Positions 1 through 64,000 of a stretch of 64,000 nucleotides of DNA are shown one piece after another. The notes below the pieces were generated by a model. That model was not told the DNA's origin. It searched no databases and was given only the letters and a program-made list of their open reading frames with translations. Within the stretch, counting starts at the first letter, position 1; each line of letters starts with the position of its first letter. Source of the stretch: a virus; the IMG/VR virus record IMGVR_UViG_3300035698_016797, positions 117,031-181,030 of that record. One strand, given 5' to 3'. A program made the position numbers and the translations under genes.

Positions 1-1615
1 CTGGATGTGTTGATGGTTCATATTCTTTGGCCGTAGTGTTCCATTCAAAGACATAATCAAATGGTGAAAGTTGTGAAACGCCGGAAGCTGCCGTTCCATC
101 ACTATCACGAGATTGTCCGAACCATTCGTCTTCTTTTCCTGCCCATCCAGAAGCAGATGCTACAGCACCAGTTCCTCCACAATGAGAACATGCTCCAGGC
201 CATGGCATCCAAGCCTCATATCTCAATCCTAAAATACTAGCATATTTTTTTTCTCTGGAATTCGCAAGAAACGGATCATATGGAAAGATGTCGTCCAGCT
301 TTGTGTATCCCTGTTTTTCAGATTCTCCTTTGTATGAATCTGTTGCTGTTGCTATCAGCTCTGCCATCCCTCCCCACTCTGTAGTGCTTGGATATGTCAT
401 TGTGTGTTTAATATTGACGGTTGCAGCATCGTAACCACTCGTAACGTCCCATCCTGGATACAGAGGGCAACCAACAATACAATATCTTCCACTAGCATTC
501 GCCAATGCATATGTAGGCATGGAGTATCTGTACCCATCCCAATTGTAGTTGTTTAAATAGTAAACACTACTGGCTGTTGGAGTCATTGTCATATCTTTAT
601 GGTCTGGATGTATGTATGAGTGTCCACTATACCATTCAATCGGAGATCCAAACAGGCGGAATACGGTTGCAAGCTCGCTTGTTTTTTTGACAGAGTTGTC
701 CTTAATTACATTGACTGACCCTGAATGTTCACCAGTAGTATCTAAGACCAAATCGTAAATGTAATCTTTGTTAGGATTGGCAGAGTCCGCCGTGGCATAG
801 TGTAAAGGTCTCAAATCTCCTTGATTAGAATTTGATAGTGAAACTTTTGTGATTACCAAACCGTCCATTCCTGGATCATACACAATTTTGTATGTTCCGG
901 CAGAAGATATTGTCTGATAAATAGCTTCGGCTACAGAGGTGTTTTCAAACCTTAGCATTTTTGGAACAAAGCTTGCCAAATCTGAGGTGTTAGAAAAGTC
1001 AATAGAGGAATATGTAAACCAAGTAAGAGGAGTATATTCGGCATCAAATTCGAAGATTTGCTTTGCTGCACTGGCAAAAATATCCTCAATAATTTCTGCA
1101 ACTGTCATGTTTTCCTCTTTTACGACCAAGTTCTTTTCGTCCCAGTTCATTTCTCTTGGATCATCATAAGATTCGTTATAAATTTTAGTTACAGTTTCAT
1201 CGTTAAGTCTTGATTTCATGCATTTACATGTAACTGTGTACTGAGAACCCTTCCCACCTTTTTGATGTGCAACATTAGATACAATCCCCTGAAAGATTAT
1301 GCTCATGTCAACATCTCCCCATGAGCTTGCGACGCCTCCGGCACTTGTGGCTTTTGCAACAACTTCTTGCCCAATACTTGGAACAGTAAGACTTCCTTTG
1401 GCTTCATACGTAGTAGTATTACTGTCTGTAATGGTAAATGTCATAGTTCCTGGGACTGCATCTGATGTGACCGTTATAGAACTAACGTTACAGTCTAATT
1501 CTTCTCCTCCAGCTGGGGAAGCTCCAAGAACAAGAGTTCCAGAGACAAAGCTTTGAACTCTAATCAAGTATGGTGTTAGCGGTGATTGTACTTCCGTATT
1601 TGCATCAACTGTCAT
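1..1615 (-). CDS. Baseplate hub / tail protein, 3'-truncated by the window edge (538+ aa, MTVDANTEVQSP...)
   Basis: Absent from the ORF track because it runs off the window. Read manually: ATG at 1615 with SD AGAGGAAAGG, open frame to position 1. IFQGIVSNV...YTVTC resembles gp27/GpD-type hub N-termini; third gene after the tape measure. Confidence 0.6.
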   Translation of the reverse strand, partial: MTVDANTEVQSPLTPYLIRVQSFVSGTLVLGASPAGGEELDCNVSSITVTSDAVPGTMTFTITDSNTTTYEAKGSLTVPSIGQEVVAKATSAGGVASSWGDVDMSIIFQGIVSNVAHQKGGKGSQYTVTCKCMKSRLNDETVTKIYNESYDDPREMNWDEKNLVVKEENMTVAEIIEDIFASAAKQIFEFDAEYTPLTWFTYSSIDFSNTSDLASFVPKMLRFENTSVAEAIYQTISSAGTYKIVYDPGMDGLVITKVSLSNSNQGDLRPLHYATADSANPNKDYIYDLVLDTTGEHSGSVNVIKDNSVKKTSELATVFRLFGSPIEWYSGHSYIHPDHKDMTMTPTASSVYYLNNYNWDGYRYSMPTYALANASGRYCIVGCPLYPGWDVTSGYDAATVNIKHTMTYPSTTEWGGMAELIATATDSYKGESEKQGYTKLDDIFPYDPFLANSREKKYASILGLRYEAWMPWPGACSHCGGTGAVASASGWAGKEDEWFGQSRDSDGTAASGVSQLSPFDYVFEWNTTAKEYEPSTHP

Positions 1616-1627
1616 AACCTTTTCCTC

Positions 1628-2527
1628 TTAATATTGGGCAGTAAACGATACTGCCGTTCCTTTTCCGTTTCTTCCGGGAGACACACCTACGCTCGATCCA
1701 TCAATGAACAGGTCTAAAAATAATTCATCCCCAGAATCTAAACTATCTACAACTTTTATATCAACCTTTCCGTCCGTAAATCCATTGGATATATCCACCA
1801 ATGCTGCGTTGCCCAAGCTCCCAGAGGGAGGAGATACACAACCCGCTCCTGGCCCAGCCGTTCCCTGTACGGCGAAACTTCTTCTGTTCCACCCTGAAAA
1901 GTAAAGCTCAGAACCATTTGCAAACGTATATGTTTGTTCTGCTATCCTTGGTATCTCTGCTGTGATTGTAACAACTCCTCCATCAAGAATGTAGTCATTT
2001 GCATTGCTGCTGATTTTAACCTTTTTAGATGGTACTTCTGCTTCTATTAAAGTTGCACTATACTTAATAAGATTAGGCCAAAGAGTCTCTTCTATTGTAA
2101 GAGATTGAGGTCTCGCATAAACTCTTCCGCCGCCATTATTCAATAAACCACTTGGAAGAGGAACACACCTGTTGTCCTCAAGGGTTCCCCAACTTGACAT
2201 TGCAGTGGGAGCTACACCTTCTGATGCTGTTGAAAGGGCACTATATAGGGCTTCATATGCAGATTTTAAAGAGTTGTATTTAGATTCATCTGTTCCAGTT
2301 CCTCCTGATGGAAGAATCTCAGCGTTGATTGTAAACGTTCCATTGATAGTATAGACAGCCTTAGATCTTCCAACATTGGCTTCGTTATAAACAAACCCAA
2401 CCTGCATACTTGCAAGATAATATCCCCACAATGGATCATAAACCTCGCTTCTCACATCTGGAGTAACAGGAGGCGTTGGGTTTATGTCCAGAGATCGTAT
2501 GTGTCCATAATGTATTGGTAAAGACAT
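1628..2527 (-). CDS. Putative tail/baseplate structural protein (299 aa)
   Basis: Long ORF with SD AAGGA; position downstream of the tape measure; beta-rich composition. Confidence 0.5.
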   Translation of the reverse strand: MSLPIHYGHIRSLDINPTPPVTPDVRSEVYDPLWGYYLASMQVGFVYNEANVGRSKAVYTINGTFTINAEILPSGGTGTDESKYNSLKSAYEALYSALSTASEGVAPTAMSSWGTLEDNRCVPLPSGLLNNGGGRVYARPQSLTIEETLWPNLIKYSATLIEAEVPSKKVKISSNANDYILDGGVVTITAEIPRIAEQTYTFANGSELYFSGWNRRSFAVQGTAGPGAGCVSPPSGSLGNAALVDISNGFTDGKVDIKVVDSLDSGDELFLDLFIDGSSVGVSPGRNGKGTAVSFTAQY

Positions 2528-2536
2528 GTTTTATCC

Positions 2537-3286
2537 TTATAGTATCTGTGGAGGTGCAATCATTTCCGCTGTCATGTGTGCAATTTTATTTTCAACATCC
2601 CATCTCACAGAACCTTTGGTTATCATACACTCGTGAATATCAGTTTCTGTAGGCTCCAAGGCTTCTGGTATTGCCTCTGAAAGGTCAAACGTTAAAGGAT
2701 ACCCAGAAGGAGATGTGGCGCTATCAGAAGAAAGTCTTTGTTCCAACGTTGAAACCAATCCACTAGGATAAGCATCATTACTATTGACCACATAGTCTCC
2801 TGTAACAGTAACCTTAAGCATGTCGTGTCCCAGTTGTTGCCTTTGCCATCCGTCTACGGAGAATGCCGCGTCTTGTGCCCTTCTGATTTTAGATGGAGTT
2901 ATAGAAATCTTTGGGTTCCACAGGGTGTATCCCCACCATCCTATTGATGCAGCTGTACTTCCCGAGTTGTCGTTGTCAAATTCGAGAGTTACTTTTCCCC
3001 AATCTCTCCACACACCTCCGTCATAAGAGATTCCCTTCAGGATCATATTGTTTAAAACTGCGTGTGGAAGAGTTAGGGTTCCGACTCCAACGTTTGATCC
3101 CTTCATCGCATCAAGATCTGCGGCGGTCATTTCTGACGTTTGTAGGGTTCCTGTTACAGAAATTGACATAGTATTTCTGGCGGAGCCAGAGCCTTCCCAT
3201 GCAAACTTGTGCTGTATGTAATACATGATACGAGACAACGTGCACGTACCACTATCATTTGTAAAGGACATGTTGCTAAGTGCCAT
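2537..3286 (-). CDS. Putative distal-tail/baseplate protein (249 aa)
   Basis: ORF directly after the tape measure with SD AAGGAA; function inferred from position only. Confidence 0.5.
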   Translation of the reverse strand: MALSNMSFTNDSGTCTLSRIMYYIQHKFAWEGSGSARNTMSISVTGTLQTSEMTAADLDAMKGSNVGVGTLTLPHAVLNNMILKGISYDGGVWRDWGKVTLEFDNDNSGSTAASIGWWGYTLWNPKISITPSKIRRAQDAAFSVDGWQRQQLGHDMLKVTVTGDYVVNSNDAYPSGLVSTLEQRLSSDSATSPSGYPLTFDLSEAIPEALEPTETDIHECMITKGSVRWDVENKIAHMTAEMIAPPQIL

Positions 3287-3296
3287 AACCTGTTCC

Positions 3297-6200
3297 TTAT
3301 CCTATAGACTGATCTTGTACAATCTGACCAGTCTGCAACTGATCCCTGGTGTCCTGAGCCTGAATGATCAACGCTCTTAGTTCCGTTAGCATCTCAGTGA
3401 CGCTGTCATCAATAGAAACCTCAACGTTTCCTTCGTGTTCAACATGAGCACTACTTATATTACCCTCAGAACCGCTTATTGTTTTCATATTTTCTACGGC
3501 AAGCTTAAATTCTTCTGCAACTTGCCTGAATTGATTTACTACTGGAGCAAATTGAGCATCATTTGCGCGAGCAAAATCACTAGTACTGACATTTCTACCA
3601 GAACCATTTGCAAACCCTGGGACACCCATCTTTTCAAAGGTGTCTACGTCTCCAGCAGACAAAACTCTTTCTTGCCCATGAAGTAGTGCCAGTTGTGCCA
3701 TATTTCTACTACCAGGAAGTCTTCCGCGACTACCATTTTTGAATTGTCTGCCACCAGCCATTTTTTTAGCTTCATCAACAGTTAATTCTCCACTTCTAAA
3801 CTTGGCTAAAACTCCAAGTCCTTCATTGCTTGGTCTGCCATGTAGAACATTTGGTTTTTTAGGTACTTTTGCATATGGGTCTGATTTTATTCCCGGATCA
3901 CCAATTTTAGACTTTTTAATTACTATATGATAACCTCTATCTCTTAAATCTTGAATATATTTAGCCTGATCTTTCCAAGACATGGCATCAAGCATTGCCT
4001 TTTCGACATGAACCTTGCGTTTAGGACGTATAACTTTAGCTTTTGACCCACTCATAACTTGAGGGTTGGCTATGTTTATTTCTCTCTGCTTTGGCCTTGT
4101 AGAGATCGCCATTAAAGATTTGCTACTAGAGGTAGTTTTTGAAGTTTCAAGTTCTGACTTTTCTTGCTTCAACAATTCTAGCTGTTTCTGCTTTTGAAGC
4201 TCTTCTTTTAGCCAAACATCTCCCTGCTTTCTATTTTTAGGGTCGCCATAACGTGCACGACTCTGCATGGTTTGAACAAATTCACCAGTGGCAATATTAT
4301 ACTCTCTTCCCTCTCCATCAGTCTTCAGAAGAATACTTCTATTTAACGCTTTAATTCTTTGTTCAAGAGAGGAAATTTTCTCTCCCCTATTAAGGTCTGA
4401 ATAGCGAGATTTTTCATACGACAGAAAGCTATTTCCCCCTTTGTGAAAGTCTTCAAGGGTTGCATCTGGATATGTTTTTTGGAAAGACTCCAACGTTCTA
4501 AGAGCACCAGACTTTTTCAGAGAGTCTTTCATCTCTTTAAGCTCTTTGATGCGGTTTTCAGATTGTCTGGCTTGTTTTGTAGGTCTGCCTCCTGGGCCAA
4601 CCTCTTGCGATCTGTTTTGATGGAACGCAGATGCTTCTTTGAGCCATTTTGCGACTTGAGTGGGAGCTTCATTGTAGAGTTGATTGTTGTAGAACTTGGT
4701 AAATCCTGGATCGGCCTTCATAGCCTTGAAAAGTTCTTCATTCTTGAATTCCAAGTCGCTCATTAGTTTGACGGCACGAGTAGGCTCACGCCTTTTGACA
4801 TGTTCTGCAATTTTATCTTTGATAGCCTGAACGTGATGACGCCAGTCTCCATAGACTCTTTTATTTCTGTCGTCGTCTCCTTCTAAATTTCCAACTGTTG
4901 TTGCCCTTTTGAGAGATAGGGGTTCAAGCTCTTTAAGTTTTTCTACAAACCTTTTCTTCTCATCAGGAAGAGGCATACTTCCAGTAACAAGACGACTCAT
5001 CCAACTTTCGTACATTGCAAAACGATCACCATCTGTATACTTTTCCGTATCCATAAGTTTGGAAATAAGAGAGCCTGCTGTTCCTTTTCTGGAAATCTTA
5101 GAAAGATGTTGTCCAACATTGGGCCAGTCAAATTGTGGATATATATCAGTGGCGGCAAATGCACTCTTATAGTTCGTAGGAATGGCGTTATTCCCCAATT
5201 GATTAGAGAGAAACTTGCTCATTCCAGAGTCATATCTTGTTTTTCTATTACCGGCTCCAAGCTTTCGTAACTCCTCTAAAAATTCAAAGACGTTTCCAGC
5301 GTTGGCGCTTGTGTCTGTTCCACGTTTTGTAAGGGTTGAGCTTGTAAGATTAGCCTTCATAAGTTGGCCAAGACGATGTCCATAATTAGCCCTCATGGAA
5401 TCTTTTGAATCTCCACGAGCTAAGCCTTCCCCAATACCAAAGTCAACACCGGCAGATCCAAAGATCGTCATACCGCCCCTGTTGAGAAATGAGCTGTTTC
5501 CGTCTTCGGCAGTAGCGGCAATCATTCTGTCGGCAGTTGAAATAGTTCCAACGGAATCTTCCTTGTCACTCTTAAATAGATTTCCAACACCACGCCCACT
5601 TTCTTTTAAAGTTTTTAGAGCTAGGGGAAGACCAAGATTGGCTACCGTGGTTCCAACACCTCTCATCAACTGTCCTGTTCCATGGGTTGCACCACGGGCG
5701 CTTAGAAGACTTGCGTTTCCACCTTTGTCTCCACCAGCAAGAGCTTCCATTCCAACTCCACCAACGTTAATAAGAGATCCAATTGCAGATGTTGTAAACG
5801 CTGTGGTTGCAGCAGCAGATCCAAGAGCCTTGCCTGCAAGTTTTCCGGCAGATCCAAGAACCTTTCCAGCTCCACGTCCTACGTTACCAGCATGTCTGCC
5901 CATTGTTGGCATTGCAGCCTTCCCATTAACGAGGGCGTTTCCTATTTGACCCTTGGCAGCTGTTAATGCCTTTCCAATTCCTCCACGAGCAGATCCAAGA
6001 GCATCACCGATTCCTTTCGCCATAGGGCCGACCTTGCCGGTTGAAGCTCTTAGGGTAGAGCCTGCAAGTTCGGTAGCCTTTTTGAAAGAGCCAGGATTAA
6101 GTTTGTTGAGAATGGAAGAGTCTAGTCCAAACATTCCAGATTCCCAAGCAGTAGATCTAAGTTTTCCAAAAGTGGATTTGTCGTCATCCATCCATGCTGC

Positions 6201-9200
6201 ACCAATATTACTAGCATGGTTGACAGCGGACATTCCTATTCCAGCCGTCCCAAGTCCTACACTGGAATTTTTGCCAATAACCTTTTTAAGACCACTAATT
6301 CCCATTGCTCCAGTAGAACCAATTCCACTTAGATTCCCAACCATTTGTGCGTATAGATTATTTTTGTCAAAACTTTCACCTTCTCTAAGGTTTTTTAAGT
6401 CCATTGCTGTACTAATGTTTTCATGAAGTTCGTATGCGTGTTTTCCAGCCTCAAATGCTCCTCCAACAGCAACTACTCCTCCAAGCCCAAACTTATTAGC
6501 ACCAATAGATTCGGCCATTCCTTCTGACAATTTGAACTTTTCTCTCCAGCCCACTCCAAACGGTATTTTGCTTCCAGTTTCAAATCCTGGAACACCAAGT
6601 CTTTCATAAGAGTCAACTTCGTTTGCTGAAAGAACTCTTTCCTGTCCATGTAATACAGACAGTAATGGTTGAGATCTTCCCAGTGGAATTCTTCCGTTAG
6701 TAGATTTGTAAGATCTTCCTGTCCCTCTTGCTTCATGAGGAAGTCCCATGTTTCCAACGTTTTGCCCCGTGATAACATCTCTTACAGTTCCCCTGTCTCC
6801 CATTGATGCACGAAGCATCATTGACATCATTTTGACAAGTTCTACCATTCCGCTTTTTTCATCATTTCCCGCACCGGCTATCTGTTTTTTGGTAAGCGCA
6901 TCCCATTGACGAAAGGAGTCTGGACTCATTCCTCCAGAGCCTCCTATACCAGCCGCAAGCTTTTGACCCAGAGCTTCAATTTCTGAAATCTCTACAGGTG
7001 CAGCTTTTGCTCTCGCTGCAACCAACATTGTAGTTGCTGCTGCAAAGATGATTTCAGCGGCATTCATTTGTAGCTTACTTGCCTCTGCAAGAGCAATGCT
7101 TTCCTCATTTCTTGCCATTTTGTCTACGAGAGCACCTATCAGAGTACTTGTCTTGGCAAGTTGCTTTAGTCCTGGATCTGAAAAGATTCCCTCAAGAGAT
7201 TTTCCAGAAGACTTAAGTGCTTGAATGTAACCATATGCTGCCTTTTCTTGACCGGACGCCATTGCGAAATTCTTTCGCATTGCAGGATCACTTTCTCTAT
7301 TAACATTCTTAATTGCCTTTCCAGCCTGTGCTATTGCACCTCTCATGGTTGCAGTGACAGCTTCTGGCAGACGTCCTTCAAATTGATTCATCACCTGAGC
7401 TGCAACAACCGCGATTTCTTTCATTTCACCAGTCACAGTCTTAGTCATATTTACTTGTGCCTGAAAAACTCCTGAACCAAGCATTTTTGCTGCACTGTAT
7501 TCTGCACGAGAACGCTTCTGTAGCTGTACCTGTTTAGCCATTGCACTAAGCATTTTCAATTGAGCATTAGCTTTTTGCTCTGCGAGCTTGGCAAGTTCTG
7601 CTTCAAACTTTGCTCCCATTTGAGAAAGTTTGTTTACTTCAGCCTGTGCGGCTGAGATGTTTTCGTGAAGTTGATATCTGTCTCTTAAAGCCTTTAGGTC
7701 TCCCTCTTGCTTTCTAATACTTGCAAGTTGATTGGCAACTGTACTGATTGTGATGTTCAGCGCCCTCATATTTGAGATTTCGCTAGAGGCAACACCCTTG
7801 ATTATCTTTTGATAACTGTTTAGGTATTGGGTAAATTCCTTATAGTTTTTGAAGAAGTTATCAAGCTCAACTCTTGATGCAATGATGCTGTCCTTATATC
7901 TTTCTTGGGCATCTGCACTCTGTACAAGAACCTGTCTCATATTAGAGAATTCTTTGATGGATTTATTCAACGCATTAAGCTGAGTTCTTGCAGCCTTAAT
8001 CTTCTGTTCAAGATTTCCCATCTCATCTTTTGCACCATCAGACTTGTTGGCCATATTTCTATATTCTGTAATAGACTTTGTAAGACCTTGAATTTCTTCT
8101 TTCAGTTCTTGGGCATTTCTTTTCCTTCTCTGGATTTGTCTCAACAGAGATGTTGCAACGGCATCCATGGGTGCCTGAAGAGCATTGAGTTGCTGACGAG
8201 TATTACTGAACAGAGAGTTTACTTCAGAATTTATGCGACGAGCAGCATCTGTTGTTAACTGGAAATCTTTAACAAGAGCTTTTCCAACTTGGATACGAGA
8301 AAGCTTCCCAGCTTGACCATGAACCTTCTTAAGCCCTTCACTGGCCTTTACAGAGAGATCAGTTACTTCTTTAATGCTCGATCTAAGCTGTGTGTACGCC
8401 TGCTTCTCAAGTATTGATTGTGCAAGCAGTAATGCCTCTGTTAATTTGTTGCTACCAAGCCTTGCTCTTTCCTGTGCGTCTGATACGTCATTAAATTCGG
8501 CAACCAATTTCTCCGTAGAGTAGTCGAGGTTTGCCATTTGGAAAATCTGATTCATCCAGTCTGCATACGACTGGAATGTTTTTAGTGCGCCATCTGCACC
8601 CTCTCCCATGTCATAAAATCCCTTTGCTGTTTGTTTCGCGCTTTGAGATACTGCGCGAGCATACAGAGTGGGAAGTTCAAGGATCAATTGACGTTGCTTT
8701 TCGTTCATTGCCATACTGGCCATTCCAGCAGAGAACATGTCCGAAATGCTTCCTTCTGGTTTCTGTGCCATTTTTCCCATCATGGCAATTGTACTACCAA
8801 GGCTTTCAACGTTTAGTTTTGCATTTTCAATATTATTGATTGCAGTCTGAAACTCTGGACCAATAGCACCAATCAATTTTGGCAGACTTTCCATACTTTT
8901 TGATGTTAACTGAATCTGACGACGCAACTCTGGAAGCGTGTCTGTTTGAAAAAGTGTGAACTGTTGAAGTTTAAGAGGGTGCTCCATCTGCATCTTCATT
9001 ATGCTGTAATTGTCTATTATACTTTGGAACAAAGTCTTCGATGTTGTCCCGAATCTTTTCAGAGCTTTAAGAGGTGTTCTGAGAAGTCCAGAACCAAGCG
9101 TATCTAGGGATATAATCACATCTTCATACTTTTTGAGGTCAATATCTGGTGCTTGAACCGACAAGGCTTTCAACGCACCTTTTCTAACCGTAGTAGTATC

Positions 9201-12200
9201 GCTATCCTTGTTTACCTCGAAGTTAATATTGCTAGTATCTCCAGCACCTTCTCCTGTAAACTTTCCATTTTTACCAAGGAATTTTGTTCTCTGTACAGTA
9301 AATGCTCTCATTCCTTCAGAAGCTTTGCGAGTCATATCTTCAAACAGGATGAATTGTTCAGCTCTTTCCTCAAGAACCTTTTTCACACCAGGAGACATCC
9401 TAAAGGATAATCCCTTGAAAGATTGTGATATTTTCTTTCTAGCCAATTCGCTAACAACTTGCTGTTCACTAGAGTGTTTGGCAAGCGTGCTGAGGGCAAT
9501 CTTCTCTTCTTTAGTAAGGGTGTTCATCATGGTACTGGCAGATTTAATACCTCTCATTGCCATATAAACAGCAGTTCCCTGGTCTTCTATTGCCCTATAA
9601 ACGTGTTCTGATTGTTTGTCTACCTGGGTTCTAATTGTAGATTGAGCATCGCTCATCTTGATGATGCTTTGGTCTATGCGTGCACGCTTCTCTAACAAAC
9701 TTCTTCCCATACCAAGGGGTCCATCTTTAAGAGCTTTCTCGGGACCAACCTTCGCAATCTTTGCATCAATACTGCGTCTTTCCAATTCAAGCTTGTCAAG
9801 TCCCTTGTTGTATCCTTTCATTTGCCCAACAAGACTGTCGAATAGGGTTCCTCCAAACATTCCTGTGCTCTGGAAGAATGCAGACGTAGAGGCTTTTGAT
9901 CTCAATTGCTTGCGAGTTTTATCCCTTTTCTCACTGTTCCCAAATGCAGATTCTGCTGCATCTGCATTGATTCCATTATACAGTGCTGGGGCACCAATCT
10001 TTCTTGCACCGGGAAGAAGTCTACTTAGAGCATCTTCTGCATCCTTAAAATTTTGCATATCAATTGGAGTGATAGGCTGAGAATTTTTCATCAAATCGCT
10101 AATGCGCATATATACACTTAATGATGCATCAAGAGTTTTAAGACGTTCCTGTTCTAGTCCAATAATCCTACGGGTAAGAGCTTCGCTGCCAGTGATTCTT
10201 TTCCCAATATCACCAATAGCTCTTCTTGAAAGAGTTAACGTTGCCAAGATTGCCAAACCGGCGGCAACCCATCCTTGCTTGAACTGGAAGGCTGTTTTGG
10301 TTGATTTTACAAGCATCTTATTGATGCCACCAATTGCACTTCCAACTTTTTCGCTACTGCCCACCATGTTTCCTACCATGGTTCCAAAAATAGCTTGATT
10401 CATTACAATAGAACCTGTCGCGTTAGCAACATCTCCCATCATGGTTCTTCCACTTGGGCTAAACATATCCTTTTGCGTTTGAGCAAACGTTTTCATCGCT
10501 ATACCGGTCATCGTTAATTGTAAACGATACCTATTGAAAAACATGTGTGTCTGTTCTCCAACTTCTGCAATCTTGTTCTTTTGTTTGTCCCAGGCTTTGC
10601 CCATTCCAGAGAAGTAAATCTGTTCTTTTTCGAGTCTAGCTTTGGCTGTTTCTCCAGCACCTCTTTTAAGTTCTTGCTCTTGTTCTGGTGATGTACCTTC
10701 TCCTCTTGCAGATCTTGCGGCAAGTCTGGCTTGAAGAATATCATTGGTCATCGTTTCGCTAGTCTCGTTTTGGCCGAGAAACTTTCCAAACCCCGTACCT
10801 TTACCTCCAAAACCTGTTCTTGCAAAACCTGTAATTCCTTGCTCTTTTCTCCACTTAGACATTCGGCTATTCATAGCCTTATTTACACCCTGTCTTTCTC
10901 CTCCATGTGCAACAAATTGATCTAGGCCAGAAAATCTAAATGCTCTAGCTCCAACTGCTCCAATACCTCCAAGAACACCTGCTGTTGCGAATAATGACTT
11001 GCCAGGCATTTTTTCAAAAATACCAGTAACATCCTTAGTGAGAGATGCTATTGATTTCAAAATGCTTAAAGCGCCAGAGTCTCCAATCTGAGCATATAGA
11101 CTTTGAAACCCTGCTCTCATGGATGCTAACTGTTTCTCCGTAGTATCCATAACCTTCTGATTCTCTCGGAAGGTTGAACCTTGAGAATCAAGACTGAGTT
11201 TTGTAGATTTGATTACGTCGTCCCACTTATCCATAAGAACAAGGATACTGTTATAACGACGAGTTCCCGCAATCGTAATCGCAGCATTCTGTCTTTGGAC
11301 GTTGGTAAGAGTTTTCCATCTTCCGCCAAGTTGTTGTAGAATACTAAATGCATCCCTGAATTGACCGTCAGCGTTATATACTGCAATACCAAGGTTCTGT
11401 AGGGCTTCTACTGCCTCGTCCGTTCTTAAGTGGGATAGAATGTATCTAAAAGACCTACCTAGCTGATTACCAGTCTGTCTGGTTGAAGATCCTACGGCAG
11501 CTACAAAACCATTCAACTCATCAAAAGTGATACCGGCAATACGAGCTGCTGTACCAGACTGTTTTACAGCCTGAGCAAGGGTTGCAGATGTAACGGCTGT
11601 TCTGTTCTCAACTTCATTCCATGCATCAAGAATTCTAATCGAATCTTTGTCTTCGATATTAAACTGTCTAATTGCGGCAGTAAGAGATTCTGTTGCCTCT
11701 GCTGCCTTCAGTACGGTAGTGTTTGATGCTATCATAGCTGTCTCTGCAAGCTGGGTTGCTGCGGCAGCACTTTTGCCCTGTTGTGCAAAGATTGTCATGG
11801 CGTTTGCAGTTTCTACAATTGAAGTACCAAATTCTTTAGCCATTCTTTGGGAAGATTGTGAAACCTGTTCGATGTTTACGAACAAAGGGTTCATTACCTT
11901 AGTAACGTTGACAACGGCAGATTCAAATTGAGTCATCGTTTGAACTGCATTGCGAAGCCTGTGGATTACTCCGTATAGAGCAAAAGACATTCCTCCGTAT
12001 AGAACAACTCTATTGGCAACACCCTTTACCAGCTTGTTTACGGAATACTCTGCCGCGAGAGTTTCTCTAGCTGTTTTCCCAACCTGTTTTTCGTGTCTTG
12101 CAAGTGCAGATGGGTCCGCTGTCTGTAGGGTGCTGGCTTTTCCTTCTCCGGCACTTGCCATGTGAGACAGACGACTTCTCAATCCTTCTTGTAGACCTTG

Positions 12201-15200
12201 GGCAGTCTTTGGAGACATGTTGGCACGCATTTCAGAAAGAGTGACCTTCTTATTCTTGGCCAATCCTTCAAGTTTTCTATATTCCCTAAGTGTTTCTTGT
12301 ATTGCTTTTGTGCGAAGCTTTTCGAATGCTACTGATTCTTTTGTGACGTCCGAAACTTTTGTAGCGTTGTTAAGAAGGGTTAACATTCTGTGAGTATATG
12401 CTACTGGTTGTTCTCCGTCAAAAGCTTCTACTCCAGCTCCTGTAAGCTTAGAAACGGAAGCATCCGAACTCAGGCTTGAATAAGGAACATCTACTGTCGA
12501 GGCACCCTGCATTAGGTCTGCAATTTGAGCTTTTCCCTTTTTTGTATTCCCTTTTATGCCCTTTAAACGCTCTACCAACTCTCCTCCGGTTACAAGATCT
12601 CCAGGAACCCTTTCTCCCTTTGCTTCGGTATTTTCTTTGGTAAGTTGGATAAATCCTGCACTCATCATGCTCTTAGGAGTCATGTGAGACAGTCCTTTTG
12701 AGAGAAGTTGGAGTTTCTTCTGTGTTTCTGCAACTTCTTTTGCGGGTTCACCAGAAAGAATTTGCTGACGATATTTGGCTATGTCGCTTTCCAATACTCC
12801 CAAAATCTTCATGTTTACACCACGCAAGTGCTCAGTAAGAGAATCGTTAATGGTGCGTAGACCCTTAACCATATTCATTGCTTCTTTTTTGGTGGTGATT
12901 TCTTTAGCTTCTTGTTCGTCTACTTTTCCACCTATGGCAGCAATTGAGTCTACAACATGTCTCTCTTGTTTTATCTTAGCTTTTCCCTTTGCCTTCTTTT
13001 TGTCTTTTTTGACAGCTTCAGATGCTTCTTCTGCGGTAATTAGGTGATTTGGATCTATTCCCTGTTCCTTTTGAAGCTTTTTAGTTTGTGCTCTCAATCC
13101 TTCTGCCCCAGCAGCAGCAACCGGTATGGTTGAAGGCTTGGCAGCCAACATTGCGGCTGTCAGCTTAGAGAGTCCCTGAATAACAATAGACATTTCATCT
13201 TTAAGGGCACTAGTGGAAGTAATTCCAGAAAGAACTGTCCCATTAAGTATGTCTATCCCTTTTAATAAGAGAACAAATCCAAGAGGAACCCCTTTTCCTC
13301 CACCTGTGCCATCGCCTCCTGGCCCTTCTGGTGCAGCCGGTACGTCTGGAGGTGTTGTTGGTGGAACATTTCCGCCATCACCTGATCCAGCCTTTCCCCT
13401 AGATCCTCTGAGTTTTTTAGGTTTTTCAGAGTCTACAGATTTGGGAAGTTCCTCTGTTAAAACAGGCTTATCTTGTGTATCCTTTACAGACTTTGCCGCC
13501 TTAACACTGGGTTTTGTAAGAGGCTTGTATGTAGAATCTAATCCAGGAAGAATTGCACGATCTATTAATCCTGACAACATCCCCATTGGGGGCATTCCAA
13601 GAGATTCTTTCATTCGAGATTCTGTCATTCCCGGTATTTGAGCTTTAAATTCTGTTCCGCCAGGTCCAATCATGTGAGTTTGTTTTTCAGTTCTTGGAGT
13701 TGAAGAGACGTTGGTACTCACTTGTGAGTCTGTCATTCCGAAATATTTACCAAGACCCTCTACTTTGCCAATCCTCTTTTTGTCTATTTGATAGCCATGC
13801 TCTCCCATAGATCCTGAAGCTCTGATGTTGGACATCATTTCAGCAATAAGTCTATTAAACTCAACGAATGTTCCCCTTAATCTACCCATGTCTTCATCGG
13901 AACCTTTAACCTTGATTCCCTTTTTTCCAGAAGTATAAGAGGGTCCAGTCTTTGCATCTTCTTTAAACCCAGCTATACCAAGAGAGCGTTTATAGAAGTC
14001 TGCCAACTGACTTTCTGGCAAATCTTTTTCAAATGTTCTTCCAAGACCACTTGCAGCCCCACTTTTTACTGTTCTTCCAGCTTGATATGCAAGGTCGTAC
14101 GACCCATCTTTATTAGCTTTGACTGGAGTAATATTTTGCAATGCAGCAGCGTCCATTGAAACTTTTCCGCCACCGTGGAACTTTCTAGCAATTTCTACTC
14201 TTCCCTTAGATTGGAACTGTTCTGCTTCAAGAGATTTTGCGGAGGAAATTCTCTGTTTTTCAGAATCTATTTTGCTGATGGCCGTTTGAATGCCGGTAAA
14301 CAGTTTGTTTAGATTTTTTCTTGGAGCGTCTGAACTAATTCTATACTGTCCGTCTCTTCCCATTGCATATTCTGCACCTGAAAGTTTTCCTTTTCCCTTT
14401 GTAAATCCAGCACTTTCAAGCTGCTCTTTTGACATATCTTTAAAACCTGCAATACTATCTTTTAGATTTCTAGGTGCTCCACCCTTAAACAGTTCGATTG
14501 CATCTTTAAGACCTCTCATGGCAGAACTTATCTGGGCTGCAACTTTAGCCTGCTCTTCTGCCTGTAGGCGTGCGGAGTGTAAAAACCTTTTACTATCTTC
14601 TGAAATCTTAACCGACTCTGGATCACCTAATATTTTATCAACAGACTTGCTTTCTTTACCTGTCAACTCTTTTGATCTTAGCATTTTGATTCCGCCAAGA
14701 CGTGATCTTGCAACATCCAATAGACCACTATGATCTTCCCCACCCTTAGTACGAGTTTCAAGATCTGAAATCATTTCTTTCAGGAGTTTTGTAGATCCTC
14801 CAGCTGTGATTGGATCAAATACATTCACACGTTTACCACCTGATCTCATTTCTTGTAAACGTGCGATGCCTTCTTCTGTTGCTCTTCCAACAAGTTTTGC
14901 CTTTTCAGGATCTTCAGATTCAGAGATTCCTCTTTTGACTGCCAAATCTTTAACACCTGCAAACGTAAACATCTTAGACGCGGCTGCTAATGGCTTTTGA
15001 AGAGCCTCTGCAAGCTGTGGAGTCATTGCATCTCTTTCATGTGGTGCAGAATCGTATTGTTTGTCACTTGCAATTCCCATCATTCTTGATGCTTCGTCCA
15101 TTTTTTGAACACGAAAGTTCAAAGCCCTTGCCTCTTCAGAGTTTTGTTCCTTATTTGACATGCTTCCAAGTCTTGAAACCAGTCCACTTCTTGCCTCTCC

Positions 15201-18200
15201 AACATGTTTCATTGTACCGGCAAGACTATATCCCTTCTGACCCCCTGTCCTCTCTTGCAAAGAAAGTTTATTGTTAGCAACCTGAGTGTATGTTGCAATT
15301 GCAATTCTTCTCAAAGAGTCTTTGACTGCATTTGCAAATTCTCTCGAATCTGATGTGACGTTTTTACTTTCTTTATATGCAGCAACGGTTTCATCAACCT
15401 TTGAAACTCTTCTTCTGTCTTTAACTTCTTCTGGTGTCAGGTCTTTTTCTTGTAGTGCAAAACGCTCCATGCGAAGTTTCAACGATTGTCCATACTCAGA
15501 TTCTCGCCCTTCTGGTGAAGCCTGTATAAAACTATTAGTCTTACTTCTAAATGTAGTTGCGTCATAATCTCCAGCATTATAGGCCGATCTTGCAGCATTA
15601 AATCCCTGGGTCAGCTCTGGAGAGTTGATACTGGCAACTCCCTTACTCATTTCAAGAACATCCGGCTTAAAGGTTTTGTGCGCAGTCTGCAATCTTTTGC
15701 GTGCACCTCTTGATTTTCCAATCATTGCAGATTTTTCTTCTTGGATTTGAGCCTCTACTGCCATTGTCTGTTTAGATATCTGCCCTGTTTCAATTGGAGC
15801 CATGAGATTTGCAGTGCCAGAACTGCGCATGGCAGATTCCCAACGGTCTTTCAACATTTCTGAAAGTGCTTCTCCATCAGCCTTAACTCCACCAGGGTCC
15901 ATTGCTCCAAACATTGCACCAGCAAATTGACTAGTAGATCCAGCATGTGTTGCAGATATGCCGGTTTGATTTGCCCAAGTGTCAGACATCCCCTTAATTC
16001 TGGACGCTGTGCCGGAATACCCCACTGGCTTTCTCTTCAAAGTTTTTCCAGGCATGTCCTTGTAAAAATCTTCCTCTTTGGTAGAGAACGGAATATGTGA
16101 TAGTCTTGTGTCAAACAATCCAATTCTTGCAGCTTCTGCCGCCTGAGCCTCTCCCCTTCTGTCCTTTTTTACATCTCCATATTTTGACCAAGCTTGTTTA
16201 AGATTTACCCCTGTCTGAGCAGAAACATCAGCCATTGGAACGCGCCTTCCTTCATCATCCTTAGCTTCTCTGTATATCTTTAACGCGTCAACCACAGAGT
16301 CCATCTCTTTACCTGTGCGAATCAGTGCAGCCTTTTCTTCTGTCCTATTTGTTCCTTCGGCCTTAGAATAAGCCTTAGAACTTTCCCCAGAATAGTGCTG
16401 AATAACCTCGTCTGTGTCAAAATCTTTAATCCCCCTAGAGCCGGACCTTCCGATAATTTGTCCTTGCTCATAAATCTGTGATTTTGTTCCCCTTTGAGCT
16501 TTTCTTCCAGCCATCTTTTCAACTTCAGCGATATATCGAGATCCTTCAATAACAAAGTCTCTTATTTCTTTTGTTGCGGCAATTGCCATTGCAGCGTCTG
16601 GTCTTCCACTCAACTCTGGAATGCGTGCTTCAAGTTCTTTGGCAATAGATCCCTGACTCTGCTTCATTCCAACTCCAGCTTTACCACCAACCGTTCCTGT
16701 TAAAGCTCCCATATTATTGAGAATCATATCCTGAACTTCTCTCAATCCTGTTCCAGATCCTTCAAACTGAGAACCTTTCATTTTCCTAACATTTTTATAC
16801 GAACGAATTGTTCTAAAGAACGATTCGTGCATCCCCATTTGATCTTCGGGAACACCTGTTGCAGTCAGCTGTTTGTCTCTAAATTTTTCGGTTGCTTTAT
16901 CAAGAGACATGTTTGGATAAGCCCTTGAGTATGCGGTCTTGGCTGTTGATGTTGCAACATCTCCACCATACAGAGAGGACAGTGTAGCTGGATCTTTAGG
17001 GTTTCTAAGTAACGCTCCAAGACCGCCTTCGATTCCACCCATCTCTCTAAGCTGTCTTGTCTTGGAAGTTTCAAACCCTGGCATTCTGGCGTATCCCTTT
17101 TTGGCACCATTCTGCCTATAGTAGTCAAGAAAATGTCCGGCATCCTGAGTGGAAAGAGGAGCTTCTGTCGTGTCTCTTAATTGTTTTCCAGAATTTTTTA
17201 CTAAATTGCCTGCCAACGAAGCTCTGTCAACCTTTTGCCCTTTTGGAAGTTCTTCTAGCATATTACTAACGGACTGTAGTAAAATGTCTCTCCCAACTGG
17301 CCCACCAAGACGTTCTATTAAATTCCCTCTTTGTCCACCCCTATCGACAACATTTTGTTTAATTCTTTCTCCACCAGCTGCTGTTGCCTTTGCATATCCT
17401 CCGCTTCCAAGGCCAATTAGTTCACCTTGTGCAGCTTCAAGTAAATCTTTTCCATGACTGGATTTAGACTCAAAAACGCGACCTCTTACTGCGTCAGTAA
17501 GTTTGCCTTGCTTTTTAAGTTGATCTGCTGTTACACCTAGACTTCTGGTTGCACCGTTGGATGCAGTTTCAATAGTCTCAAGAGCCTTTGCAACCTCTAA
17601 CAGTTTAGCAGCTTTTCCAATTTGTCTTTGTTGACTTTCTGTTGGTTTTGGGAATGCTTCTTTAAGAGTATTTAAAGCACTGGTCATTTCCGAAATAGAA
17701 GCGGTTTCATACGCTCCAGTAGTTCTTTTTACAGAGCTTTCACCCTCCGAAAACTCGTCAAACATCGTTCCAATTTCACTACGGTTCCATTCATTAGAAG
17801 ATGTACTTTTTGACGTGTTGCCAGATGTAAGAGTGGATTCCACAATATTAGAGAATTCATTTCTAGTATTCATTCCAGCAAGACCCATCGCAGCCTTTCT
17901 ATAGTCAACAAGTTTTTCACTATCAATTGCTGGAGTTTTAGTTGCAACTTTTTCCGCACGTCTTTGTGAAGATGCCCCTCCAGTCTTTGCTAATACAGCA
18001 GAACTTGAGCTGGTAATAGCCGTAAACGTGTCTTTAAGTAAACTCTTAAACTCTTTGCCTGATGTGTCTGCCATTCCTTCTGGGAATGTTTTTTCTACTC
18101 TATCTCCTATTTCACTTCCAATCCCTCCACGACGATAAAGTCTTTTCTTTCCTTCCTCCACTCTTCCAAACTCTTGAGAAGCACTCATTACCGCATAACT

Positions 18201-19817
18201 CATGGCGCTGGAAGCGCCCTCTTTTTCGTTTATGCCATAGTGTTTTAGTTGACGACCGCCAAGACCCATGTTTGCTTGAACGGTTGCTTTGCGTAAAAGT
18301 TCATTTACAATGGAGACATGTCCTCCAGAAATAACTTCCCCTCTGCCTCTTTTTGCCTCTGCTGTTTGGGCTAAATTGGCACGTTCGTTTTGCATTCCTC
18401 CAATACGACTTCCAGATCTACCTATAATTTCATTTTTTAGGTTGCCCAAAGCTTGAGAAACTGACACATCTTTACCTTTTGAGGGTACAACTTTTCCTCC
18501 ATGTCCTCCATTCTCTGTGCTCGTAATATAATCGGTGAGAGCCTTTTCTTTGGCCCTGATCATTTTTTGAATGCCTTCTCCGAGTCCCTTTGTTTGGGTT
18601 GCAGACTGAAGACTATCAATCAAGCCGTCCATTCCACCTCCACCTTTTTTGACATGGGATATGAGCTTTTTGGCAAAGTTTTGAGACACGTTCATTTCAC
18701 TTTTGCCCACAGCGGAAGCTAGATCCTTTGGATTCATTCCACTTTGAGCGGCAACTCCAACTCCCATCATGTCTGCAAGAATTTCATTAGTGGCTGCTCT
18801 GCGAACTGTGTGTTTTTTTACACTACTTCCCTTTTTTCTGGTGGCAATTTCATAATCTCTGGTTCCGGCCTGAAGATTTCCAATACTGTTTTTCTTTGCA
18901 GCGGCTCCAACAGCATGAACCATTTCGTGAGCAGCTCTTGTTGCATCCATGACACCGCTTTGCTTACCGCGCATAGTTATATCGTATTTGCCTTTGCCTC
19001 CTTGGGCAATATAGGCTCCGGTGTCAGGATTGTTTGCGAAGGTTGGAGAGGTACTATTTGAACGTCTTTGGAATTTAACACCAAAGTTTCTGTCGAAGGA
19101 TTTGCCTAGAGCATCTATCTGTCTAAGCATGTTGGAGAAGGTGGAACGGGAAGATGAGTCAACGTCACGAAGGTCTTTTGCAACCCTAGAAAACGCATCA
19201 TCTTTATCTGCTCCCCCAGTACGTCTAGTTGAACTTTCTCTTTTGTGGGAACTTGCAGAAGCGGCAGTTGCCCCAGGAGACTGTTGAGCCTTTTTCTTAA
19301 CGGTGCTTACGGTGTTGCCAACAGCAGCTATTTGTTGCTGTGTTGATTGAACACTTGCATCCATCTTTTGTAAAATTGCTCTCATTGCGGCAGCGTTTTC
19401 TCCGCCACCACTTGAAGTTCCACCACTACTTGATCCTCCACTACTTGGAGAAGTTCCACCACCACCTGATTCGCTTACTCTCTTGACTGCTGCTGTTGCA
19501 GCTTGGTCGATTTTGGAAATTGCAGCATTTGCTATAGTCCCAAGCGTAGATCTATAGTCATCTTTCATTTTTTTCATTGTCCCACTTCTGCGTCTAGTGG
19601 TTGCAGTAATAGATGTATCTAGTTTTTTAAGATCTTTCACTATAGACTTAAGAGGTTCTATATTGTCCTTTACACCCTTCAGGCTTTCTGTTGCAGTATT
19701 CATTGCATTAACATACGACTGAAGATTCTCGGCATTTTTTCCAATTGCCGCAGTATCTTTATCATCAAGGTTGAAACGAACGTTGACGCCCCATTGTTCT
19801 GTCATACTCTCTGCCAT
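3297..19817 (-). CDS. Giant tape measure protein (5506 aa) with long N-terminal extension
   Basis: SD AGGAGG. TP901-type core around 11950-11000 (FESAVVNVTKV...MAKEFGTSIVETANAMTIFAQQG...LDSQGSTFRENQKVMDT). A/G/K/S-rich helical composition; follows tail tube and chaperone genes. Confidence 0.9.
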   Translation of the reverse strand: MAESMTEQWGVNVRFNLDDKDTAAIGKNAENLQSYVNAMNTATESLKGVKDNIEPLKSIVKDLKKLDTSITATTRRRSGTMKKMKDDYRSTLGTIANAAISKIDQAATAAVKRVSESGGGGTSPSSGGSSSGGTSSGGGENAAAMRAILQKMDASVQSTQQQIAAVGNTVSTVKKKAQQSPGATAASASSHKRESSTRRTGGADKDDAFSRVAKDLRDVDSSSRSTFSNMLRQIDALGKSFDRNFGVKFQRRSNSTSPTFANNPDTGAYIAQGGKGKYDITMRGKQSGVMDATRAAHEMVHAVGAAAKKNSIGNLQAGTRDYEIATRKKGSSVKKHTVRRAATNEILADMMGVGVAAQSGMNPKDLASAVGKSEMNVSQNFAKKLISHVKKGGGGMDGLIDSLQSATQTKGLGEGIQKMIRAKEKALTDYITSTENGGHGGKVVPSKGKDVSVSQALGNLKNEIIGRSGSRIGGMQNERANLAQTAEAKRGRGEVISGGHVSIVNELLRKATVQANMGLGGRQLKHYGINEKEGASSAMSYAVMSASQEFGRVEEGKKRLYRRGGIGSEIGDRVEKTFPEGMADTSGKEFKSLLKDTFTAITSSSSAVLAKTGGASSQRRAEKVATKTPAIDSEKLVDYRKAAMGLAGMNTRNEFSNIVESTLTSGNTSKSTSSNEWNRSEIGTMFDEFSEGESSVKRTTGAYETASISEMTSALNTLKEAFPKPTESQQRQIGKAAKLLEVAKALETIETASNGATRSLGVTADQLKKQGKLTDAVRGRVFESKSSHGKDLLEAAQGELIGLGSGGYAKATAAGGERIKQNVVDRGGQRGNLIERLGGPVGRDILLQSVSNMLEELPKGQKVDRASLAGNLVKNSGKQLRDTTEAPLSTQDAGHFLDYYRQNGAKKGYARMPGFETSKTRQLREMGGIEGGLGALLRNPKDPATLSSLYGGDVATSTAKTAYSRAYPNMSLDKATEKFRDKQLTATGVPEDQMGMHESFFRTIRSYKNVRKMKGSQFEGSGTGLREVQDMILNNMGALTGTVGGKAGVGMKQSQGSIAKELEARIPELSGRPDAAMAIAATKEIRDFVIEGSRYIAEVEKMAGRKAQRGTKSQIYEQGQIIGRSGSRGIKDFDTDEVIQHYSGESSKAYSKAEGTNRTEEKAALIRTGKEMDSVVDALKIYREAKDDEGRRVPMADVSAQTGVNLKQAWSKYGDVKKDRRGEAQAAEAARIGLFDTRLSHIPFSTKEEDFYKDMPGKTLKRKPVGYSGTASRIKGMSDTWANQTGISATHAGSTSQFAGAMFGAMDPGGVKADGEALSEMLKDRWESAMRSSGTANLMAPIETGQISKQTMAVEAQIQEEKSAMIGKSRGARKRLQTAHKTFKPDVLEMSKGVASINSPELTQGFNAARSAYNAGDYDATTFRSKTNSFIQASPEGRESEYGQSLKLRMERFALQEKDLTPEEVKDRRRVSKVDETVAAYKESKNVTSDSREFANAVKDSLRRIAIATYTQVANNKLSLQERTGGQKGYSLAGTMKHVGEARSGLVSRLGSMSNKEQNSEEARALNFRVQKMDEASRMMGIASDKQYDSAPHERDAMTPQLAEALQKPLAAASKMFTFAGVKDLAVKRGISESEDPEKAKLVGRATEEGIARLQEMRSGGKRVNVFDPITAGGSTKLLKEMISDLETRTKGGEDHSGLLDVARSRLGGIKMLRSKELTGKESKSVDKILGDPESVKISEDSKRFLHSARLQAEEQAKVAAQISSAMRGLKDAIELFKGGAPRNLKDSIAGFKDMSKEQLESAGFTKGKGKLSGAEYAMGRDGQYRISSDAPRKNLNKLFTGIQTAISKIDSEKQRISSAKSLEAEQFQSKGRVEIARKFHGGGKVSMDAAALQNITPVKANKDGSYDLAYQAGRTVKSGAASGLGRTFEKDLPESQLADFYKRSLGIAGFKEDAKTGPSYTSGKKGIKVKGSDEDMGRLRGTFVEFNRLIAEMMSNIRASGSMGEHGYQIDKKRIGKVEGLGKYFGMTDSQVSTNVSSTPRTEKQTHMIGPGGTEFKAQIPGMTESRMKESLGMPPMGMLSGLIDRAILPGLDSTYKPLTKPSVKAAKSVKDTQDKPVLTEELPKSVDSEKPKKLRGSRGKAGSGDGGNVPPTTPPDVPAAPEGPGGDGTGGGKGVPLGFVLLLKGIDILNGTVLSGITSTSALKDEMSIVIQGLSKLTAAMLAAKPSTIPVAAAGAEGLRAQTKKLQKEQGIDPNHLITAEEASEAVKKDKKKAKGKAKIKQERHVVDSIAAIGGKVDEQEAKEITTKKEAMNMVKGLRTINDSLTEHLRGVNMKILGVLESDIAKYRQQILSGEPAKEVAETQKKLQLLSKGLSHMTPKSMMSAGFIQLTKENTEAKGERVPGDLVTGGELVERLKGIKGNTKKGKAQIADLMQGASTVDVPYSSLSSDASVSKLTGAGVEAFDGEQPVAYTHRMLTLLNNATKVSDVTKESVAFEKLRTKAIQETLREYRKLEGLAKNKKVTLSEMRANMSPKTAQGLQEGLRSRLSHMASAGEGKASTLQTADPSALARHEKQVGKTARETLAAEYSVNKLVKGVANRVVLYGGMSFALYGVIHRLRNAVQTMTQFESAVVNVTKVMNPLFVNIEQVSQSSQRMAKEFGTSIVETANAMTIFAQQGKSAAAATQLAETAMIASNTTVLKAAEATESLTAAIRQFNIEDKDSIRILDAWNEVENRTAVTSATLAQAVKQSGTAARIAGITFDELNGFVAAVGSSTRQTGNQLGRSFRYILSHLRTDEAVEALQNLGIAVYNADGQFRDAFSILQQLGGRWKTLTNVQRQNAAITIAGTRRYNSILVLMDKWDDVIKSTKLSLDSQGSTFRENQKVMDTTEKQLASMRAGFQSLYAQIGDSGALSILKSIASLTKDVTGIFEKMPGKSLFATAGVLGGIGAVGARAFRFSGLDQFVAHGGERQGVNKAMNSRMSKWRKEQGITGFARTGFGGKGTGFGKFLGQNETSETMTNDILQARLAARSARGEGTSPEQEQELKRGAGETAKARLEKEQIYFSGMGKAWDKQKNKIAEVGEQTHMFFNRYRLQLTMTGIAMKTFAQTQKDMFSPSGRTMMGDVANATGSIVMNQAIFGTMVGNMVGSSEKVGSAIGGINKMLVKSTKTAFQFKQGWVAAGLAILATLTLSRRAIGDIGKRITGSEALTRRIIGLEQERLKTLDASLSVYMRISDLMKNSQPITPIDMQNFKDAEDALSRLLPGARKIGAPALYNGINADAAESAFGNSEKRDKTRKQLRSKASTSAFFQSTGMFGGTLFDSLVGQMKGYNKGLDKLELERRSIDAKIAKVGPEKALKDGPLGMGRSLLEKRARIDQSIIKMSDAQSTIRTQVDKQSEHVYRAIEDQGTAVYMAMRGIKSASTMMNTLTKEEKIALSTLAKHSSEQQVVSELARKKISQSFKGLSFRMSPGVKKVLEERAEQFILFEDMTRKASEGMRAFTVQRTKFLGKNGKFTGEGAGDTSNINFEVNKDSDTTTVRKGALKALSVQAPDIDLKKYEDVIISLDTLGSGLLRTPLKALKRFGTTSKTLFQSIIDNYSIMKMQMEHPLKLQQFTLFQTDTLPELRRQIQLTSKSMESLPKLIGAIGPEFQTAINNIENAKLNVESLGSTIAMMGKMAQKPEGSISDMFSAGMASMAMNEKQRQLILELPTLYARAVSQSAKQTAKGFYDMGEGADGALKTFQSYADWMNQIFQMANLDYSTEKLVAEFNDVSDAQERARLGSNKLTEALLLAQSILEKQAYTQLRSSIKEVTDLSVKASEGLKKVHGQAGKLSRIQVGKALVKDFQLTTDAARRINSEVNSLFSNTRQQLNALQAPMDAVATSLLRQIQRRKRNAQELKEEIQGLTKSITEYRNMANKSDGAKDEMGNLEQKIKAARTQLNALNKSIKEFSNMRQVLVQSADAQERYKDSIIASRVELDNFFKNYKEFTQYLNSYQKIIKGVASSEISNMRALNITISTVANQLASIRKQEGDLKALRDRYQLHENISAAQAEVNKLSQMGAKFEAELAKLAEQKANAQLKMLSAMAKQVQLQKRSRAEYSAAKMLGSGVFQAQVNMTKTVTGEMKEIAVVAAQVMNQFEGRLPEAVTATMRGAIAQAGKAIKNVNRESDPAMRKNFAMASGQEKAAYGYIQALKSSGKSLEGIFSDPGLKQLAKTSTLIGALVDKMARNEESIALAEASKLQMNAAEIIFAAATTMLVAARAKAAPVEISEIEALGQKLAAGIGGSGGMSPDSFRQWDALTKKQIAGAGNDEKSGMVELVKMMSMMLRASMGDRGTVRDVITGQNVGNMGLPHEARGTGRSYKSTNGRIPLGRSQPLLSVLHGQERVLSANEVDSYERLGVPGFETGSKIPFGVGWREKFKLSEGMAESIGANKFGLGGVVAVGGAFEAGKHAYELHENISTAMDLKNLREGESFDKNNLYAQMVGNLSGIGSTGAMGISGLKKVIGKNSSVGLGTAGIGMSAVNHASNIGAAWMDDDKSTFGKLRSTAWESGMFGLDSSILNKLNPGSFKKATELAGSTLRASTGKVGPMAKGIGDALGSARGGIGKALTAAKGQIGNALVNGKAAMPTMGRHAGNVGRGAGKVLGSAGKLAGKALGSAAATTAFTTSAIGSLINVGGVGMEALAGGDKGGNASLLSARGATHGTGQLMRGVGTTVANLGLPLALKTLKESGRGVGNLFKSDKEDSVGTISTADRMIAATAEDGNSSFLNRGGMTIFGSAGVDFGIGEGLARGDSKDSMRANYGHRLGQLMKANLTSSTLTKRGTDTSANAGNVFEFLEELRKLGAGNRKTRYDSGMSKFLSNQLGNNAIPTNYKSAFAATDIYPQFDWPNVGQHLSKISRKGTAGSLISKLMDTEKYTDGDRFAMYESWMSRLVTGSMPLPDEKKRFVEKLKELEPLSLKRATTVGNLEGDDDRNKRVYGDWRHHVQAIKDKIAEHVKRREPTRAVKLMSDLEFKNEELFKAMKADPGFTKFYNNQLYNEAPTQVAKWLKEASAFHQNRSQEVGPGGRPTKQARQSENRIKELKEMKDSLKKSGALRTLESFQKTYPDATLEDFHKGGNSFLSYEKSRYSDLNRGEKISSLEQRIKALNRSILLKTDGEGREYNIATGEFVQTMQSRARYGDPKNRKQGDVWLKEELQKQKQLELLKQEKSELETSKTTSSSKSLMAISTRPKQREINIANPQVMSGSKAKVIRPKRKVHVEKAMLDAMSWKDQAKYIQDLRDRGYHIVIKKSKIGDPGIKSDPYAKVPKKPNVLHGRPSNEGLGVLAKFRSGELTVDEAKKMAGGRQFKNGSRGRLPGSRNMAQLALLHGQERVLSAGDVDTFEKMGVPGFANGSGRNVSTSDFARANDAQFAPVVNQFRQVAEEFKLAVENMKTISGSEGNISSAHVEHEGNVEVSIDDSVTEMLTELRALIIQAQDTRDQLQTGQIVQDQSIG

Positions 19818-19836
19818 TGTGTCTTCCTCCTAAAAC

Positions 19837-20751
19837 CTAAAGTGAATCAAACGATGTTCTAACTTTGTAAGGTTGATCAACCTTATAGCTTTTACCGTTT
19901 GCCGGTGTGTCACCACCTTTCTTGTTTCTCTTGTTCATTTGTTGAATCCAATCAAAAAGACTTTCATCATCTTCTATAATTTCTGCTGATGGAGCTTGTG
20001 GGTATGCATAGATGTCGTCATAAAAATCACTCCAATAACAAATAGCAACCTTATTTTTATCCCACGATGCACTTGCTCCTTCGAAAACTGACGCTCCAGT
20101 TTGTTTTGAAGCCTTCCATCTTTGTCTCCACTCTAACGTGCGTGCTAAGGCTCTTATTACAGAAGGGTCAATTCCAATCATCATTATGATGAAGTTTTGC
20201 TTTGCCATCATTACAAATCTCTTGTCGTGAGATTTCTCAAAGTCCTTATACGTTGTCCAGTATTGTGTATCAAGCTCTTCTCCGTGCATTGTGCAGCAGG
20301 ATAACAGATACATCATGCGTACCTCTTCTGCTTTTAATTCGATAGTGTTCTCTAAGATACTATCCTCTATAATCTCAAGTTGTCTCAACTCTCTTCTTAA
20401 ATCTTCAGACTTCTTTTGTAGCTCTCCAACCTGTATGTCTGAATTTGTTATTTCTTTTGCCCTATCAAATGATTCAAGCTGCTTTTTTATGCGTTCTGTT
20501 TTGTGATAAAAGTCTGTAGGTAAAAGACCATGCTTTTTGATTATTTGTTTCATATCTTCTATGGTAGGGAGTCCTGCCTGTTGTAATTTTTTACAGGTCT
20601 TTGCATAAGTTAGTCTAGCTCTGTCCCTGTTTGATATTGTTGGAAATTTTACAGCATAAATTTCTCCATCAAGGCCAATAAACATCTTTTTGCCGGTAAT
20701 GATTTCTACCAACAACTCTTCTATCTCTTGTTTGTTTAGATCAATTTTCAT
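19837..20751 (-). CDS. Tail assembly chaperone-like protein 2 (start probably ATG 20751, MKIDL...)
   Basis: Immediately upstream of the tape measure. The track start at 20793 lies across a terminator hairpin. Visibly similar to 20814-21524. Confidence 0.6.
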   Translation of the reverse strand: MKIDLNKQEIEELLVEIITGKKMFIGLDGEIYAVKFPTISNRDRARLTYAKTCKKLQQAGLPTIEDMKQIIKKHGLLPTDFYHKTERIKKQLESFDRAKEITNSDIQVGELQKKSEDLRRELRQLEIIEDSILENTIELKAEEVRMMYLLSCCTMHGEELDTQYWTTYKDFEKSHDKRFVMMAKQNFIIMMIGIDPSVIRALARTLEWRQRWKASKQTGASVFEGASASWDKNKVAICYWSDFYDDIYAYPQAPSAEIIEDDESLFDWIQQMNKRNKKGGDTPANGKSYKVDQPYKVRTSFDSL

Positions 20752-20754
20752 GGT

Positions 20755-20790
20755 AAAAAAAATGACAAGGGAGTATTCCTCCCTTGTCAT
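20755..20790 (-). terminator. Intrinsic terminator between the two chaperone-like genes
   Basis: Perfect 12-bp inverted repeat ATGACAAGGGAG (20762-20773) / CTCCCTTGTCAT (20779-20790), 5-nt loop, followed on the minus strand by 8 U. Confidence 0.7.
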
Positions 20791-20813
20791 CATATCTTTT
20801 TGTGAGTTTTGAT

Positions 20814-21524
20814 TTATACCGCAGTGACATCGGGAGAAGCTTCTTCTGCAACAGGATCTTCCTCTATGACGACAGGAGCTTCTGTTACCAAAGCTTCCGT
20901 TTCCTCGTCTGTGATAATCTGTTCTGTTGCATCGGATGCAGTTTGGTTCTCTGGTAGCTGTTCAATGAAGTTGGCGTCAAGGCCGCTTTCAAATGTCATG
21001 TACTCATAAGTAGCCCTAAAGAGAAGGTTGTTATCCTGCTCTTTTCTGTACGTCTCGAATGTAAGCCAAACTGGCGCTCCACTCTTCTCATACTCGGTTA
21101 CCCTAGATACCACAAAATCTCTCTGTGCCTGCTCTGCCTTCGCTTCTGCGGAGTGAGCAAACAGTTCACTACGAGCCTGTCTCTGTCCAAAGAGTTCTTG
21201 TCTCGCAGCTCCAAGAGTTTCTGCAACGCTTACTTTTTCCGATCCCTCAGTTTCACTCAAAGCCTCTTCCAACCCTACAACTTTGACCCTCTGGTCTTCA
21301 ATGGCTTGGTCTTTTGTTTCGTCCCAAATACCATTCTTCATCAACTCTGCCAAAAGTCTGGCTTCTGGAAGAATTCCGTTAATGATTGCGTTGTTGAACG
21401 ACTTTGAGAATTCAAACTCACCATCTTGTAATTCCTCGTTGGTTGGGAATCGTGTAGTTAAATTAGTCTCTTCTCCAGAGACTAGTTCAACGGTAAATTT
21501 TCTTCTATTGGTTAGTTCTGCCAT
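20814..21524 (-). CDS. Tail assembly chaperone-like protein 1 (236 aa)
   Basis: SD AGGAG; lies between tail tube and tape measure; acidic and helical. Confidence 0.6.
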   Translation of the reverse strand: MAELTNRRKFTVELVSGEETNLTTRFPTNEELQDGEFEFSKSFNNAIINGILPEARLLAELMKNGIWDETKDQAIEDQRVKVVGLEEALSETEGSEKVSVAETLGAARQELFGQRQARSELFAHSAEAKAEQAQRDFVVSRVTEYEKSGAPVWLTFETYRKEQDNNLLFRATYEYMTFESGLDANFIEQLPENQTASDATEQIITDEETEALVTEAPVVIEEDPVAEEASPDVTAV

Positions 21525-21526
21525 TA

Positions 21527-21850
21527 TTATTCTCCTTGTCCAGTAGGCATAACGTATGGTGTTGCCACCAACGTGCGCTCTACTACGGTATCCATAATCC
21601 TTGTGACGTTAAACTCCGAAATTAGTTCTGGCAATTGACGAATTTTGTTATTGCCTGATCTCAACACCTTTGCTCTTAGACCTTGAAATTCCTTTTCGTT
21701 GTCACTTCCGTCACCCTTCAGGTGTGCAAAGCGAGAAGAAAGAGTGTCAAGAACTTCTGCAAAATGGGAGTTAAAAAGACGAATGATGATGTCGCAAAAA
21801 ACGACACCATCATCCGTAGGTTTTGCCGGTACTACTATTGAATTCTCCAT
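21527..21850 (-). CDS. Hypothetical protein (107 aa)
   Basis: SD AAGGATAAAGGA; tiles between its neighbours. Confidence 0.6.
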   Translation of the reverse strand: MENSIVVPAKPTDDGVVFCDIIIRLFNSHFAEVLDTLSSRFAHLKGDGSDNEKEFQGLRAKVLRSGNNKIRQLPELISEFNVTRIMDTVVERTLVATPYVMPTGQGE

Positions 21851-21905
21851 ATCCTTTATCCTTTATGTTTCCGTTCGAACCTTTACCAGTAGCTTATAGA
21901 GTCTC

Positions 21906-22820
21906 TTACGACTCTAATGGAATGGCTATGTCTGCTGCAAGATAGTTAAACGTGTAAGTCAAGAATCCGCCAACATTGACAGTCTCTGACTCGTCTACTT
22001 TAACTAGCCCAGTTGCAAGCACATAATTTGAAGTTGAAGTTGCGAAATCTCCTCCACCCGCAGATGGGGAAGTGTAATTGGTTCTATCTGCATGATTAGA
22101 CAATCCTGCACCTATGACGCCCAATGAAGTCAACGAACCAGCACTTGCTGCACCCTCTTCTGTGTCGAGAACTTCGACATCAACAGTAAGGTCCAGCGGA
22201 TAAGTTGTAACAAACTTAATCGGCTGAGCAACACGCACATCTAATACGTTGTCTTTATTAATGGTACATCCAAAGGTTAGAGACTGACATCCAGAAGGTA
22301 CAACACCACCAGCGGTGGCTACCCAAGAACCAGTTCCATTTTCTACCAACTCAATTCCAGATCCATCGTCACCCATGACAACTGCATAATAAGACTCTTC
22401 TCCGTCTACCAAGACTGAAGGAGAAGCCATTGTTGTCAAAGAGCTGCCTGCCCCAGCTGTAATATAGCCGTACGAAACTGTCGCAGGTGCGCCAGCAGTA
22501 AAGGTCATATTACATGAGGTTAGGACGTACACTTCACTACCTAGGACGATATTCTGATCGGCATAGGTATAGATAGAGGAGTCACCTACTACCGCAGAGC
22601 TTGACTGTTCCGTAAGGATACAATCAAGCGTAACGTCAGTAGTTTGGACTCCCGTTGTGTAGTCAACAACTCCTCTCAAGCCAATTGCCTGTTGAGGGTC
22701 ACGAGGGTAGTGTTTTGCAACTGTTACGGTCTGCAAAGCGTTTCCACCCCACAGTACGCCAGAAGCGGCCATTACACCAGCAGCTGTATTGATGTTGTAA
22801 TGTGAATAAATATCTGCCAT
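21906..22820 (-). CDS. Major tail tube protein (304 aa)
   Basis: SD AGAGG; beta-rich, S/T/G-rich; positioned after the tail terminator and before the chaperones. Confidence 0.7.
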   Translation of the reverse strand: MADIYSHYNINTAAGVMAASGVLWGGNALQTVTVAKHYPRDPQQAIGLRGVVDYTTGVQTTDVTLDCILTEQSSSAVVGDSSIYTYADQNIVLGSEVYVLTSCNMTFTAGAPATVSYGYITAGAGSSLTTMASPSVLVDGEESYYAVVMGDDGSGIELVENGTGSWVATAGGVVPSGCQSLTFGCTINKDNVLDVRVAQPIKFVTTYPLDLTVDVEVLDTEEGAASAGSLTSLGVIGAGLSNHADRTNYTSPSAGGGDFATSTSNYVLATGLVKVDESETVNVGGFLTYTFNYLAADIAIPLES

Positions 22821-22942
22821 AATTACTACCTCTTTTTTTTGTTTTCTTTTGCTTACGACTGAGAACTTGTATCATGCGGCTGGAACATTTAAAGTTCTCA
22901 ACTCACTATATAATATCCTAACTTACATTTCCTAATCACAAA

Positions 22943-23677
22943 TTATGAGATAAAAGTTAGAATTCCCGTAATTGAAGACCTATATTTCTCTTTTGGAGAT
23001 ATTTCACCAAGGTTAAGAAATTTAGCCCTTGTCTTTGTTGGGAGCTTTAGCGTTGCCTCTGTCTGATCAGCCAGATTAAAATCGGTATTCATGGTGCCGT
23101 CGTAATTGAGTGGCATCGCTAAACCAAAATCAACATATAGCATGGCATATCTCATTCCCTTCTGAATATAGTCAGTAAGGTCATATCTCATACCATCATT
23201 TGGGGCAAACACATCTATAAAAAAGCCAACACTCCAAAAGGATGATGAAACGCCAATTGCGTATGGACTGTCTTCTTGTGAATCCAAGTCTATCACCACC
23301 AACGGTAAGTCGGCATTCTCGAAATCTTCTCCTTCTGGAAACGCATCAAGAACGGTAACGGGCCAAAAATTATAGTCAGCAGTAACCGCCCCAGAAGGAG
23401 TTGTATCAAGGGTTACAATGTTTGTGACATAATTGACAGTAAAAACAGAATTACTCAGGGCCACACCGTCATCATAAATTGTAACTCCAGACGGGGCAAG
23501 ATACCCAGAGGCATCGGCATATGCAATATTGTTATTTGCAAAAGTGTACACCGTACCAGAAGACTCTGTCAAAATCTCTCCTGCAACAGCCTCAATATAT
23601 CCAAAATATGGCAAAATGTGAGTTTTGATTTCATGGAACATTGACAATTTTACGTTACGCATTTTTAGGAAAGACAT
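22943..23677 (-). CDS. Tail terminator/completion protein with inserted beta domain (244 aa)
   Basis: LPLVVIDL...FFIDVFAPNDGMRYDLTDYI is the pattern of tail terminator proteins; position upstream of the tube gene. Confidence 0.6.
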   Translation of the reverse strand: MSFLKMRNVKLSMFHEIKTHILPYFGYIEAVAGEILTESSGTVYTFANNNIAYADASGYLAPSGVTIYDDGVALSNSVFTVNYVTNIVTLDTTPSGAVTADYNFWPVTVLDAFPEGEDFENADLPLVVIDLDSQEDSPYAIGVSSSFWSVGFFIDVFAPNDGMRYDLTDYIQKGMRYAMLYVDFGLAMPLNYDGTMNTDFNLADQTEATLKLPTKTRAKFLNLGEISPKEKYRSSITGILTFIS

Positions 23678-23686
23678 ATTACACTC

Positions 23687-24379
23687 CTATCTTAGCGAAG
23701 ATGCTACTTCGTCCATTACAGACTTGATATTCATCCTTGACTGTATGAAATATCCCATGCTGTTCTGTAAGCTTCCCAGAATCCTCAGCGGAGGGGCACC
23801 TGCCGAATCGTTTGTGTTCGGTTTCAGCTTCATTCTTTTTGCAAGTTCAGTGTTCATGGAAATGAGCATACCCTCTCCATGCCTTCCACTGTGATCTTCA
23901 TCTTCTCCAAAAATAGCATCCAATGTTTCCTTTTTTACAAACGCATAGTCTGAATGCTGTCCTATTCTTTTGCTTGGAGATCCAATCTCGTGATATCTCC
24001 ACCACCCTCCACCTACAGACTGTGCCCTATTGCTCAATGGCGTCACATTGTCCATAAATGCAATGTCAAAAATTTTAATACCAACACCGGTAGGGCTTTC
24101 TACGATCTGACTTCTACTCATGGCTTCAGAATAAGCATCTTCTAAATGCATTTGTTTTGCGGCAACTCCCCAGCCGCTATCAACTAGCTTTCTGCGACGA
24201 AGTTTTGTTCCGAACGATGTTCTAATGTCTTGATTGGCATTTTTAATTGCCCTGTTGGTTAAATCTTTAGCAGCTCTTGTGATAACTCTTTTTGCAATCA
24301 CCCCTATGTTTGCCAATTTCCTCGGGCTGATATTAGAGTATACTCTACCACCTCTTGTTAGGTCAAACGTTATATGCAT
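23687..24379 (-). CDS. Neck/tail completion protein (start probably ATG 24379)
   Basis: WWRYHEIGS resembles the virion morphogenesis/HK97 gp10-like Y-h-E-x-G motif; position in the neck cluster. Confidence 0.5.
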   Translation of the reverse strand: MHITFDLTRGGRVYSNISPRKLANIGVIAKRVITRAAKDLTNRAIKNANQDIRTSFGTKLRRRKLVDSGWGVAAKQMHLEDAYSEAMSRSQIVESPTGVGIKIFDIAFMDNVTPLSNRAQSVGGGWWRYHEIGSPSKRIGQHSDYAFVKKETLDAIFGEDEDHSGRHGEGMLISMNTELAKRMKLKPNTNDSAGAPPLRILGSLQNSMGYFIQSRMNIKSVMDEVASSLR

Positions 24380-24380
24380 A

Positions 24381-24872
24381 CTAATCGTCCCTCTTGCAAA
24401 TGGCAACACAAACAACGTTGTCCTTCAAACCTCTCTTGATAACATTTACCAGCATTGTTCTCACCCCTTGGATTTCTATCCATTCGGCATTTTTCAAATC
24501 ATCATAGTATCTGATATATGTTTTCATTTTGAAGAATCCACCCTCTACAGATCCTCCTGGAGATGACACGAAAGTATCATTCTCATTCATGCTTCCCCAG
24601 TTGACGGTACAGTCTATTGCTTTTGTTGAGGATGTTGACAACTCTCCATCTCCATTACAGACGGGACAAATGCCTCCGGTGAACGGAGTTGGACCAGTAT
24701 CGTTATACTTTCCAGAGCTACACTTGTGAACGATGTCGTATACACAATTTGTACATTGGACCTGGGAAGATTTGTTGTGCAAGACAACATCTCCACTTTC
24801 GCTCAAGTCTGCAATGAGCTGTTCCGTATATCTCTTATATAGAGCAAGATGTTTTGCTTTAACTAGTGCCAT
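24381..24872 (-). CDS. Head closure (stopper) protein with CxxC motifs (163 aa)
   Basis: CTNC...CPVCNGDG; position between adaptor and neck genes. Confidence 0.55.
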   Translation of the reverse strand: MALVKAKHLALYKRYTEQLIADLSESGDVVLHNKSSQVQCTNCVYDIVHKCSSGKYNDTGPTPFTGGICPVCNGDGELSTSSTKAIDCTVNWGSMNENDTFVSSPGGSVEGGFFKMKTYIRYYDDLKNAEWIEIQGVRTMLVNVIKRGLKDNVVCVAICKRDD

Positions 24873-25516
24873 TATACTTGTATTACTCCATGAAATCTAT
24901 TGATTCTAACAATCTTCAGAAGGTCTTCATATCTCTGAGCGATCGGTCCATAGCCACGAGTTTTTTCTCGACTGGAAGCCGCCGTATCAATTGTAGTATC
25001 TCCATCCTTAATGAAAATTGCATCTCCTCCAGCTTCTACTACTTCTGCTCCTAAAATTTGGATAGCAGTACCATATACAAACAACGCTCTCAAATCTTTG
25101 TCCACGGTTTCATATGTGATTGTAGGATTGGCTGCATCAAGGTCTCCGTCTGCATTATATCCAAAAAGAAAGTCTGTATTAAAGATTGGACCAATAACAT
25201 TGTCTACGGAATCTCCAATATTGTCTGAGACATTATCATCCGTATAGGATACGTATGAGTACTCTACAACAATTGCTGAGCCTGCCGGGACTAACGTATC
25301 CATCTTGATAATGCTTCCAGTGACAGTGTAGGAGTCATCAGACTGTGCCACGTTATCAATTAACACTCCACTTGCAACGGGGGTTGCATAACCGTCCTGA
25401 GTCAGCTGAATATAATAGCTCGCACTATCCGTGGATGCTATAGTATCAATTGTGGACGATGAAGTGTCACTGATAAGACGTCTTACGTCCGGTATTAGTG
25501 TGGAATAGTCAAACAT
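24872..25516 (-). CDS. Head-tail adaptor protein (214 aa)
   Basis: LIPDVRRLISD N-terminus and IKDGDTTID...RYEDLLK C-terminus resemble gp6/gp15-type adaptors; position after the capsid cluster. Confidence 0.6.
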   Translation of the reverse strand: MFDYSTLIPDVRRLISDTSSSTIDTIASTDSASYYIQLTQDGYATPVASGVLIDNVAQSDDSYTVTGSIIKMDTLVPAGSAIVVEYSYVSYTDDNVSDNIGDSVDNVIGPIFNTDFLFGYNADGDLDAANPTITYETVDKDLRALFVYGTAIQILGAEVVEAGGDAIFIKDGDTTIDTAASSREKTRGYGPIAQRYEDLLKIVRINRFHGVIQV

Positions 25517-25530
25517 GTTTTATCTCCATC

Positions 25531-26010
25531 TTACAGATTGTTAACGTTTAGACCTGTGGTTGACCCAAGAATATCGGGATTGTTATCAGTGTTGACGGTC
25601 AAATGAGCTTCTATAGTTTTTGTCATAATGCCGAGTCTTTCATCTGTTCTGTGTTGATTCATTTGAGTGAGACCGAGGCTACACATGGCTACAAGAACGG
25701 TGCAAACCGCAGACGCTATTGCAATTTTAACTTTCGTTCCTAATCTTTTACGTTCTTTTACATCTTCTTCAACCGTAGCTACAAATTTGTTAATTGCTTC
25801 TGTGCGTTGTACACAGGTTGTTTCCATGGTCGCCAATCTCACAGATACTGACTTCTCCCCATTTCCTTCTATTAAAATTTTACGTAGATGACAAACATCG
25901 TCTTTAACGTCTCCAATGGATGTTGTCAGGCCATTGACTGCTTGTGTCAACGAAGCTGTAGCTTTTATCATTTCCAAAAACTGTGCTTCTTCTGCTTGAT
26001 TTAGGGCCAT
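25531..26010 (-). CDS. Coiled-coil protein with one transmembrane helix, possibly holin-like (start ATG 26010)
   Basis: SD AAAGGAG before MALNQ; hydrophobic VKIAIASAVCTVLVAMCSLGL after a coiled coil. Confidence 0.45.
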   Translation of the reverse strand: MALNQAEEAQFLEMIKATASLTQAVNGLTTSIGDVKDDVCHLRKILIEGNGEKSVSVRLATMETTCVQRTEAINKFVATVEEDVKERKRLGTKVKIAIASAVCTVLVAMCSLGLTQMNQHRTDERLGIMTKTIEAHLTVNTDNNPDILGSTTGLNVNNL

Positions 26011-26031
26011 TTTTTTTTGACTCCTTTTTTT

Positions 26032-26066
26032 AAGAAAGAAGGGAACCGACATAAATGCCGATTCCC
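26032..26066 (-). terminator. Intrinsic terminator ending the capsid transcript
   Basis: Minus strand GGGAATCGGCA-TTTA-TGTCGGTTCCC followed by TTCTTTCTT. Confidence 0.7.
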
Positions 26067-26089
26067 TATCGTAAAAACCCAGAGAGTTA

Positions 26090-26728
26090 CTAAGAAATAG
26101 CTGTATTGATATTTCTCACTTGCAACTCTCGGATGGCCATAACCCTTTTGGGTGCTGTCATCCTATCGAACCTCATCTGAGTAAACTTTTGCAGTTCATC
26201 TGCATCTGTCTTTTTTAGAGCTTGTTCGAATCCACCAATAGGAAATCTCATAAGACGAGATGCGTCCATAACGCCCTCGTGTGATTTTTTAGTGTCGTTA
26301 TTTAACGAGTGGGCAACGCTTATTGCAGCCTCTCTGGCGGCAGCAAGCTTCTTTCCCATTTCTACGTTCTCAGGTGTCATCCTGTCTTCGACAGTGATCT
26401 GTACGTCTTTAATCAACTCAAAGCCGTTTTCTTCTGAACACTCTGTTTTACTAGATTTCCAATGTCGATCAAGATTGCCTCTTCGTTTGTATTCAGTCTT
26501 GCAACCTAGACAAACAAACTTGTTAGGTGCACTCTTTGTTTTTTCAGCAAATCTATTGCTAAGCATTTCGGAGTGAGCTACAGTTTTTTTGAAGCCTTCT
26601 TGCAACTGGGTTAAAGTGTCAGAAGAAGCGACGGCATCCTTTGACAGGATACCGCCACTTCCTGCTGACGGGTTCTCATCTTCTTTCGTCATACGGTCTA
26701 GTAGTTCTTTAACGCTACCGCTTTCCAT
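26090..26728 (-). CDS. Hypothetical protein with a C2H2/C2HC-like zinc finger (212 aa)
   Basis: SD AGGAG; motif CLGCKTEYKRRGNLDRHWKSSKTEC. Confidence 0.55.
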   Translation of the reverse strand: MESGSVKELLDRMTKEDENPSAGSGGILSKDAVASSDTLTQLQEGFKKTVAHSEMLSNRFAEKTKSAPNKFVCLGCKTEYKRRGNLDRHWKSSKTECSEENGFELIKDVQITVEDRMTPENVEMGKKLAAAREAAISVAHSLNNDTKKSHEGVMDASRLMRFPIGGFEQALKKTDADELQKFTQMRFDRMTAPKRVMAIRELQVRNINTAIS

Positions 26729-26783
26729 GATAAAACTCCTTTTCCTTTACTTACCTTTTCCGATTGAGGTAAGGACGTCAGCC

Positions 26784-27665
26784 TTAGCTGAATGTCACTT
26801 TAATCAATCCCTTTTCATCAAGAATACCGAATCCGATCAACTCTCTTGCCATGATACCAATCTTCCATTCCATTAGGGCAATTGGATTGTCAAAAGTCTG
26901 AAGTTCTTTCCTAATCGGCATAACACCGTAGGTGAACCCCTGTCTGCGACCAAAGGCATACCCAGCACTGTCTGCGACGAGTTCTGAGTTATATACTTTG
27001 TGCATGTTGACTTCCCAGATGTTGTTAAGTCCACCGCTACTGAAGGAAGCATCTTTCATCTTCTCAGAATACGCGACGGTCTGAACCCATCCTCTCATGT
27101 CTGCAAAACGTGTTGGTGAGATGTACATATCAGTAATCTGTCTACGCAAAACATCACCAGCGGTAACGATATCGTTAAACGCTGTAACGTTAAGCCCAGA
27201 AGCAGAAACCTGCTGTCCAGCGGCCACCACGGCTGCATGAGCTTTAATCAGAGACCAGCCTGCCAACTCTTCCTGCTCAATAACTTTGTTCTTAAGCAGT
27301 TCTGTTGCAAGCTCGCCTACTCGGAAACGGCCTTGCTCTGCCACGTCCATTTGATACTGGACAGCGGCGTCAAGCCCGAATGTGGTTACGTAGATCTCTG
27401 TACCTTCAACCTGGATCTGTGGAATACCACCGATCTGCGGCATTGTCCATGCACAGGAGATGTCGTCAAACGGAATGTCATAACGAGCCTCTCCTCCTGG
27501 TGGAATCTGTTCTGGTACAAAAATTGCACGAATTGTTGACTGTTCATCAATCAACGGCAAAATTACCCTCGCCCTGGACTTCGCATACTCTGCACGAGCT
27601 TTAGGTGAGGATGCCGTAGCCTTGAACAGCTTGACTTTTTGGTTAAATTTCAATTCATTAGCCAT
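26784..27665 (-). CDS. Major capsid protein, HK97-like (293 aa)
   Basis: SD GAGGAG; follows protease, scaffold and decoration genes. ITDMYISP and C-terminal KIGIMARELIGFGILD fit HK97-fold capsid patterns. Confidence 0.8.
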   Translation of the reverse strand: MANELKFNQKVKLFKATASSPKARAEYAKSRARVILPLIDEQSTIRAIFVPEQIPPGGEARYDIPFDDISCAWTMPQIGGIPQIQVEGTEIYVTTFGLDAAVQYQMDVAEQGRFRVGELATELLKNKVIEQEELAGWSLIKAHAAVVAAGQQVSASGLNVTAFNDIVTAGDVLRRQITDMYISPTRFADMRGWVQTVAYSEKMKDASFSSGGLNNIWEVNMHKVYNSELVADSAGYAFGRRQGFTYGVMPIRKELQTFDNPIALMEWKIGIMARELIGFGILDEKGLIKVTFS

Positions 27666-27679
27666 TGTTCATCTCCTCA

Positions 27680-28177
27680 TTATATGATGCGGAAGTCCAC
27701 ACGTACGCGAATTAGGGTAGCTCCGTCTGTTCCAGCTGTCTCAGCGATTGCAATAGCAGGGTCTGTGCCTGTCTGTGTAATCGAAAGTTTGCCAGAAGCA
27801 GCAGGATAAAGACTTGCACCAATAGTAGCTGCACCGACGTAGTTGTTTGTAAGCAACCAACCTTGTCCGGTAACAACACCAACGGTATCGTCAATCCTTG
27901 CCTTCGTGTTATTGTGGAATTCATAGTTTCTAAGTTCACCGAGCGCACTTGCGTCATAGACTTGTTGCGCCAGTAACCCGATAACTGTACCCGATGGAGC
28001 CGAACCTGCTGTAACAAGTTCTACTTCATCACCGGTTCCAGATACGAATTGTACCGGAGCGCCTTCTGGTGCCACTGCACCCATTTTGTAAAATGGGGCT
28101 ACTTGACAACCAAAATGAACGACAAGACCTTTGGCTTTACGCGCTGGTAGTACTAGAGGAATATTTGGTGATGCCAT
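27680..28177 (-). CDS. Capsid decoration/cement protein (165 aa)
   Basis: Between scaffold and capsid genes; small, beta-rich, G/A/T-rich (VTGQGW...GASLYPAASGKL). Confidence 0.7.
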   Translation of the reverse strand: MASPNIPLVLPARKAKGLVVHFGCQVAPFYKMGAVAPEGAPVQFVSGTGDEVELVTAGSAPSGTVIGLLAQQVYDASALGELRNYEFHNNTKARIDDTVGVVTGQGWLLTNNYVGAATIGASLYPAASGKLSITQTGTDPAIAIAETAGTDGATLIRVRVDFRII

Positions 28178-28197
28178 AATGCTTTTCTCCTCTTTGC

Positions 28198-29292
28198 TTA
28201 CATCTGTGAGTAGACAGCGACCTGATCATCGTCCGGTTTCACATCCTGCGTAAGGGCCGCAATGGACCTACGGAATGTATCACCTTCACTCAAATCAGCT
28301 TGTTCGATGTCGTCTTCTACGGATGATTGCGCTTTGTTTTTAGTTCCATCTTCACCTTCGCCAGTGTCTTCCTCGGATGCGTTTGCCTTATCGGCAGCGC
28401 CCTCTTCGGCGTCCTCTTCCTCGTCGGTTTTGGACTTTCCAGCTTGTGCTTTAATGGTCTCTGCGAATGCAGTCATTTCTGCCTTATAACTCTCAAAGTC
28501 TTCGTCAGACATAGCACTGGCCTTAGCGACCTGTGCGTCTCTTGCTTCGCCTTCCGGCAAAATTAGACTAGTTTCTGTGAGAGTCTTTGTACGGGCAGCA
28601 ATAGTCTGCGCTTCGCGCAACTTGTTCAGCTCAGTTTCTAGGCGAGTTGCGGTAGCTGATAGCTCCTCCTTCTCTTTCTCAAGATCTTGAACCTTCGTAT
28701 CCTTTTCCGAAGTTGCCGTAGCAGCCTCAGTCTTGGATTCTTCTAGTTCTTGAGAGAGCTTGGCTACACACACCCCTTTTTCATTGAGCTGCTCGGCAAG
28801 ATCACTCTTCTCCTGTTCCAAACCCGCAATTCTGGCTTCCACCTTCTGTTGCGCGTCCTTCTCAGCAAGAATAACTTCTACCTCTTGCTTAATGGCTTTT
28901 TTGTCAATTACATCTGCCATATCATTTGCTCCTTGTGTTGTGCCATTCTGCTCTGAGGAGGTTTCTGTACTATCAGTACCAGCCATACTGTGTCGTTCAG
29001 ACTCTCCATCTTCAGAGCCATGCTCACCTTGTTGTGACAATGCAGCAACTGCCAAGTTAGGCACGGATTGCTGCAATTCTTCAGGGAGTGTCTGATCTAA
29101 AGGATCAACACTTTCCCCACTCTTCTCGTCACGGTTCTTCCACATACTGTAACATGTAGCTGTAGCTTGCTTTTTGGCGTCGCCATCGCTAATGCCATCG
29201 GTCTTTAAGACCTCAGAAAGACACGCGTCAAGAAATTCTTGTTTTGTTTTATAGTCTTTAGGATTCAGCATCTTAAGCTTCCTCCATTTCAT
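28198..29292 (-). CDS. Capsid scaffolding protein (364 aa)
   Basis: Acidic coiled coil (E/K/A-rich) directly after the protease; a possible internal start MADVIDKK has SD GGAG. Confidence 0.7.
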   Translation of the reverse strand: MKWRKLKMLNPKDYKTKQEFLDACLSEVLKTDGISDGDAKKQATATCYSMWKNRDEKSGESVDPLDQTLPEELQQSVPNLAVAALSQQGEHGSEDGESERHSMAGTDSTETSSEQNGTTQGANDMADVIDKKAIKQEVEVILAEKDAQQKVEARIAGLEQEKSDLAEQLNEKGVCVAKLSQELEESKTEAATATSEKDTKVQDLEKEKEELSATATRLETELNKLREAQTIAARTKTLTETSLILPEGEARDAQVAKASAMSDEDFESYKAEMTAFAETIKAQAGKSKTDEEEDAEEGAADKANASEEDTGEGEDGTKNKAQSSVEDDIEQADLSEGDTFRRSIAALTQDVKPDDDQVAVYSQM

Positions 29293-30178
29293 ACTTCATA
29301 CATGCGATTGATAGTGTAACTTCACGATGTTCATCTTGGATATCGTCATTTGGTTCTGCCTCAAAAAGAACGTGAAGCTCATGATGTCGTTTCTCAAGTG
29401 TAGATAACTCTTTTTCCATACTGGCTGTGAGAAATACGGATGTTTTATTAGCTGGTTTTGCAGTTGCTGCAACCCCACCAAACAAAAGACCACGCAATAC
29501 GCGTGATACTCTTCTTCCTGCAACAACCTTTGAATGGTGCCAATCATCCATCAGATATGCCGTAGCTTCTGTTTTTTTAACAATCTCATCTCCAACTAAA
29601 AAGTCAAAGCCAGTAAACCACGTTTCCATGCTCACAAACATTTCTCCCTTTTCAGCTGACTCCTCAATGTCGGCAACTGTTTTGGGGAAGCACATCTTGT
29701 AAAGAACGGCAGATGCAACGATGTCTATTTTTTGATCTACAGGTCTTAAAGGATCGTCATTGTGATCCAAATCTGCAATCGCTTGTTCGTTCAAAATCTT
29801 CCCATCACACACAACTGCTGTCTCAACCATATGTCCTATGATTGTATTTTCATTGTGATTAAGGATTGGCTCTTCAATGTAGCTGGCGTTTTCTTCAAGC
29901 TGATGTTCTACATTAAAAGGTTTGTGTCTGGGTGTTTGCCAAGCTCTGGCCATTTCACTTCGTGCAAAATAGTCAGCATTACCGTTCTCATGCTCAGACA
30001 CAAGCAGGAACTTTACATATGTCAAATCAGCCATACATAAGTCACTTGGTGGCTCAAGAGCTGCTACAGCCTTCATGATTCCAGGTTCAACCCCCGTGGG
30101 TTTGTCTGGAAGAATCATTCTGGCCTTTACCAGTGTACGTTGATATTTGTCGAAAGGTGAATTTGATTTTTCTGCCAT
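29273..30178 (-). CDS. Prohead maturation protease (301 aa)
   Basis: ENGNADYF...KPFNVEH...IIGH...VSMET...FGGVA...PA pattern of phage prohead serine proteases; between portal and scaffold. Confidence 0.7.
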   Translation of the reverse strand: MAEKSNSPFDKYQRTLVKARMILPDKPTGVEPGIMKAVAALEPPSDLCMADLTYVKFLLVSEHENGNADYFARSEMARAWQTPRHKPFNVEHQLEENASYIEEPILNHNENTIIGHMVETAVVCDGKILNEQAIADLDHNDDPLRPVDQKIDIVASAVLYKMCFPKTVADIEESAEKGEMFVSMETWFTGFDFLVGDEIVKKTEATAYLMDDWHHSKVVAGRRVSRVLRGLLFGGVAATAKPANKTSVFLTASMEKELSTLEKRHHELHVLFEAEPNDDIQDEHREVTLSIACMKYEMEEA

Positions 30179-30268
30179 ATCCGCAACTCCGAGGGTTAAC
30201 GTGATAACTCAATATCACTAATATTACACTAATGCATCGTAGGATAACACAAAATTGTAGAAAAAAAA

Positions 30269-30541
30269 TTACATTTGTTCGAACTGTGAAGGTTCTATAA
30301 CTTCATTTTCATCAACTTCAATATGACTTGCAGCCAAAGTAGCTAGACAAGGATCGTAAGTATAGGTTGTATAAATCCTAACACCCTGATCCTTCTTTTT
30401 TGCCTCCGTGCTGTAAGAAAATTCTACATGATCATTCCATTGAGATAGAAATAAAGCAGCACTTTTTGGCTTAACATCTTTGCCGTTTACAGTAAAGCTT
30501 GTGCCTTCTTTTGTTCCGTCAGATTTGATAACGATATCCAT
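30269..30541 (-). CDS. Hypothetical protein (90 aa)
   Basis: SD AGGGAG within the end of the portal gene; tiles in the operon. Confidence 0.55.
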   Translation of the reverse strand: MDIVIKSDGTKEGTSFTVNGKDVKPKSAALFLSQWNDHVEFSYSTEAKKKDQGVRIYTTYTYDPCLATLAASHIEVDENEVIEPSQFEQM

Positions 30542-30543
30542 TT

Positions 30544-32658
30544 TTAATCTCCCTGATTTTCTTCTAATTCTGCTGCGATTTCACAGCCTAGGACAGTAGG
30601 AACTACCTCGTTGAGTTCTTGATCTTCCTGTCTAATTGTTGATGCTTTTGCAACTACGTAATAAAGGAATTCTTCTGGGTCATCATCTATATGATACTTT
30701 TCCAAAAGAGATTTTGAAACACTAAGCCAACACTTAGAATATGTCTCATCCTTTTTTCTCTTGGTCATTCTTTTACCTTCACTTCTCGCCACACCTTCTG
30801 CTTGTGCAAATGCAGCTTCAAACATTTCTGATGCCACACCTTTTATCTCTTCGTATTTAGGCAAGTTAGCAACTAGCTTCAATCCGTTTGGAGATCTAGG
30901 TTTACCCTGCCTCTTTGGCCTGCCAGGCTCCTTTTTACCAGGAGGTCTACCGGGAGTACCACTTTTAGGAGTCGAGCTTTCTCTGTCTTCCTTCTTCTCT
31001 GCAACCTGAGGAATCAAAATTTTGAACTTATCCCTAAGACTCTGTTCTGATTTAAGTCTCTTGACTTCTCGTGGGAATTGGTATCCAATTGTTTCCATTG
31101 CAGTCTCGTAAGAAATGATTTGCTTTTCAACCAATTGTGCAACAACTCTCATAAACTCATTTTCGTCTTTCATATTGAGTCTTGCAAATGAACCTTCTGG
31201 CATTTCTTCAATATCTAAAGCTTTGCAGATCTGCTTAACTTCTTTATTAAACCATTCTATGAACGAATCTTGTGCGTCACACAGGATCTCAACCAAACCT
31301 TTTAAGTTCAAAACATTGTTACCAATACTTTCTCCACTGCTACCTGTAAGAATCTTGGCGATACCAAAACATGTTCTAATGTCCTCATTTACAGGTTCGA
31401 ACTTATCGTTGTTGAGGGATTCAAGTTCTGGCTCAACAAATTCCATCTGTAGTGTGTGGTTCCAAAAAATGGTAAGTGTTCTACTGGGCTTGTTGAATTC
31501 TGCTGCAAGTTTAGCTATTTCGGTAGGGTCAAAAACTGGAAACTCATCATTACCAACGGTAACCTTAAGAATCCTATTACGAACACTTCTTACGGTTGCT
31601 CTGTCCATTTGAATAAGTTCGTATTTGTAATCAAGAGCCTCAAAACCGTGTGCCGTAATTGGATCTGCCCACTTTTCATAAGGCTGTTTACTTCTGGTGC
31701 ACATTGACGCCAACTCTTCCGGTAGAAGGATTTCGGTTTTACCATCAAGTATCTGAGAGAGTATCTCTCTTGGAATTGCGTCTATCAATGGTTTTGTTTC
31801 TGCATTTGGTCTTTCTACTAAATTCTTGAAGTCGTCTTGAACCTGAAGATACATCTGTCTTCCCCACGGAAAGGTTGATGGCCCCTTGATGGTTATGCTC
31901 AGAGGATTAAGTACGGTATATGCCCCAGGAATTGAACGCTTACTCCATCTGTACTTGCGTTCTGCATAAACCTTTTCCACCTCTTTCACGGTTTTCTTAT
32001 CTATGTCTCCGGCGGCAAACTTTTTCCTTGCCCCATGTAGAAATCTCCACGCTTCCATATATTCGTTCCGAGCCTTAATGCTTTCAGATGCAAGTCTTCC
32101 AGATTTTACACTGCCGGTTGTTTGTCCAAGTTTTCCATGAAGTTTAGGTCTGTACGGTACAAGGGTTTTGAAAATTGGAACATTACCAGATCTGAAGTAT
32201 TCTAAAAAATACCATCTTTGAAACTCTGTTCCTGCAACATCTTTCCACCAAGCCTTAAAGAAATCCTCAACCTTCTTGTTCTCTGCGTTGATTCTAAACG
32301 TATCGTTTGAAAGAGCTGACAAAAGATCTACAGACTTGCTTACCACTGGATCTTTGTTGTAGTACTTCATAGCCTTCTGTATTCGACTCTTTGGGTCTGT
32401 AGCATACGATGGGTCTCCCCAGTCTGATTCATTTTCCCACACAGGTGAAACGAAATCATTTCTACGAACGATTGCTCCTGTAGCAAGGTTTGGATAAAAC
32501 GTTTCACTACCATCCTTATTGTGCTTGGAATAGAATTCCCCGCCTTCTGTTGGTTCTACGGGAGCATCTGACGTGCCAGCTTGAGCCAAAATCATTTGCT
32601 CAGCTTCTTCCTTATTACCTGCTGCCATTTCTTTTGGTGTGCCAGTTTCCATTGACAA
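30544..32658 (-). CDS. Portal protein (704 aa)
   Basis: Directly after the terminase. YYNKDPVVSKSVD, YFRSGNVPIF and DIRTCFGI are portal-like; basic Pro-rich linker plus a C-terminal extension. Confidence 0.8.
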   Translation of the reverse strand: MSMETGTPKEMAAGNKEEAEQMILAQAGTSDAPVEPTEGGEFYSKHNKDGSETFYPNLATGAIVRRNDFVSPVWENESDWGDPSYATDPKSRIQKAMKYYNKDPVVSKSVDLLSALSNDTFRINAENKKVEDFFKAWWKDVAGTEFQRWYFLEYFRSGNVPIFKTLVPYRPKLHGKLGQTTGSVKSGRLASESIKARNEYMEAWRFLHGARKKFAAGDIDKKTVKEVEKVYAERKYRWSKRSIPGAYTVLNPLSITIKGPSTFPWGRQMYLQVQDDFKNLVERPNAETKPLIDAIPREILSQILDGKTEILLPEELASMCTRSKQPYEKWADPITAHGFEALDYKYELIQMDRATVRSVRNRILKVTVGNDEFPVFDPTEIAKLAAEFNKPSRTLTIFWNHTLQMEFVEPELESLNNDKFEPVNEDIRTCFGIAKILTGSSGESIGNNVLNLKGLVEILCDAQDSFIEWFNKEVKQICKALDIEEMPEGSFARLNMKDENEFMRVVAQLVEKQIISYETAMETIGYQFPREVKRLKSEQSLRDKFKILIPQVAEKKEDRESSTPKSGTPGRPPGKKEPGRPKRQGKPRSPNGLKLVANLPKYEEIKGVASEMFEAAFAQAEGVARSEGKRMTKRKKDETYSKCWLSVSKSLLEKYHIDDDPEEFLYYVVAKASTIRQEDQELNEVVPTVLGCEIAAELEENQGD

Positions 32659-32664
32659 TCTCCT

Positions 32665-34389
32665 TTAGCTCCAAAAACCAGACGCTAATTGTGTCGGTTT
32701 TTCTGTTGCACGAATGTAATCTCTGCCCATTGCGTGTGCGATAAGGGCTGCACTGTATCTGTCTTTTCTTTGATGTTTCATTGGAGTGTCCCAGTGCATT
32801 CTTCCGTGCCCAGTAACGGACACCACGATATTTTGAACTTCTTCAAGTGTTTTAAGTACTTGTTCATCTGCGTCTTCTTTTGCCGGAGTACATGTTTCGC
32901 CGTCACAAGGTGGTGTAGATGCTATTTTAAATGTTCCGTGTTGTAATCCAGAAAGCATGTCGTGATTAGCATCGTGCAACCATTCGTATTTACTAAACTC
33001 TATCAGTTCTAGTATTCTACTCCCTTTCATGCCAACATGTTCATCAAAACCTCTTTGTAAAATTAATTGTTGTCCTTGTGGGCACAAATCTTTGTTTGCC
33101 AAAAGGTCTCTAATTGTTGTTCCACCACCACCACTATCCATTCCTATCTCTGCTATGTTGTATATTTCCATAAGCTTTCTGATTTCACTATGCATCAGTG
33201 GAAAGCTTTTCTTGTGATATGTCAACATTCTTACTAGCTGGACCTCTTTCGCACTTAAGTCAACTTTAACAATTGCTATTGCAAAATTGTCTCCACTACG
33301 AGCAGGGTCTACTCCTGCTATGTATATTGTATCTTCCTCCGCTTTCAAATGACACGAAAAGTTGCGATGTTCCCTCGCTTTGTCTAGTAAAGATCTTGGA
33401 TAAAAACCCTCAGAATCAGGAGGAAAGAAACAGCAGTATTCCATTTTGAACATATAGTCAGACATCTCTCTTCGGGCCTCATCAATACTGCTTTGATTCA
33501 TAAAGCCTTCTGGAGGGTCTTCATAGTTAAACAAAACAAGTGCGCGTTCGTTATCCATCATTATTCTATGTGGGACTTGTCCATGATTTGGACTTGGACC
33601 ACGACACTCAACCGCAACATCTTCTGGTATTGGTTTTCCAGCATCCTTTAGGAGTTGACACTTCTTTTTCTTTTCAAGAAGTATCTCTATAAATTTCGCA
33701 ACACGTTCCCATAGATGATTATATTGAAAGTATGAGGTTGATGCAAAAACAATCTTGTTTTGTGCAGCCTGTTGAATGCTATCAATTTCTCCAGCTTCCA
33801 ACAACTTCCTTTGCTCCTGAAGACGTCTTACATTCTCCATTGGATCTTTTGTAGTAGCCATCATACCGCGAATAACAATATCAAGAATGTCTCTTGGAAT
33901 CTGAGCAACCTCATCGCAAATGATAGTAAAGAAACGTGCTCCACGAATTTTTCCACCATCTCCAAGAGGAAGGGCTTCGATTGAAGATCCCATTCTGTTC
34001 TCAGATCCGCTCAATCTAAGATAGCAACTCTCTGGACCACGAACAGGAGGCTTAATGCACGCCTCTCTAAAGTCTGGTGAGATTTCATATATCTTTTCAA
34101 CCTCTGCAAATACAAACTTACTCTGCCTGTATGTCGGTGCCAAAATACCTACTTTCTCTCCGGGAAAAAGCAGTGCTCTTAGAACTGCAAATAGTGCAAG
34201 CATGAACGTTTTTCCACCACCACGAGTTAGGCAGATTATGGAATAGTTTGATTCCCACATCGCCTTCATTGTTAATCTTTGATGTGGTGCAAGATCAATG
34301 CCTAAAATATCGCTAGAAGCAATGCACGGATTTTCTCTGTAATACTGAATAAGCTCTAGTTTGTTTCTTGCTGTTTCTTTTTCTGCCAT
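32665..34389 (-). CDS. terL: Terminase large subunit (574 aa)
   Basis: Walker A TRGGGKT, Walker B IICDE, nuclease motifs IAGVDPARSGDNFA and KDRYSA. Confidence 0.92.
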   Translation of the reverse strand: MAEKETARNKLELIQYYRENPCIASSDILGIDLAPHQRLTMKAMWESNYSIICLTRGGGKTFMLALFAVLRALLFPGEKVGILAPTYRQSKFVFAEVEKIYEISPDFREACIKPPVRGPESCYLRLSGSENRMGSSIEALPLGDGGKIRGARFFTIICDEVAQIPRDILDIVIRGMMATTKDPMENVRRLQEQRKLLEAGEIDSIQQAAQNKIVFASTSYFQYNHLWERVAKFIEILLEKKKKCQLLKDAGKPIPEDVAVECRGPSPNHGQVPHRIMMDNERALVLFNYEDPPEGFMNQSSIDEARREMSDYMFKMEYCCFFPPDSEGFYPRSLLDKAREHRNFSCHLKAEEDTIYIAGVDPARSGDNFAIAIVKVDLSAKEVQLVRMLTYHKKSFPLMHSEIRKLMEIYNIAEIGMDSGGGGTTIRDLLANKDLCPQGQQLILQRGFDEHVGMKGSRILELIEFSKYEWLHDANHDMLSGLQHGTFKIASTPPCDGETCTPAKEDADEQVLKTLEEVQNIVVSVTGHGRMHWDTPMKHQRKDRYSAALIAHAMGRDYIRATEKPTQLASGFWS

Positions 34390-34390
34390 A

Positions 34391-37147
34391 TTAATACCTA
34401 TATACTGTTAAGTCCGATGGAACACCAGGAGGTGTGTTTACAACAAACTGACCAACCGGACTCCATCCGGCAGAATCCTGATGCCCATCATTCGCCTTTA
34501 TTCTCCAATAGTACTGATTGGAACTCAACACTTGTCCACCAAGCATTGTATAGTAGTAGGTTGGAATGTCCTCAATCGTTTGTACTATTGTCGGATTTCC
34601 CTGTTCGTCAGCGGAAAAATCATACTGAGTACCTACTTCCATAGTATACTCAATTACATCTAAAGTGTCACCATCTAATGATTGTCCCCATTCAAAGTTA
34701 ATGTTTGACAAAGATCCCACCATTGGGTTTGTAATCTGAGAATTCACACCATTGACATCCATTGGCCCAGTAGCATTTACAGGTATATGATTATATCTAA
34801 CTTCAAAATGAGTTGTTGGTCCAAAGTTGCCTATGGTATTTCTGGCCGCAATATGGAAGTAGTATGTTCCTGCTCCTTCATATATCTCAAGATCATATCC
34901 TGTTATAGTTTGGGTTGTTCTTTGGAAAGAGTCAGATGCTTCTGTTCCTGAATTTTGATCTAAAAATATAAAGTATCCGTCGGTTGGATAGTATCCAGGT
35001 GTTGGAGCATTCCATGTAAATTCGATATCGTTTTCCTCTTGCCACGTTGCCTCTGCTACGTTGCAGGATACAACAACCTCTCCTGGAGCATCCTCTATGA
35101 CTGTAATTTTACCGTATAGATTCTTTGCCCAATATCTCGTAACCGTAATTTTTGCAGAGAAATCGTCATTAAACTCATCTATCCATCCATAGCTTTCTGG
35201 AGTATAAACCGCCATTGTTGCCCCAAGATCTTCTATTGCAATGATATATATCATAGCACCAAGGTCTCGGTTTACTTTGTACCCTACATTAATAATACAC
35301 CCAAGCTCTGAATCGCCATATGTATTCAACTCAATCTTTGCTCCAACATCTGAGTATCCAAAAACATCAAATACATTTATGTATGCACGCAAATCTTCAT
35401 ATGGAGAAATAGAAATTCTTGCACCAATATCTGCCCTTGAAAAGATTGTAAGCTTTGCGCTTATTTCTACATCGTGTGGTTTTGAAACTGTTATTGTTCC
35501 GCCAAGTTCTGAGACTAATTCTTTGTATACATTTAGAGATGCCCACAGATCAGAGTATGGTTTTATTGTAACCTTACCGCCAAAGTTTGATAGAGAAGGC
35601 TTTACAACGCTCATTTTTGCAGAGAAGTCTACACTGATTGGAGTAACTTCCATTTCATTCCAAGACGACCATCCTCCATACTGTTTGGAATCCCAGGCTC
35701 TCACTCTCCATGCAAATGTGCCGGACAGTAAGTCTGAATCAATCTTATAACTTGTTGTCAGTCCAAGGTCTGCTCCAGGTATATCGTAAAAGTTCACCTC
35801 AGAAGAGTATACATTTGGACTTAGTCCAGACGGAACAACTTGTAGGTGATACAATAATACATCAAGTTGATCTTCGTCTTCCGCATTTCCCCATGTAAAT
35901 GTTGGACGACTTGTATATGCTAATCCAGATGGATTTGGTAGCGTCTCGATATAGAACGGAGTGGTAGGGTCTGACGGTAGCGTGTTTATCTTTACGTTGT
36001 ATGTTGAAGTTGAGCCTATCCATCCATATGAGTTCCTGGCCGCAACATGGAAAAACATACTTCCTGCATCGTACCATGTTTTGCCAATATAGTGAAATTG
36101 AGAATATTGATCAGATTGTGAAAGTGTATAGTCCTCGGTGTCATTCCATGCAACCATATACCCGTTGCCAGTTGCCAAATATCCCCAATCAGAAGGCTCA
36201 TCCCATGTGAAGATAAACTCTTCTTCTTGTTGCCATGTGCCGGATGGCACTATTGAAGTTCCAGACGGAGGTAAACAATATCCACTAGGATCTAACCATC
36301 CACTTGGCATTGGAGGATATCCACTTGGCATTGGATAGGCAATTAGATCATAAACACCACTTGGTCTATTTGCTATAGGAGAAATGGAACTGCCAAGATT
36401 GCTAACGTCTTTACCATTAACTGTGATTAAGCCAGACAGTTGCTGATGGTCTACTGTAACCGTACATTTACCACCAAGAGATGTGTACGAAGATTTGATA
36501 ACCTTGATTTTTCCACCAAGCAACTGGTCTGTGACATCAACGGTAATTTTTGCATCAAGAGGGCTTGATCCTGATATAGTAATCTTGGCACCAAGGTATT
36601 GGCCTCCAAGCGTAACTGTTATAGATGCTTCAAATTCCTTTATTCCCCTAAGGACATTTATTTGTGCACCAAGATCCTCGTTCGTTGGAATAGAAAGCTT
36701 TGCTCCGAGATTTTTAGTCTCGGTTTGCATAACGGTAATTTTTGCATCAAAATCATCTTTTGGATAGACAAAAATCTTACCTTTTATACCACGATAAACA
36801 GTACACCTTGCAAGAAGATTTTTCTTTGGCTTAATAGTAAGCTTTGCTGGCAAATTTTTGTATGGAATAACATAAATGCTTGCCAACATATTCGTATACA
36901 GATATTCAACAATTTTTATGCGTGAATCTAAGTCTGTGTTGCTGAATATAGAAATTTTTGCTGACAGATTTGCTCCACCAGCGCCGGAGATAATAATACG
37001 AGCATCAAGACCTGACTCTGGTTTCTCGACATCAATTCGAGCACCAAGAGTAGAGTGGTAAGAAGGAAGCAGCGTGTCAATACCATCCCATGTGGTATTA
37101 GTCTGATCCCATGTTTGATTTAGTAGATCCCAAGTCTGATTAGCCAT
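34391..37147 (-). CDS. Virion surface protein: two blocks of short beta-repeats, each followed by FN3-like domains (918 aa)
   Basis: L-x-A-K-I-T-V-type repeats about every 12-13 aa; duplicated WQxExx(F/I)xFTW and FHxAARN segments; W...WR(V/I)xAxD FN3-like strands. Confidence 0.6.
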   Translation of the reverse strand: MANQTWDLLNQTWDQTNTTWDGIDTLLPSYHSTLGARIDVEKPESGLDARIIISGAGGANLSAKISIFSNTDLDSRIKIVEYLYTNMLASIYVIPYKNLPAKLTIKPKKNLLARCTVYRGIKGKIFVYPKDDFDAKITVMQTETKNLGAKLSIPTNEDLGAQINVLRGIKEFEASITVTLGGQYLGAKITISGSSPLDAKITVDVTDQLLGGKIKVIKSSYTSLGGKCTVTVDHQQLSGLITVNGKDVSNLGSSISPIANRPSGVYDLIAYPMPSGYPPMPSGWLDPSGYCLPPSGTSIVPSGTWQQEEEFIFTWDEPSDWGYLATGNGYMVAWNDTEDYTLSQSDQYSQFHYIGKTWYDAGSMFFHVAARNSYGWIGSTSTYNVKINTLPSDPTTPFYIETLPNPSGLAYTSRPTFTWGNAEDEDQLDVLLYHLQVVPSGLSPNVYSSEVNFYDIPGADLGLTTSYKIDSDLLSGTFAWRVRAWDSKQYGGWSSWNEMEVTPISVDFSAKMSVVKPSLSNFGGKVTIKPYSDLWASLNVYKELVSELGGTITVSKPHDVEISAKLTIFSRADIGARISISPYEDLRAYINVFDVFGYSDVGAKIELNTYGDSELGCIINVGYKVNRDLGAMIYIIAIEDLGATMAVYTPESYGWIDEFNDDFSAKITVTRYWAKNLYGKITVIEDAPGEVVVSCNVAEATWQEENDIEFTWNAPTPGYYPTDGYFIFLDQNSGTEASDSFQRTTQTITGYDLEIYEGAGTYYFHIAARNTIGNFGPTTHFEVRYNHIPVNATGPMDVNGVNSQITNPMVGSLSNINFEWGQSLDGDTLDVIEYTMEVGTQYDFSADEQGNPTIVQTIEDIPTYYYTMLGGQVLSSNQYYWRIKANDGHQDSAGWSPVGQFVVNTPPGVPSDLTVYRY

Positions 37148-37195
37148 TTTGCCACATCCATTGTATTGGCTCCTTTACCATTGTATTGGTTGAGG

Positions 37196-38311
37196 CTATG
37201 ATCTTTTTGATTCTGCAATCGTGTTAAGCTTCTGTTCTATTTTAGTATGTTCTGCTAGTGATATATCAAAAGTTTCTGCAACTTTTTCAACATCTTTCAT
37301 TCTTTGAATGGTATGTTTTGCAAATTCTTCTGTATATCCTTCCCCAAAAATGTTATACTCTCCCACTCCATTAATTTCCATGTTTGAACCGAAAACTGGA
37401 GAAAAATGCACACTTGAAATGTTAACCTCTTTTGCAAAGTGCAACACTTTTTCAAGATGTGGTAATGTTTTTTTTGTAACCACACAGATAAGTGTTCTTA
37501 TTTTGTGATGTGGATGTGCGTTTGCTATTTGTCTAATATTTTCCACAACATTATCAACCTTTACTCCACGGTTGAATAGATATGATTCTGGGTCAACTGA
37601 ATCTATTGATATGTCAACCATAGAAATTGGACCCTCGTGAACCCACTTGTTATATCTCTCCAACGTTAATCTTTGTCCGTTAGTAGTAAGACAAAAGGGC
37701 TTGCTAGATTCAGAATTTTTGAGTGGCAAAAGCAGCTTTGATAACTCTTCGTCTGTCAGTACCAGACATTCTCCGCCAACTATTCTAAATGCCGAAGCGT
37801 CCTTGGCCCATTTTCCAATGTGAGAATATGCCTCACTAGAATTTGGAGGGTGCATTATCCTATCCTTAGTACTGAATTGAATACAAAACGTACATTTTGC
37901 ATCACAAACGAGAGTGATTATAACTTGAGCGTTCAACGGAGTGCATTCAACGACAACTTCGTTGTTGTCAACAAGGTTCAAAAAATATTCCAATTGTTCA
38001 TCGGGAATACACTTTTTCATTGGACCAAGCCTCTCTTCTGGGGTTTCTGACTTGAGAAGTTCTGGACACGAAGTGCCTTTGCAACATTTGTACATTCCGT
38101 CTTTAAGCATATCTCCTCTCATCTCTTTGAAAAAATCTCCATTCCACCATTCAAAATCTCCAACATACGGTCCCTTCCAATCTTCATACAGGGCACCGCA
38201 GCGTCCCATTTGACAGCAACATGTAGCTCCGTTGTAGCTTGCAATTGCAGAAATCCAAGGCTTCATACAAATATCTTTTCTATCTCTATTTTTCATTATC
38301 TTTTCCCACAT
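37196..38311 (-). CDS. Radical SAM protein with N-terminal SPASM/twitch-like Cys domain (371 aa)
   Basis: CDAKCTFC, GGEC, TNG and ISIDS radical SAM motifs; N-terminal CMKPW...CCC...CCKGTSCP. Confidence 0.8.
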   Translation of the reverse strand: MWEKIMKNRDRKDICMKPWISAIASYNGATCCCQMGRCGALYEDWKGPYVGDFEWWNGDFFKEMRGDMLKDGMYKCCKGTSCPELLKSETPEERLGPMKKCIPDEQLEYFLNLVDNNEVVVECTPLNAQVIITLVCDAKCTFCIQFSTKDRIMHPPNSSEAYSHIGKWAKDASAFRIVGGECLVLTDEELSKLLLPLKNSESSKPFCLTTNGQRLTLERYNKWVHEGPISMVDISIDSVDPESYLFNRGVKVDNVVENIRQIANAHPHHKIRTLICVVTKKTLPHLEKVLHFAKEVNISSVHFSPVFGSNMEINGVGEYNIFGEGYTEEFAKHTIQRMKDVEKVAETFDISLAEHTKIEQKLNTIAESKRS

Positions 38312-40995
38312 AAATGTTCACACCTAACTCCGCCATGCAATAGAATTTTAAGGTTGCTGTCTCTAATGTCTCTACACATATTTGAATCCCAACCGTCAAG
38401 CCTGCCTTCTCTAAGCTTGGCTTTGAATGGCATACACTTTTTCAGTGCAAAGTTTTCCCATACGGTTAAACCTCCTCCAACAAACCCAACTTCAATAATT
38501 TCTTCTTTCAAATCTTCAAAGAGAATAGTTTTGTGCCAATAGTCATACGCAGCTGCTGCTGTAACTGCCTTAGGATTGCCAGCGGAGGGGTATACTGCTG
38601 CACATGCACCTATTCTGCCCCAAGGCTTGAATGGCTTCATTAGATCCCATATAGCACCCTTATATGGTATTACATCATCCTCACACGTAACTATTAAATC
38701 GTCAGTCAAACTCATAATTGCATGATTGTACAATTTGGCAACATGCAGATGTCTTATAAGCTCCATTTCGTGTGTTCCGGGAACAACCGTACATGGTTTA
38801 GATATTCTTGAAATTGTAAGCCTTTCAAACCTGTCTGCAACCTTGTTTTTGCGACACCAATCTGAAATCATATTGTGATACTCTTCTGAGTTTGAGTTGT
38901 CAACTAGCATCAATGAACATTTTGGAGGAATGTTTTCAGTCATTAGCCAATTTGACCATCGTTCGAAAGGTTCCATTCTTCCAGCCAGAAGTGTAACAAT
39001 ACAAAAGGTTTTAGCGTTCCACATTGCAATTCTTTCTTTGTCTCCAATTTTTCCAGAAAGACATCTGCCTTCCTCGTGTCTGCGATATAGATATGCTGGA
39101 CCGTGAAGCTTTTGACCCTTCCATCCAGCCCTGGTAAGTCTTAGAACAAGATTGTAGTCATCAAGAGTTGGGGATTCGTCGTCCCATCCGTCTATTTCTT
39201 CAAGGGCAGATTTTCTAAAAATGGCAAACGTATCAACATAATTTCCCTTTCTCAATTTCCAAAAGTCATACTCTGGAACCTTCCAAAGTTGAGTATGTTT
39301 CATTTGAGAATCACAATATTGTATGTTGGAATATAGAAACGAAACATTTCCTTCAACGTGAAATAGCATACTCTTTACGTGTGCACAATATCCTTCTGGC
39401 ATCAAGTTGTCAGCATCCATGTATAAAATCCATGGTGTTTGAGCCTTCTTTATAGCAAGATTTCTTTGTGGATTAGGCTTTCCCCACTTGCCACCAATTA
39501 CGGTCCAGTCGGCACGCCTACATAGCCAGTCTGGAACTTCGCAATCATCGAGTGTAATTATTTTTTGCTCAAACTCATAATCTTGTGAGTCTACACTATC
39601 AATAGCATCTTCAAGATAACATAAGTATTTTTCATGACATGTCATCATTAGTGTAATTGGGAGATATTTGCTATTTGCAAATTGTTCTGCCGGAGAAAGG
39701 TATTCATCCCTAAGTTTACCAGCTCTTTTGAAACTGAGAGAACGTATCAATCCTTTGACCTGAACCCTAATTTCATCTACCACTCCATCTCCACTCTTCA
39801 GGTTTTTAAGCAGAGCGACAGCAGCCTTTCTATCATATATTACTTCAGCATCATCAGATTCTGATATTGACGATTCAAGATCTTGGATAAGACGATGTTT
39901 CAGAACGTCTTTTAGTTTCAAGTGTGGATGGATGGAAGAACACCATTTAGACAGCTGTATGTTGTCAGATATTGCCGATATGTTTTCACTGTATGACAAG
40001 TGATGTCTTTGAACGGCACATAATAAACCAATAACTCTACCTTGGTCCATTTTGTGATTAATCAACGTGTCTAATGGAATCCTTTGTTCAATTACAGTGT
40101 TAGAATCTGAAAAGATTCCTCTTTTAGTAGAGAGTATTGGAGTTCCAGTATATAGACCGAACATTACTCCATCTGCACCGTTGGTTAAAATTGCAGAGCT
40201 GTTAATAGTTAATTCTGCAAGGTCTGCATCCTCGTATTTCACAAATTGCCATCCCAAAGAATCAAATTGTGCCTTGTATTTTTTGCCGGTTTTATTCCAC
40301 CACAATTCGCTGTTAAAATCTGGAACAACAACGACTGGAACGTTGTTGGAATTAATGTCAATTGCTGTATTTATAAGAGGCTGAATATTATCTTTGGTCA
40401 CAACCATTAATATATGACCATCTGGATCATAAGAGTTGAAACTCAGACCATGCTTTTTCATATCAGAATGTAGGTTTTCAATCTCATCTTTAGATGGTTT
40501 GATTGAATATTCTGAATTTACAACAACGGATGATTCTTCGCGAAATCCACACACATCGACAGAAAACGAAAAACGATTGCCGAGAAATCCGTCTCTAATA
40601 AAAAGAATGTTGCTTCCAAGCTTATTATACTCTTTTGCAGAACGTCCAACATCGTACACAATTAAATTATCTGTGCCTTTTGCGAGCTTTGGTAAAGCTC
40701 TCACGTTGCGTCCAATAACTCCATATTTGGACATGTTAACATTTAACGTATCTAGTGCGTTTTCTATTGTTTCCCATGTTTTGGATTCAAAAATTCCAGA
40801 AGTTAACATAGCAAACGCATACTGTGGTTTGTCTGGAGCTAGTAGATATATTCCTCTGTCTGTTACCATAAAGCGCGAGTCGCTTCTTAGCAGTTCAACT
40901 AGAGAGTCAATATCTTGATTTTCTCCAATACAATTCCTTATACCTTTGTCGTTGAGTTGAAAAACTCTATGATCTACAAAAAAATCCTTTTGCAT
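38296..40995 (-). CDS. Multi-domain glycosyltransferase (899 aa)
   Basis: GT2 domain (MMTCHEKYLCYLEDAIDSV...YMDADN...DYNLVLR); second GT-A-like domain (LVDNS...TCEDDV); N-terminal degenerate capsule-polysaccharide (KpsC/S)-like segment. Confidence 0.7.
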   Translation of the reverse strand: MQKDFFVDHRVFQLNDKGIRNCIGENQDIDSLVELLRSDSRFMVTDRGIYLLAPDKPQYAFAMLTSGIFESKTWETIENALDTLNVNMSKYGVIGRNVRALPKLAKGTDNLIVYDVGRSAKEYNKLGSNILFIRDGFLGNRFSFSVDVCGFREESSVVVNSEYSIKPSKDEIENLHSDMKKHGLSFNSYDPDGHILMVVTKDNIQPLINTAIDINSNNVPVVVVPDFNSELWWNKTGKKYKAQFDSLGWQFVKYEDADLAELTINSSAILTNGADGVMFGLYTGTPILSTKRGIFSDSNTVIEQRIPLDTLINHKMDQGRVIGLLCAVQRHHLSYSENISAISDNIQLSKWCSSIHPHLKLKDVLKHRLIQDLESSISESDDAEVIYDRKAAVALLKNLKSGDGVVDEIRVQVKGLIRSLSFKRAGKLRDEYLSPAEQFANSKYLPITLMMTCHEKYLCYLEDAIDSVDSQDYEFEQKIITLDDCEVPDWLCRRADWTVIGGKWGKPNPQRNLAIKKAQTPWILYMDADNLMPEGYCAHVKSMLFHVEGNVSFLYSNIQYCDSQMKHTQLWKVPEYDFWKLRKGNYVDTFAIFRKSALEEIDGWDDESPTLDDYNLVLRLTRAGWKGQKLHGPAYLYRRHEEGRCLSGKIGDKERIAMWNAKTFCIVTLLAGRMEPFERWSNWLMTENIPPKCSLMLVDNSNSEEYHNMISDWCRKNKVADRFERLTISRISKPCTVVPGTHEMELIRHLHVAKLYNHAIMSLTDDLIVTCEDDVIPYKGAIWDLMKPFKPWGRIGACAAVYPSAGNPKAVTAAAAYDYWHKTILFEDLKEEIIEVGFVGGGLTVWENFALKKCMPFKAKLREGRLDGWDSNMCRDIRDSNLKILLHGGVRCEHLCGKR

Positions 40996-41010
40996 CCTTA
41001 AACCTTTCTT

Positions 41011-43539
41011 TTATATCGCAACTGTTCCGCTAAAGCTCCCCGTTGTTCCCGATATGTACGTTCTTGTAGAGCTTGAGTGCCATTGACTTGGCAATTGTCG
41101 TCCATCTTCATATGAACAAGGGATGTTATTTAATATATACAATCCTGGTTTTCCTCCCCACGTAATGAGTGTAAATGTATTACTATGTCTACGCATACCA
41201 CAAATTCCATGATCATTTACTCCTTCAAGATTTCTCCATTGAGAAGAAAAGAAATGAGTAAAAGATATTCCAAGATCGGTCTTTCTAAGAATTTCTATAT
41301 CCCAATTGAATGTTGACACCCCTGCCTCTGGCGTTCCAGAAATGAAAACGTAGTCTCCTGGTGGGGCATATACACATCTAGGAACCCAAGTTCCCAATGT
41401 TACCTCTTTTAAAATGGTCATGTCGGATAGTCTGACTTTAAACAGTTTAGCAGGACTTCCTTTGCAGACAAAGTATGCGTGTTCGTTTTCAGAATCAATA
41501 GAAAGGCTTGTGATTGGCAAGTTTAACAACTCTCCTTGAAGTGCTGCTGAGGTTATAAAGTTGTGAGCATCGTAATATAAAGAGTTTTGATATAAGCGCC
41601 CTTCATTAACAAAGAAGTATCCCACAGAGCTGCTGCCACACAATCCTAAATTGAATTCTGAATCATTTCCAACCGGCACACTGTAGGATAGACCACCAAA
41701 ACTTGTTCCCAAGGTGTCGGTCATTCTCAAACCGTTTTGATCATAAGACTTGAAAAGCCAAAAGGATGGAGTAAAACTGTGAGACAGTGCCTCATATTCT
41801 AAATTTTTCCAGTCAGTGGTTATTGCAGGAGGAGGCGGTGGAGGAAGAATTGCAACATTACCACCTCCATATATACAACCAGAAGCTAATGCACGAATAC
41901 CGCTTGGTGAAACCTTGTCTTTGAAAATATAAAGCTCGTCCAAATCTCCTTCAAGTGGATGAGAATACGTTGCAAGAAAAAGATCTACGTCATATGGTGC
42001 AGCTACTCCAACCCCAAAATTATCACCATTCAAAACTAGAAGGCTGCCTTTATCTTGCCAATTTACTAAGGACTCTCCAAATTTTTGACCATTAATGTAG
42101 AATTCGACAGGTTGGCCATCTTGCCATCCAACATAGTAATGAGTCCACCCACTTGGAACGGCTATCTCGGGAGATGAACATATCACGTCCACATCGAGGT
42201 AAGATCTATTAAACAAATTTATAACTCCATCTTTAAATGCCAGTCCATATATTGCTATTTCTCCAGCACTCGATCCTGCAAACCACTCTTGATGTCCACC
42301 AAAAATACCCTCATCTGGACTTCTTGCCCAAAATGAACAAGATCCTATATCCATGGGAAACGAACCATAAGTTCCTGCATATCCCACAATGCTATCGGCA
42401 AGTATGGACCATGAAGGAGTTCCAACATAATATCCGTCAGCATTTCCGGTAAAACATGAATCTCTAAAACTAACCGTAGACTCTCTAATTCCAGAAGCTG
42501 CAACCGCAATACTGCCACGAGGTGAAAAATCTTGATGAGTAACCCACTCGTGTTCTGGACCATACTCATCTGTTCCGTCATCAGAAGCTGCAAAGAAAAA
42601 AGCTGTCCACATATTTTCAAAGTCAAATGTTGGTACAATTGGAATTGGCCATTCGTTTTCGTTTCCGCTTGCAGGTGGTGGAGTATATGGTTTTAAGTCA
42701 ATCGTTGCACTATTTGTCCCAAGCTTACCATCAATTTCATCTACTACGACTGCACCTTCTGAGTTTAGTACAAAATGTTGAGATCCAAATCCTGTCCACG
42801 TAATGGTAAACTCCACTTCTCCAACCTGAACTGCTAACTGCTCTCCGTAGGTGGTGAATGTGTGTTCGCTATCCCCTCCTACATCAAAAACAAAATATCC
42901 CCCAACCGTTCCTACTGTAAAGGATTCTCCAGCAATAACCACGGTTGCGGTCTCACCTTCTTCTCCAATAAACTTTAATAGAGCTGGATCTTCAGTCCCA
43001 GACAAATATAGGGTGCTGTTTTCGTCAAATGCATATTCAGAATAAACAGTGTCAAAATGAATCCTCATGCGAATCATAGTGTCTCCGTCTGTTCCAGATT
43101 CTTCCGCAACAGCAACTGGTTGATCTATTCCCGTTTGTACGGTTGTGTAGTACCCACTAGGCCCAGGAAATAACTCATCTCCAGGAGAAACTGTTCCAAT
43201 ATAGTTGTCTGAAAGAATCCACCCCTGTCCAGTTATAACACCAACCGTGTCTTCTGCACGAGCCTTCGTATCGTTGTGCATTTCATATCCAGCTATACCT
43301 CCAAATGGAATTGTGCTATACGTGTCCTGTGCTAAGATTCCGAAAATCATCTTGTATGGACCTGTTCCAGGCTCAACAGTCTCAACCCTATCTCCGCTAT
43401 ATTGCAAAAGTTTTACTGGAGTTCCACATCTTGCAGCTTCCATCATTTTATACAAATGAACTACCTGACACCCACTGTGGACAACCGCTCCTTTTCTGTT
43501 CCTTGCCGGTATTTCTGTAGATACGTTTGGATCTGCCAT
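41011..43539 (-). CDS. Decoration-protein paralog fused to LamG/ConA-like and beta-propeller-like domains (842 aa)
   Basis: First ~165 aa align by eye with 27680-28177; WTHYYVGW...FYING...GDLDELYIF is LamG-like. Confidence 0.7.
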   Translation of the reverse strand: MADPNVSTEIPARNRKGAVVHSGCQVVHLYKMMEAARCGTPVKLLQYSGDRVETVEPGTGPYKMIFGILAQDTYSTIPFGGIAGYEMHNDTKARAEDTVGVITGQGWILSDNYIGTVSPGDELFPGPSGYYTTVQTGIDQPVAVAEESGTDGDTMIRMRIHFDTVYSEYAFDENSTLYLSGTEDPALLKFIGEEGETATVVIAGESFTVGTVGGYFVFDVGGDSEHTFTTYGEQLAVQVGEVEFTITWTGFGSQHFVLNSEGAVVVDEIDGKLGTNSATIDLKPYTPPPASGNENEWPIPIVPTFDFENMWTAFFFAASDDGTDEYGPEHEWVTHQDFSPRGSIAVAASGIRESTVSFRDSCFTGNADGYYVGTPSWSILADSIVGYAGTYGSFPMDIGSCSFWARSPDEGIFGGHQEWFAGSSAGEIAIYGLAFKDGVINLFNRSYLDVDVICSSPEIAVPSGWTHYYVGWQDGQPVEFYINGQKFGESLVNWQDKGSLLVLNGDNFGVGVAAPYDVDLFLATYSHPLEGDLDELYIFKDKVSPSGIRALASGCIYGGGNVAILPPPPPPAITTDWKNLEYEALSHSFTPSFWLFKSYDQNGLRMTDTLGTSFGGLSYSVPVGNDSEFNLGLCGSSSVGYFFVNEGRLYQNSLYYDAHNFITSAALQGELLNLPITSLSIDSENEHAYFVCKGSPAKLFKVRLSDMTILKEVTLGTWVPRCVYAPPGDYVFISGTPEAGVSTFNWDIEILRKTDLGISFTHFFSSQWRNLEGVNDHGICGMRRHSNTFTLITWGGKPGLYILNNIPCSYEDGRQLPSQWHSSSTRTYISGTTGSFSGTVAI

Positions 43540-43551
43540 TTCTAATTCTCC

Positions 43552-46500
43552 TTAGTACGGTGTTCCTGTAGTGTCAAGCAGCCAAATCACATACCAATAT
43601 TGGTCTGTAGAGCTTGCTTGCCACGCAGCGCCTTCGTCGTCGTTCAAAACTGCATATGTGCCAAACGCACTGAGTGCAGTGTTTTCAACCAAATCGGAGG
43701 CATCAACAGTGTCTCTGTAAACATATACATCATTTCCATTATCTCCAACGTTCCTAATGAACAATATCCTGTTTGGATTATTGGTTATTGATGGAAGATA
43801 GATGTTTTTATCTCCGTCTGATGTATTTACCAAAACAGTGTAGTCATCATCTGCTACAACATAGTTACTAGATACTATACGCAAACTTCTATTCTGTAAA
43901 TCACTAATCTTTACTGTGGATGGTACATATTTTTGAGTACCCGGTTGATACAGTAGAGAAATGGGAGCTGTTGTGGGAGTTACAAAGTCGTGATAGGTGC
44001 TTTCTGCGATCACCTGTGAACCATAACGCGCTCTTCCTTTGTGGATGCGAATCTCATCGACATACATTGCAGTTTGGTTTGGAGTCCCATCTCCCTTCGC
44101 ACCTATGTTCAAATTGTATGACCCATATGACAAATCTACAGTTCTATCTTGAGTGTGTACATCTACTGCATTGTCACCATCTACTGCCACAAAACAGTCC
44201 GCAATGGTTGATCCTCCATCTCCACTGGAATCATAAACGTAAGAAGATCTTTCAAACGCAATGTGTGACCATTCGTCGCTAGAGATTTGACTATCACTCA
44301 TTGTTAAAATTTTACTTCCACCACCATTCCAAAATTCCAATGATGGAATTGCTGAAACTGATCCTGTTGCCAGTGACCATCCTGGATAGTTTCCACTGTC
44401 TAACGTTCCTCCATGAGAAATTAGTGTCAAATCCTTCGCATCTCCAACGGGCTTTACCATCATTTCAATAGTGAAAGCTCCAGTTCCAAAATCCCAATCT
44501 GGACTGTCTGGAATTGAAAGATAGCATCCACTAGGAATTAGTATTGCACCTGTATTGTTGACTTTTTCAGCACTTGTTAAGTACGCTCCGCTTGGAGTTA
44601 TTGTGTGGACGTTAAGATCGTCAACAAATGTTTGAGATCCACCCTCTCCATTAGTGTTAATAATCAGTTTTGAAGTTGAATCTATCATTTGATACTTTTC
44701 GGCAAAGAACGTTTCCATTGCACGAATTTCTGAATATTCCATGTCTCCTTCTATAATTACAAGCTCTGACAAGTCTCCATCGAAAGGGTTTGTACCGTTC
44801 CATAAGGCTCCAATTCTAAGAGGATTGTCTGGTGCTCCAGAATCAAAAGTCGTATCTTGAACTTCACATCTGGCTTGACATTGTCCATCTACATATGTAT
44901 TGCAATGTAGTCCGTCAAAATTCACCGTAACCATGTGCCACTCTCCAACTGGACAGCCGCTAGGGGGAGTTTCGGAATCAATATGTGCAGAATTCTGTTT
45001 GTAGAACTTCGTACTAATTGCCTCGTTGTTTGTATAAGACATAACAAAGCCGCTTTCGGGTTGTGATGCGTCAGCGTATGAGACAGTAGATAAAAGAACA
45101 CCACTTGCGTCTGGAACGTCATCTGGATTGAACAGTGTCATAATTGTCCATGGACTACCGTCGTGTAAAAAACTCCAATCGTTTGGAGTTGTGCTATCAA
45201 ATGTTGTCCCAGTGTGATGTATCTCTACTGAGTTAAGGCCACCGAAATCAGACTTTTTATATGGGGCATTATGCAGTACTCCAGATGGTTGAGCGAATAT
45301 ATGCCCAGGTGTTATCCCGGCAGATGTTGGAATAATACTTCTCCAATGTCCAACACCATTTACGCTTGCAAGAGGGCCATTCTTAAAAGATATTTCACCC
45401 TGGGAAGACAGGTGTGCGGTTCCTACGCTGTCGAGTCTGTCTCCAACAGTTTCTGTTGAGGCACCGCCACTTTCTCCAATCCAAACTCCTCTATAAAATT
45501 CTCCATTACCATCATTCCATAAAAGTTCGTAGAATAATTCTTCAAGTGTTTCTGGAATGTTATTAGTTGTGGACCAAAATCCAATTTCATCTATTTCTCC
45601 GATCCAGTAGTCATCATTTCCACCAACTTCAAGAGCGTTGGCGGTGACATCAATTGTTCCATCATACGAATCTCCTTCTGCTTCAACTCCATCAACAGAA
45701 ATGGAAATGTTCACTCCGTCTGCTGTCGTAACAACATGATGCCAAGCTCCAGTAGAGGATGTTGACCCCATATATGCAGACTTTACAGTCGTATCGCTTT
45801 GAGTAATATCTAACGTGAATCCGTTGACAGGGTCATGGTACAGCTCATAAGAACCAACCTTCAGAAAGATGCTGCTTTTAGCAGAAAGATCTGAAGACTT
45901 TACCCAACACGAAAGTGCTATAGTATGGGTAGGAGAAATGCTTGAATTACTAGGCATTGATAAACACCTATTAGGCAAGCCCAATAGGCTTATTGCACTA
46001 TCATAGATTCCGGTTGTATAACTAGCACCGCCGTTTGTAAGATGATTTGAACCCTTAATATCATGCCCTAGATCTGAAATATTTGACATAGGCCAATAGC
46101 CAACCATATAGTCATCAAACGAGGAAATGTCCCTCTCTTCATATCCTGACTCTCCACCGTGTTCTTCAAGATTCACATAGGCTACCAGTTGATCTACAAG
46201 ATCTGTTGGCAAAAACTCGTAACTGTAACCTTTTCCACTATTATACCAAGATATAAGTTCAGAATCTAGTAATTTGTGATTCCACACTCCTATCCTGCAA
46301 ACAGATCCTTCTAAAAGGCCAGAAGGAGATGAGCGAACAGCTCCAACTCTAAAATTTGCACTCGTTGCAGCTGGAACACCAGTCAATGCCGCCGTTACAG
46401 AGGTTGAATTGTTCACTTGAATACCAATTTCAGAGAGTTCAGGACTATACCATGATTTAATACAATACCATTCTCCTAAGGATACTCCAGACGCAGCAAT

Positions 46501-47043
46501 AACCTCTGAAACTCCATTTGTAATGTCACCATTGGTAACAACTCCAAAAACAAAAGCGTCATCACTGTTTGAGTACTTCAAATAGTATTCTGCACTTGCG
46601 TCAGTGTCATATTTGGACAATATGTATTCATCTTCAGTCGGATTGATGACCTGTGCCCAACAGCCAATGGTAAAATCTTGATTACCAGACTGATAAGATG
46701 TACTATCTGAGTAGAAATAGTGTCCACTTGCTTTAATCATATATGGAACGTGAACAAAGTGATAAGGTTTTGTCATAGGCATAGAAGCTTCTACAAAAAC
46801 ATCATCAGAGGCAGTGAGCCAAAGGGCTGCACCAGTAACACCACTAGGAGATAGTTGATCAGTATCAACGGCCACAATCTTTCCATCATCAGACGTTGTT
46901 AGAGAATTTACATTTGGAGTTATTCTTCTTCCTTCAGTATCGTTTGCAAACTCTGCCAATAAACCAAAGTTGGCATTTATATCCTGCCTACTTGTTGTCT
47001 TTAGATTATGAGTTCCATGTACATGTGTTGGTGTTACTGCCAT
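43552..47043 (-). CDS. Multi-LamG (concanavalin A-like) fibre/spike protein (1163 aa)
   Basis: Four LamG-like units (GEWYCI..., GAWHHVVTT...GEIDEIGFW, GEWHMVTV...GDLSELVI, DEWSHIAF...YVDEIRI); C-terminal DDYTVLVNTSDGDKNIYLP fibre-tip-like segment. Confidence 0.7.
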   Translation of the reverse strand: MAVTPTHVHGTHNLKTTSRQDINANFGLLAEFANDTEGRRITPNVNSLTTSDDGKIVAVDTDQLSPSGVTGAALWLTASDDVFVEASMPMTKPYHFVHVPYMIKASGHYFYSDSTSYQSGNQDFTIGCWAQVINPTEDEYILSKYDTDASAEYYLKYSNSDDAFVFGVVTNGDITNGVSEVIAASGVSLGEWYCIKSWYSPELSEIGIQVNNSTSVTAALTGVPAATSANFRVGAVRSSPSGLLEGSVCRIGVWNHKLLDSELISWYNSGKGYSYEFLPTDLVDQLVAYVNLEEHGGESGYEERDISSFDDYMVGYWPMSNISDLGHDIKGSNHLTNGGASYTTGIYDSAISLLGLPNRCLSMPSNSSISPTHTIALSCWVKSSDLSAKSSIFLKVGSYELYHDPVNGFTLDITQSDTTVKSAYMGSTSSTGAWHHVVTTADGVNISISVDGVEAEGDSYDGTIDVTANALEVGGNDDYWIGEIDEIGFWSTTNNIPETLEELFYELLWNDGNGEFYRGVWIGESGGASTETVGDRLDSVGTAHLSSQGEISFKNGPLASVNGVGHWRSIIPTSAGITPGHIFAQPSGVLHNAPYKKSDFGGLNSVEIHHTGTTFDSTTPNDWSFLHDGSPWTIMTLFNPDDVPDASGVLLSTVSYADASQPESGFVMSYTNNEAISTKFYKQNSAHIDSETPPSGCPVGEWHMVTVNFDGLHCNTYVDGQCQARCEVQDTTFDSGAPDNPLRIGALWNGTNPFDGDLSELVIIEGDMEYSEIRAMETFFAEKYQMIDSTSKLIINTNGEGGSQTFVDDLNVHTITPSGAYLTSAEKVNNTGAILIPSGCYLSIPDSPDWDFGTGAFTIEMMVKPVGDAKDLTLISHGGTLDSGNYPGWSLATGSVSAIPSLEFWNGGGSKILTMSDSQISSDEWSHIAFERSSYVYDSSGDGGSTIADCFVAVDGDNAVDVHTQDRTVDLSYGSYNLNIGAKGDGTPNQTAMYVDEIRIHKGRARYGSQVIAESTYHDFVTPTTAPISLLYQPGTQKYVPSTVKISDLQNRSLRIVSSNYVVADDDYTVLVNTSDGDKNIYLPSITNNPNRILFIRNVGDNGNDVYVYRDTVDASDLVENTALSAFGTYAVLNDDEGAAWQASSTDQYWYVIWLLDTTGTPY

Positions 47044-47053
47044 ATCTTTCCCT

Positions 47054-47593
47054 CTAAGCCTTTATCTGTTTAGTCTTCCCATCTGGATATGTATACTTAA
47101 TAGTACATCCAGTTGTAAAAACAGGTTTCAGAGTATCTGCATTGATCGACAAAATGCATTCAATGTTGCAAACCTCCATAACGTAATCTGATCCAGGAAT
47201 AACAATAGTGTTCTTTGGGATCGCAGCTTTGTATCCAGCATTAAATGTGGAAGGGACAACCTGCTGTCCAGAATTTCCTACAGTCAAAGGTTTTGAACAT
47301 TTGAACTGAATAATGCCATCGCCATACTCTATTGGCAGATTACAAAAAGAATAAGTTCTGCCGTTAAACTGTTTTCCGGGTTCAACTGCCAACTTATTAA
47401 GGATAAATTCTCCCGTTTTCATATCAATAGAATACGTTATATTGTTAGCTCTATCAATAAGGGCAAAGAATGTTATACGATCCTTTCTTCCAAGAACTCG
47501 TTCGTCTGTAAATATGGTTTCATTGTTATCACCATCAAATTCAAAAATCTTACTGCCGTCATCAAATTGTGCGGCCCAAATAATTGGTTGCAT
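47054..47593 (-). CDS. Hypothetical protein (179 aa)
   Basis: SD AGGAG; tiles in the late operon. Confidence 0.55.
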   Translation of the reverse strand: MQPIIWAAQFDDGSKIFEFDGDNNETIFTDERVLGRKDRITFFALIDRANNITYSIDMKTGEFILNKLAVEPGKQFNGRTYSFCNLPIEYGDGIIQFKCSKPLTVGNSGQQVVPSTFNAGYKAAIPKNTIVIPGSDYVMEVCNIECILSINADTLKPVFTTGCTIKYTYPDGKTKQIKA

Positions 47594-47614
47594 TGTATTG
47601 CTCCTATAGATTGT

Positions 47615-48115
47615 TTACGGATATAAAAAGCTAAGACGATAACCCCAGTTTTCTGTGACTCCATCTCCAGCGTCAGACGGAGGCTGAACCGCAAGGAAAA
47701 TATAGTCTGTGTCGTCTGGGTCGGTAACCGTTGTAGTATTATCTGTAAAGTTACTGCTACCCGGCTCTGCTTCTGGAAGTGTTGCCGTACTGCGACCTGT
47801 ACGATACTCTGCCGTACCGGCCTTGTTTGCGTCTGTGAATGTTGTTGGATCTGTCCATGTTGAATCACATGCATATTTGTGAACCCAACCGGCAGATGCG
47901 GCTATATTAGTATTTCCACCAGTTGAGGCCATGTCGTTAAGCCAATATTTGAGAGTGTTGCATGTATTACCAGAAAACGTGGCAACAACACACTTACAGT
48001 CAGACCAATAACCGGCCTGTACATTCCCAAAATCTAATACAGTAATAAGGCTGCCTTTTGAAGGGCTTCCTGTACTGTCTGTAACCGGATACCACGTTAC
48101 TGAAGGTGCTGCCAT
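47615..48115 (-). CDS. Hypothetical virion-type protein (166 aa)
   Basis: SD AGGAG; beta-rich, T/S/D-rich; ends in YRLSFLYP. Confidence 0.55.
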   Translation of the reverse strand: MAAPSVTWYPVTDSTGSPSKGSLITVLDFGNVQAGYWSDCKCVVATFSGNTCNTLKYWLNDMASTGGNTNIAASAGWVHKYACDSTWTDPTTFTDANKAGTAEYRTGRSTATLPEAEPGSSNFTDNTTTVTDPDDTDYIFLAVQPPSDAGDGVTENWGYRLSFLYP

Positions 48116-48126
48116 GTTAATTTCTC

Positions 48127-48816
48127 CTATTCTGAAATCTTGAACAGTTGATCTTCTTCTTCTATTAACAACTGATCTTTTGCTATCAATGGTTTCAGGC
48201 CATCCTCGTCCAAACGAGCCGCGATAACGGCAATATTTGTCTGATTAACAACCGTTCCTTTGCCAGAAATTCTATCAGCTCTCCTTGCAGCCAAGTTTTG
48301 TCTGAAGGCTTGCTGGCGATATATACTTGAGTTGTAATCCTTTTCAATGTCAGCTCTGGGCTGACGTCTCTTCTTTAACAATAGTCTGAATTGGATCACT
48401 TTTTCAATTGCAATACTGTGCACGTCATCAAGGTCTTCTTTCATTGTCCAATCGGGATGTGATATAATCCAAGACTGTACTTCGGCTGAATATATCTTCA
48501 ATTCATCTCCGTCTAGTACCGCCTTAATAGTTGGAGAGATAGCTCCGCTTGCACCAATACATGACGCAGGAACCATAGCTTTGGTCCCATCTGGCAAATC
48601 TATCTCAATCATTCCATCCTTAACCTCTCCATCAGGAAGAAGAGAATCTTCCTTTTTGACAGGCTTTTTCTTGTCAGAATACTGAACAAGATTCTGCATT
48701 CTTTTCTGCACACCATCAGAATGCTTTTCATCAATTTTTACTTTTTTACTCTTAGTTGCTGTTGGACTCATAAATACACCTCTCTTATCATAACCATGTT
48801 CACAAAATTTAGTCAC
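48127..48816 (-). CDS. Hypothetical protein, possibly terminase small subunit (229 aa)
   Basis: Helical C-terminal half with AARRADR; position upstream of the packaging genes only. Confidence 0.35.
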   Translation of the reverse strand: MTKFCEHGYDKRGVFMSPTATKSKKVKIDEKHSDGVQKRMQNLVQYSDKKKPVKKEDSLLPDGEVKDGMIEIDLPDGTKAMVPASCIGASGAISPTIKAVLDGDELKIYSAEVQSWIISHPDWTMKEDLDDVHSIAIEKVIQFRLLLKKRRQPRADIEKDYNSSIYRQQAFRQNLAARRADRISGKGTVVNQTNIAVIAARLDEDGLKPLIAKDQLLIEEEDQLFKISE

Positions 48817-49355
48817 TAATTATCGAAAAGATTCATCCTACGAATTTTGATCCTCAACCTTTTGAGAAGCATACTTACAGATGATGGATGTCTGTACCCA
48901 ATCTTGGCAGCAATATCCCTCTGCGTCATAGAGGGATTCTCCCTAAGAATCGTAAGAACTTCTATCTCTCTGGGTTTGAGCTGACTGGCTTTGTCACCAA
49001 TCAATGCATCAACATGCGCAAGCTGTTGGCCTAAGGCTCCGTCGTTGCTAATGTACTCCTGAAAGGAAAAGGTTGAGTGCATTTCGTCGGTAAGATGATT
49101 TTTACGCGCATTTGTATACAACTTCTTATTAATGAAGTTGACTACGCATCTATATGCAAAGCTTGAAAACTTAACTCCTCGATCTTCGTCAAACCGTGGA
49201 ATTACCTTTTGCCATAAATGAATCATGGCTTCAGATTTCAGATCGCTTTTATCTTGTGCGGGGATGTTATATCCAGTAAGAATAGACCAAATCATTGGCT
49301 CTATACTACGTAACATCTCCTCCGGGTCTTTTATCTTCTTCTGCTGTTCGCTCAT
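48816..49355 (-). CDS. Phage RNA polymerase sigma70-family factor (likely start ATG 49355)
   Basis: Region 2-like FDEDRGVKFSSFAYRCVVNFI and region 4 HTH LKPREIEVL...TQRDIAAKIGYRHPSSVSMLLKRLR. Confidence 0.8.
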   Translation of the reverse strand: MSEQQKKIKDPEEMLRSIEPMIWSILTGYNIPAQDKSDLKSEAMIHLWQKVIPRFDEDRGVKFSSFAYRCVVNFINKKLYTNARKNHLTDEMHSTFSFQEYISNDGALGQQLAHVDALIGDKASQLKPREIEVLTILRENPSMTQRDIAAKIGYRHPSSVSMLLKRLRIKIRRMNLFDN

Positions 49356-49521
49356 GTGTGGGTTCTCCGTCACTTAGTGTTACTTTAAGTTCAATGACAG
49401 AAAGTGTACCGGTAGGGGTTTCTCGTGAACAAACAGCGCCATCATATTCAAAAGGAAGTCCACTTTCTTTAATTTTACTGAGGATTAGAAGGATTTGATC
49501 GTAGGACATTAGAGGTTTCAT
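49306..49521 (-). CDS. Hypothetical protein (71 aa)
   Basis: Starts directly after the SEC-C gene; overlaps the sigma gene start region. Confidence 0.4.
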   Translation of the reverse strand: MKPLMSYDQILLILSKIKESGLPFEYDGAVCSRETPTGTLSVIELKVTLSDGEPTHERTAEEDKRPGGDVT

Positions 49522-49522
49522 G

Positions 49523-49855
49523 TTATTTCACCATGCAACATTGTTTATATTTGAGACTACTGCCACAAGAACATTTGGTGTTGCGACCAATCTTTGGATT
49601 CTTTCTGCGAATTGGAATAAACTTGCCATCGCTATCTTTCTCCTGCTCCTGCCTTCTGACAAGTGCTCCACTATTCATTCTAACCCCATCTACAGATGCG
49701 GCATTTTTCAACAAACATTCGGCACAAATCTTTTTGATCGTTCTTGGGTTTAATGTACAGGTTGGCTTGATCTTTCTGTCAAGCATACAGGAAACACCAC
49801 TTTCGCTCTTAAACCTATACGTCACCTTAATTGCAGTCTTGTCTTTTTTTATCAT
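49523..49855 (-). CDS. SEC-C motif protein (110 aa)
   Basis: C-terminal KIGRNTKCSCGSSLKYKQCC. Confidence 0.8.
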   Translation of the reverse strand: MIKKDKTAIKVTYRFKSESGVSCMLDRKIKPTCTLNPRTIKKICAECLLKNAASVDGVRMNSGALVRRQEQEKDSDGKFIPIRRKNPKIGRNTKCSCGSSLKYKQCCMVK

Positions 49856-49857
49856 AA

Positions 49858-50526
49858 CTATTTCCTTCCTGATCCAATAACTTCTTTTACCAACTGTGCA
49901 ATATGTGGAGGTACTTGCCTTGAAGAGAAGTAGTCTGCCAAATGCACTATCGTCGCTACCTTACGCAATACGTCATCTTCCTTGTTTTCTGGAATGTGTT
50001 CCACATATCCAGCATCTTTACACGTCCATCTACCCATGTGTCCAGCTATTCCAGCTAGAATACATTTGTATTGATATGTTAACGGATGTTCTTTGCTACC
50101 CTTGAAGAGATCGTTGTACAGCTTCATTGCAAAATCAACGCCGTGCTTTTCGGTGTTGTTAGGAATTATACTTTGCCTTGAACCGTTAAACTTTGTTCCG
50201 TGTTTGTACCCATCGTGCAACATACATGCAGATCTTATTACGTCTTCAAAGGTTGCGTCTCCAAATCCACACAGACGTCTGTCGGACTCGGTTAATGGCA
50301 TAGCTCTAGTAAGCTCTACTCCAAGCCAGCTTGTAACCTTGATGTGTCTTACAATTCCACCATTGCCCTGATTCCATGGGGGATGATATTTTCCAGTCGT
50401 TGAACAAGCTGCTCTCCAGAAGTATTCTGGAACCTCGTTGTCAAGGACATGTATTGTAAACGTTTTAATATCGTCATTTGTAAACTGACTTAACTCCTCA
50501 TTAAAATAATGTTCTGATTTAGACAT
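49858..50526 (-). CDS. HD-domain phosphohydrolase (222 aa; true start ATG 50526)
   Basis: STTGKYHP...GGIVRH...MLHDGYK...HMG...VHLADY. Confidence 0.75.
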   Translation of the reverse strand: MSKSEHYFNEELSQFTNDDIKTFTIHVLDNEVPEYFWRAACSTTGKYHPPWNQGNGGIVRHIKVTSWLGVELTRAMPLTESDRRLCGFGDATFEDVIRSACMLHDGYKHGTKFNGSRQSIIPNNTEKHGVDFAMKLYNDLFKGSKEHPLTYQYKCILAGIAGHMGRWTCKDAGYVEHIPENKEDDVLRKVATIVHLADYFSSRQVPPHIAQLVKEVIGSGRK

Positions 50527-50914
50527 TCGTAATCCTTTCTGTTGTTCCAATCTCCCATCTTCCTCCACCATGATATTGAAAACTAACCATATTTGCTGCT
50601 GTCTCCGGTGTTGATGGTCCTGTAGTTGTTGTTGTTGTTGTTGTTGTTGTGTTTGTAGTGATGTTTGCAAATTCTCCTGCATCATAATATGTAGGATCAA
50701 GATTAGGAGTGATAGCCTCAATAGTATAATCCGCTGGATCAAGAAGAGTTGGTGGCCTAAAGCCACTTGCTGGTATAAGCCCTCCTGGAAAAGTTTGATC
50801 TTGAGCACTACTTAAAATGCGTTGCCAATACTCAGCTTGAGATTCTTCACATTCTACTGCTGGCATTTCACACTCTTCATCAGAAAACATATGTGGATCA
50901 AAAATGACAAACAT
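50519..50914 (-). CDS. Small acidic protein with poly-Thr tract (131 aa; start ATG 50914)
   Basis: SD GAAAGGG before MFVIFDPH; contains NTTTTTTTTTTGPST. Confidence 0.55.
   Translation of the reverse strand: MFVIFDPHMFSDEECEMPAVECEESQAEYWQRILSSAQDQTFPGGLIPASGFRPPTLLDPADYTIEAITPNLDPTYYDAGEFANITTNTTTTTTTTTTGPSTPETAANMVSFQYHGGGRWEIGTTERITNV
50625..50650. repeat. (GTT)8 trinucleotide microsatellite encoding poly-Thr on the minus strand
   Basis: gttgttgttgttgttgttgttgttgt read directly. Confidence 0.9.
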
Positions 50915-50915
50915 A

Positions 50916-51092
50916 TTAATCCCTTTCTGGCAACTTCGCGGTTGTTTGTTTGTATGGTCCAGCGGAAGCTTTGCAAGCTGGACATTTAACAGAATCAGAA
51001 GCTGCCTGTGCAGGTGTAACGCTAAACACTCTACCGCAAGATTTGCACTTTGCATTTGTCGTGTCGTATACCTTACCAGTGGTTTTTTGCAT
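50916..51092 (-). CDS. Zinc-ribbon protein (58 aa, below the ORF-track cutoff)
   Basis: Read manually: MQKTTGKVYDTTNAKCKSCGRVFSVTPAQAASDSVKCPACKASAGPYKQTTAKLPERD; SD AAGGA. Confidence 0.65.
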   Translation of the reverse strand: MQKTTGKVYDTTNAKCKSCGRVFSVTPAQAASDSVKCPACKASAGPYKQTTAKLPERD

Positions 51093-51103
51093 TGTAATTT
51101 TCC

Positions 51104-51346
51104 TTATAGTTCAAATTCGTCATTCAAGAAGCGTAATACCTTTTGCATCTCTTCTATTTTGACTCTTAAAATAATTGATTGATCCCTACTGGGCGTGGGC
51201 ATGGCTATATCAACCATTCCTTTGTCTTCTGGATTTTCTGTAATATCTTCTGATTTAGCCAGTGTGATATTGACATTTTCTCCAGTTGAACCTCCTGTGG
51301 CGGAGTCAATATGAATCACATGAGCTTTGGTTACTAAGCGTGCCAT
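51104..51346 (-). CDS. Hypothetical protein (80 aa)
   Basis: SD GAGGAG; tiles in the operon. Confidence 0.55.
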   Translation of the reverse strand: MARLVTKAHVIHIDSATGGSTGENVNITLAKSEDITENPEDKGMVDIAMPTPSRDQSIILRVKIEEMQKVLRFLNDEFEL

Positions 51347-51802
51347 TTATTTACTCTCCTCTGCGCTTGCGGTTTCTTGTGACAATTTTTCCATTGATTC
51401 AATTAAAACCTCGTATTCTTTTTTGATGGTTTCTAGGGCTTTTCCGAAATCTGGCCTGTCGTCATCTCCAACACCACGCTTTGCGTATGCTTGAAGCATT
51501 TTCAAATTACAGTCTGCATGATCCAAATGATGAAGGCCACTTTCGCTATCAAAATCTTCTCCCATGAACCAATATAGCATATGTCTAAGCATGGCTGCAA
51601 ACGGCCTTGTCCAACGCATTCCTTTTTCCCAGTTGCGAGCACTATATTTTACGGCTCCATATGTGAAAACCATTGCAGTTCCAATTAGAGCGTCCCACGG
51701 CATCAAATCTAACCTTGGCTTGCCATTGTCAAATTTGGCGGCAGTTTTACCTCCAATTTTATATGAGTCTCCGTCAACTTTTATTGCTTTTTCTTTTACC
51801 AT
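51347..51802 (-). CDS. dATP/dGTP diphosphohydrolase domain protein, DUF5664-like (start ATG 51802)
   Basis: KFDNGKPRLDLMP...FTYGAVKYSARNWEKG...RH...GEDFDSESGLHHLDHA. Confidence 0.85.
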   Translation of the reverse strand: MVKEKAIKVDGDSYKIGGKTAAKFDNGKPRLDLMPWDALIGTAMVFTYGAVKYSARNWEKGMRWTRPFAAMLRHMLYWFMGEDFDSESGLHHLDHADCNLKMLQAYAKRGVGDDDRPDFGKALETIKKEYEVLIESMEKLSQETASAEESK

Positions 51803-51823
51803 CGTCACTTCCTTTCTAATCAT

Positions 51824-51851
51824 ATAATAGCACCTATTTATATAAATGCAA
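51824..51851 (-). promoter_or_regulatory. Leftward sigma70-type promoter
   Basis: Minus strand TTGCAT-N16-TATTAT with TG one base upstream of the -10 box (extended -10). Confidence 0.55.
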
Positions 51852-51869
51852 CTTTTTTCTGAACAAAAT

Positions 51870-51898
51870 TTGACTTTTCTCAACATATGCAGTATACT
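51870..51898 (+). promoter_or_regulatory. Rightward sigma70-type promoter for tRNA block 1
   Basis: TTGACT (51870-51875)-N17-TATACT (51893-51898). Confidence 0.8.
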
Positions 51899-51919
51899 AT
51901 GCGTAAAGGAGATCGTCAG

Positions 51920-52000
51920 ATGAAAAACTTATATATCAACTTATCCTCACTCAGTTTGTACTGCCTGTATTTTTCGGGCAGTCGTAAGGAGGACTTGTAG
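51920..52000 (+). CDS. Leader peptide 1 (26 aa, MKNLYINLSSLSLYCLYFSGSRKEDL), putative attenuator
   Basis: SD AAAGGAG; lies between a promoter and a terminator; 12 consecutive Leu/Ser/Tyr/Cys/Phe codons. Confidence 0.8.
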   Translation: MKNLYINLSSLSLYCLYFSGSRKEDL

Positions 52001-52030
52001 GCATATAATAATGTCGATCAGAAGAAAGTC

Positions 52031-52061
52031 AAACCCCTCCTTAACTGGATGGGGTTTTTTT
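52031..52061 (+). terminator. Intrinsic terminator/attenuator 1
   Basis: AAACCCCTCC-TTAACT-GGATGGGG followed by 7 T; its 5' arm can instead pair with TAAGGAGG (51985-51992). Confidence 0.8.
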
Positions 52062-52068
52062 ATGTATT

Positions 52069-52163
52069 GGAAAGGTGGCTGAGTCTGGATTAAGGCGGTG
52101 CTCTTGAAAAGCATTGAGCGGCGGTAACGTCCTCCGTGGGTTCAAATCCCACCCTTTCCGCCA
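52069..52163 (+). tRNA. trnS: tRNA-Ser(TGA)
   Basis: Cloverleaf, loop CTTGAAA, long variable arm, G73, encoded CCA. Confidence 0.92.
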
Positions 52164-52168
52164 ACAAT

Positions 52169-52301
52169 GGATTGGTAAGTAATTGGCAGCTGTCCTGTGG
52201 GTAGTACTGAAAGCTGAAGGCTAATGGGTGATTGAAGGCCGCACCCCAGCAGAAGAACAATACAAGCCTTAGACGTTCGGGTTCGAATCCCGACCAATCC
52301 T
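52169..52301 (+). ncRNA. tRNA-like structured RNA (133 nt) with no canonical anticodon arm
   Basis: Acceptor GGATTGG/CCAATCC, D-arm AGT-AATTGGCA-GCT, T-arm TCGGG-TTCGAAT-CCCGA; about 85 nt between the D and T arms; no encoded CCA. Confidence 0.65.
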
Positions 52302-52308
52302 ACAATGA

Positions 52309-52393
52309 GGGTGTGTTGGACAGGTGGTGAGTCCAGTAGACTGTAAATCTACCGCAATAAGCTTTGGAGGTTCGATTCCTTCCATGCCCACCA
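52309..52393 (+). tRNA. trnY: tRNA-Tyr(GTA)
   Basis: Loop CTGTAAA, long variable arm, CCA. Confidence 0.92.
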
Positions 52394-52405
52394 AAAAAAA
52401 TGTTT

Positions 52406-52425
52406 AGCTCATTGAAAATTGAAAA
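52406..52425 (+). promoter_or_regulatory. boxA-like antitermination element, copy 1
   Basis: AGCTCATTGAAAATTGAAAA; 17/20 identical to 56530-56549; resembles rrn boxA TGCTCTTTAACAATT. Confidence 0.55.
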
Positions 52426-52449
52426 GTGTCTGATATAGTTAGAACAGAT

Positions 52450-52536
52450 GGCCGTGTGGCGGAATTGGCAGACGCGCTAGACTCAAAATCTGGTGTTCGC
52501 AAGGGCGTGTGGGTTCGAGTCCCACCATGGCTACCA
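52450..52536 (+). tRNA. trnL: tRNA-Leu(CAA)
   Basis: Loop CTCAAAA, long variable arm, CCA. Confidence 0.92.
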
Positions 52537-52583
52537 ATCAACGTAATAATTCTGTGATAAATAGTAAAAAGGAGGATTTTATA

Positions 52584-52820
52584 ATGTTAAAGGCCACACA
52601 TTATTCTGGCGACGGAAAAGTGATAAGTGTATATAAAAATGTATTCACATATCTTACAGGGGTTGCGAGTGAAATCACTCTTCTTATAGACAATGATAAG
52701 ACAAGAAGAATGAGAAAAAAATATGAGTCTGGTAAAGGTATGATTGTACCAGAAGTTGAGTATTCAAAATATACTTCTATAACGATTTTTGGTAATGTGG
52801 TGGTTGAAAAAGATAATTAG
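52584..52820 (+). CDS. Hypothetical protein (78 aa; start ATG 52584)
   Basis: SD AAGGAGG; the longer track ORF extends into tRNA-Leu. Confidence 0.6.
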   Translation: MLKATHYSGDGKVISVYKNVFTYLTGVASEITLLIDNDKTRRMRKKYESGKGMIVPEVEYSKYTSITIFGNVVVEKDN

Positions 52821-52827
52821 AAGAGGA

Positions 52828-52903
52828 TGAGCAATAGCCAACGTGGTCAAGGCGCTGGTCTGAAAAACCAGAGACCTCAGTTCGATTCTGAGTTGCTCAA
52901 CCA
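52828..52903 (+). tRNA. trnF: tRNA-Phe(GAA)
   Basis: Loop CTGAAAA, 76 nt, CCA. Confidence 0.88.
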
Positions 52904-52962
52904 TTTGACAATAGAAGAAATTGTACGATATTATTACTAGTGCGTATAAAGAACTAAATGAT

Positions 52963-53050
52963 GGTCGAGTGGCGGAATTGGCATACGCACTTGGTTGAGG
53001 GCCAAGGACACAGTAGTGTATTGAGAGTTCGAGTCTCTCCTCGACTACCA
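52963..53050 (+). tRNA. trnL: tRNA-Leu(GAG)
   Basis: Loop TTGAGGG, long variable arm, CCA. Confidence 0.9.
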
Positions 53051-53070
53051 AATTTGAGAATGTAAGTAAT

Positions 53071-53155
53071 GCCCCGGTGGCGGAATTGGCAGACGCGCCA
53101 GATTTAGGATCTGGTGTCGAAAGGCGTGCAGGTTCGAGACCTGTCTGGGGCACCA
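53071..53155 (+). tRNA. trnL: tRNA-Leu(TAG)
   Basis: Loop TTTAGGA, long variable arm, CCA. Confidence 0.92.
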
Positions 53156-53175
53156 ACAATAGAAAGGGACAGATT

Positions 53176-53457
53176 ATGGCTAGAGTAAAAATCAACATGC
53201 CTGGTAACGACCCTGGTGCAAGAAGCATCATCGTTAATGACACTGATCTCACTGGATGTGTAGTGAGTATGGATCTTTCGATTGATCCAACTCAACATCC
53301 AGAAGTTGGACTGAAACTATTTGCAACAGACGTAAAGTTTGAAGGAGATGCAAATATCGTTATCAATGGAATAGAAATACCACAAGAATTGTGTGAAAAA
53401 ATCGCAGATGCTTTGCGCTATGCTTCTGCAAGTGAGCAGCAGAAAGATTCAACATAA
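53176..53457 (+). CDS. Hypothetical protein (93 aa; start ATG 53176)
   Basis: SD GAAAGGG; MARVKINMPG... Confidence 0.55.
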   Translation: MARVKINMPGNDPGARSIIVNDTDLTGCVVSMDLSIDPTQHPEVGLKLFATDVKFEGDANIVINGIEIPQELCEKIADALRYASASEQQKDST

Positions 53458-53466
53458 GGAAAGTGC

Positions 53467-53557
53467 GGAGGGTTGCCAGAGCGGCCTATTGGTCCTGCTT
53501 GGAAAGCAGTGAGTCCCTCTGTGGGACACGAGAGTTCGAATCTCTCACCCTCCGCCA
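53467..53557 (+). tRNA. trnS: tRNA-Ser(GGA)
   Basis: Loop TTGGAAA, long variable arm, G73, CCA. Confidence 0.9.
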
Positions 53558-53563
53558 CTACAC

Positions 53564-53884
53564 ATGTCAACACCAACATTTGACGCCCATGGACTGAAAC
53601 ATATGGAAGTAGCTCCGAAGCTTGAAGATTTTTTTCTTAAGCACGGAGCACCAATCAGAGTTATCACTGGAAAATCTCACATGATGAGGTTGATTTTAAT
53701 AGAACTGATGGCAAATTATGACCTAGAAGGATATCATCCAAACTTCAATAATACTGGAGAGGTTGTTGTAATTGAAAGGAATCGTAATGGTAATAAAAGT
53801 ACAAAAGCTAACGGACGTCCACTTGGCACAAAGAGCTTGCGCAATGACAACTTCAGGACGAAGGTCAGGAATAGACCTAGATAA
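53564..53884 (+). CDS. Stand-alone Smr-domain-like protein
   Basis: FDAHGLKHMEVAPKLEDFF...IRVITGKS...NTGEVVV matches the Smr pattern LDLHG...EA...L..F...IIHGKG...G...V; the last ~33 codons overlap the next gene. Confidence 0.6.
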   Translation: MSTPTFDAHGLKHMEVAPKLEDFFLKHGAPIRVITGKSHMMRLILIELMANYDLEGYHPNFNNTGEVVVIERNRNGNKSTKANGRPLGTKSLRNDNFRTKVRNRPR

Positions 53885-54302
53885 ACTATACCAGTGTGAA
53901 CACTCTCCTGTTAGAACTCAAATATTTTGGATAGAGATGTTAAACATTCCAACGTTTGTTTCCGTCCACTTTGTAAGACACAAGATAGGCGTTGAACACT
54001 TCGCAACAAGTAATAGGCCAGATAGGGGAACTGGAGAAGCCGACAGAATGACGCCAATTAACCACGGTATGCTCATTAATGCACAAGCACTAATAAACAT
54101 GGCAAAGAAGAGGTTGTGTTATCATGCGTCAAAAGAAACAAGGGAAACTATGATTGCAATCCTTAAGCAAATCAAAGTCGTTGATTCAGGTCTTTCTAAA
54201 CGAATGGTTCCAGAGTGTGTATATAGAGGAAAGATTTGTCACGAATTGAAACAGTGTGATTTTATGAAGGGAGCAATAGATCACTGTACGGATAGACGTT
54301 GA
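53787..54302 (+). CDS. thyX: Short ThyX/Thy1-like flavin-dependent thymidylate synthase
   Basis: SD GAAAGGA before ATG 53787; EHSP, HFVRHK...SNRPDR, INAQALINMAKKRLC...VPEC motifs. Confidence 0.7.
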   Translation: MVIKVQKLTDVHLAQRACAMTTSGRRSGIDLDKLYQCEHSPVRTQIFWIEMLNIPTFVSVHFVRHKIGVEHFATSNRPDRGTGEADRMTPINHGMLINAQALINMAKKRLCYHASKETRETMIAILKQIKVVDSGLSKRMVPECVYRGKICHELKQCDFMKGAIDHCTDRR

Positions 54303-54310
54303 CGACTAAT

Positions 54311-54397
54311 GGCCGGATGGCGGAATTGGCAGACGCAACGGACTTAAAATCCGTTATCCAAAAGGGTGTGGGGGTTCGATTCCCCCTTCGGCCACCA
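54311..54397 (+). tRNA. trnL: tRNA-Leu(TAA)
   Basis: Loop CTTAAAA, long variable arm, CCA. Confidence 0.92.
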
Positions 54398-54432
54398 ATA
54401 ATAAATATAGAATACAGACCGTAGGAGAAAAC

Positions 54433-55545
54433 ATGAATTTATCAGAACCAAGCAATATATGTATTAAACCATGGTATGATCAAACCATAGATATGTCTGG
54501 GTGCTGGAGTTGTTGTGGAAACGTCAAAGACAGTGGAGCTATATTTTACGATGAGGATTGGAAAGGTCCATATGTTGGAGATGTTGATCACTGGAATAGT
54601 CCAGAAATGCAGAAATTTAGGAAGGATATGCTAGAAGGAGGAGCCAGCATTGCCTGCGGTATGGCAAAGTGTCCACAAAGATATCGTTCTGCATCAATAG
54701 GAGATAGAATTTTAGAGTTGAAACAAGGTTATAACATCAAAGATGAAAAGTCAAAATCTCAAATAGCAGAAGCCATAGAGAACAATAGACTTATTCTCGA
54801 TTACTCTGCTAAAAAAATTACATACATAGTTACAATGGCTTGTAATTCAAAATGTGCATATTGTTTTCAGATAAGCAAAAGAAAAGATGGTAGTCTAAAT
54901 CCTCCAGAAGGGTATGAAGATCATATTATACCAATTTTGACGAGTGCTAAAGCGGTAAGACTTGCTGGAGGAGAGGTGTTCGTACTTTCAGATAAAAAGT
55001 TGGATAAGTTTTTTGGACACAAAGATTGGGAAAATGTAGAACATGTGTGTGTTGTTACAAATGGAACACTATTGACGCCTGAAAGATATGAAAAATATGC
55101 AGCTAATGGCCCACTTAGCAACATTGAAATTAGTCTAAACACAATGAGCGCAGAAGAGATGTTGAATGAAACAGAAGATATGCTGTTCAAATGCGAAGAT
55201 AACATGAGGGGAATATATGAAAAATATCCAGACCACTGTGTTACAACGTTGAACGTTGCCATGTCTATAAATATCATAGACAGAATTGACGAAGTATTAG
55301 AGTTTGTAAAAAAGTATGGAATAAAAGAGATATTGATTCATCATATAAATGGAACAGTAATGGAATTGAGCGGTGTTGGACATCTTAATCCATACTGTAA
55401 AGAAGGCTATTCAGAAGAAGTTCACGAAAGACTTTTAAAGGTGGTTGATGTTGCGAAACAATTTACAAAAGAGAATGGAATCGGCCTAAGATATAGTACC
55501 ATTCCAATGTCCCTGGGAGAAATGAAGAAAGAGATGGCACAGTAG
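54433..55545 (+). CDS. Radical SAM protein with N-terminal SPASM-like domain (370 aa), paralog of 37196-38311
   Basis: CNSKCAYC, AGGEV, TNG, ISLNT; N-terminal CIKPW...CC...WKGPYVGD shared with the first copy. Confidence 0.8.
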   Translation: MNLSEPSNICIKPWYDQTIDMSGCWSCCGNVKDSGAIFYDEDWKGPYVGDVDHWNSPEMQKFRKDMLEGGASIACGMAKCPQRYRSASIGDRILELKQGYNIKDEKSKSQIAEAIENNRLILDYSAKKITYIVTMACNSKCAYCFQISKRKDGSLNPPEGYEDHIIPILTSAKAVRLAGGEVFVLSDKKLDKFFGHKDWENVEHVCVVTNGTLLTPERYEKYAANGPLSNIEISLNTMSAEEMLNETEDMLFKCEDNMRGIYEKYPDHCVTTLNVAMSINIIDRIDEVLEFVKKYGIKEILIHHINGTVMELSGVGHLNPYCKEGYSEEVHERLLKVVDVAKQFTKENGIGLRYSTIPMSLGEMKKEMAQ

Positions 55546-55609
55546 TCAAGTGGTAAGACGCTGGTCTGCAAAACCAGTTACGTGGGTTCGATTCCCACCT
55601 GTGTCTCCA
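55536..55609 (+). tRNA. trnC: tRNA-Cys(GCA)
   Basis: Loop CTGCAAA, U73, CCA; its first 10 nt overlap the radical SAM stop. Confidence 0.92.
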
Positions 55610-55623
55610 CAGAAAGGCTTACA

Positions 55624-56058
55624 ATGAAAATTAAGAACTTTTCAGGGCACTACGGATTCCTAAGCAATTTCTATGTTGAAAAAAATGGAAAGACGGCAGA
55701 GCATTATTTTCAAGCTTCCAAAACTCATGATAGAAAGTGGCAAGATCTCGTTAAGCTTCAGCATTCTCCAGAGGCTGCAAAAAAGTTTGGTAGATCGTTG
55801 CCTCTAAGAAAAGATTGGCAAAGTGTAAAAGTTGAGATAATGAGAATCGTTTTGGAACGTAAGTTTTCAGATCCAGAACTAAAACAAAAGCTTTTGGAAA
55901 CTGGAAATAGAGAATTAGTAGAAGGAAATACATGGCATGATAATTTCTGGGGAGATTGCAAATGTCACAAGTGCAGACATATTAAGGGTCGAAACGTATT
56001 AGGTATCTTGCTCATGAAAGTAAGGGATATGTTGAGATCTTTCGAAGAAGCAGAGTAG
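55624..56058 (+). CDS. NADAR (YbiA-like) family protein (start ATG 55624)
   Basis: FLSNFY...AEHYFQASK...AKKFGR...MRIVLERKF...LLETGNRELVEGNTWHDNFWG...GRNVLGILLMKVR. Confidence 0.9.
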   Translation: MKIKNFSGHYGFLSNFYVEKNGKTAEHYFQASKTHDRKWQDLVKLQHSPEAAKKFGRSLPLRKDWQSVKVEIMRIVLERKFSDPELKQKLLETGNRELVEGNTWHDNFWGDCKCHKCRHIKGRNVLGILLMKVRDMLRSFEEAE

Positions 56059-56150
56059 GAGAGGTGCCAGAGTGGTTTATCGGGACAGTTTGCTAAACTG
56101 TTGGATCATGAGATGTGGTTCCCAGGGTTCGAATCCCTGTCTCTCCGCCA
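56058..56150 (+). tRNA. trnS: tRNA-Ser(GCT)
   Basis: Loop TTGCTAA, long variable arm, G73, CCA. Confidence 0.9.
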
Positions 56151-56177
56151 ACAAACGTAAAAAAAGTTTCAAAAAGC

Positions 56178-56207
56178 TTGACATAGTTCTTAATACAGGT
56201 ATAGTAT
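56178..56207 (+). promoter_or_regulatory. Sigma70-type promoter for tRNA-fMet and block 2
   Basis: TTGACA (56178-56183)-N16-TATAGT, or N18-TAGTAT; A-tracts upstream. Confidence 0.75.
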
Positions 56208-56221
56208 AGGTAGATTTAGAT

Positions 56222-56300
56222 TGCGGAATGGAGAAGTCCGGCTTAACTCGCTTCGCTCATAACGAAGAGACCGTGGGTTCAAATCCCACTTCCGCTACCA
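56222..56300 (+). tRNA. trnM: tRNA-Met(CAT), initiator-like
   Basis: Loop CTCATAA; U1.U72 mismatch and A11-U24 pair as in fMet tRNAs; lacks the three G-C anticodon-stem pairs. Confidence 0.8.
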
Positions 56301-56316
56301 TTAAGGAAAACAGCAA

Positions 56317-56391
56317 ATGATTAGTTCAATTAGAAAATGGCGCAATAACGGTACAGGAAAAACGGGGGACTACTGCGCCTTGACCCCCTAG
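56317..56391 (+). CDS. Leader peptide 2 (24 aa, MISSIRKWRNNGTGKTGDYCALTP), putative attenuator
   Basis: SD AAGGA; lies ahead of a strong terminator; 13 consecutive Ile/Arg/Lys/Trp/Asn/Gly/Thr codons. Confidence 0.8.
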   Translation: MISSIRKWRNNGTGKTGDYCALTP

Positions 56392-56415
56392 TTGATCATT
56401 CATTTGATTATATAC

Positions 56416-56448
56416 AAGACGAGGCGCTTAGGTGCCTCGTCTTTTTTT
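56416..56448 (+). terminator. Intrinsic terminator/attenuator 2
   Basis: AAGACGAGGCGC-TTAG-GTGCCTCGTCTT plus T-tract; its 5' arm can instead pair with GCGCCTTG (56375-56382). Confidence 0.85.
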
Positions 56449-56450
56449 AT

Positions 56451-56524
56451 GCGACTGTAGCATAGTGGTAATGCGCTGGACTTCCACTCCAGTCAGGAGG
56501 GTTCGATTCCCTCTAGTCGCTCCA
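56451..56524 (+). tRNA. trnG: tRNA-Gly(TCC)
   Basis: Loop CTTCCAC, U73, CCA. Confidence 0.92.
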
Positions 56525-56529
56525 GAAAA

Positions 56530-56549
56530 AGCTCCTTGACAATTGAATA
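56530..56549 (+). promoter_or_regulatory. boxA-like antitermination element, copy 2
   Basis: AGCTCCTTGACAATTGAATA; GCTCCTTGACAATT matches E. coli rrn boxA GCTCTTTAACAATT at 12/14. Confidence 0.6.
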
Positions 56550-56563
56550 AGATGGTGTAGAGT

Positions 56564-56641
56564 AGGTGAGTAGCTCAATTAGGCTAGAGCAGCGGTCTCC
56601 AAAACCGCAGGTTGCAGGTTCGATTCCTGTCTCACCTGCCA
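56564..56641 (+). tRNA. trnW: tRNA-Trp(CCA)
   Basis: Loop CTCCAAA, G73, CCA. Confidence 0.92.
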
Positions 56642-56656
56642 AACAAGGGTAACAAA

Positions 56657-56908
56657 ATGAATAAAGCAGCAATATTAGCAGCATACGACGATGATCAAGC
56701 AGAAATTTTAGCAGCATATGTCAACGTAGCATTAAGAGCAGATGAAGTGATAGAGTTCATAAAAAGAAAATATGGCGTTACTAGCGAAGATGGTTTTACA
56801 TGTATGTATATACTGAGACTGTCACAGGCACTAGATAGGCTGAAGGCAACAACAGGAGGACTTAACGATGGACAAGCCGATGAAGATGTATATTCTAGTG
56901 AAGAATGA
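56657..56908 (+). CDS. Hypothetical protein (83 aa; start ATG 56657)
   Basis: SD AAGGG; MNKAAILAAY... Confidence 0.5.
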   Translation: MNKAAILAAYDDDQAEILAAYVNVALRADEVIEFIKRKYGVTSEDGFTCMYILRLSQALDRLKATTGGLNDGQADEDVYSSEE

Positions 56909-57197
56909 TGTTGACTTAGGACATGCAATGTTGGCAGTTGCACATGGTGTGGCAGCTTGTATGAGACAATACAAGGATGATGAAGATTTGAATGAATGGC
57001 TTCTCGACTCCTTTAGGAAGGTTGTTTGCAAGGTTAACCAAAAAGAGTTTGATGCCGCAAAAACCCTTCTTGAAAAAAGAGTTATCATGACAGAGTGTGC
57101 GTTAGACAATCAGGAAACTGCCATTGTCTTTTGTCCGCGCAAAGAGTGGCCAAAACCGTTTAGTTGGTATAAGCTATATAGAACACAGAAAGATTAA
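56868..57197 (+). CDS. Peptidyl-tRNA hydrolase, Pth2 family
   Basis: KMYILVKNDVDLGHAMLAVAH...W...RKVVCKV...ETAIVFCP. Confidence 0.8.
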   Translation: MDKPMKMYILVKNDVDLGHAMLAVAHGVAACMRQYKDDEDLNEWLLDSFRKVVCKVNQKEFDAAKTLLEKRVIMTECALDNQETAIVFCPRKEWPKPFSWYKLYRTQKD

Positions 57198-57200
57198 ACA

Positions 57201-57488
57201 ATGAAAAAACTAAAATTGCCAGATATTATTGAATATTTAAACGACAAAATTGACGCATTGTGTGAGAGGAAAAATGCTAGAAAACCAGCAAAGGCTGGAA
57301 AGATTTTTGGAGATTCTGTTGTTAAAGAATCTGAAAGACAAGAATTAGAACAGCAAATATCTACAATCTATTCTGTAATAGATATTTTAGATCCAAACGG
57401 TAAATACCTTGAAAAGTACACAGATATTCATCTTGGATGTCAAAATTGGCCAAATTGTGATTCTGTCGGGTGTGGAAATGGAAAATGA
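57201..57488 (+). CDS. Hypothetical protein (95 aa)
   Basis: ORF track; C-terminal GCQNWPNCD. Confidence 0.5.
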   Translation: MKKLKLPDIIEYLNDKIDALCERKNARKPAKAGKIFGDSVVKESERQELEQQISTIYSVIDILDPNGKYLEKYTDIHLGCQNWPNCDSVGCGNGK

Positions 57489-57494
57489 AAATGT

Positions 57495-57568
57495 GCGGGT
57501 GTAGCATAGTGGTAATGCACCAGCTTGCCAAGTTGGCTAGGAGAGTTCGATTCTCTCTATCCGCTCCA
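57495..57568 (+). tRNA. trnG: tRNA-Gly(GCC)
   Basis: Loop TTGCCAA, U73, CCA. Confidence 0.92.
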
Positions 57569-57582
57569 AAAGGAGAAACAAA

Positions 57583-57900
57583 ATGGTACAAACTATACCG
57601 TGTGAATGTGGTGAGACATTGATAGGACTTGATGGAATGTGTGTCGGGTGTTCAAAAGACAGACGCCCTCCGGTTTGTCCAAGCTGTCACTTTAGACATT
57701 TTGAAACGGAAAGATGTAACTTTGAAATGTTAAATGCAGAAGATACACGAACGATGATGCTGTTGGAACTTGCAGAGCATAAGCTAAATGAGGCACATGA
57801 AATAACCTCAGATGGTGAAGTTCACAAGTCGATTGATGAAGCTATGATCATAATGACGATGATCAAAGGTACTTTGTCCGACAGAATAAACGAAAGGTAG
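57583..57900 (+). CDS. Hypothetical Cys-rich protein (105 aa)
   Basis: SD AAGGAG; CECG, CVGC and CPSC motifs. Confidence 0.6.
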   Translation: MVQTIPCECGETLIGLDGMCVGCSKDRRPPVCPSCHFRHFETERCNFEMLNAEDTRTMMLLELAEHKLNEAHEITSDGEVHKSIDEAMIIMTMIKGTLSDRINER

Positions 57901-57904
57901 TGGA

Positions 57905-58135
57905 ATGACAATTGAAGATGCAATAGATCACTGTTATGAGGTTGCAGAAGAGGCTGAGAAGTTTCAATGCTCACCATGCACTAATGATCATTTGCAATTG
58001 GCAAAATGGTTGATAGAGTTAAAGAAGAGACGTGAAGAATGTATGTGCCAGCTTAGCTCAGCGGTAGAGCCGCTGTTTTGTAAACAGCAGGTCGTCGGTT
58101 CGATTCCGACAGCTGGCTCCAAACTAAGAAAGTAA
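57905..58135 (+). CDS. Hypothetical protein whose frame runs through all of tRNA-Thr
   Basis: SD AAGG; MTIEDAIDHC...LAKWLIELK; no stop before 58133. Confidence 0.45.
   Translation: MTIEDAIDHCYEVAEEAEKFQCSPCTNDHLQLAKWLIELKKRREECMCQLSSAVEPLFCKQQVVGSIPTAGSKLRK
58047..58121 (+). tRNA. trnT: tRNA-Thr(TGT)
   Basis: Loop TTTGTAA, CCA. Confidence 0.92.
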
Positions 58136-58139
58136 AAAC

Positions 58140-58559
58140 ATGGATAATGATACAACCACAAACGAAGAGTTTGAGATTTTCAAGAAAGAATGTCTGTATT
58201 GGATAAATGAGTTCTGCCTTCATGATTGGGACGTAGAATTTTGGCACGAAGATATGTCTGAGGCGAAAGCCAGAACAGACTGGACTTGTGAAGGTAAGCT
58301 TGCCAGAATTACTTTTTCAAAAGACTGGAGTCATGTACACAAGACTGATGTTGCAATAAAAGCTTCCGCATTTCACGAGGCTACTGAACTATTACTTGCA
58401 GAGCTGAGCGCAATTTCAAACTGTGTTGTTGTTGATCACAAAAGAACTGACAGGGCAGTACATAGCGTTATACACAGACTTCAGCACATGTTGATTGATA
58501 GAGAGCGTGATGAAATCCAAATTGATATTGTTCAAAGTTTAAAAACAGAAGAGGTTTAA
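58140..58559 (+). CDS. Hypothetical protein with degenerate zincin-like motif (139 aa)
   Basis: LHDWDV...ARITFSKDW...AFHEATELLL. Confidence 0.5.
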   Translation: MDNDTTTNEEFEIFKKECLYWINEFCLHDWDVEFWHEDMSEAKARTDWTCEGKLARITFSKDWSHVHKTDVAIKASAFHEATELLLAELSAISNCVVVDHKRTDRAVHSVIHRLQHMLIDRERDEIQIDIVQSLKTEEV

Positions 58560-58560
58560 T

Positions 58561-59286
58561 ATGCCTAGTGCAATGGTCCCATTTAGCAAGCTTCCAAAAC
58601 CAGAGTCTATAACGGTGGCAAAGGACAGGGGTACAGCATATGGGTACGACGTAATCCTTACAGAAGAATGTATGGAATTTTGTCATAGATACGCTACTAA
58701 GATGCACGAGGTATCAGGTTGTGTAAATATCAATCATGCCATGAGTGGAAAAAAGGGCGAATTTGTAACGTGTGCAGTCTTTATGCATTTAGCAGAAAAG
58801 CTCAAAAGTATGAAGATGAAAGTTATTCATCATGGATTCAGAAGCGAATATTCGTACGACGAAGAACATTTCAAGGATGATATGATGATGGTAATGGGGA
58901 AAAGAGAACATGTACAGTTTGAAATAAAAACATCTGCATGTAATGATCTGGAAAATAGAAGGCCGGGCGGCTTAAGCTGTTCTTTTGATTCTATTCTGAT
59001 AAAGATGGTATACATTTTTTGTCTAGCACCAAAAGAAAATCCTAACCATGTAAGAATTATAGGATGTGCAACACCAAATCATTTAAGAAGGCATTGCATT
59101 ATAAGACACAGGGGAGATATAATGAGCAATAAGGGTGGAGTCATAAAGGAAAGACGTCTGACGGATTGGTCTATCAGATGTAGAAATATGATACCTTTAA
59201 CAGAGGGAACAGTAGAAGATTTGAAATTTCGAAGATATAAGAAAATGGACATTAAATACAACGATATCGGTGGTAAAGTTAGATAG
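58561..59286 (+). CDS. Possible PD-(D/E)xK nuclease-fold protein (241 aa)
   Basis: GKKGE...DD...FEIKT pattern; SD GAGG. Confidence 0.4.
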   Translation: MPSAMVPFSKLPKPESITVAKDRGTAYGYDVILTEECMEFCHRYATKMHEVSGCVNINHAMSGKKGEFVTCAVFMHLAEKLKSMKMKVIHHGFRSEYSYDEEHFKDDMMMVMGKREHVQFEIKTSACNDLENRRPGGLSCSFDSILIKMVYIFCLAPKENPNHVRIIGCATPNHLRRHCIIRHRGDIMSNKGGVIKERRLTDWSIRCRNMIPLTEGTVEDLKFRRYKKMDIKYNDIGGKVR

Positions 59287-59292
59287 ATATGA

Positions 59293-59367
59293 TCGCCAGT
59301 AGCTCAATGGTAGAGTATCCGGCTGTTAACCGGAAGGTTGAAGGTTCGAACCCTTCTTGGCGAGCCA
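59293..59367 (+). tRNA. trnN: tRNA-Asn(GTT)
   Basis: Loop CTGTTAA, T1-A72, G73, CCA. Confidence 0.92.
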
Positions 59368-59386
59368 AATTAAGAAAGGTACAACA

Positions 59387-59686
59387 ATGTCATCAGGTCA
59401 ATATGGATTCTATGGGAAAACAGGCGTATTTAACAATGATGGATTCTTTAACGAAGGACAAAGGGTTCCTATTAAACCGTGTTCGTGCGGTGGCAATGTA
59501 CAAATATATTGTGAGTACGAAGAAATGATAGGGTGGAAAGGAACAGATTTTCAAATTGTTTGCCGCAACTGTAAGAGGCAGACTAAAATTGGAATAGATT
59601 TTGCACTGTTAATAGACAATTGGAACGACGACGATGTTTTGCCAAAAGAAAAACATCACGCATGGTCCTTACCTAATAGCCCTTGA
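59387..59686 (+). CDS. Lar-like zinc-binding protein (start ATG 59387)
   Basis: KPCSCGG...IVCRNC...LIDNWN resembles the Lar restriction-alleviation family. Confidence 0.55.
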   Translation: MSSGQYGFYGKTGVFNNDGFFNEGQRVPIKPCSCGGNVQIYCEYEEMIGWKGTDFQIVCRNCKRQTKIGIDFALLIDNWNDDDVLPKEKHHAWSLPNSP

Positions 59687-59710
59687 CAAAGTGAACACAC
59701 GGTATATATT
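59683..59710 (+). promoter_or_regulatory. Possible internal sigma70-type promoter
   Basis: TTGACA (59683-59688)-N16-TATATT (59705-59710). Confidence 0.5.
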
Positions 59711-59736
59711 GTAAGAAGTTAAAAGAAAGGAATACA

Positions 59737-60024
59737 ATGATAGCAGATATTATAAACGCATCCTTTGAATTACTTGCAGGATTGTTCATAGCTAACAATT
59801 GCAGGTGTATTGTGAGGGATAAGGAAATCAAAGGTGTAAGTGCAATTTCAATATTGTTCTTTACGTTCTGGGGCTACTGGAACCTCTACTACTATCCAAG
59901 CTTAGGACAGATATGGAGTTTCATAGGTGGTATCGTTGTGGTAAGCGCAAATACGGCCTGGATAGGATTAATTGCATACTATAGGATTAAAACAAGGAGT
60001 TTGGAAAATGGACAAACCAGCTAG
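59737..60024 (+). CDS. Small 3-TM membrane protein, PQ-loop/SemiSWEET-like (95 aa)
   Basis: Three hydrophobic segments; RDKEIKGVS...WGYWNLYYY. Confidence 0.5.
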   Translation: MIADIINASFELLAGLFIANNCRCIVRDKEIKGVSAISILFFTFWGYWNLYYYPSLGQIWSFIGGIVVVSANTAWIGLIAYYRIKTRSLENGQTS

Positions 60025-60544
60025 AGACGATGTTAACTGGATAGAAACCACAAACGGAAGATTGGCATATCCACTCAATCCAAAACCTGAAGACATGTTC
60101 ATTGACGATATTGCACACTCTTTGTCGTTGCAATGCAGGTTTACGGGTCACTGTTCTAAGTTCTACAGCGTAGCAGAGCACTGTGTGCTTGGTTCGAGAC
60201 TCTGCGACAGTCCAAGGTGGATGTTACTACACGACGCATCGGAGGCATATCTTACAGACATAGCAAGGCCAGTAAAGAGACTGTTACCAAAAGTTAAGGA
60301 AATTGAAAACGATTTACTGTGGTGTGTGGCCGCAAGGTTTAACCTTATATGGCCAATGCCGGAATGTGTCAAAATAACAGATGATAGAATGCTCATTACT
60401 GAAAGAAATCAAATTATGCCAAAAAGTCAACACGTTTGGGGAATAGATAAGATTGGTTTGGAACCGTACGATATTAAGATTGAATATTGGACTCCAGAGG
60501 TTGCAGAGGCAGAATTCTTCAAAAGATTTTACGAACTGAGTTAG
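60008..60544 (+). CDS. HD-family 5'-deoxynucleotidase, YfbR/YfdR-like (start ATG 60008)
   Basis: IDDIAHSLSLQCRFTGH...YSVAEHC...LLHDASEAYLTDI..PVK...KITDDRML. Confidence 0.8.
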   Translation: MDKPARDDVNWIETTNGRLAYPLNPKPEDMFIDDIAHSLSLQCRFTGHCSKFYSVAEHCVLGSRLCDSPRWMLLHDASEAYLTDIARPVKRLLPKVKEIENDLLWCVAARFNLIWPMPECVKITDDRMLITERNQIMPKSQHVWGIDKIGLEPYDIKIEYWTPEVAEAEFFKRFYELS

Positions 60545-60554
60545 GAGTAAAACA

Positions 60555-60776
60555 ATGCTTACTGTTGAATGTAAAATTAACGGTTATCCGATTACAACTA
60601 CGCTTATACGCAATGTTACAAAGGAGCAGAATTGGGACAAAGCAATACACACGTATGAAGTTAAACACTCAAGCAATAACGGTAAGCTTATAGAGTTCTT
60701 GATAGAACACATTAGAAACCAGGGGTCAGAAAAGCTTGTAGAAATAGTAATGAAGGAAATTTACGGGCGCTTGTAG
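60555..60776 (+). CDS. Hypothetical protein (73 aa)
   Basis: SD AGGAG; its stop TAG is U8-A9-G10 of tRNA-Lys. Confidence 0.6.
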   Translation: MLTVECKINGYPITTTLIRNVTKEQNWDKAIHTYEVKHSSNNGKLIEFLIEHIRNQGSEKLVEIVMKEIYGRL

Positions 60777-60845
60777 CTCAGCCAGGTTTAGAGCATCGGA
60801 CTTTTAATCCGAGGGTCCAGGGTTCGAATCCCTGCGGGCGCACCA
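60767..60845 (+). tRNA. trnK: tRNA-Lys(TTT)
   Basis: Loop CTTTTAA, CCA. Confidence 0.92.
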
Positions 60846-60861
60846 AAATCAGGAGATAACA

Positions 60862-61065
60862 ATGGATAGTAAAGATGGAACACTTTGTCCCAGGTGGGAA
60901 GATCCTGTCCAAAGAAATATCATTCCAGGACAGGATATGCAAAGAGCGGGACATGTTGACATCATTTTCGTTGGCGAAGAAGAGGAGACTGCTCATTCGT
61001 CATATCTCGAAGAAGATTTTTCAAACGACGAATTAATAGGAGCGAGTGGGCGATTAGCTCAATAG
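60862..61065 (+). CDS. Hypothetical acidic protein (67 aa)
   Basis: SD AGGAG; its stop lies inside the tRNA-Arg(ACG) D-loop. Confidence 0.5.
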   Translation: MDSKDGTLCPRWEDPVQRNIIPGQDMQRAGHVDIIFVGEEEETAHSSYLEEDFSNDELIGASGRLAQ

Positions 61066-61124
61066 AATAGAGCACCTGGCTACGAACCAGGAGGTTGGGG
61101 GTTTGAATCCCTCATCGCTCGCCA
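61048..61124 (+). tRNA. trnR: tRNA-Arg(ACG)
   Basis: Loop CTACGAA, A20, CCA; variant T-loop TTTGAAT. Confidence 0.88.
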
Positions 61125-61131
61125 CATTTTT

Positions 61132-61668
61132 ATGGAATATCTAAGATCGGAAAAAGAATACATCTATTTGAATTACGTATGTGAAAGAGTAGAGTCCTAT
61201 TTTCCAGAAGCACAAACAATGCTTGATGTAGGTAGTAATACCGGCCTTTATCTGAAAAGGTTCGAATGGATTCCAAGTGTGACAGCTATAGATATCTTAA
61301 CAGTACCAAGCTTTGATTTTGTCAACGGAATCAAGGCAAACTTTCTTGAGCATGACTTTGAAGGTCAGTCTTTTGAAGTAGTAACGTGTCTGCAAATGCT
61401 TGAACACGTAAAAAATCCAAGAGACTTTTTTGTTAAGATGGTTGAGTTGACAAAAGGAGTTTTGATAGTATCTTTACCATACAAGTGGAGTGCAGACAGT
61501 ATTGCAGACCACATTCACGATCCAATTGACGACAAGAAGATGATGGATTGGTTTGGAGCTTTCCCCACACACTGTTGTACCATTACGGAGCCGGAAAATA
61601 GAGGTATTAGAGTGATATGCCTATTCAGATTCTACGACGAAAAGCAGAAAGAGAGATATTATGGCTAA
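61132..61668 (+). CDS. Class I SAM-dependent methyltransferase (178 aa)
   Basis: MLDVGSNTG...AID...FEVVTCLQMLEHV. Confidence 0.8.
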   Translation: MEYLRSEKEYIYLNYVCERVESYFPEAQTMLDVGSNTGLYLKRFEWIPSVTAIDILTVPSFDFVNGIKANFLEHDFEGQSFEVVTCLQMLEHVKNPRDFFVKMVELTKGVLIVSLPYKWSADSIADHIHDPIDDKKMMDWFGAFPTHCCTITEPENRGIRVICLFRFYDEKQKERYYG

Positions 61669-61960
61669 TGCAATTGTGATCAGCAGGTTTGGAAAACTTC
61701 TGGGAGTTTTTACTCAAAAACAAAAGGCATGGCAATCTATACAGGAATGTGAAGAGGAAGAAGACTTGGAGAAGATTCTTGTGATGGTTGATTCCAGACC
61801 AACAGCAAGAGAGGAAGTTGTTCCATTAACATATGCAAAGCTATGCAAGCAGTTGTCTGAAATGGGTCGTGCAGACATAAGGTCTGTTACAAAGCTTGAA
61901 CCGGCTCAAATTAGATATGGACTATGGCAAGTTGAAATTAATGTCCCAGTAGCTCAGTAG
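61661..61960 (+). CDS. Hypothetical protein (99 aa)
   Basis: Overlaps the upstream stop; its own stop lies in the tRNA-Arg(TCT) D-loop. Confidence 0.55.
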   Translation: MANAIVISRFGKLLGVFTQKQKAWQSIQECEEEEDLEKILVMVDSRPTAREEVVPLTYAKLCKQLSEMGRADIRSVTKLEPAQIRYGLWQVEINVPVAQ

Positions 61961-61976
61961 ATAGAGCAACTGACTT

Positions 61977-62582
61977 TAACTAAAAAGGAGCGTTCTATGT
62001 GGAAGATTGAGAAGATTGTTAGCAAGGGCGATTACGATTACGCTGTTGTTTTCAAACATCCCACAGCAACCAAACACGGGTATGTATTGGAACATCGGAT
62101 AGTAATAGAGAATAGTCTGGGTAGGCTTCTCAATCCAAATGAAGTTGTTCATCATAAAAACGGTGATCGAAAAGACAATCGCTTAGAAAATCTTAAAGTA
62201 ATGAAACGTAAAGAACATTGTTCTAAACATGGATTGAAACAAGGCAGGTTATGGGTAGTATTAAAATGCCCTGAATGCGCTAAGATTTTCGAGAAACCAA
62301 AGAATAAATCCTTTCTTCAACAGGGCACGAGTTACACAACTTGTTCACCACAATGTAGAGGAAGATTTTCTAGAAAGATGCAACTTCAAGGAATAACCAT
62401 AGAACTGGAGAGGGCTATATCGGGGAATCTCGTAAGTAAGTATAGGAAATACTCCACGACAATCCCGAGCAAACCATTAACAATGGGATGCGTAGAGGCC
62501 ATACGCCCTCAGTCTGGAATGGCTAAGAGATGGTCCAGCCAGCAAGCTTGAAAAAGTGGTTATGGAAACATGATGCTGGAAG
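61977..62582 (+). mobile_element. Group I intron (606 nt) inserted after U34
   Basis: 5' exon ends in U and the intron ends in G. P1 CUU/GAG; P3 GAGGGC (62410-62415)/GCCCTC (62505-62510); P7 GGCCAT/ATGGTC; Q-like AATCCCGAGC; R-like AGAGGCCATAC; S-like AAGAGATGGTCC. Confidence 0.85.
61997..62551 (+). CDS. Intron-encoded HNH homing endonuclease (184 aa)
   Basis: LEHRIVIE..LGRLL...EVVHHKNGDRKDNRLENL, then CPEC...CSPQC; the 3' part reads through the intron core. Confidence 0.9.
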   Translation: MWKIEKIVSKGDYDYAVVFKHPTATKHGYVLEHRIVIENSLGRLLNPNEVVHHKNGDRKDNRLENLKVMKRKEHCSKHGLKQGRLWVVLKCPECAKIFEKPKNKSFLQQGTSYTTCSPQCRGRFSRKMQLQGITIELERAISGNLVSKYRKYSTTIPSKPLTMGCVEAIRPQSGMAKRWSSQQA

Positions 62583-62639
62583 CTAATCAGTAGGTCGTAG
62601 GTGCAAATCCTACCTGGGACACCAACTAGAAAGAACAAT

Positions 62640-63230
62640 ATGACACATTCAGATTTTGGACAAGACGTATATATCAGAGACAGATTCTTCCGTGGATCAA
62701 AGTCTGGGTGCTGTTTGGAGGCTGGTGCTCAAGATGGAGAATCCCACAGCAACACTCTTTTGTTTGAAGAGGAGCATGAGTGGGATAGAATTTTGATAGA
62801 GCCAGATCCAAAACACATGCAAGTTTTGAAGACAAGAAAGAATGGTAGAAAGTATTGTGCACCCCTGTGGGATGTAACCGGCGATACTGTGGTAATGAAC
62901 GACATCAATAAGAACGGATGGACCCACATAGATAAATATGGTCCTAAGAATGTAGAGATTGTCCACCAGTGGAATGCTGTCACAATCGGGATTAACGATG
63001 TGTTGCCACAATATACAGACTTGGTATCGCTGGACACAGAAGGATCAGAGCATGTAATTGTTGGAGCAATAGACTTTAGTAGATTCAAAATTGCAGTGTT
63101 CCTCATTGAAGCAAAGGAGTCAAGAGAATATATTGGTAAAATCCTCAAAAGAGAAGGGTATATATTCTACAATACAATCAAGCATGACGTAATCTATTAT
63201 GATCCAAAACTGATACAGCCGAAAGGATAG
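62640..63230 (+). CDS. FkbM-family methyltransferase (start ATG 62640)
   Basis: GQDVYI...LEAGAQDGESHSNT...ILIEP...VSLDTEGSE. Confidence 0.8.
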   Translation: MTHSDFGQDVYIRDRFFRGSKSGCCLEAGAQDGESHSNTLLFEEEHEWDRILIEPDPKHMQVLKTRKNGRKYCAPLWDVTGDTVVMNDINKNGWTHIDKYGPKNVEIVHQWNAVTIGINDVLPQYTDLVSLDTEGSEHVIVGAIDFSRFKIAVFLIEAKESREYIGKILKREGYIFYNTIKHDVIYYDPKLIQPKG

Positions 63231-63234
63231 TTAA

Positions 63235-63612
63235 ATGCTATTAGCAGTGCCAGAAGAAGAGAGAAAGCGTAAAAAAACGCTTCCAAAATATGTAGACGCC
63301 AACAACGTTGAACACATGAAGGCTATGCAAATCTTCTTTGAAACAGGAGGATTTCCAAGAGAGTTCGTAGAAGGTGTTCCAAAGGATATGGAATTTACAC
63401 AATTTTGGTTTGTACAACTTCTTGAAAAGTTGGCAAAGAAATGGGTACAATATAAATTGTCAGAGATTAAACCGGAGTCTACCGAGCCAGCAGATGCTGC
63501 TCCACCTCCAACTGTTGCAAAGGATGACTCCGGTCCTTCAGTGAAAAAGAGAGTTCGTAAACGTAAGCCAAAGACTAAAGAGGATACTAAAAGTGAAAAA
63601 ACGCAAAAGTAA
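63235..63612 (+). CDS. Hypothetical protein (125 aa)
   Basis: SD AAGGA; basic low-complexity C-terminus. Confidence 0.55.
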   Translation: MLLAVPEEERKRKKTLPKYVDANNVEHMKAMQIFFETGGFPREFVEGVPKDMEFTQFWFVQLLEKLAKKWVQYKLSEIKPESTEPADAAPPPTVAKDDSGPSVKKRVRKRKPKTKEDTKSEKTQK

Positions 63613-63632
63613 ATCTCGAATATGTCCCATGT

Positions 63633-63710
63633 TGGGGCATAGCTTAGTCTGGTTAAAGCATCCGTCTTATAAACGGAAGACCATGAGTTCAAATCTCATT
63701 GTCCCTACCA
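63633..63710 (+). tRNA. trnI: tRNA-Ile(TAT)
   Basis: Loop CTTATAA, A73, CCA; U1.U72 mismatch. Confidence 0.8.
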
Positions 63711-63714
63711 CATC

Positions 63715-64000
63715 ATGAACATGGTGAAAGAATACGTCGATGGCATCTCGCTTGTGGTCCCAGAGCAGTTCCCTACACTGCTTAAGGATCAGTACGACGA
63801 CATATGTAATGGTATAGGCGCAGCATGGATGCCGTTCAAGCTAAATCGAATCTGGGGCTTGAACTGCAAGGTGATAGGAGATATTCACGATTGTGGATAT
63901 GAATACGCAGAACCCACATGGTCTGCTAAACAGATTCAAGATTGGTTTTTTAAGGACAATTTGACAACATGGATCATTGCCAAGTCAAAATATAAGTGGC
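63715..64000 (+). CDS. Partial ORF running off the window; phospholipase A2-like/DUF1353-like motif
   Basis: Read manually: CNGIG...W...IHDCGY...K...D..F..NL. Confidence 0.4.
   Translation, partial: MNMVKEYVDGISLVVPEQFPTLLKDQYDDICNGIGAAWMPFKLNRIWGLNCKVIGDIHDCGYEYAEPTWSAKQIQDWFFKDNLTTWIIAKSKYKW

Follow-up and report, generated by a model that had tools for sequence, protein, structure and literature searches.

Organization of the tRNA array

This phage carries tRNA genes in blocks, each with an intrinsic terminator directly in front of its first tRNA. Most probably, each of three blocks is headed by a ribosome-mediated transcription attenuator of the trp/ilv type, in which a short leader ORF serves as a roster, listing the codons decoded by the tRNAs of its block. 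The phage record is circular (181,030 bp), and the window analyzed here is its final 64 kb (64,000 nucleotides); positions are those of the window and features are on the plus strand unless indicated otherwise.

ARAGORN identifies 19 plus-strand tRNAs between 52069 and 63710. Block 1 (52069 to 56150), annotated with ARAGORN, Rfam RF00005, and Pfam searches of its ORFs, contains 10 tRNAs (Ser-TGA, Tyr-GTA, Leu-CAA, Phe-GAA, Leu-GAG, Leu-TAG, Ser-GGA, Leu-TAA, Cys-GCA, and Ser-GCT), with three for Ser, four for Leu, and one each for Tyr, Phe, and Cys, in agreement with the initial annotation, and with protein ORFs interspersed among them. Within the window, block 2 extends from 56451 to 64000 and contains Gly-TCC, Trp-CCA, Gly-GCC, Thr-TGT, Asn-GTT, Lys-TTT, Arg-ACG, Arg-TCT, and Ile-TAT; the nine tRNAs previously assigned to it are reached only with the ARAGORN intron search on, which adds tRNA-Arg(TCT) (61943 to 62624), split by a 606-nt intron. 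Past the circular wrap, block 2 continues with Lys-CTT and Arg-CCT, followed by a terminator hairpin. A tRNA-Met(CAT) (56222 to 56300), identified by ARAGORN, Rfam (58.5 bits), and sequence inspection and missing from the initial annotation, sits between the second-unit promoter and leader 2 and, being upstream of the leader 2 attenuator, would be outside its control. The array ORFs include proteins with Pfam matches to PTH2, NADAR, radical SAM, and methyltransferases, all of which are tRNA-related or nucleic acid-modifying.

Leader cassettes

The three cassettes have the same parts: a promoter (of the sigma-70 type in cassettes 1 and 2), a Shine-Dalgarno sequence, a short ORF, and an intrinsic terminator. 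The leader ORFs span 24 to 30 codons and have AAGGAG, AAGGA, or AAGGAAAG positioned 6 to 9 nt before the ATG; the terminators, which combine a stem of -14 to -20 kcal/mol and a T-run, lie 20 to 32 nt past the stop codon and end 6 to 11 nt before the first tRNA of the block, a gap of 7 to 11 nt in cassettes 1 and 2. A common cassette of promoter, Shine-Dalgarno, 24- to 26-codon ORF, hairpins, and terminator had been described at the head of both blocks in the window, and every part of it can be located.

In cassette 1, the promoter (TTGACT, 17 nt, TATACT; 51870 to 51898), which has 10 of 12 matches in a consensus scan, precedes the Shine-Dalgarno AAGGAG (51906 to 51911) by about 20 nt, and this site in turn lies 8 nt before the ATG of the 26-codon leader ORF 1 (51920 to 52000). 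Within the ORF, minimum free energy (MFE) folds predict a hairpin with a 7-bp stem around a Phe codon (51961 to 51981), a candidate pause or 1:2 element. Closer to the stop codon is region 2 (AAGGAGG; 51986 to 51992), defined by ribosome-masked folds and duplex energy, whose complement, CCTCCTT, lies in the terminator 5' arm (52036 to 52042; duplex, -8.7 kcal/mol). Folds place intrinsic terminator 1, with a bulged 10-bp stem (-14.1 kcal/mol) and a T-run, at 52031 to 52061, and its stem ends 11 nt before tRNA-Ser.

Cassette 2 is similarly organized, with a promoter (TTGACA, 16 nt, TATAGT; 56178 to 56205; 11 of 12 consensus matches), a Shine-Dalgarno AAGGA (56303 to 56307), and the 24-codon leader ORF 2 (56317 to 56391). 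Region 2 of this leader, GCGCCTTG (56375 to 56382; masked folds and duplex energy), has two alternative partners: region 1, a GGCGC in Trp-Arg codons (56339 to 56343) with which it pairs in the MFE fold, or CGAGGCGC in the terminator 5' arm (56420 to 56427), with a duplex energy of -14.3 kcal/mol. Intrinsic terminator 2 (56416 to 56450; folds) has a 12-bp stem of -20 kcal/mol and a run of seven T residues; it abuts tRNA-Gly and would also halt read-through from block 1.

The initial annotation had forecast a third leader outside the window for Ala, Val, Pro, His, Gln, Asp, and Glu tRNAs. Such a cassette lies past the circular wrap, on the minus strand at record positions 6545 to 6637, heading a block of Ala, Pro, Gln, Ile, Glu, His, Val, and Asp tRNAs; it has a promoter of its own, and its terminator lies immediately 5' of tRNA-Ala.

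Leader codons match the tRNAs downstream

Codons 8 to 19 of leader 1 are 12 consecutive codons decoded by block 1 tRNAs and, together with codons 4 and 5, cover 10 of the 10 block 1 anticodons. The central codons had been described as exclusive to the block, which holds for codons 8 to 19 and fails for codons 6 and 7 (Ile and Asn). Leader 2 likewise has 12 consecutive codons (6 to 17) decoded by block 2 tRNAs and samples 8 of 11 block 2 anticodons, with Ile-TAT, Lys-CTT, and Arg-CCT unsampled at the codon level; both of its Ile codons are ATT, whereas the block Ile tRNA has the anticodon TAT, such that this match is at the amino acid level only. In leader 3, 13 of 15 central codons are cognate and 10 of 11 anticodons are sampled.

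The codon-anticodon correspondence is far above chance. The background set consists of the 1,646 distinct short ORFs of this genome; 12 cognate codons in a row are seen in two of these for block 1 and in one for block 2, and combining run length with anticodon coverage leaves only the real leaders 1 and 2. Leader 1 is the sole short ORF with a run of at least 12 codons and 10/10 coverage, and leader 2 is the sole one with a block 2 run of at least 12; the run and coverage of leader 3 are reached by five of the 1,646, leader 3 included. The background share of cognate codons in the long ORFs of the phage is 0.24 to 0.36.

Leaders co-vary with block content in related phages

The comparison set comprises two related phages (with terminases 58% and 53% identical) and one related contig, L025. 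The tRNAs are partitioned differently among the blocks of these relatives, and the leader codons track the partition, with His, Phe, Cys, Gly, Asn, Thr, and Ile codons found in whichever leader heads the block containing that tRNA. The initial annotation had proposed testing related arrays for leader codons that vary together with anticodon content, and the result is positive in both phages and the contig. Among amino acids with a tRNA in the block, 60 of 61 are present in the block's own leader; for the remaining amino acids, the figure is 53 of 110 (Fisher, 3e-13). In each genome, the real assignment of leaders to blocks ranks first of six, and none of 200,000 label shuffles matches the observed fit.

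The correspondence extends to isoacceptors. In one relative, G002, ATT, GGT, AAA, and AAG are the codons of the leader that precedes Ile-GAT, Gly-GCC, Lys-TTT, and Lys-CTT, and ATA and GGA those of the leader that precedes Ile-TAT and Gly-TCC. Leader composition is conserved, whereas the peptide and DNA sequences are not: no DNA alignment is possible between leader 1 and its L025 orthologue, but the orthologue is likewise rich in Ser, Leu, Cys, Tyr, and Phe and stands in front of Ser, Leu, Phe, Leu, and Cys tRNAs. In this orthologue, a stem of different sequence occupies the position of the leader 1 internal hairpin. No convincing leaders were found in the more distant relatives G004 and G005. 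The L025 array also contains a TROVE/Ro-like gene.

Terminator and antiterminator pairing

In all three leaders of this genome, region 2 is close to the stop codon and is able to pair with the terminator 5' arm; in most leaders it lies 2 to 16 nt 5' of the stop codon. For masked folds, the transcript was cut before the terminator 3' arm and a modeled ribosome was positioned codon by codon. In leader 1, the pairing of region 2 with the terminator arm is present with the A site at codons 1 to 18 and is lost from codon 19; in leader 2, the antiterminator is present with the A site at codons 4 to 14. Across this genome and its relatives, the terminator 5' arm is sequestered with the modeled ribosome on roster codons and freed near the stop in seven of nine leaders. 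These modeled positions are compatible with a trp-type terminator/antiterminator switch.

Region 2 is more complementary to the terminator arm than shuffled sequences are in four of nine leaders (P of 0.014 or lower), only slightly more so in leaders 1 and 3 of this genome, and no more so in three of nine. In this genome, the shuffle P values are 0.014 for leader 2 (a duplex reached by 1.4% of shuffles), 0.21 for leader 1, and 0.11 for leader 3, and a Fisher combination of the nine values, calculated by hand, is approximately 3e-5. The terminator always wins in full-equilibrium folds, and therefore the switch must be kinetic. The attenuator reading is supported by the third leader, the co-variation in relatives, and the capacity of region 2 to pair in all three leaders.

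Proposed control of tRNA supply

In the proposed mechanism, the sigma-70-type promoter would fire and a ribosome would load on the leader. With fast decoding of all the roster codons, the ribosome would arrive at the stop codon and cover region 2, the terminator would form 20 to 32 nt downstream, and RNA polymerase would halt just 5' of the first tRNA. If a matching charged tRNA is scarce, the ribosome would linger on a roster codon and leave region 2 free to pair with the terminator 5' arm, and the polymerase would enter the block. Each unit would thus act as an OR-gate sensor of decoding capacity with negative feedback on the phage tRNA supply. Because each block has a roster leader and a switchable stop before it, it is probably made only when its codons are read slowly. 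Translation of the leaders, efficient termination, and stalling-dependent read-through are predicted, and the physiological trigger may be depletion of host tRNAs, starvation, or the action of an anticodon nuclease; candidate causes of shortage would include loss of host tRNAs after host shut-off, phage codon demand, and tRNA-cleaving defense.

Gating may extend to the whole block. In the relatives, the tRNAs behind the leaders are spaced 3 to 20 nt apart, so cotranscription is likely. There are also promoter-like sites inside block 1, at 52412 to 52439 before Leu-CAA and at 52905 to 52934 before Leu-GAG, and in the relative G001 a TTGACA...TATAAA element is positioned between a leader terminator and the first tRNA; transcription of part of each block may therefore bypass the attenuator.

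What the leaders may sense

A broader and tentative reading is that roster leaders are a widespread device of large phages that reads the host tRNA pool by isoacceptor, detects anticodon nuclease cleavage, and induces exactly the matching replacement block. If true, this would be a sensor-coupled counter-defense made solely from a short ORF and two hairpins.

It is rather unlikely that the same attenuator hardware evolved for counter-defense, the trigger emphasized in the initial annotation, such that it senses cleavage or loss of host tRNAs by anticodon nucleases or similar agents and switches on a replacement block. Phage tRNAs are known to offset tRNA-targeting defenses, rosters that sample isoacceptors rather than amino acids would suit damage to particular tRNA species, and the PTH2, NADAR, radical SAM, and methyltransferase genes of the arrays and the TROVE/Ro-like gene of L025 would be in keeping with such a role. 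However, the rosters span nearly all amino acids, beyond the few tRNAs that anticodon nucleases usually target, and the sequence does not separate this trigger from plain supply-and-demand feedback.

The leaders could instead be translated sensors that operate without hairpin competition, for example through ribosome-dependent protection from Rho or tRNA-precursor RNases or through control of precursor stability. The weak or nonsignificant antiterminator complementarity of several leaders is consistent with this, as is the position of leader 2 directly 3' of tRNA-Met, which processing enzymes must cut out, but the strong canonical intrinsic terminators with T-runs directly 5' of the first tRNA in nine of nine cassettes, and a region 2 consistently placed so that a ribosome on the stop codon would reach it, make it improbable. 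Sensing of amino acid starvation in the manner of classical leaders, with tRNA output tied to nutrient state and not to tRNA abundance, is quite improbable: stalling depends on charged tRNA, and an amino acid shortage would also give read-through, but extra tRNA cannot relieve such a shortage, and rosters that separate isoacceptors (ATA from ATT, GGA from GGT) would be pointless for it. Finally, short ORFs are plentiful in this genome, but that the leaders are incidental or encode micropeptides, with the terminators as insulators and the codon match lacking regulatory meaning, is very unlikely on the statistics and hardly credible overall, given run and coverage values unique in the genome, a predicted third case that was found, near-complete rosters that track block content across genomes, and a composition kept while sequences diverge.

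Relationship to known attenuators

The preferred reading, attenuation by leader translation, places these cassettes near several known systems. Rfam scans of 51000 to 64000 at gathering thresholds returned only tRNAs, with no match to the Trp, His, Leu, or Thr leader families or to the T-box covariance model. T-box riboswitches are likewise terminator/antiterminator switches that respond to the condition of one particular tRNA and regulate genes connected with translation, but they are untranslated and contact uncharged tRNA directly, using a specifier codon and the T-box sequence, whereas the phage elements have a Shine-Dalgarno sequence and an ORF. The pheM leader of Escherichia coli pheST provides a precedent for leader peptide attenuation of a translation apparatus gene, with slow decoding of cognate codons as the signal, although it is bacterial, responds to a single amino acid, and has the gene for phenylalanyl-tRNA synthetase rather than tRNA genes under its control. 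Big tRNA clusters are also found in other large phages (T4, T5, large mycobacteriophages, and huge phages), but the literature searched covers their content and benefit (codon usage and counter-defense) rather than control by leader peptides, and the search found no published trp operon-style leader peptide control of tRNA genes or phage tRNA arrays.

A close likeness is to the enterobacterial multivalent leaders (ilvGMEDA, ilvBN, and thr) of amino acid operons, and also to trpL, hisL, leuL, and pheL, which have a promoter, a short, translated leader with an excess of regulatory codons, alternative hairpins (1:2, 2:3, and 3:4), and, ahead of the first regulated gene, an intrinsic terminator. 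Ribosome position selects terminator or antiterminator, and a multivalent leader senses several amino acids. These leaders have one to three amino acids in the run, whereas a phage roster has up to 10 isoacceptor-specific codons, mostly used once or twice. The new aspect is that tRNA genes would be the regulated targets: the genes directly downstream of the phage leaders are tRNAs, outside the usual attenuator scope of amino acid biosynthesis, transport, and synthetases, and the cassettes would regulate tRNA genes and interspersed ORFs rather than biosynthetic enzymes. The phage system would restore tRNA and not the amino acid, and it is phage-borne, with three cassettes per genome.

Organization of the tRNA genes and their leaders

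The phage record, of which the window is positions 117031-181030, is 181,030 bp long, with a G+C content of 41.9% and a 127-bp terminal repeat, so it is circular or circularly permuted. Its tRNA genes form three blocks, each headed by a short leader open reading frame (ORF), and in the window they lie downstream of the genes for the terminase, portal, and major head protein. Coordinates are those of the window unless the record is named. ARAGORN identifies 19 plus-strand tRNAs between 52069 and 63710, of which 18 are confirmed by Rfam, and a search allowing for introns recovers an additional tRNA-Arg(TCT) at 61943-62624. A 606-nt intron, inserted after anticodon position 34, interrupts this gene. 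The intron contains an HNH_3 endonuclease ORF (61997-62551) and has no match to an Rfam intron family at E values up to 1; the exons of the gene, once joined, give a perfect cloverleaf. The split gene explains the nine tRNAs that the initial annotation had counted in the window for block 2, a number reached only with tRNA-Arg(TCT) included. Past the point where the record wraps, block 2 continues with Lys-CTT and Arg-CCT and ends in a terminator hairpin.

The two leader cassettes claimed from the sequence are both present on the plus strand as described. The leader 1 cassette has a promoter at 51870-51898, a Shine-Dalgarno site at 51906-51911, an ORF at 51920-52000, and a terminator at 52031-52061, and is followed by tRNA-Ser from 52069. 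In the leader 2 cassette, a promoter (56178-56205) is followed by a tRNA-Met gene, a Shine-Dalgarno site (56303-56307), an ORF (56317-56391), and a terminator (56416-56450), with tRNA-Gly starting at 56451; this terminator would additionally shield block 2 from block 1 read-through. The tRNA-Met(CAT) gene (56222-56300) was missing from the initial tRNA listing. It lies 5′ of the second attenuator within the same transcript, and from this position would escape attenuation. It is initiator-like in its 1:72 mismatch and A11 but has an anticodon stem without the three G-C pairs. Should this tRNA be an initiator, we infer that its placement outside the switch is logical, because the sensor cannot start without it.

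A third leader was foreseen beyond the window from the window alone, and one is indeed found on the minus strand at record positions 6637-6545. This 30-codon ORF is preceded by a promoter (TTGACA-17-TAGTAT, record 6719-6691) and a Shine-Dalgarno site, and followed by a terminator with a 13-bp stem and a T-run (record 6513-6477) that ends immediately 5′ of tRNA-Ala. Block 3 comprises 11 minus-strand tRNAs running from record position 6476 down to 2334 (Ala, Pro, Gln, Ile-GAT, two Glu, His, two Val, Asp, and Gln), and is transcribed towards the end of block 2. The hairpin at the end of block 2, with a short T-run, is ∼20 nt past tRNA-Arg(CCT) (record 351-426) and ahead of the oncoming minus-strand block, and could be a bidirectional terminator, although the last minus-strand tRNA, Gln-CTG (record 2334-2408), is ∼1.8 kb from it.

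Leader codons correspond to the anticodons of their own blocks

Codons were matched to anticodons by simple wobble rules: G34 pairs with C or U, U34 with A or G, C34 with G, and A34 with U, C, or A. Each leader contains a roster, a run of codons read by the tRNAs of its own block. Codons 8-19 of leader 1 are 12 in a row that are all decoded by block 1 tRNAs, and all 10 block 1 anticodons, including those of four Leu and three Ser isoacceptors, have at least one cognate codon in the leader. With Arg-TCT counted, codons 6-17 of leader 2 likewise form an unbroken run of 12 cognate codons, and this leader samples 8 of 11 block 2 anticodons; those missed are the three most distal (Ile-TAT, Lys-CTT, and Arg-CCT), for which a leader of their own was sought and not found. 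A 125-aa ORF (63235-63612) with a Lys/Arg-rich tail ends 20 nt before tRNA-Ile(TAT), with no intervening terminator, and is probably not a leader. Leader 3 has 13 codons read by block 3 tRNAs among its codons 7-21, and samples 10 of the 11 anticodons.

In the long ORFs of the phage, the shares of codons read per block are 0.24, 0.30, and 0.36. The six frames together contain 1,646 distinct ATG-started ORFs of 15 to 45 codons; of these, leader 1 alone combines a run of at least 12 with complete coverage of block 1, and leader 2 alone has a block 2 run of at least 12. The codon-anticodon correspondence is real and statistically overwhelming.

Leader content co-varies with block content in related phages

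Megablast against GenBank phages gave no close relative, only isolated tRNA matches, and no relatives were recovered when viral contigs were queried with one protein at a time, either the array's radical SAM protein or the terminase. Related IMG/VR records were retrieved by terminase alignment, and four of the five large ones have tRNA arrays, with G003 lacking tRNAs. The arrays of G001 and G002 (terminase identities of 58% and 53%) have three blocks each, as in this phage (G000), and every block is preceded by a −10 promoter element, a Shine-Dalgarno site, a 23- to 33-codon ORF, and a strong terminator.

The allotment of tRNAs to blocks differs among these genomes, and the content of the leaders shifts accordingly, as the initial annotation had proposed to check in related arrays. 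tRNA-His is grouped with the Ala/Val/Pro set in G000 and with the Ser/Leu set in G001 and G002, and His codons are present in the central run only of the leader whose block holds tRNA-His; the G002 block 2 leader has one further His, in its tail. Phe and Cys are with Ser/Leu in G000 and with Trp/Lys/Arg/Ile in G001, where the corresponding leader has Phe and Cys codons and the Ser/Leu leader has neither. Asn and Thr move from the Gly/Lys/Arg set of G000 to the Glu/Val/Asp/Pro/Ala set of G001 and G002, and their codons shift to the leader of that set. Overall, an amino acid is found in the leader for 60 of 61 block-amino acid pairs with a tRNA versus 53 of 110 pairs without (Fisher, 3e-13). The true leader-block pairing ranks first of six permutations in each genome, and shuffling the nine block labels 200,000 times reached the observed match 0 times.

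The match extends to isoacceptors in G002, where the leader heading Ile-GAT, Gly-GCC, Lys-TTT, and Lys-CTT has codons ATT, GGT, AAA, and AAG, and that heading Ile-TAT and Gly-TCC has ATA and GGA. Isoacceptor discrimination of this kind argues against plain amino acid sensing.

Homologues of both leader 1 neighbor genes are present in a Logan contig, L025, in which an orthologous cassette precedes Ser-TGA, Leu-CAG, Phe, Leu-CAA, and Cys. Its leader is essentially unalignable with leader 1 at the DNA level and is likewise rich in Ser, Leu, Cys, Tyr, and Phe, which implies selection on codon content and not on the peptide. The N termini of some leaders look homologous between genomes, with cores that vary with block content. 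No convincing cassettes were found in the more distant relatives G004 (63% GC) and G005; a candidate leader in G005 fits in composition but has no terminator. Homologues of the two leader 1 neighbors are absent from the closest terminase relative, a 147,980-bp JGI contig (69% identical), and the dGTP-diphosphohydrolase-like neighbor is widespread in small phages, where 76 of 81 loci scanned have no tRNA and 0 of 81 have at least three.

Modeled alternative RNA structures

Equilibrium folds of the full-length leader RNAs contain the terminator at every ribosome position and so give no discrimination, a dominance expected of a kinetic switch. Because of this, we folded transcripts cut right before the 3′ arm of the terminator, with ∼30 nt around the A site kept unpairable. 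In these models, a segment near the end of each leader (region 2) pairs with the 5′ arm of the terminator: AAGGAGG with CCTCCTT in leader 1, GCGCCTTG with CGAGGCGC in leader 2, and AGGGGCT with AGCCCCT in leader 3. The pairing is kept with the A site at codons 1-18, 4-14, and 1-15 of leaders 1, 2, and 3, respectively, and is gone once the modeled ribosome advances to the stop codon. In leaders 2 and 3, a segment within the roster (region 1) is a possible alternative partner of region 2, giving the classical 1:2, 2:3, 3:4 layout.

Across nine leaders, relatives included, the stop codon is 20 to 32 nt 5′ of the terminator, and in most of them region 2 is 2 to 16 nt 5′ of the stop. Complementarity between region 2 and the terminator exceeds that of shuffles in four of the nine (P = 0.002 to 0.014) and does not in three, and the ribosome-position profile is as expected in seven. 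These models are consistent with an RNA switch but not decisive.

A proposed attenuation mechanism

The cassettes are most economically read as trp/ilv-type attenuators, which would report the decoding speed of the roster codons and thereby set read-through into the tRNA block. Any one slow roster codon would be enough for read-through, and ample tRNA supply would shut the block off. Candidate triggers are the decay of host tRNAs that follows shut-off, the codon demand of the phage itself, starvation, and a tRNA-cleaving defense.

A simple whole-block gate is harder to reconcile with promoter-like sites inside the blocks. Promoter-like sites near the sigma-70 consensus fill the short spacers upstream of Leu-CAA (52412-52439) and Leu-GAG (52905-52934), further sites are within block 2, and in G001 one follows a leader terminator, ahead of its first tRNA; the 43 promoter-like sites found are a modest excess over the 30.8 (SD, 6.1) expected from shuffles. 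Basal transcription from internal sites is likely combined with attenuator-controlled read-through. Another near-consensus sigma-70 promoter-like site (56536-56563) abuts the 5′ end of tRNA-Trp and therefore cannot serve that gene.

A T-box or other known Rfam leader family is rejected, as the Rfam scan of 51000-64000 has no match to any of these. The phage cassettes have parts and proposed logic in common with the leader-peptide attenuators of amino acid operons and pheST, but differ in that they would control tRNAs, their leaders are rosters sampling up to ten isoacceptors, and three parallel units occur in a phage setting. Full-text searches of a literature collection turned up no account of phage or bacterial tRNA genes being under leader-peptide control. 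Both the purpose of tRNA arrays in large phages and the regulation of their expression are, to our knowledge, open questions. The finding of putative attenuators held up both in a prediction checked outside the window and in the comparison of co-variation among relatives. If the codon-roster attenuator is true, phage tRNA supply would be under closed-loop control by decoding speed, and ribosome-mediated attenuation would reach from amino acid metabolism to the tRNA pool itself. The design predicts that depletion of one isoacceptor turns one block on. The leaders would also provide a sequence-only readout of which tRNAs share a regulatory unit, which could annotate tRNA operons in uncultured phages, and a compact natural part for tRNA-sensing synthetic circuits.

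Other genes in and near the arrays

Protein genes interspersed in the tRNA arrays code for a Thy1-like fragment (53772-54302), a radical SAM protein (54433-55545), a NADAR protein (55624-56058), the peptidyl-tRNA hydrolase PTH2 (56868-57197), and two methyltransferases (61132-61668 and 62640-63230). A single minus-strand ORF of 5,506 codons (3297-19817) adjoins the structural genes. At record positions 31355-31431, ARAGORN also predicts a tRNA-like gene whose anticodon has four bases (aaac), possibly a spurious call or a tRNA of the frameshift-suppressor kind. In L025, a TROVE (Ro60-like) gene (738-2486, minus strand) is within the tRNA array between Cys-GCA and Leu-GAG. Between two G001 blocks is an anticodon-CTA tRNA, labeled Pyl by ARAGORN (positions 9343-9418 of L020, the reverse-strand extract of G001 C1:6000-22000), which is possibly an amber suppressor.

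Follow-up and report, generated by a model that had tools for sequence, protein, structure and literature searches.

Among the leader-peptide attenuators of the enterobacteria, the ilvGMEDA and ilvBN leaders (Ile, Leu and Val) and the leader of the thr operon (Thr and Ile) are multivalent. Leader-peptide control of a component of the translation apparatus is exemplified in Escherichia coli by the pheST attenuator with its pheM leader. The locus described here, termed leader 1, lies ahead of a tRNA array in a phage genome and shares with the ilv and thr leaders a short leader in which several amino acids are represented, a set of helices (1:2, 2:3 and 3:4, predicted for the phage) that exclude one another, and an intrinsic terminator placed before the first gene. 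The mechanism predicted for the phage leader would also yield read-through when any one of the sampled codons is decoded slowly, as in those systems. By contrast, leader 1 would control tRNA genes rather than biosynthetic enzymes, and it samples five amino acids and ten anticodons with mostly one codon each, whereas the enterobacterial leaders use clustered repeats. It also belongs to a group of three phage-encoded cassettes among which the genetic code is divided, and it has no sequence homology to those leaders. The pheST system is similar in having a translation-apparatus target and in responding to the decoding of cognate codons, but its target is an aminoacyl-tRNA synthetase, a single amino acid is sensed, and the system resides on a host chromosome.

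The four-region logic, in which region 2 is masked by a ribosome at the leader stop codon, is common to leader 1 and the trp and his leaders (trpL and hisL), although the latter sense a single amino acid via tandem codons and have biosynthetic targets. T-box riboswitches of Firmicutes and Actinobacteria likewise convert tRNA status into a choice between terminator and antiterminator ahead of translation-related genes. However, a T-box binds uncharged tRNA through a specifier codon and the T-box motif and does so without a ribosome, whereas the sensor proposed for the phage is the translating ribosome itself. Rfam searches of 48000-64000 (E ≤ 1) and of 51860-52070 (E ≤ 10) matched no T-box. The curated Rfam leader families (Leu, His, Thr, Trp and Phe) gave no significant match either, the best being Phe_leader at 19.9 bits against a gathering threshold of 55 (E = 0.33). 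Full-text literature searches returned no published account of leader-peptide or trp-operon-style control of tRNA genes, and in the papers on phage tRNA function in which these terms were looked up, leaders, attenuation, terminators and promoters are never mentioned. What would be new is the use by a phage of textbook attenuation on a class of genes not previously linked to it, through several codon-sampling sensors that act as a coordinated set.

The genome is a single contig of 181,030 bp (41.9% G+C), and the window, i.e. the whole 64-kb stretch of DNA analyzed here, is its final part; coordinates refer to the window unless the genome is specified. The sequence is present in salt-lake metagenome runs, and the DNA of leader 1 was found identical and without variants in contigs from four other salt-lake runs, which excludes an assembly artefact. 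ARAGORN analysis of the whole genome returned 32 credible tRNAs, arranged in three blocks, together with one intron-split tRNA-Arg(tct). Leader 1 occupies a gap (51870-52068) between a divergent minus-strand gene for a dATP/dGTP pyrophosphohydrolase-like protein and the first tRNA of a long plus-strand array. When the array was compared with INPHARED by megablast and blastn, only single tRNAs were matched. The best tblastn matches to the pyrophosphohydrolase-like gene and the large terminase were 28-57% identical and lay in unrelated phages, and IMG/VR scans with both proteins gave no match. In a search of 5.8 billion proteins, the radical SAM protein of the array matched only itself and the closest non-self matches to the pyrophosphohydrolase-like protein were partial (52-60%). 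These searches thus point to no sequenced relative of the phage. Since relatives that would allow covariation analysis of the leader helices were lacking, recurrence of the arrangement was instead checked in unrelated public phages (see below).

The elements of leader 1 are listed here in order.
51870-51898, plus strand: promoter-like site P1, TTGACT, a 17-nt spacer and TATACT; sigma70-like, with 10 of 12 consensus matches
51906-51911, plus strand: Shine-Dalgarno site AAGGAG, read directly, 8 nt 5' of the ATG
51920-52000, plus strand: leader ORF 1, 26 codons and a TAG stop (51998-52000), from reading and translation
51941-51976, plus strand: control run, codons 8-19, comprising Leu, Ser, Tyr, Cys and Phe codons
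51944-51951, plus strand: region 1, the 5' strand of the protector (1:2) helix in MFE folds, inside the control run
51960-51982, plus strand: inner 8-bp hairpin stacked in the 1:2 domain in predicted folds, 51960-51967 pairing with 51975-51982
51985-51996, plus strand: region 2, the shared strand, with region 1 or region 3 as predicted partner
52026-52043, plus strand: region 3, the 3' strand of the antiterminator (52026-52029 and 52036-52043) in predicted folds
52031-52061, plus strand: intrinsic terminator (3:4), a 10-bp bulged stem with a 6-nt loop and seven T (dG -14.2)
52069-56150, plus strand: tRNA block 1, ten tRNAs identified by ARAGORN, with interspersed plus-strand ORFs

Genome-wide, only 12 strong sites have this form, P1 being one of them, and the transcript start predicted for it is at ∼51905. 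The promoters of leaders 1 and 3 (51870-51884, and near 6720 on the minus strand of the genome) have in common the extended motif TTGAC(T/A)TTTCTCAA, which may be the signature of a class of promoters specific to the phage. The 3' end of region 2 lies 2-6 nt 5' of the stop codon. The terminator stem (52031-52057) is followed by the T run and ends 8 nt ahead of the start of tRNA-Ser(tga) at 52069; it was overlooked by a simple consensus scan because the stem is bulged. No promoter-like site was detected between the terminator (52061) and tRNA-Ser (52069). The tRNAs of block 1 follow in the order Ser-tga, Tyr-gta, Leu-caa, Phe-gaa, Leu-gag, Leu-tag, Ser-gga, Leu-taa, Cys-gca and Ser-gct, and protein genes (ThyX-like, radical SAM and others) would share the transcription unit. 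Thus, all elements of a trp-type attenuator are present at the sequence level, in the correct order and with the correct spacing, and direct reading and translation reproduced the coordinates stated in the original prediction. Between tRNA-Ser(tga) and tRNA-Tyr lies a further tRNA-like element of ∼133 nt (52169-52301, plus strand). Its acceptor stem has 7 bp and its T arm is canonical, but the body has no cloverleaf fold. ARAGORN made no call on it, intron mode included, and Rfam scored the T arm only (12 bits); this element could be a tRNA that carries an unusual insertion or has decayed, or else a decoy resembling a tRNA.

The codon content of the control run matches the tRNAs that follow. 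Codons 8-19 were read exactly as first listed and comprise four Leu, four Ser, two Tyr, one Cys and one Phe codon, all twelve of them different. The earlier claim that the run covers every downstream tRNA and contains no other amino acid also stood, all ten tRNAs being touched through Watson-Crick or standard wobble pairing. A stop-free run of 12 codons restricted to these five amino acids, with all five present, occurs at two loci in the six frames of the 181-kb genome, compared with a mean of 0.1 in twenty first-order Markov random genomes. For this amino acid set and the codon usage of the phage, the probability of touching all ten tRNAs is 0.014 and that of twelve distinct codons is 0.003.

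Alternative RNA helices can be drawn for the leader transcript. The predicted 1:2 domain pairs 51944-51951 with 51987-51993 around the hairpin 51960-51982 (dG -19.4), and the predicted 2:3 pairing joins 51985-51992 to 52036-52043 (8 bp) and 51993-51996 to 52026-52029 (dG -13.8). Within the terminator, region 3 covers 5 nt of the 5' arm along with 3 nt of the loop. All helices named in the original prediction were recovered, including that of 51944-51948 with 51989-51993, and the proposed invasion of the terminator by the antiterminator was seen in the predicted 2:3 fold, which takes 5 nt of the 5' arm. These predicted energies fall in the range of classical attenuators. The antiterminator octamer occurs twice in the 64-kb window, the two occurrences being exactly its two strands, and the 2:3 duplex of leader 1 is stronger than those of 98% of shuffled ORFs. 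In the comparison of pairing between the 3' end of the ORF and the 5' arm of the terminator with that of shuffled sequences, P values of ∼0.017, 0.001-0.015 and 0.03-0.12 were obtained for leader 1 and for the two further leaders described below (leaders 2 and 3), respectively.

The dependence of these helices on ribosome position was modelled by folding the transcript, cut just 5' of the 3' arm of the terminator, with all nucleotides up to the 3' edge of the ribosome blocked. Here, the ribosome edge was placed at +11 to +16 nt from the A site. For leaders 1, 2 and 3, the last A-site codon compatible with antiterminator formation was 17-19, 15-17 and 18-20, respectively. In the three modelled leaders, masking of region 1 began at codon 4-6, and in leader 1 it was masked with the A site at codons 5-14. 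No antiterminator formed in leader 1 with the A site at codons 20-27, and in all three modelled leaders a ribosome at the stop codon abolished it. The sensing windows predicted on geometric grounds alone thus coincide with the control runs (codons 8-19, 5-17 and 7-21 in leaders 1, 2 and 3, respectively). Folding constrained by ribosome footprints, which had been proposed as a check on the locus, thus gave the 2:3 helix of leader 1 only with the A site at or before codon 17-19. Both expectations about the ribosome were borne out in these blocked-footprint folds: at the stop codon it masks the antiterminator strand and, when stalled in the control run, it leaves that strand free. Folds in which pairing across the ribosome was permitted were discarded on account of a spurious pairing of the Shine-Dalgarno site with the terminator. 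Equilibrium folds of the complete leader with a footprint always kept the terminator, and the model therefore requires kinetic, co-transcriptional folding, as for trp. In classical attenuators, equilibrium folds likewise keep the terminator and the decision is kinetic.

The most probable explanation, to which we assign a probability of about 0.78, is that leader 1 is a multivalent ribosome-mediated attenuator that raises transcription of the phage tRNA genes when its codons are decoded slowly. Transcription would start at P1, and a ribosome would load on the 26-codon leader. If codons 8-19 are decoded fast, the ribosome would reach the stop codon and cover region 2 (51985-51996), the terminator at 52031-52061 would form, and RNA polymerase would halt 8 nt short of tRNA-Ser. 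If scarcity of its charged tRNA slows decoding at any of the Leu, Ser, Tyr, Cys or Phe codons, the stalled ribosome would mask region 1 and the inner hairpin. Region 2 would then be free to pair with region 3, half of the 5' arm of the terminator would be sequestered, and polymerase would read into the ten tRNA genes. In the model, these ten tRNAs are probably made only when ribosomes slow on block 1 codons. New phage tRNAs would relieve the stall and switch the system off, so that product feedback would make it a tRNA homeostat. Without translation, the 1:2 helix would keep region 2 occupied and termination would prevail. Slow decoding in the infected cell may reflect loss of host tRNA, a codon-usage mismatch or peak demand.

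Two further cassettes of this type are present in the same genome.
56317-56449, plus strand: leader 2 cassette, from reading and folds, with its ORF at 56317-56391 and, at 56416-56443, a 12-bp terminator followed by a T run
Genome 6637-6545, minus strand: leader 3 ORF, with a promoter-like site upstream and a strong terminator downstream

Block 2, which follows leader 2 (window 56451-63710 and genome 262-426), encodes tRNAs for Gly, Trp, Gly, Thr, Asn, Lys, Arg, Arg and Ile; beyond the contig end it continues with Lys and Arg. Codons 5-17 of leader 2 are 13 consecutive codons for Ile, Arg, Lys, Trp, Asn, Gly and Thr only, the sole such locus in the genome, and its AGA codon is matched by the intron-split tRNA-Arg(tct). 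The predicted energies of its 1:2, 2:3 and 3:4 helices are -9.5, -19.2 and -21.7, respectively. Block 3 consists of 11 minus-strand tRNAs (genome 6476-2334) for Ala, Pro, Gln, Ile, Glu, His, Val and Asp. In leader 3, 13 of the 15 codons from 7 to 21 specify block 3 amino acids, with all eight present (four such loci genome-wide), and the corresponding helix energies are predicted at -23.3, -25.3 and -19.8. As in leader 1, the ORF-side strand of the antiterminator is formed by the last few codons in leaders 2 and 3. The three leader peptides have no common pattern of length, charge or motif. With 2, 1 and 4 loci for the three run types among ∼362,000 strand positions, and one of each no more than ∼150 nt 5' of the right block, simple arithmetic gives a chance probability of ∼1e-9. 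Joint placement of leaders and blocks by chance is thus very unlikely, even after a heavy penalty for criteria chosen post hoc.

At the level of anticodons, coverage is 10/10 for leader 1 (P = 0.014), 8/11 for leader 2 (P = 0.30) and 10/11 for leader 3 (P = 0.028). Taken together, the codons of the three leaders suggest sampling at the isoacceptor level. The earlier proposal of isoacceptor-level sensing is accordingly supported only moderately, the coverage of leader 2 being no better than chance. Each tRNA is sampled by one or two codons, and at this depth the response to a single hungry codon may be weak.

Several features of the blocks are recorded here in their own right. The amino acids are split among the three blocks almost without overlap and roughly by first codon letter: block 1 holds T-first codons together with Leu and Ser, block 2 A-first codons together with Gly, Trp and Arg, and block 3 C- and G-first codons. 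Ile is the exception, with Ile-tat in block 2, Ile-gat in block 3 and the codon ATT used by both leaders. Upstream of the leader 2 ORF lies a promoter-like site, P2, at 56178, and then a tRNA-Met(cat) (56178-56300, plus strand, between P2 and leader 2), which is predicted to be transcribed ahead of the attenuator and outside its control. This position fits with Met not being sensed by the leader, since the leader needs Met to start. In tRNA-Arg(tct) (61943-62624, plus strand), a 606-nt insert interrupts the anticodon between positions 34 and 35; within the insert lies an ORF for an HNH endonuclease (61997-62551). The exons fold into a clean cloverleaf, and no Rfam group I intron match was obtained at E ≤ 1.

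An independent check was made on public phage genomes. For each tRNA, a pipeline sought a terminator within 45 nt upstream and then a short ORF ending ahead of that terminator. This procedure recovered all three leaders of the phage studied here. Applied to the tRNA regions of eight public phage genomes, it returned five leader/block pairs in three unrelated uncultured huge phages.
LR756511.1, L002:18166-18282: Ser/Leu/Tyr-rich ORF with a -30 kcal terminator, then four Ser tRNAs, Leu and Tyr
LR756501.1, L003:7356-7451: Ser/Lys/His/Phe/Trp-rich ORF, then Trp, Arg, His, His, Phe, Lys, Ser and Lys tRNAs
LR745208.1: nine-residue His/Cys/Tyr leader, then Tyr, Cys and His tRNAs
LR745208.1: Ala/Pro-rich leader, then Pro and Ala tRNAs
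LR745208.1: Leu-rich leader with four different Leu codons, then five Leu isoacceptors

Whole peptides, with no chosen windows, were scored against the amino acid set of every block. The true pairing of leaders and blocks came out on top, with a diagonal sum of 49.8 (permutation P = 6e-5) and six of eight rows best on the diagonal. The pipeline returned no candidates in Xanthomonas phage XacN1, Burkholderia phage BcepSaruman, Mycobacterium phage Phabba or Bacillus phage PK-3; these four phages bear tRNAs, and the pipeline therefore makes no matches by default. In the Caulobacter phage CcrRogue (JX100814.1, L005:13273-13503), tRNAs for Pro, Pro, Thr, Lys, Lys, Leu, Leu, Leu, His and Ala lie downstream of the annotated gene gp083 (45 codons) and of a terminator of -19.5 kcal. 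Here, 33 of the 45 residues belong to the downstream tRNA set, nine Ser residues fall outside it, and an overlapping frame is also of low complexity; gp083 is a possible but ambiguous example in a cultured phage. In LR756511.1, a TTGACA lies between the leader terminator and the first tRNA-Ser (L002:18300-18380) and may belong to a second promoter downstream of the attenuator. In summary, the original reading of leader 1 as a trp-type attenuator is supported by the order of its elements, by the two further cassettes and by the five found in other phages.

Other readings of the locus have to be weighed against this evidence. The attenuator could report translation in general, that is, the availability or loading of ribosomes, with its codon content incidental or otherwise used. 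The geometry of the 1:2, 2:3 and 3:4 helices would react whenever the ribosome slows, only one or two codons sample each tRNA, and the isoacceptor coverage of leader 2 is at the level of chance (P = 0.30), all of which suit such a sensor. It would leave without explanation both the block-specific amino acids of three leaders here and five elsewhere and the twelve different codons of leader 1 (P = 0.003), and is considered unlikely. The same mechanism might instead have amino acid starvation as its natural signal, sensed through uncharged tRNA, with the array and its protein genes forming a starvation regulon. A stalled ribosome cannot distinguish a missing tRNA from an uncharged one, and starvation would trigger the switch too; the presence of the ThyX-like, radical SAM and other protein genes in the same transcription unit is likewise compatible with a regulon. 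However, a shortage of amino acids is not relieved by more tRNA, and the codon set follows the downstream tRNA genes, at least partly at the anticodon level, rather than any biosynthetic pathway. We regard starvation as a decidedly unlikely natural signal.

Two readings dispense with attenuation altogether. The ORF might be a small gene in its own right, bounded by its own promoter and terminator and coding for a functional product such as a membrane or toxin-like peptide; the downstream tRNAs would then be transcribed from other promoters. It does have its own promoter-like site, Shine-Dalgarno site and terminator, its peptide is fairly hydrophobic, and promoter-like sites occur further downstream. 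Yet the three leader peptides lack any shared pattern of length, charge or motif, the gap before tRNA-Ser (52061-52069) offers no promoter-like site, and the 8-bp complement between the end of the ORF and the terminator arm, unique in 64 kb, would be left with no role, so that this reading is highly improbable. Finally, a spurious ORF might by coincidence lie beside an insulating terminator, short ORFs being common and the criteria for the codon runs having been set after the data were seen. The genome-wide counts with their random-genome controls, the threefold replication with block-specific content and matching geometry, and the recurrence in unrelated phages all argue against coincidence, which is the least credible of the explanations considered.

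The multivalent attenuator is thus the reading preferred here, and two considerations bear on how far its control would extend. Strong sigma70-like sites lie inside the blocks at 52412-52439, 52905-52934 and 56536-56563, directly 5' of Leu-caa, Leu-gag and Trp, respectively. If active, these sites may allow later tRNAs to bypass the attenuator, leaving only the first ones dependent on it; against such bypass counts the observation that the codon set of each leader matches its whole block. The model also presupposes tight coupling of transcription and translation in the host, which cannot be assumed.

The purpose of phage tRNA genes has been debated for decades. Among the reasons proposed are codon compensation, replacement of a decaying host tRNA pool and escape from tRNA-cleaving defences (PMC10264068, PMC11555353, PMC12409363), and control of these genes is hardly discussed in the literature. 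More tentatively, the three cassettes might constitute an inducible counter-defence, in which decoy leaders detect loss of host tRNA to anticodon nucleases or other tRNA-targeting immunity and turn on only the matching block of replacement tRNAs, which would be switched off again as decoding recovers. Under this doubtful but possible extension, the amino acid-exclusive blocks would enable block-wise sensing, and the arrangement would be widespread in large phages. If the multivalent attenuator proposed here is correct, textbook attenuation would extend to a new class of target genes, the sorting of tRNA arrays by amino acid would be explained, and compact, portable sensors of individual tRNA pools would become available for synthetic biology. 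The phage would measure the supply of tRNA and top it up on demand, and the question of why phages carry tRNA genes would become testable, because the condition that induces a block would reveal the selective pressure behind it.

What the first reader, a model, noticed from the sequence alone, without database searches (positions are those of the whole stretch)
52169..52304. tRNA-mimic ncRNA: intact acceptor, D and T arms, with an ~85-nt structured domain replacing the anticodon arm
It sits 5 nt after tRNA-Ser and 7 nt before tRNA-Tyr, so it is probably processed with them. It has a 7-bp acceptor, a D-loop with GG and a canonical T-arm; the discriminator is U and CCA is not encoded (ACA follows). 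The insert holds a hairpin GGGTG/CACCC whose loop AAGGC could pair with GCCTT (52266-52270) as a pseudoknot; an upstream AAGGCT is an alternative partner. It also holds a short frame GCA GAA GAA CAA TAC AAG CCT TAG (AEEQYKP*, 52249-52272). That is reminiscent of a miniature tmRNA with a non-degron tag, but the G3.U70 alanine determinant is absent (A3-U70). Alternatives are a decoy for tRNA-targeting defence proteins, a Y-RNA-like molecule, or a tRNA with a novel insertion.
Basis: partly seen in the sequence, partly recalled or inferred. Interest (0 to 1): 0.72.

Follow-up and report, generated by a model that had tools for sequence, protein, structure and literature searches.

The report
Orphan tRNA-shaped RNA in phage array
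Between two ordinary tRNA genes, a 181-kb salt-lake phage carries a 133-base gene with the top half of a tRNA but no usable anticodon arm. It is most likely cut out like a tRNA but cannot decode. It is not a mini-tmRNA, and I found no relative that could show whether it is still in use.

Summary
The anatomy is real. At 52169-52301 there is a perfect 7-bp acceptor stem, a canonical T arm, a D loop with GG, discriminator U and no CCA. It lies 5 nt after tRNA-Ser(UGA) and 7 nt before tRNA-Tyr. That combination occurs 0.025 times per random window. The sequence is identical in three other assemblies.

ARAGORN (default) and Rfam miss it. None of 2555 single excisions restores a tRNA, so it is not an intron-bearing tRNA.

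The "structured" insert folds no better than shuffled sequence (z +0.0 to +0.6).

The mini-tmRNA idea fails. There is no G3-U70 and no tmRNA model match. The phage has its own 426-nt tmRNA (116 bits).

The acceptor stem is the neighbouring tRNA-Ser(UGA) stem with two pairs flipped, followed by the same ACAATG trailer. It is probably an old tandem copy of that gene.

Pattern and BLAST searches of phage, virus, metagenome and genome collections found no homolog.

Best reading (about 50%): a non-decoding tRNA-shaped RNA released by tRNA-processing enzymes, like T4 RNA C. Main rival (about 33%): a decaying tRNA relic.

This scan has noted other, unrelated giant-armed tRNA-like RNAs in other phages.

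The parts
51870..51898 (+). Promoter-like site (TTGACT-17-TATACT) upstream of the Ser-X-Tyr unit
   Evidence: Consensus scan, 10 of 12 matches. Function not tested.
51920..52000 (+). 26-codon leader ORF rich in Leu/Tyr/Ser/Cys/Phe codons (context only)
   Evidence: Read from the sequence. Earlier notes e1-5773145/e1-5773144 read it as an attenuator leader. I did not test that.
52034..52061 (+). Terminator-like hairpin CCCC..GGGG plus a T run, just before tRNA-Ser (context only)
   Evidence: Read from the sequence. The consensus scan did not list it.
52069..52163 (+). tRNA-Ser(UGA), CCA encoded; probable parent of the element
   Evidence: ARAGORN and Rfam, 51.7 bits. Its acceptor GGAAAGG differs from the element's only at pairs 4-69 and 5-68.
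52164..52168 (+). 5-nt spacer ACAAT; U at -1 of the predicted RNase P site
   Evidence: Sequence.
52169..52175 (+). Acceptor stem, 5' strand GGATTGG
   Evidence: 7/7 Watson-Crick pairs with 52294-52300.
52176..52191 (+). U8, A9 and the D arm: stem AGT (52178-52180) / GCT (52189-52191), loop AATTGGCA (52181-52188) with G18 G19 equivalents
   Evidence: Sequence. The CM R1 alignment places it on the D arm. The stem is only 3 bp. Adding it to the model structure changes the energy from -27.0 to -28.1 kcal/mol.
52192..52216 (+). 25-nt stretch with no convincing fold, where an anticodon arm should begin; holds CTGAAAG
   Evidence: 18-nt core: MFE 0 kcal/mol. Only weak G-U-rich hairpins with 7-nt loops are possible.
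52217..52270 (+). 54-nt irregular arm: outer helix AAGGCT/AGCCTT (52217-52222 / 52265-52270), inner hairpin GGGTG/CACCC (52226-52230 / 52242-52246) with 11-nt loop ATTGAAGGCCG, and an 18-nt unpaired purine-rich strand (52247-52264)
   Evidence: MFE and centroid folds. z = +0.02 against shuffles, so not more stable than chance. The loop holds TTGAA, the same as nt 33-37 of the tRNA-Ser(UGA) anticodon loop.
52271..52276 (+). 6-nt connector AGACGT, the length of a class I variable loop
   Evidence: Sequence.
52277..52293 (+). T arm TCGGG-TTCGAAT-CCCGA
   Evidence: Sequence; motif scan; repeat family D1 shared with the true tRNAs.
52294..52300 (+). Acceptor stem, 3' strand CCAATCC
52301..52301 (+). 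Discriminator U; no CCA follows
   Evidence: Sequence. All 32 array tRNAs of the phage encode CCA.
52302..52308 (+). 7-nt trailer ACAATGA; ACAATG also follows the CCA of tRNA-Ser(UGA)
52309..52393 (+). tRNA-Tyr(GUA), CCA encoded
   Evidence: ARAGORN and Rfam.

Best explanation
The element is a tRNA-derived gene that no longer encodes a decoding tRNA. It most likely arose as a tandem copy of the adjacent tRNA-Ser(UGA). It kept the half of a tRNA that the processing enzymes read: the 7-bp acceptor stem, the T arm and the D-loop/T-loop elbow. The anticodon-arm region was replaced by about 85 nt of loosely folded sequence.

Inferred mechanism: it is transcribed with tRNA-Ser and tRNA-Tyr from the promoter at about 51870. 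RNase P cuts at G52169. RNase Z, or exonucleases working back from the RNase P cut of tRNA-Tyr, trim to U52301. The host CCA-adding enzyme may then add CCA. The product is a 133-136-nt tRNA-shaped RNA that cannot read a codon.

Such an RNA can only act through what it binds, that is, as a mimic or sponge for a tRNA-binding factor. Which factor is unknown.

Shown: the anatomy, its non-randomness, the absence of an anticodon arm and of any restoring excision, the link to tRNA-Ser, and the absence of CCA. Inferred: transcription, processing, stability and any function.
For: - The acceptor is 7/7 Watson-Crick, the T arm 5/5 with loop TTCGAAT, and the D loop has A14, R15, GG and A21 equivalents.
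- This combination occurs 0.025 times per random window.
- It sits in the exact slot of a tRNA gene: 5-nt and 7-nt spacers, U at -1, and a trailer ACAATG like that after tRNA-Ser CCA. ACAA trailers also follow tRNA-Leu(TAG) and tRNA-Ser(GCT).
- The acceptor is the neighbour tRNA-Ser(UGA) stem with pairs 4-69 and 5-68 flipped on both strands. Only the three tRNA-Ser share the GGA start among 32 tRNAs. The helix stayed paired through divergence while the middle changed beyond recognition.
- It is not a decoding tRNA. ARAGORN default and Rfam RF00005 are silent. 0 of 2555 single deletions give a tRNA call. There is no 5-bp stem with a 7-nt loop and U33.
- Precedent: T4 RNA C is 139 nt, lies in the T4 tRNA cluster, has a T arm CCGGG-TTCGAAT-CCCGG and a terminal helix, and has no CCA. 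It is expressed, and its role is unknown (PMC3014915, PMC9697503).
- Conserved, covarying tRNA-shaped RNAs of 123-152 nt are common in viral contigs. In 52 of 118 pattern hits the acceptor pairs 7/7. In family A, 24 of 39 pairs show compensatory changes.
- The sequence is identical in four assemblies.
Against: - No homolog was found, so there is no conservation or covariation for the element itself.
- The insert is no more stable than shuffled sequence. Conserved long tRNA-like RNAs mostly reach z about -1.8 to -2.5, and T4 RNA C reaches -4.6.
- It is the only one of 33 tRNA-type genes in the arrays without CCA, and the phage has no CCA-adding enzyme.
- The D stem is weak.
- Near-repeats (CTGAAAG, CTGAAGG, TTGAAGG) look like slippage in unconstrained sequence.
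- There are no expression data.
Confidence: 0.5

Rival explanations
1. Decaying relic: a duplicated tRNA-Ser gene that lost its anticodon arm and CCA through slippage and indels. It is still excised as a harmless by-product because the minihelix happens to be intact, and it has no function of its own.
For: - No homolog in any collection searched.
- The insert folds like random sequence.
- CCA is missing, against 32 of 32 tRNAs that encode it.
- The D stem is weakened and one nucleotide is missing.
- There are short imperfect repeats in the insert.
- The acceptor and trailer resemble the neighbouring tRNA-Ser.
Against: - All 12 helix pairs of the acceptor and T arm, and the T loop, are perfect, while the middle is beyond alignment. 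Two acceptor pairs changed on both strands.
- Large phage genomes usually shed dead DNA.
- The element keeps exact tRNA-like spacing in a tight three-gene unit.
Confidence: 0.33
2. A working but unorthodox tRNA: either an intron-containing tRNA spliced to a normal cloverleaf, or a decoder that uses the TTGAA-bearing loop of the long arm as an anticodon (UGA, serine).
For: - ARAGORN at a 90% threshold proposes Cys(ACA) with a 59-nt intron.
- The 11-nt apical loop holds TTGAA, as in nt 33-37 of tRNA-Ser(UGA).
- Lak phages have 'enigmatic' tRNA introns (PMC6784885).
Against: - 0 of 2555 excisions give a default ARAGORN tRNA, and the near-threshold calls disagree on the anticodon.
- The proposed stem has a U-U and a G-U pair, and an ACA anticodon is not used by bacteria.
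- The insert is far too short for a group I core, and there is no Rfam intron match.
- The phage has no splicing endonuclease or RtcB.
- The phage already has tRNAs for all 20 amino acids.
- An 11-nt loop on a 54-nt arm cannot reach the decoding centre in tRNA geometry (established tRNA dimensions; inference).
Confidence: 0.07
3. Seryl-acceptor or tRNA-Ser decoy: after CCA addition the RNA is recognised by SerRS, which ignores the anticodon, or by a factor that reads the tRNA-Ser(UGA) anticodon loop (nuclease or modification enzyme), and it titrates that factor.
For: - G1-C72, G2-C71 and A3-U70 are as in the three phage tRNA-Ser only.
- It has a long extra arm.
- There are three UGAARG motifs resembling the Ser(UGA) loop.
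- That SerRS uses the acceptor stem and the long arm, not the anticodon, is my recollection of the E. coli work, not a test.
Against: - The discriminator is U, not the G of tRNA-Ser.
- The arm is followed by 6 nt, unlike class II variable arms.
- The motif count is not significant after allowing for motif choice.
- Nothing was tested.
Confidence: 0.08
4. Miniature tmRNA that tags stalled peptides with AEEQYKP.
For: - Acceptor and T arm with a weak D stem.
- A GCA-initiated 7-codon frame ending in TAG.
Against: - A3-U70 instead of G3-U70.
- No tmRNA match by Rfam or ARAGORN.
- No helix 2 or pseudoknot 1.
- The tag lacks a hydrophobic end.
- At 133 nt it is far below any tmRNA I know of.
- The phage has a canonical 426-nt tmRNA (116 bits, G3-U70, tag ending AFAIAA) and no SmpB.
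Confidence: 0.02

Closest known systems
T4 RNA C (species 1 RNA, rnaC) of the T4 tRNA cluster
   Same: Lies in a phage tRNA cluster a few nucleotides from its neighbours. About 135-140 nt. Canonical T arm (GGGTTCGAATCCC) next to a terminal helix formed by the 5' and 3' ends. No encoded CCA. No anticodon arm. Role unknown (PMC3014915, PMC9697503).
   Different: No sequence homology beyond the generic T arm. RNA C's terminal helix has two U-U mismatches, while this one is perfect. RNA C is strongly folded (z -4.6), while this insert is not (z about 0). RNA C is known to be expressed.
Giant-armed tRNA-like RNAs of phage tRNA arrays (uncatalogued; family A found here, loop CYGUCUC, 74-82-nt arm)
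   Same: tRNA body with a large extra domain, missed by tRNA finders, no CCA. Three family A loci sit 4 nt after tRNA-Ser(UGA), as this element does (5 nt). A short shared string, AAGG-N-TAATGGGT, follows the 5' strand of the arm helix.
   Different: Family A has a true anticodon arm and a covarying arm (24 of 39 pairs compensatory). Its model gives this element 22.1 bits from the skeleton only and skips the arm. I do not count the element as a member.
tRNAs with 'enigmatic introns' in Lak megaphages (Devoto et al. 2019, PMC6784885)
   Same: Over-long phage tRNA genes with inserts of unknown purpose that bacterial tRNA finders cannot classify.
   Different: Those were resolved into a tRNA plus an excisable insert. 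Here no excision restores a tRNA.
tmRNA tRNA-like domain
   Same: Acceptor stem plus T arm with a reduced D region and no anticodon arm.
   Different: No G3-U70, no helix 2, no pseudoknots, no degron tag, about a third of the size. The phage has a real tmRNA elsewhere.
Bacterial tRNA-Ser (class II), here the adjacent tRNA-Ser(UGA)
   Same: Acceptor pairs 1-72, 2-71, 3-70, 6-67 and 7-66 are identical. Same trailer ACAATG. TTGAA of the anticodon loop recurs in the apical loop.
   Different: No anticodon arm. Discriminator U instead of G. No CCA. D loop of another type.
YrlA / bacterial Y RNAs
   Same: A tRNA-like module with T arm, D arm and acceptor-like helix that does not decode.
   Different: In YrlA the RNA ends lie in the Ro-binding stem and the acceptor helix is closed by a loop. 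An arrangement of that kind is seen in L077. Here the ends are in the acceptor stem. No Rfam match.

Membership tests
Decoding tRNA (Rfam RF00005) | 7-bp acceptor stem with discriminator | tested here: met
   GGATTGG/CCAATCC, 7/7 Watson-Crick, discriminator U.
Decoding tRNA (Rfam RF00005) | 5-bp T stem with loop TTCRANY | tested here: met
   TCGGG-TTCGAAT-CCCGA.
Decoding tRNA (Rfam RF00005) | D arm with G18 G19 | tested here: inconclusive
   The loop AATTGGCA is canonical. The stem is only 3 bp including one G-U, and the 8-13 segment is one nucleotide short.
Decoding tRNA (Rfam RF00005) | Anticodon arm: 5-bp stem, 7-nt loop, U33, purine 37 | tested here: not met
   Enumeration of hairpins finds only G-U-rich or overlapping candidates without U33. 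0 of 2555 deletions restore a tRNA.
Decoding tRNA (Rfam RF00005) | Model score at or above threshold | tested here: not met
   No RF00005 match at gathering score, or at E up to 10. ARAGORN default is silent.
tmRNA (Rfam RF00023) | G3-U70 alanine determinant | tested here: not met
   A3-U70. The phage's true tmRNA has G3-U70.
tmRNA (Rfam RF00023) | Match to tmRNA covariance or heuristic models | tested here: not met
   Only a 9.5-bit T-arm fragment match. ARAGORN -m found none even at 80% threshold. Positive control: the phage tmRNA scores 116 bits.
tmRNA (Rfam RF00023) | Helix 2, pseudoknot 1 and a tag frame ending in a hydrophobic degron | tested here: not met
   No long helix joins the D region to the pre-T region. 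The frame would give AEEQYKP.
Intron-containing tRNA (group I or protein-spliced) | Excision of one segment restores a cloverleaf | tested here: not met
   0 of 2555 excisions at default. At relaxed thresholds the anticodons are inconsistent.
Intron-containing tRNA (group I or protein-spliced) | Ribozyme core, or a splicing endonuclease and ligase, available | tested here: not met
   No Rfam intron match. No tRNA_int_endo or RtcB in the phage. An Rnl-type RNA ligase is present. Host enzymes are unknown.
T4 RNA C-type small RNA of tRNA clusters | Encoded within a phage tRNA cluster, with tRNA-like terminal helix and T arm, no anticodon arm, no CCA | tested here: met
T4 RNA C-type small RNA of tRNA clusters | Sequence or structure homology to rnaC | tested here: not met
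   The pairwise alignment shares only the T arm and scattered bases.
T4 RNA C-type small RNA of tRNA clusters | Accumulates as a stable processed RNA | not testable with these tools
   No expression data for this uncultured phage.
Giant-armed tRNA-like RNA, family A (uncatalogued) | Match of the extra arm to the family model | tested here: not met
   CM R1 gives 22.1 bits, below most true tRNAs of the window. 66 arm positions were skipped.
Giant-armed tRNA-like RNA, family A (uncatalogued) | Anticodon-type arm with loop CYGUCUC | tested here: not met
   Absent.
YrlA / Y RNA | Termini in a Ro-binding stem, acceptor-like helix closed by a loop | tested here: not met
   The termini lie in the acceptor stem. 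No Rfam match.

The most novel reading that the evidence does not exclude
The element is a purpose-built, anticodon-less derivative of tRNA-Ser(UGA). It keeps the serine-type acceptor pairs (G1-C72, G2-C71, A3-U70) and a long arm that displays Ser(UGA)-loop-like UGAARG motifs. It is made together with the tRNAs it sits among. It acts either as a non-decoding seryl acceptor or as a decoy that draws off a host factor aimed at tRNA-Ser, such as an anticodon nuclease, a modification enzyme or SerRS itself.
Probability: 0.1. Interest if true: 0.7.

Novelty: new member of a known kind. Interest (0 to 1): 0.36.

Why it matters
If it is made and stable, it is one more case of phages using the tRNA-processing machinery to release small RNAs that are not tRNAs. 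That habit has been known since T4 RNA C and is still unexplained after fifty years.

The search for relatives also showed how common long tRNA-shaped genes are in viral contigs, and that standard tRNA finders miss many of them. Annotation pipelines therefore undercount a whole layer of phage RNA genes.

For this element alone the value is limited. It is an orphan, its insert is not visibly structured, and a relic cannot be excluded.

Tried and rejected
- **Rfam:** gathering thresholds, and E up to 10 on the locus. Nothing for the element.
- **ARAGORN:** tRNA, intron and tmRNA modes. There was only a weak Cys(ACA)+intron call at 90% threshold, rejected for its poor stems.
- **Exhaustive single deletions:** no tRNA.
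- **BLAST against 50,697 phage records:** only the flanking tRNAs match. The megablast of the upstream 8.4 kb found nothing.
- **Synteny route:** the radical SAM and PF18909 neighbours have only self-copies or unrelated phages. The DnaE-type polymerase is at most 37% identical to any GenBank phage, and a scan of IMG/VR viral contigs with the DnaE fragment found no relative.
- **Pattern scans:**
  - The T arm plus acceptor 22-mer found nothing.
  - D loop...T loop found many other long tRNA-like genes but none with this insert.
  - A candidate-specific D loop pattern in viral and metagenome contigs found mostly tandem tRNA-Gln/Glu genes.
  - The 5' 20-22-mer in genomes found tRNA-Gln genes and two chance matches that read as the start of an ORF on the other strand, and nothing in viral contigs.
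- **L149/L171:** they looked similar at both ends, but the 5' match is in another register (a tRNA-Gln-like half). Rejected.
- **Antisense targets of the insert in the phage genome:** no more than chance.
- **TRF:** no tandem repeat call.
- **Family A model:** no arm homology.
- **Class II reading:** the idea that the D loop marks a tRNA-Leu (class II) body was weakened, because tRNA-Gln genes carry the same loop.

Full report
**What is there**

The window is the last 64 kb of a 181,030-bp virus record with direct terminal repeats. From 52069 onward it carries 19 tRNA genes interspersed with small ORFs.

The finding lies between tRNA-Ser(UGA) (52069-52163) and tRNA-Tyr(GUA) (52309-52393).
- GGATTGG (52169-52175) pairs 7/7 with CCAATCC (52294-52300).
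- TCGGG-TTCGAAT-CCCGA (52277-52293) is a textbook T arm.
- The D loop AATTGGCA has the A14, R15, G18 G19 and A21 equivalents.
- The discriminator is U (52301) and ACA follows, not CCA.
- The spacers are 5 and 7 nt.

A strict test asked for a T-arm motif plus an all-Watson-Crick 7-bp partner 40-170 nt upstream. It finds six sites in the window, five called tRNAs and this element. It finds 0.025 per random window.

The same 136 nt are present without a single change in three other assemblies (L010, L272, L273). So this is a real sequence, but one clonal population that gives no polymorphism data.

**What it is not: an ordinary or spliced tRNA**

- ARAGORN at default and Rfam RF00005 do not call it, even at E up to 10.
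- At a 90% threshold ARAGORN offers Cys(ACA) with a 59-nt intron. That model has a U-U and a G-U pair in the anticodon stem and a poor D stem.
- I removed every segment of 30-99 nt in turn (2555 constructs). None gave a default ARAGORN tRNA, and the near-threshold calls disagree on the anticodon.
- An enumeration of hairpins finds no 5-bp stem with a 7-nt loop and U33.
- The insert is too short for a group I core and has no Rfam intron match.
- The phage has no splicing endonuclease or RtcB. It does have an Rnl-type RNA ligase.
- The phage's 32 array tRNAs already cover all twenty amino acids.

**What it is not: a mini-tmRNA**

- Pair 3-70 is A-U.
- Rfam and ARAGORN tmRNA models are silent.
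- There is no helix 2 or pseudoknot 1, and the frame would give AEEQYKP.
- A T-arm scan of the whole genome turned up a canonical tmRNA at genome 26043-26468. It scores 116 bits against a gathering score of 47, has G3-U70, and its tag ends AFAIAA.
- The phage has no SmpB and no CCA-adding enzyme.

**Is the insert a structured domain?**

The sequence does not show that it is. The whole element has z = -0.47 against dinucleotide shuffles. The 85-nt insert, its 66-nt part and the 54-nt arm have z = +0.57, +0.42 and +0.02. The stretch where an anticodon arm should start (52193-52210) does not fold at all.

For comparison, T4 RNA C has z = -4.6. The conserved long tRNA-like RNAs I found mostly have z of about -1.8 to -2.5.

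The best fold is an irregular 54-nt arm:
- outer helix AAGGCT/AGCCTT;
- inner hairpin GGGTG/CACCC with an 11-nt loop;
- an 18-nt unpaired purine-rich strand.

It is followed by 6 nt and then the T arm. That spacing fits the anticodon-arm position of a class I tRNA better than a class II variable arm. Without covariation or probing the two cannot be told apart.

**Origin**

- Among the 32 tRNAs of the phage, only the three tRNA-Ser start GGA.
- The element's acceptor stem is that of the adjacent tRNA-Ser(UGA) (GGAAAGG/CCTTTCC) with pairs 4-69 and 5-68 flipped on both strands.
- The trailer ACAATG after the discriminator is the trailer that follows the CCA of that tRNA-Ser.
- The apical loop of the arm holds TTGAA, identical to nt 33-37 of the Ser(UGA) anticodon loop. 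UGAARG occurs three times. After allowing for motif choice this count is only suggestive.

I read the element as an old tandem copy of tRNA-Ser(UGA).

The asymmetry matters. All 12 helix pairs of the acceptor/T minihelix and the T loop are intact, and two pairs are compensated. The middle has changed beyond alignment. That argues for selection on the part read by RNase P, RNase Z and the CCA-adding enzyme (established substrate requirements; inference).

Against this, it is the only tRNA-type gene of the arrays without CCA, and the D stem is down to 3 bp.

**Search for relatives**

The phage is an orphan.
- Its radical SAM and PF18909 genes have only self-copies or unrelated carriers.
- Its DnaE-type polymerase is at most 37% identical to any GenBank phage.
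- Peptide-pattern scans of IMG/VR found no relative.
- BLAST of the locus against phage records matched only the flanking tRNAs.
- Pattern scans of viral, metagenome and genome collections found no element with this insert.

**Context found on the way**

I scanned viral contigs for AATTGGCAG, a gap of 75-105 nt, then GGTTCGAATCC. This gave at least 118 loci. In 52 of them the flanking heptamers pair 7/7, which marks tRNA-shaped genes of 123-152 nt (41 distinct sequences).

One family (A, 18 sequences) has a full cloverleaf with loop CYGUCUC and a 74-82-nt arm. In it, 24 of 39 predicted pairs show compensatory changes. Earlier notes of this scan had found the same family in other genomes.

Three of its loci sit 4 nt after tRNA-Ser(UGA), as this element does at 5 nt. 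A short string, AAGG-N-TAATGGGT, is shared.

A covariance model of family A gives the element only 22.1 bits from the tRNA skeleton and skips the arm. True tRNA-Leu genes score 44-56 bits. I therefore do not count the element as a member.

**Closest published analogues**

- T4 RNA C is 139 nt, lies in the T4 tRNA cluster, and has a T arm and a terminal helix but no CCA. It is expressed late and has no known role (PMC3014915, PMC9697503).
- The over-long tRNAs with 'enigmatic introns' of Lak megaphages are the other analogue (PMC6784885).

**Verdict**

The 'structured domain' and the tmRNA analogy are not supported.

| Reading | Confidence |
|---|---|
| Non-decoding tRNA-shaped RNA, derived from tRNA-Ser(UGA), released by the tRNA-processing enzymes, acting if at all by binding a tRNA-directed factor | 0.50 |
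| Decaying relic that is still excised | 0.33 |
| Serine-type acceptor or decoy | 0.08 |
| Unorthodox decoder or intron-bearing tRNA | 0.07 |
| Mini-tmRNA | 0.02 |

Transcription, processing and function are all inferred. Expression data or a related genome would decide between the first two readings.

Noticed in passing
Outside the window: genome 26043-26468 (L002:244-669, + strand): The phage encodes a full-length tmRNA (Rfam RF00023, 116 bits; G3-U70; tag reading frame ending ...AFAIAA). ARAGORN did not call it. No SmpB gene was found in the phage.
   Followed up: partly
L027, L028, L032, L039, L044, L052, L054, L074, L081, L087, L089, L101, L110, L112, L119, L123, L127, L129 (alignment A3): A family of 141-149-nt tRNA-shaped RNAs in viral contigs. 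It has a Leu-type D arm, anticodon-type loop CYGUCUC (GUC with U37), a 74-82-nt covarying extra arm (24 of 39 pairs compensatory), discriminator G and no CCA. The arm tip carries self-complementary strings (GCGCGC, GCTAGC, TGCATGCA, GCCGGCCGGC), which might allow loop-loop dimers. The Rfam tRNA model at gathering did not call the four members I scanned, and ARAGORN did not call the twelve I scanned.
   Followed up: partly
L023:5446-5582 (-), with L036, L037, L050, L056, L060, L067, L124, L130, L132: A second family of about 137-nt tRNA-shaped genes (acceptor GCCGTTA/GCCGTCA). It has a normal D arm, an anticodon-type arm whose loop varies between GAGTTAA and CATTTAA, and a region of about 68 nt before the T arm. 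Rfam tRNA scores it 43.8 bits.
   Followed up: no
L077:6600-7200 (- strand): Tandem units in which a T arm and a 3' acceptor strand are followed by a 2-3-nt loop, the matching 5' acceptor strand and a D arm (for example CGCACC-TTC-GGGTGCG). The acceptor helix is closed by a loop, as in YrlA-type Y RNAs.
   Followed up: no
Outside the window: genome 72699-74351 and 70144-72504 (- strand; L006): The DnaE-type DNA polymerase (PHROG 405) is split into two adjacent ORFs of 550 and 786 aa that match profile positions 36-336 and 337-1053.
   Followed up: no
51347-51886 (- strand): The gene next to the array is a dATP/dGTP diphosphohydrolase-type protein (Pfam PF18909 on its homologues; PHROG 801). 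Homologues sit in unrelated phages, in one case between Acb2/Tad1-like and Tad2-like genes (L014).
   Followed up: partly
52412-52439 (+ strand): A promoter-like site (TTGAAA-16-TATAGT with an extended TG) lies between tRNA-Tyr and tRNA-Leu(CAA). Ser-X-Tyr may therefore be a separate short transcription unit.
   Followed up: no
54433-57197 and 61132-63230 (+ strand): Protein genes interleaved with the tRNAs include a radical SAM enzyme, a NADAR domain protein, a PTH2 peptidyl-tRNA hydrolase, two methyltransferases and an HNH endonuclease. An Rnl-type RNA ligase (PF09414) lies at genome 52201-53274.
   Followed up: partly
Trailers after 52163, 52301, 53155 and 56150: ACAA begins the 3' trailer of tRNA-Ser(UGA), the element, tRNA-Leu(TAG) and tRNA-Ser(GCT). 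It may be a shared processing signal, or a trace of duplication.
   Followed up: no
L149:1331-1457 and L171:1570-1696: In a metagenomic tRNA array, a tRNA-Gln-like 5' half is followed by about 35 nt and then a tRNA-Ala(UGC)-like body. The 3' acceptor strand of that body matches neither 5' strand well. It is another rearranged tRNA locus.
   Followed up: partly
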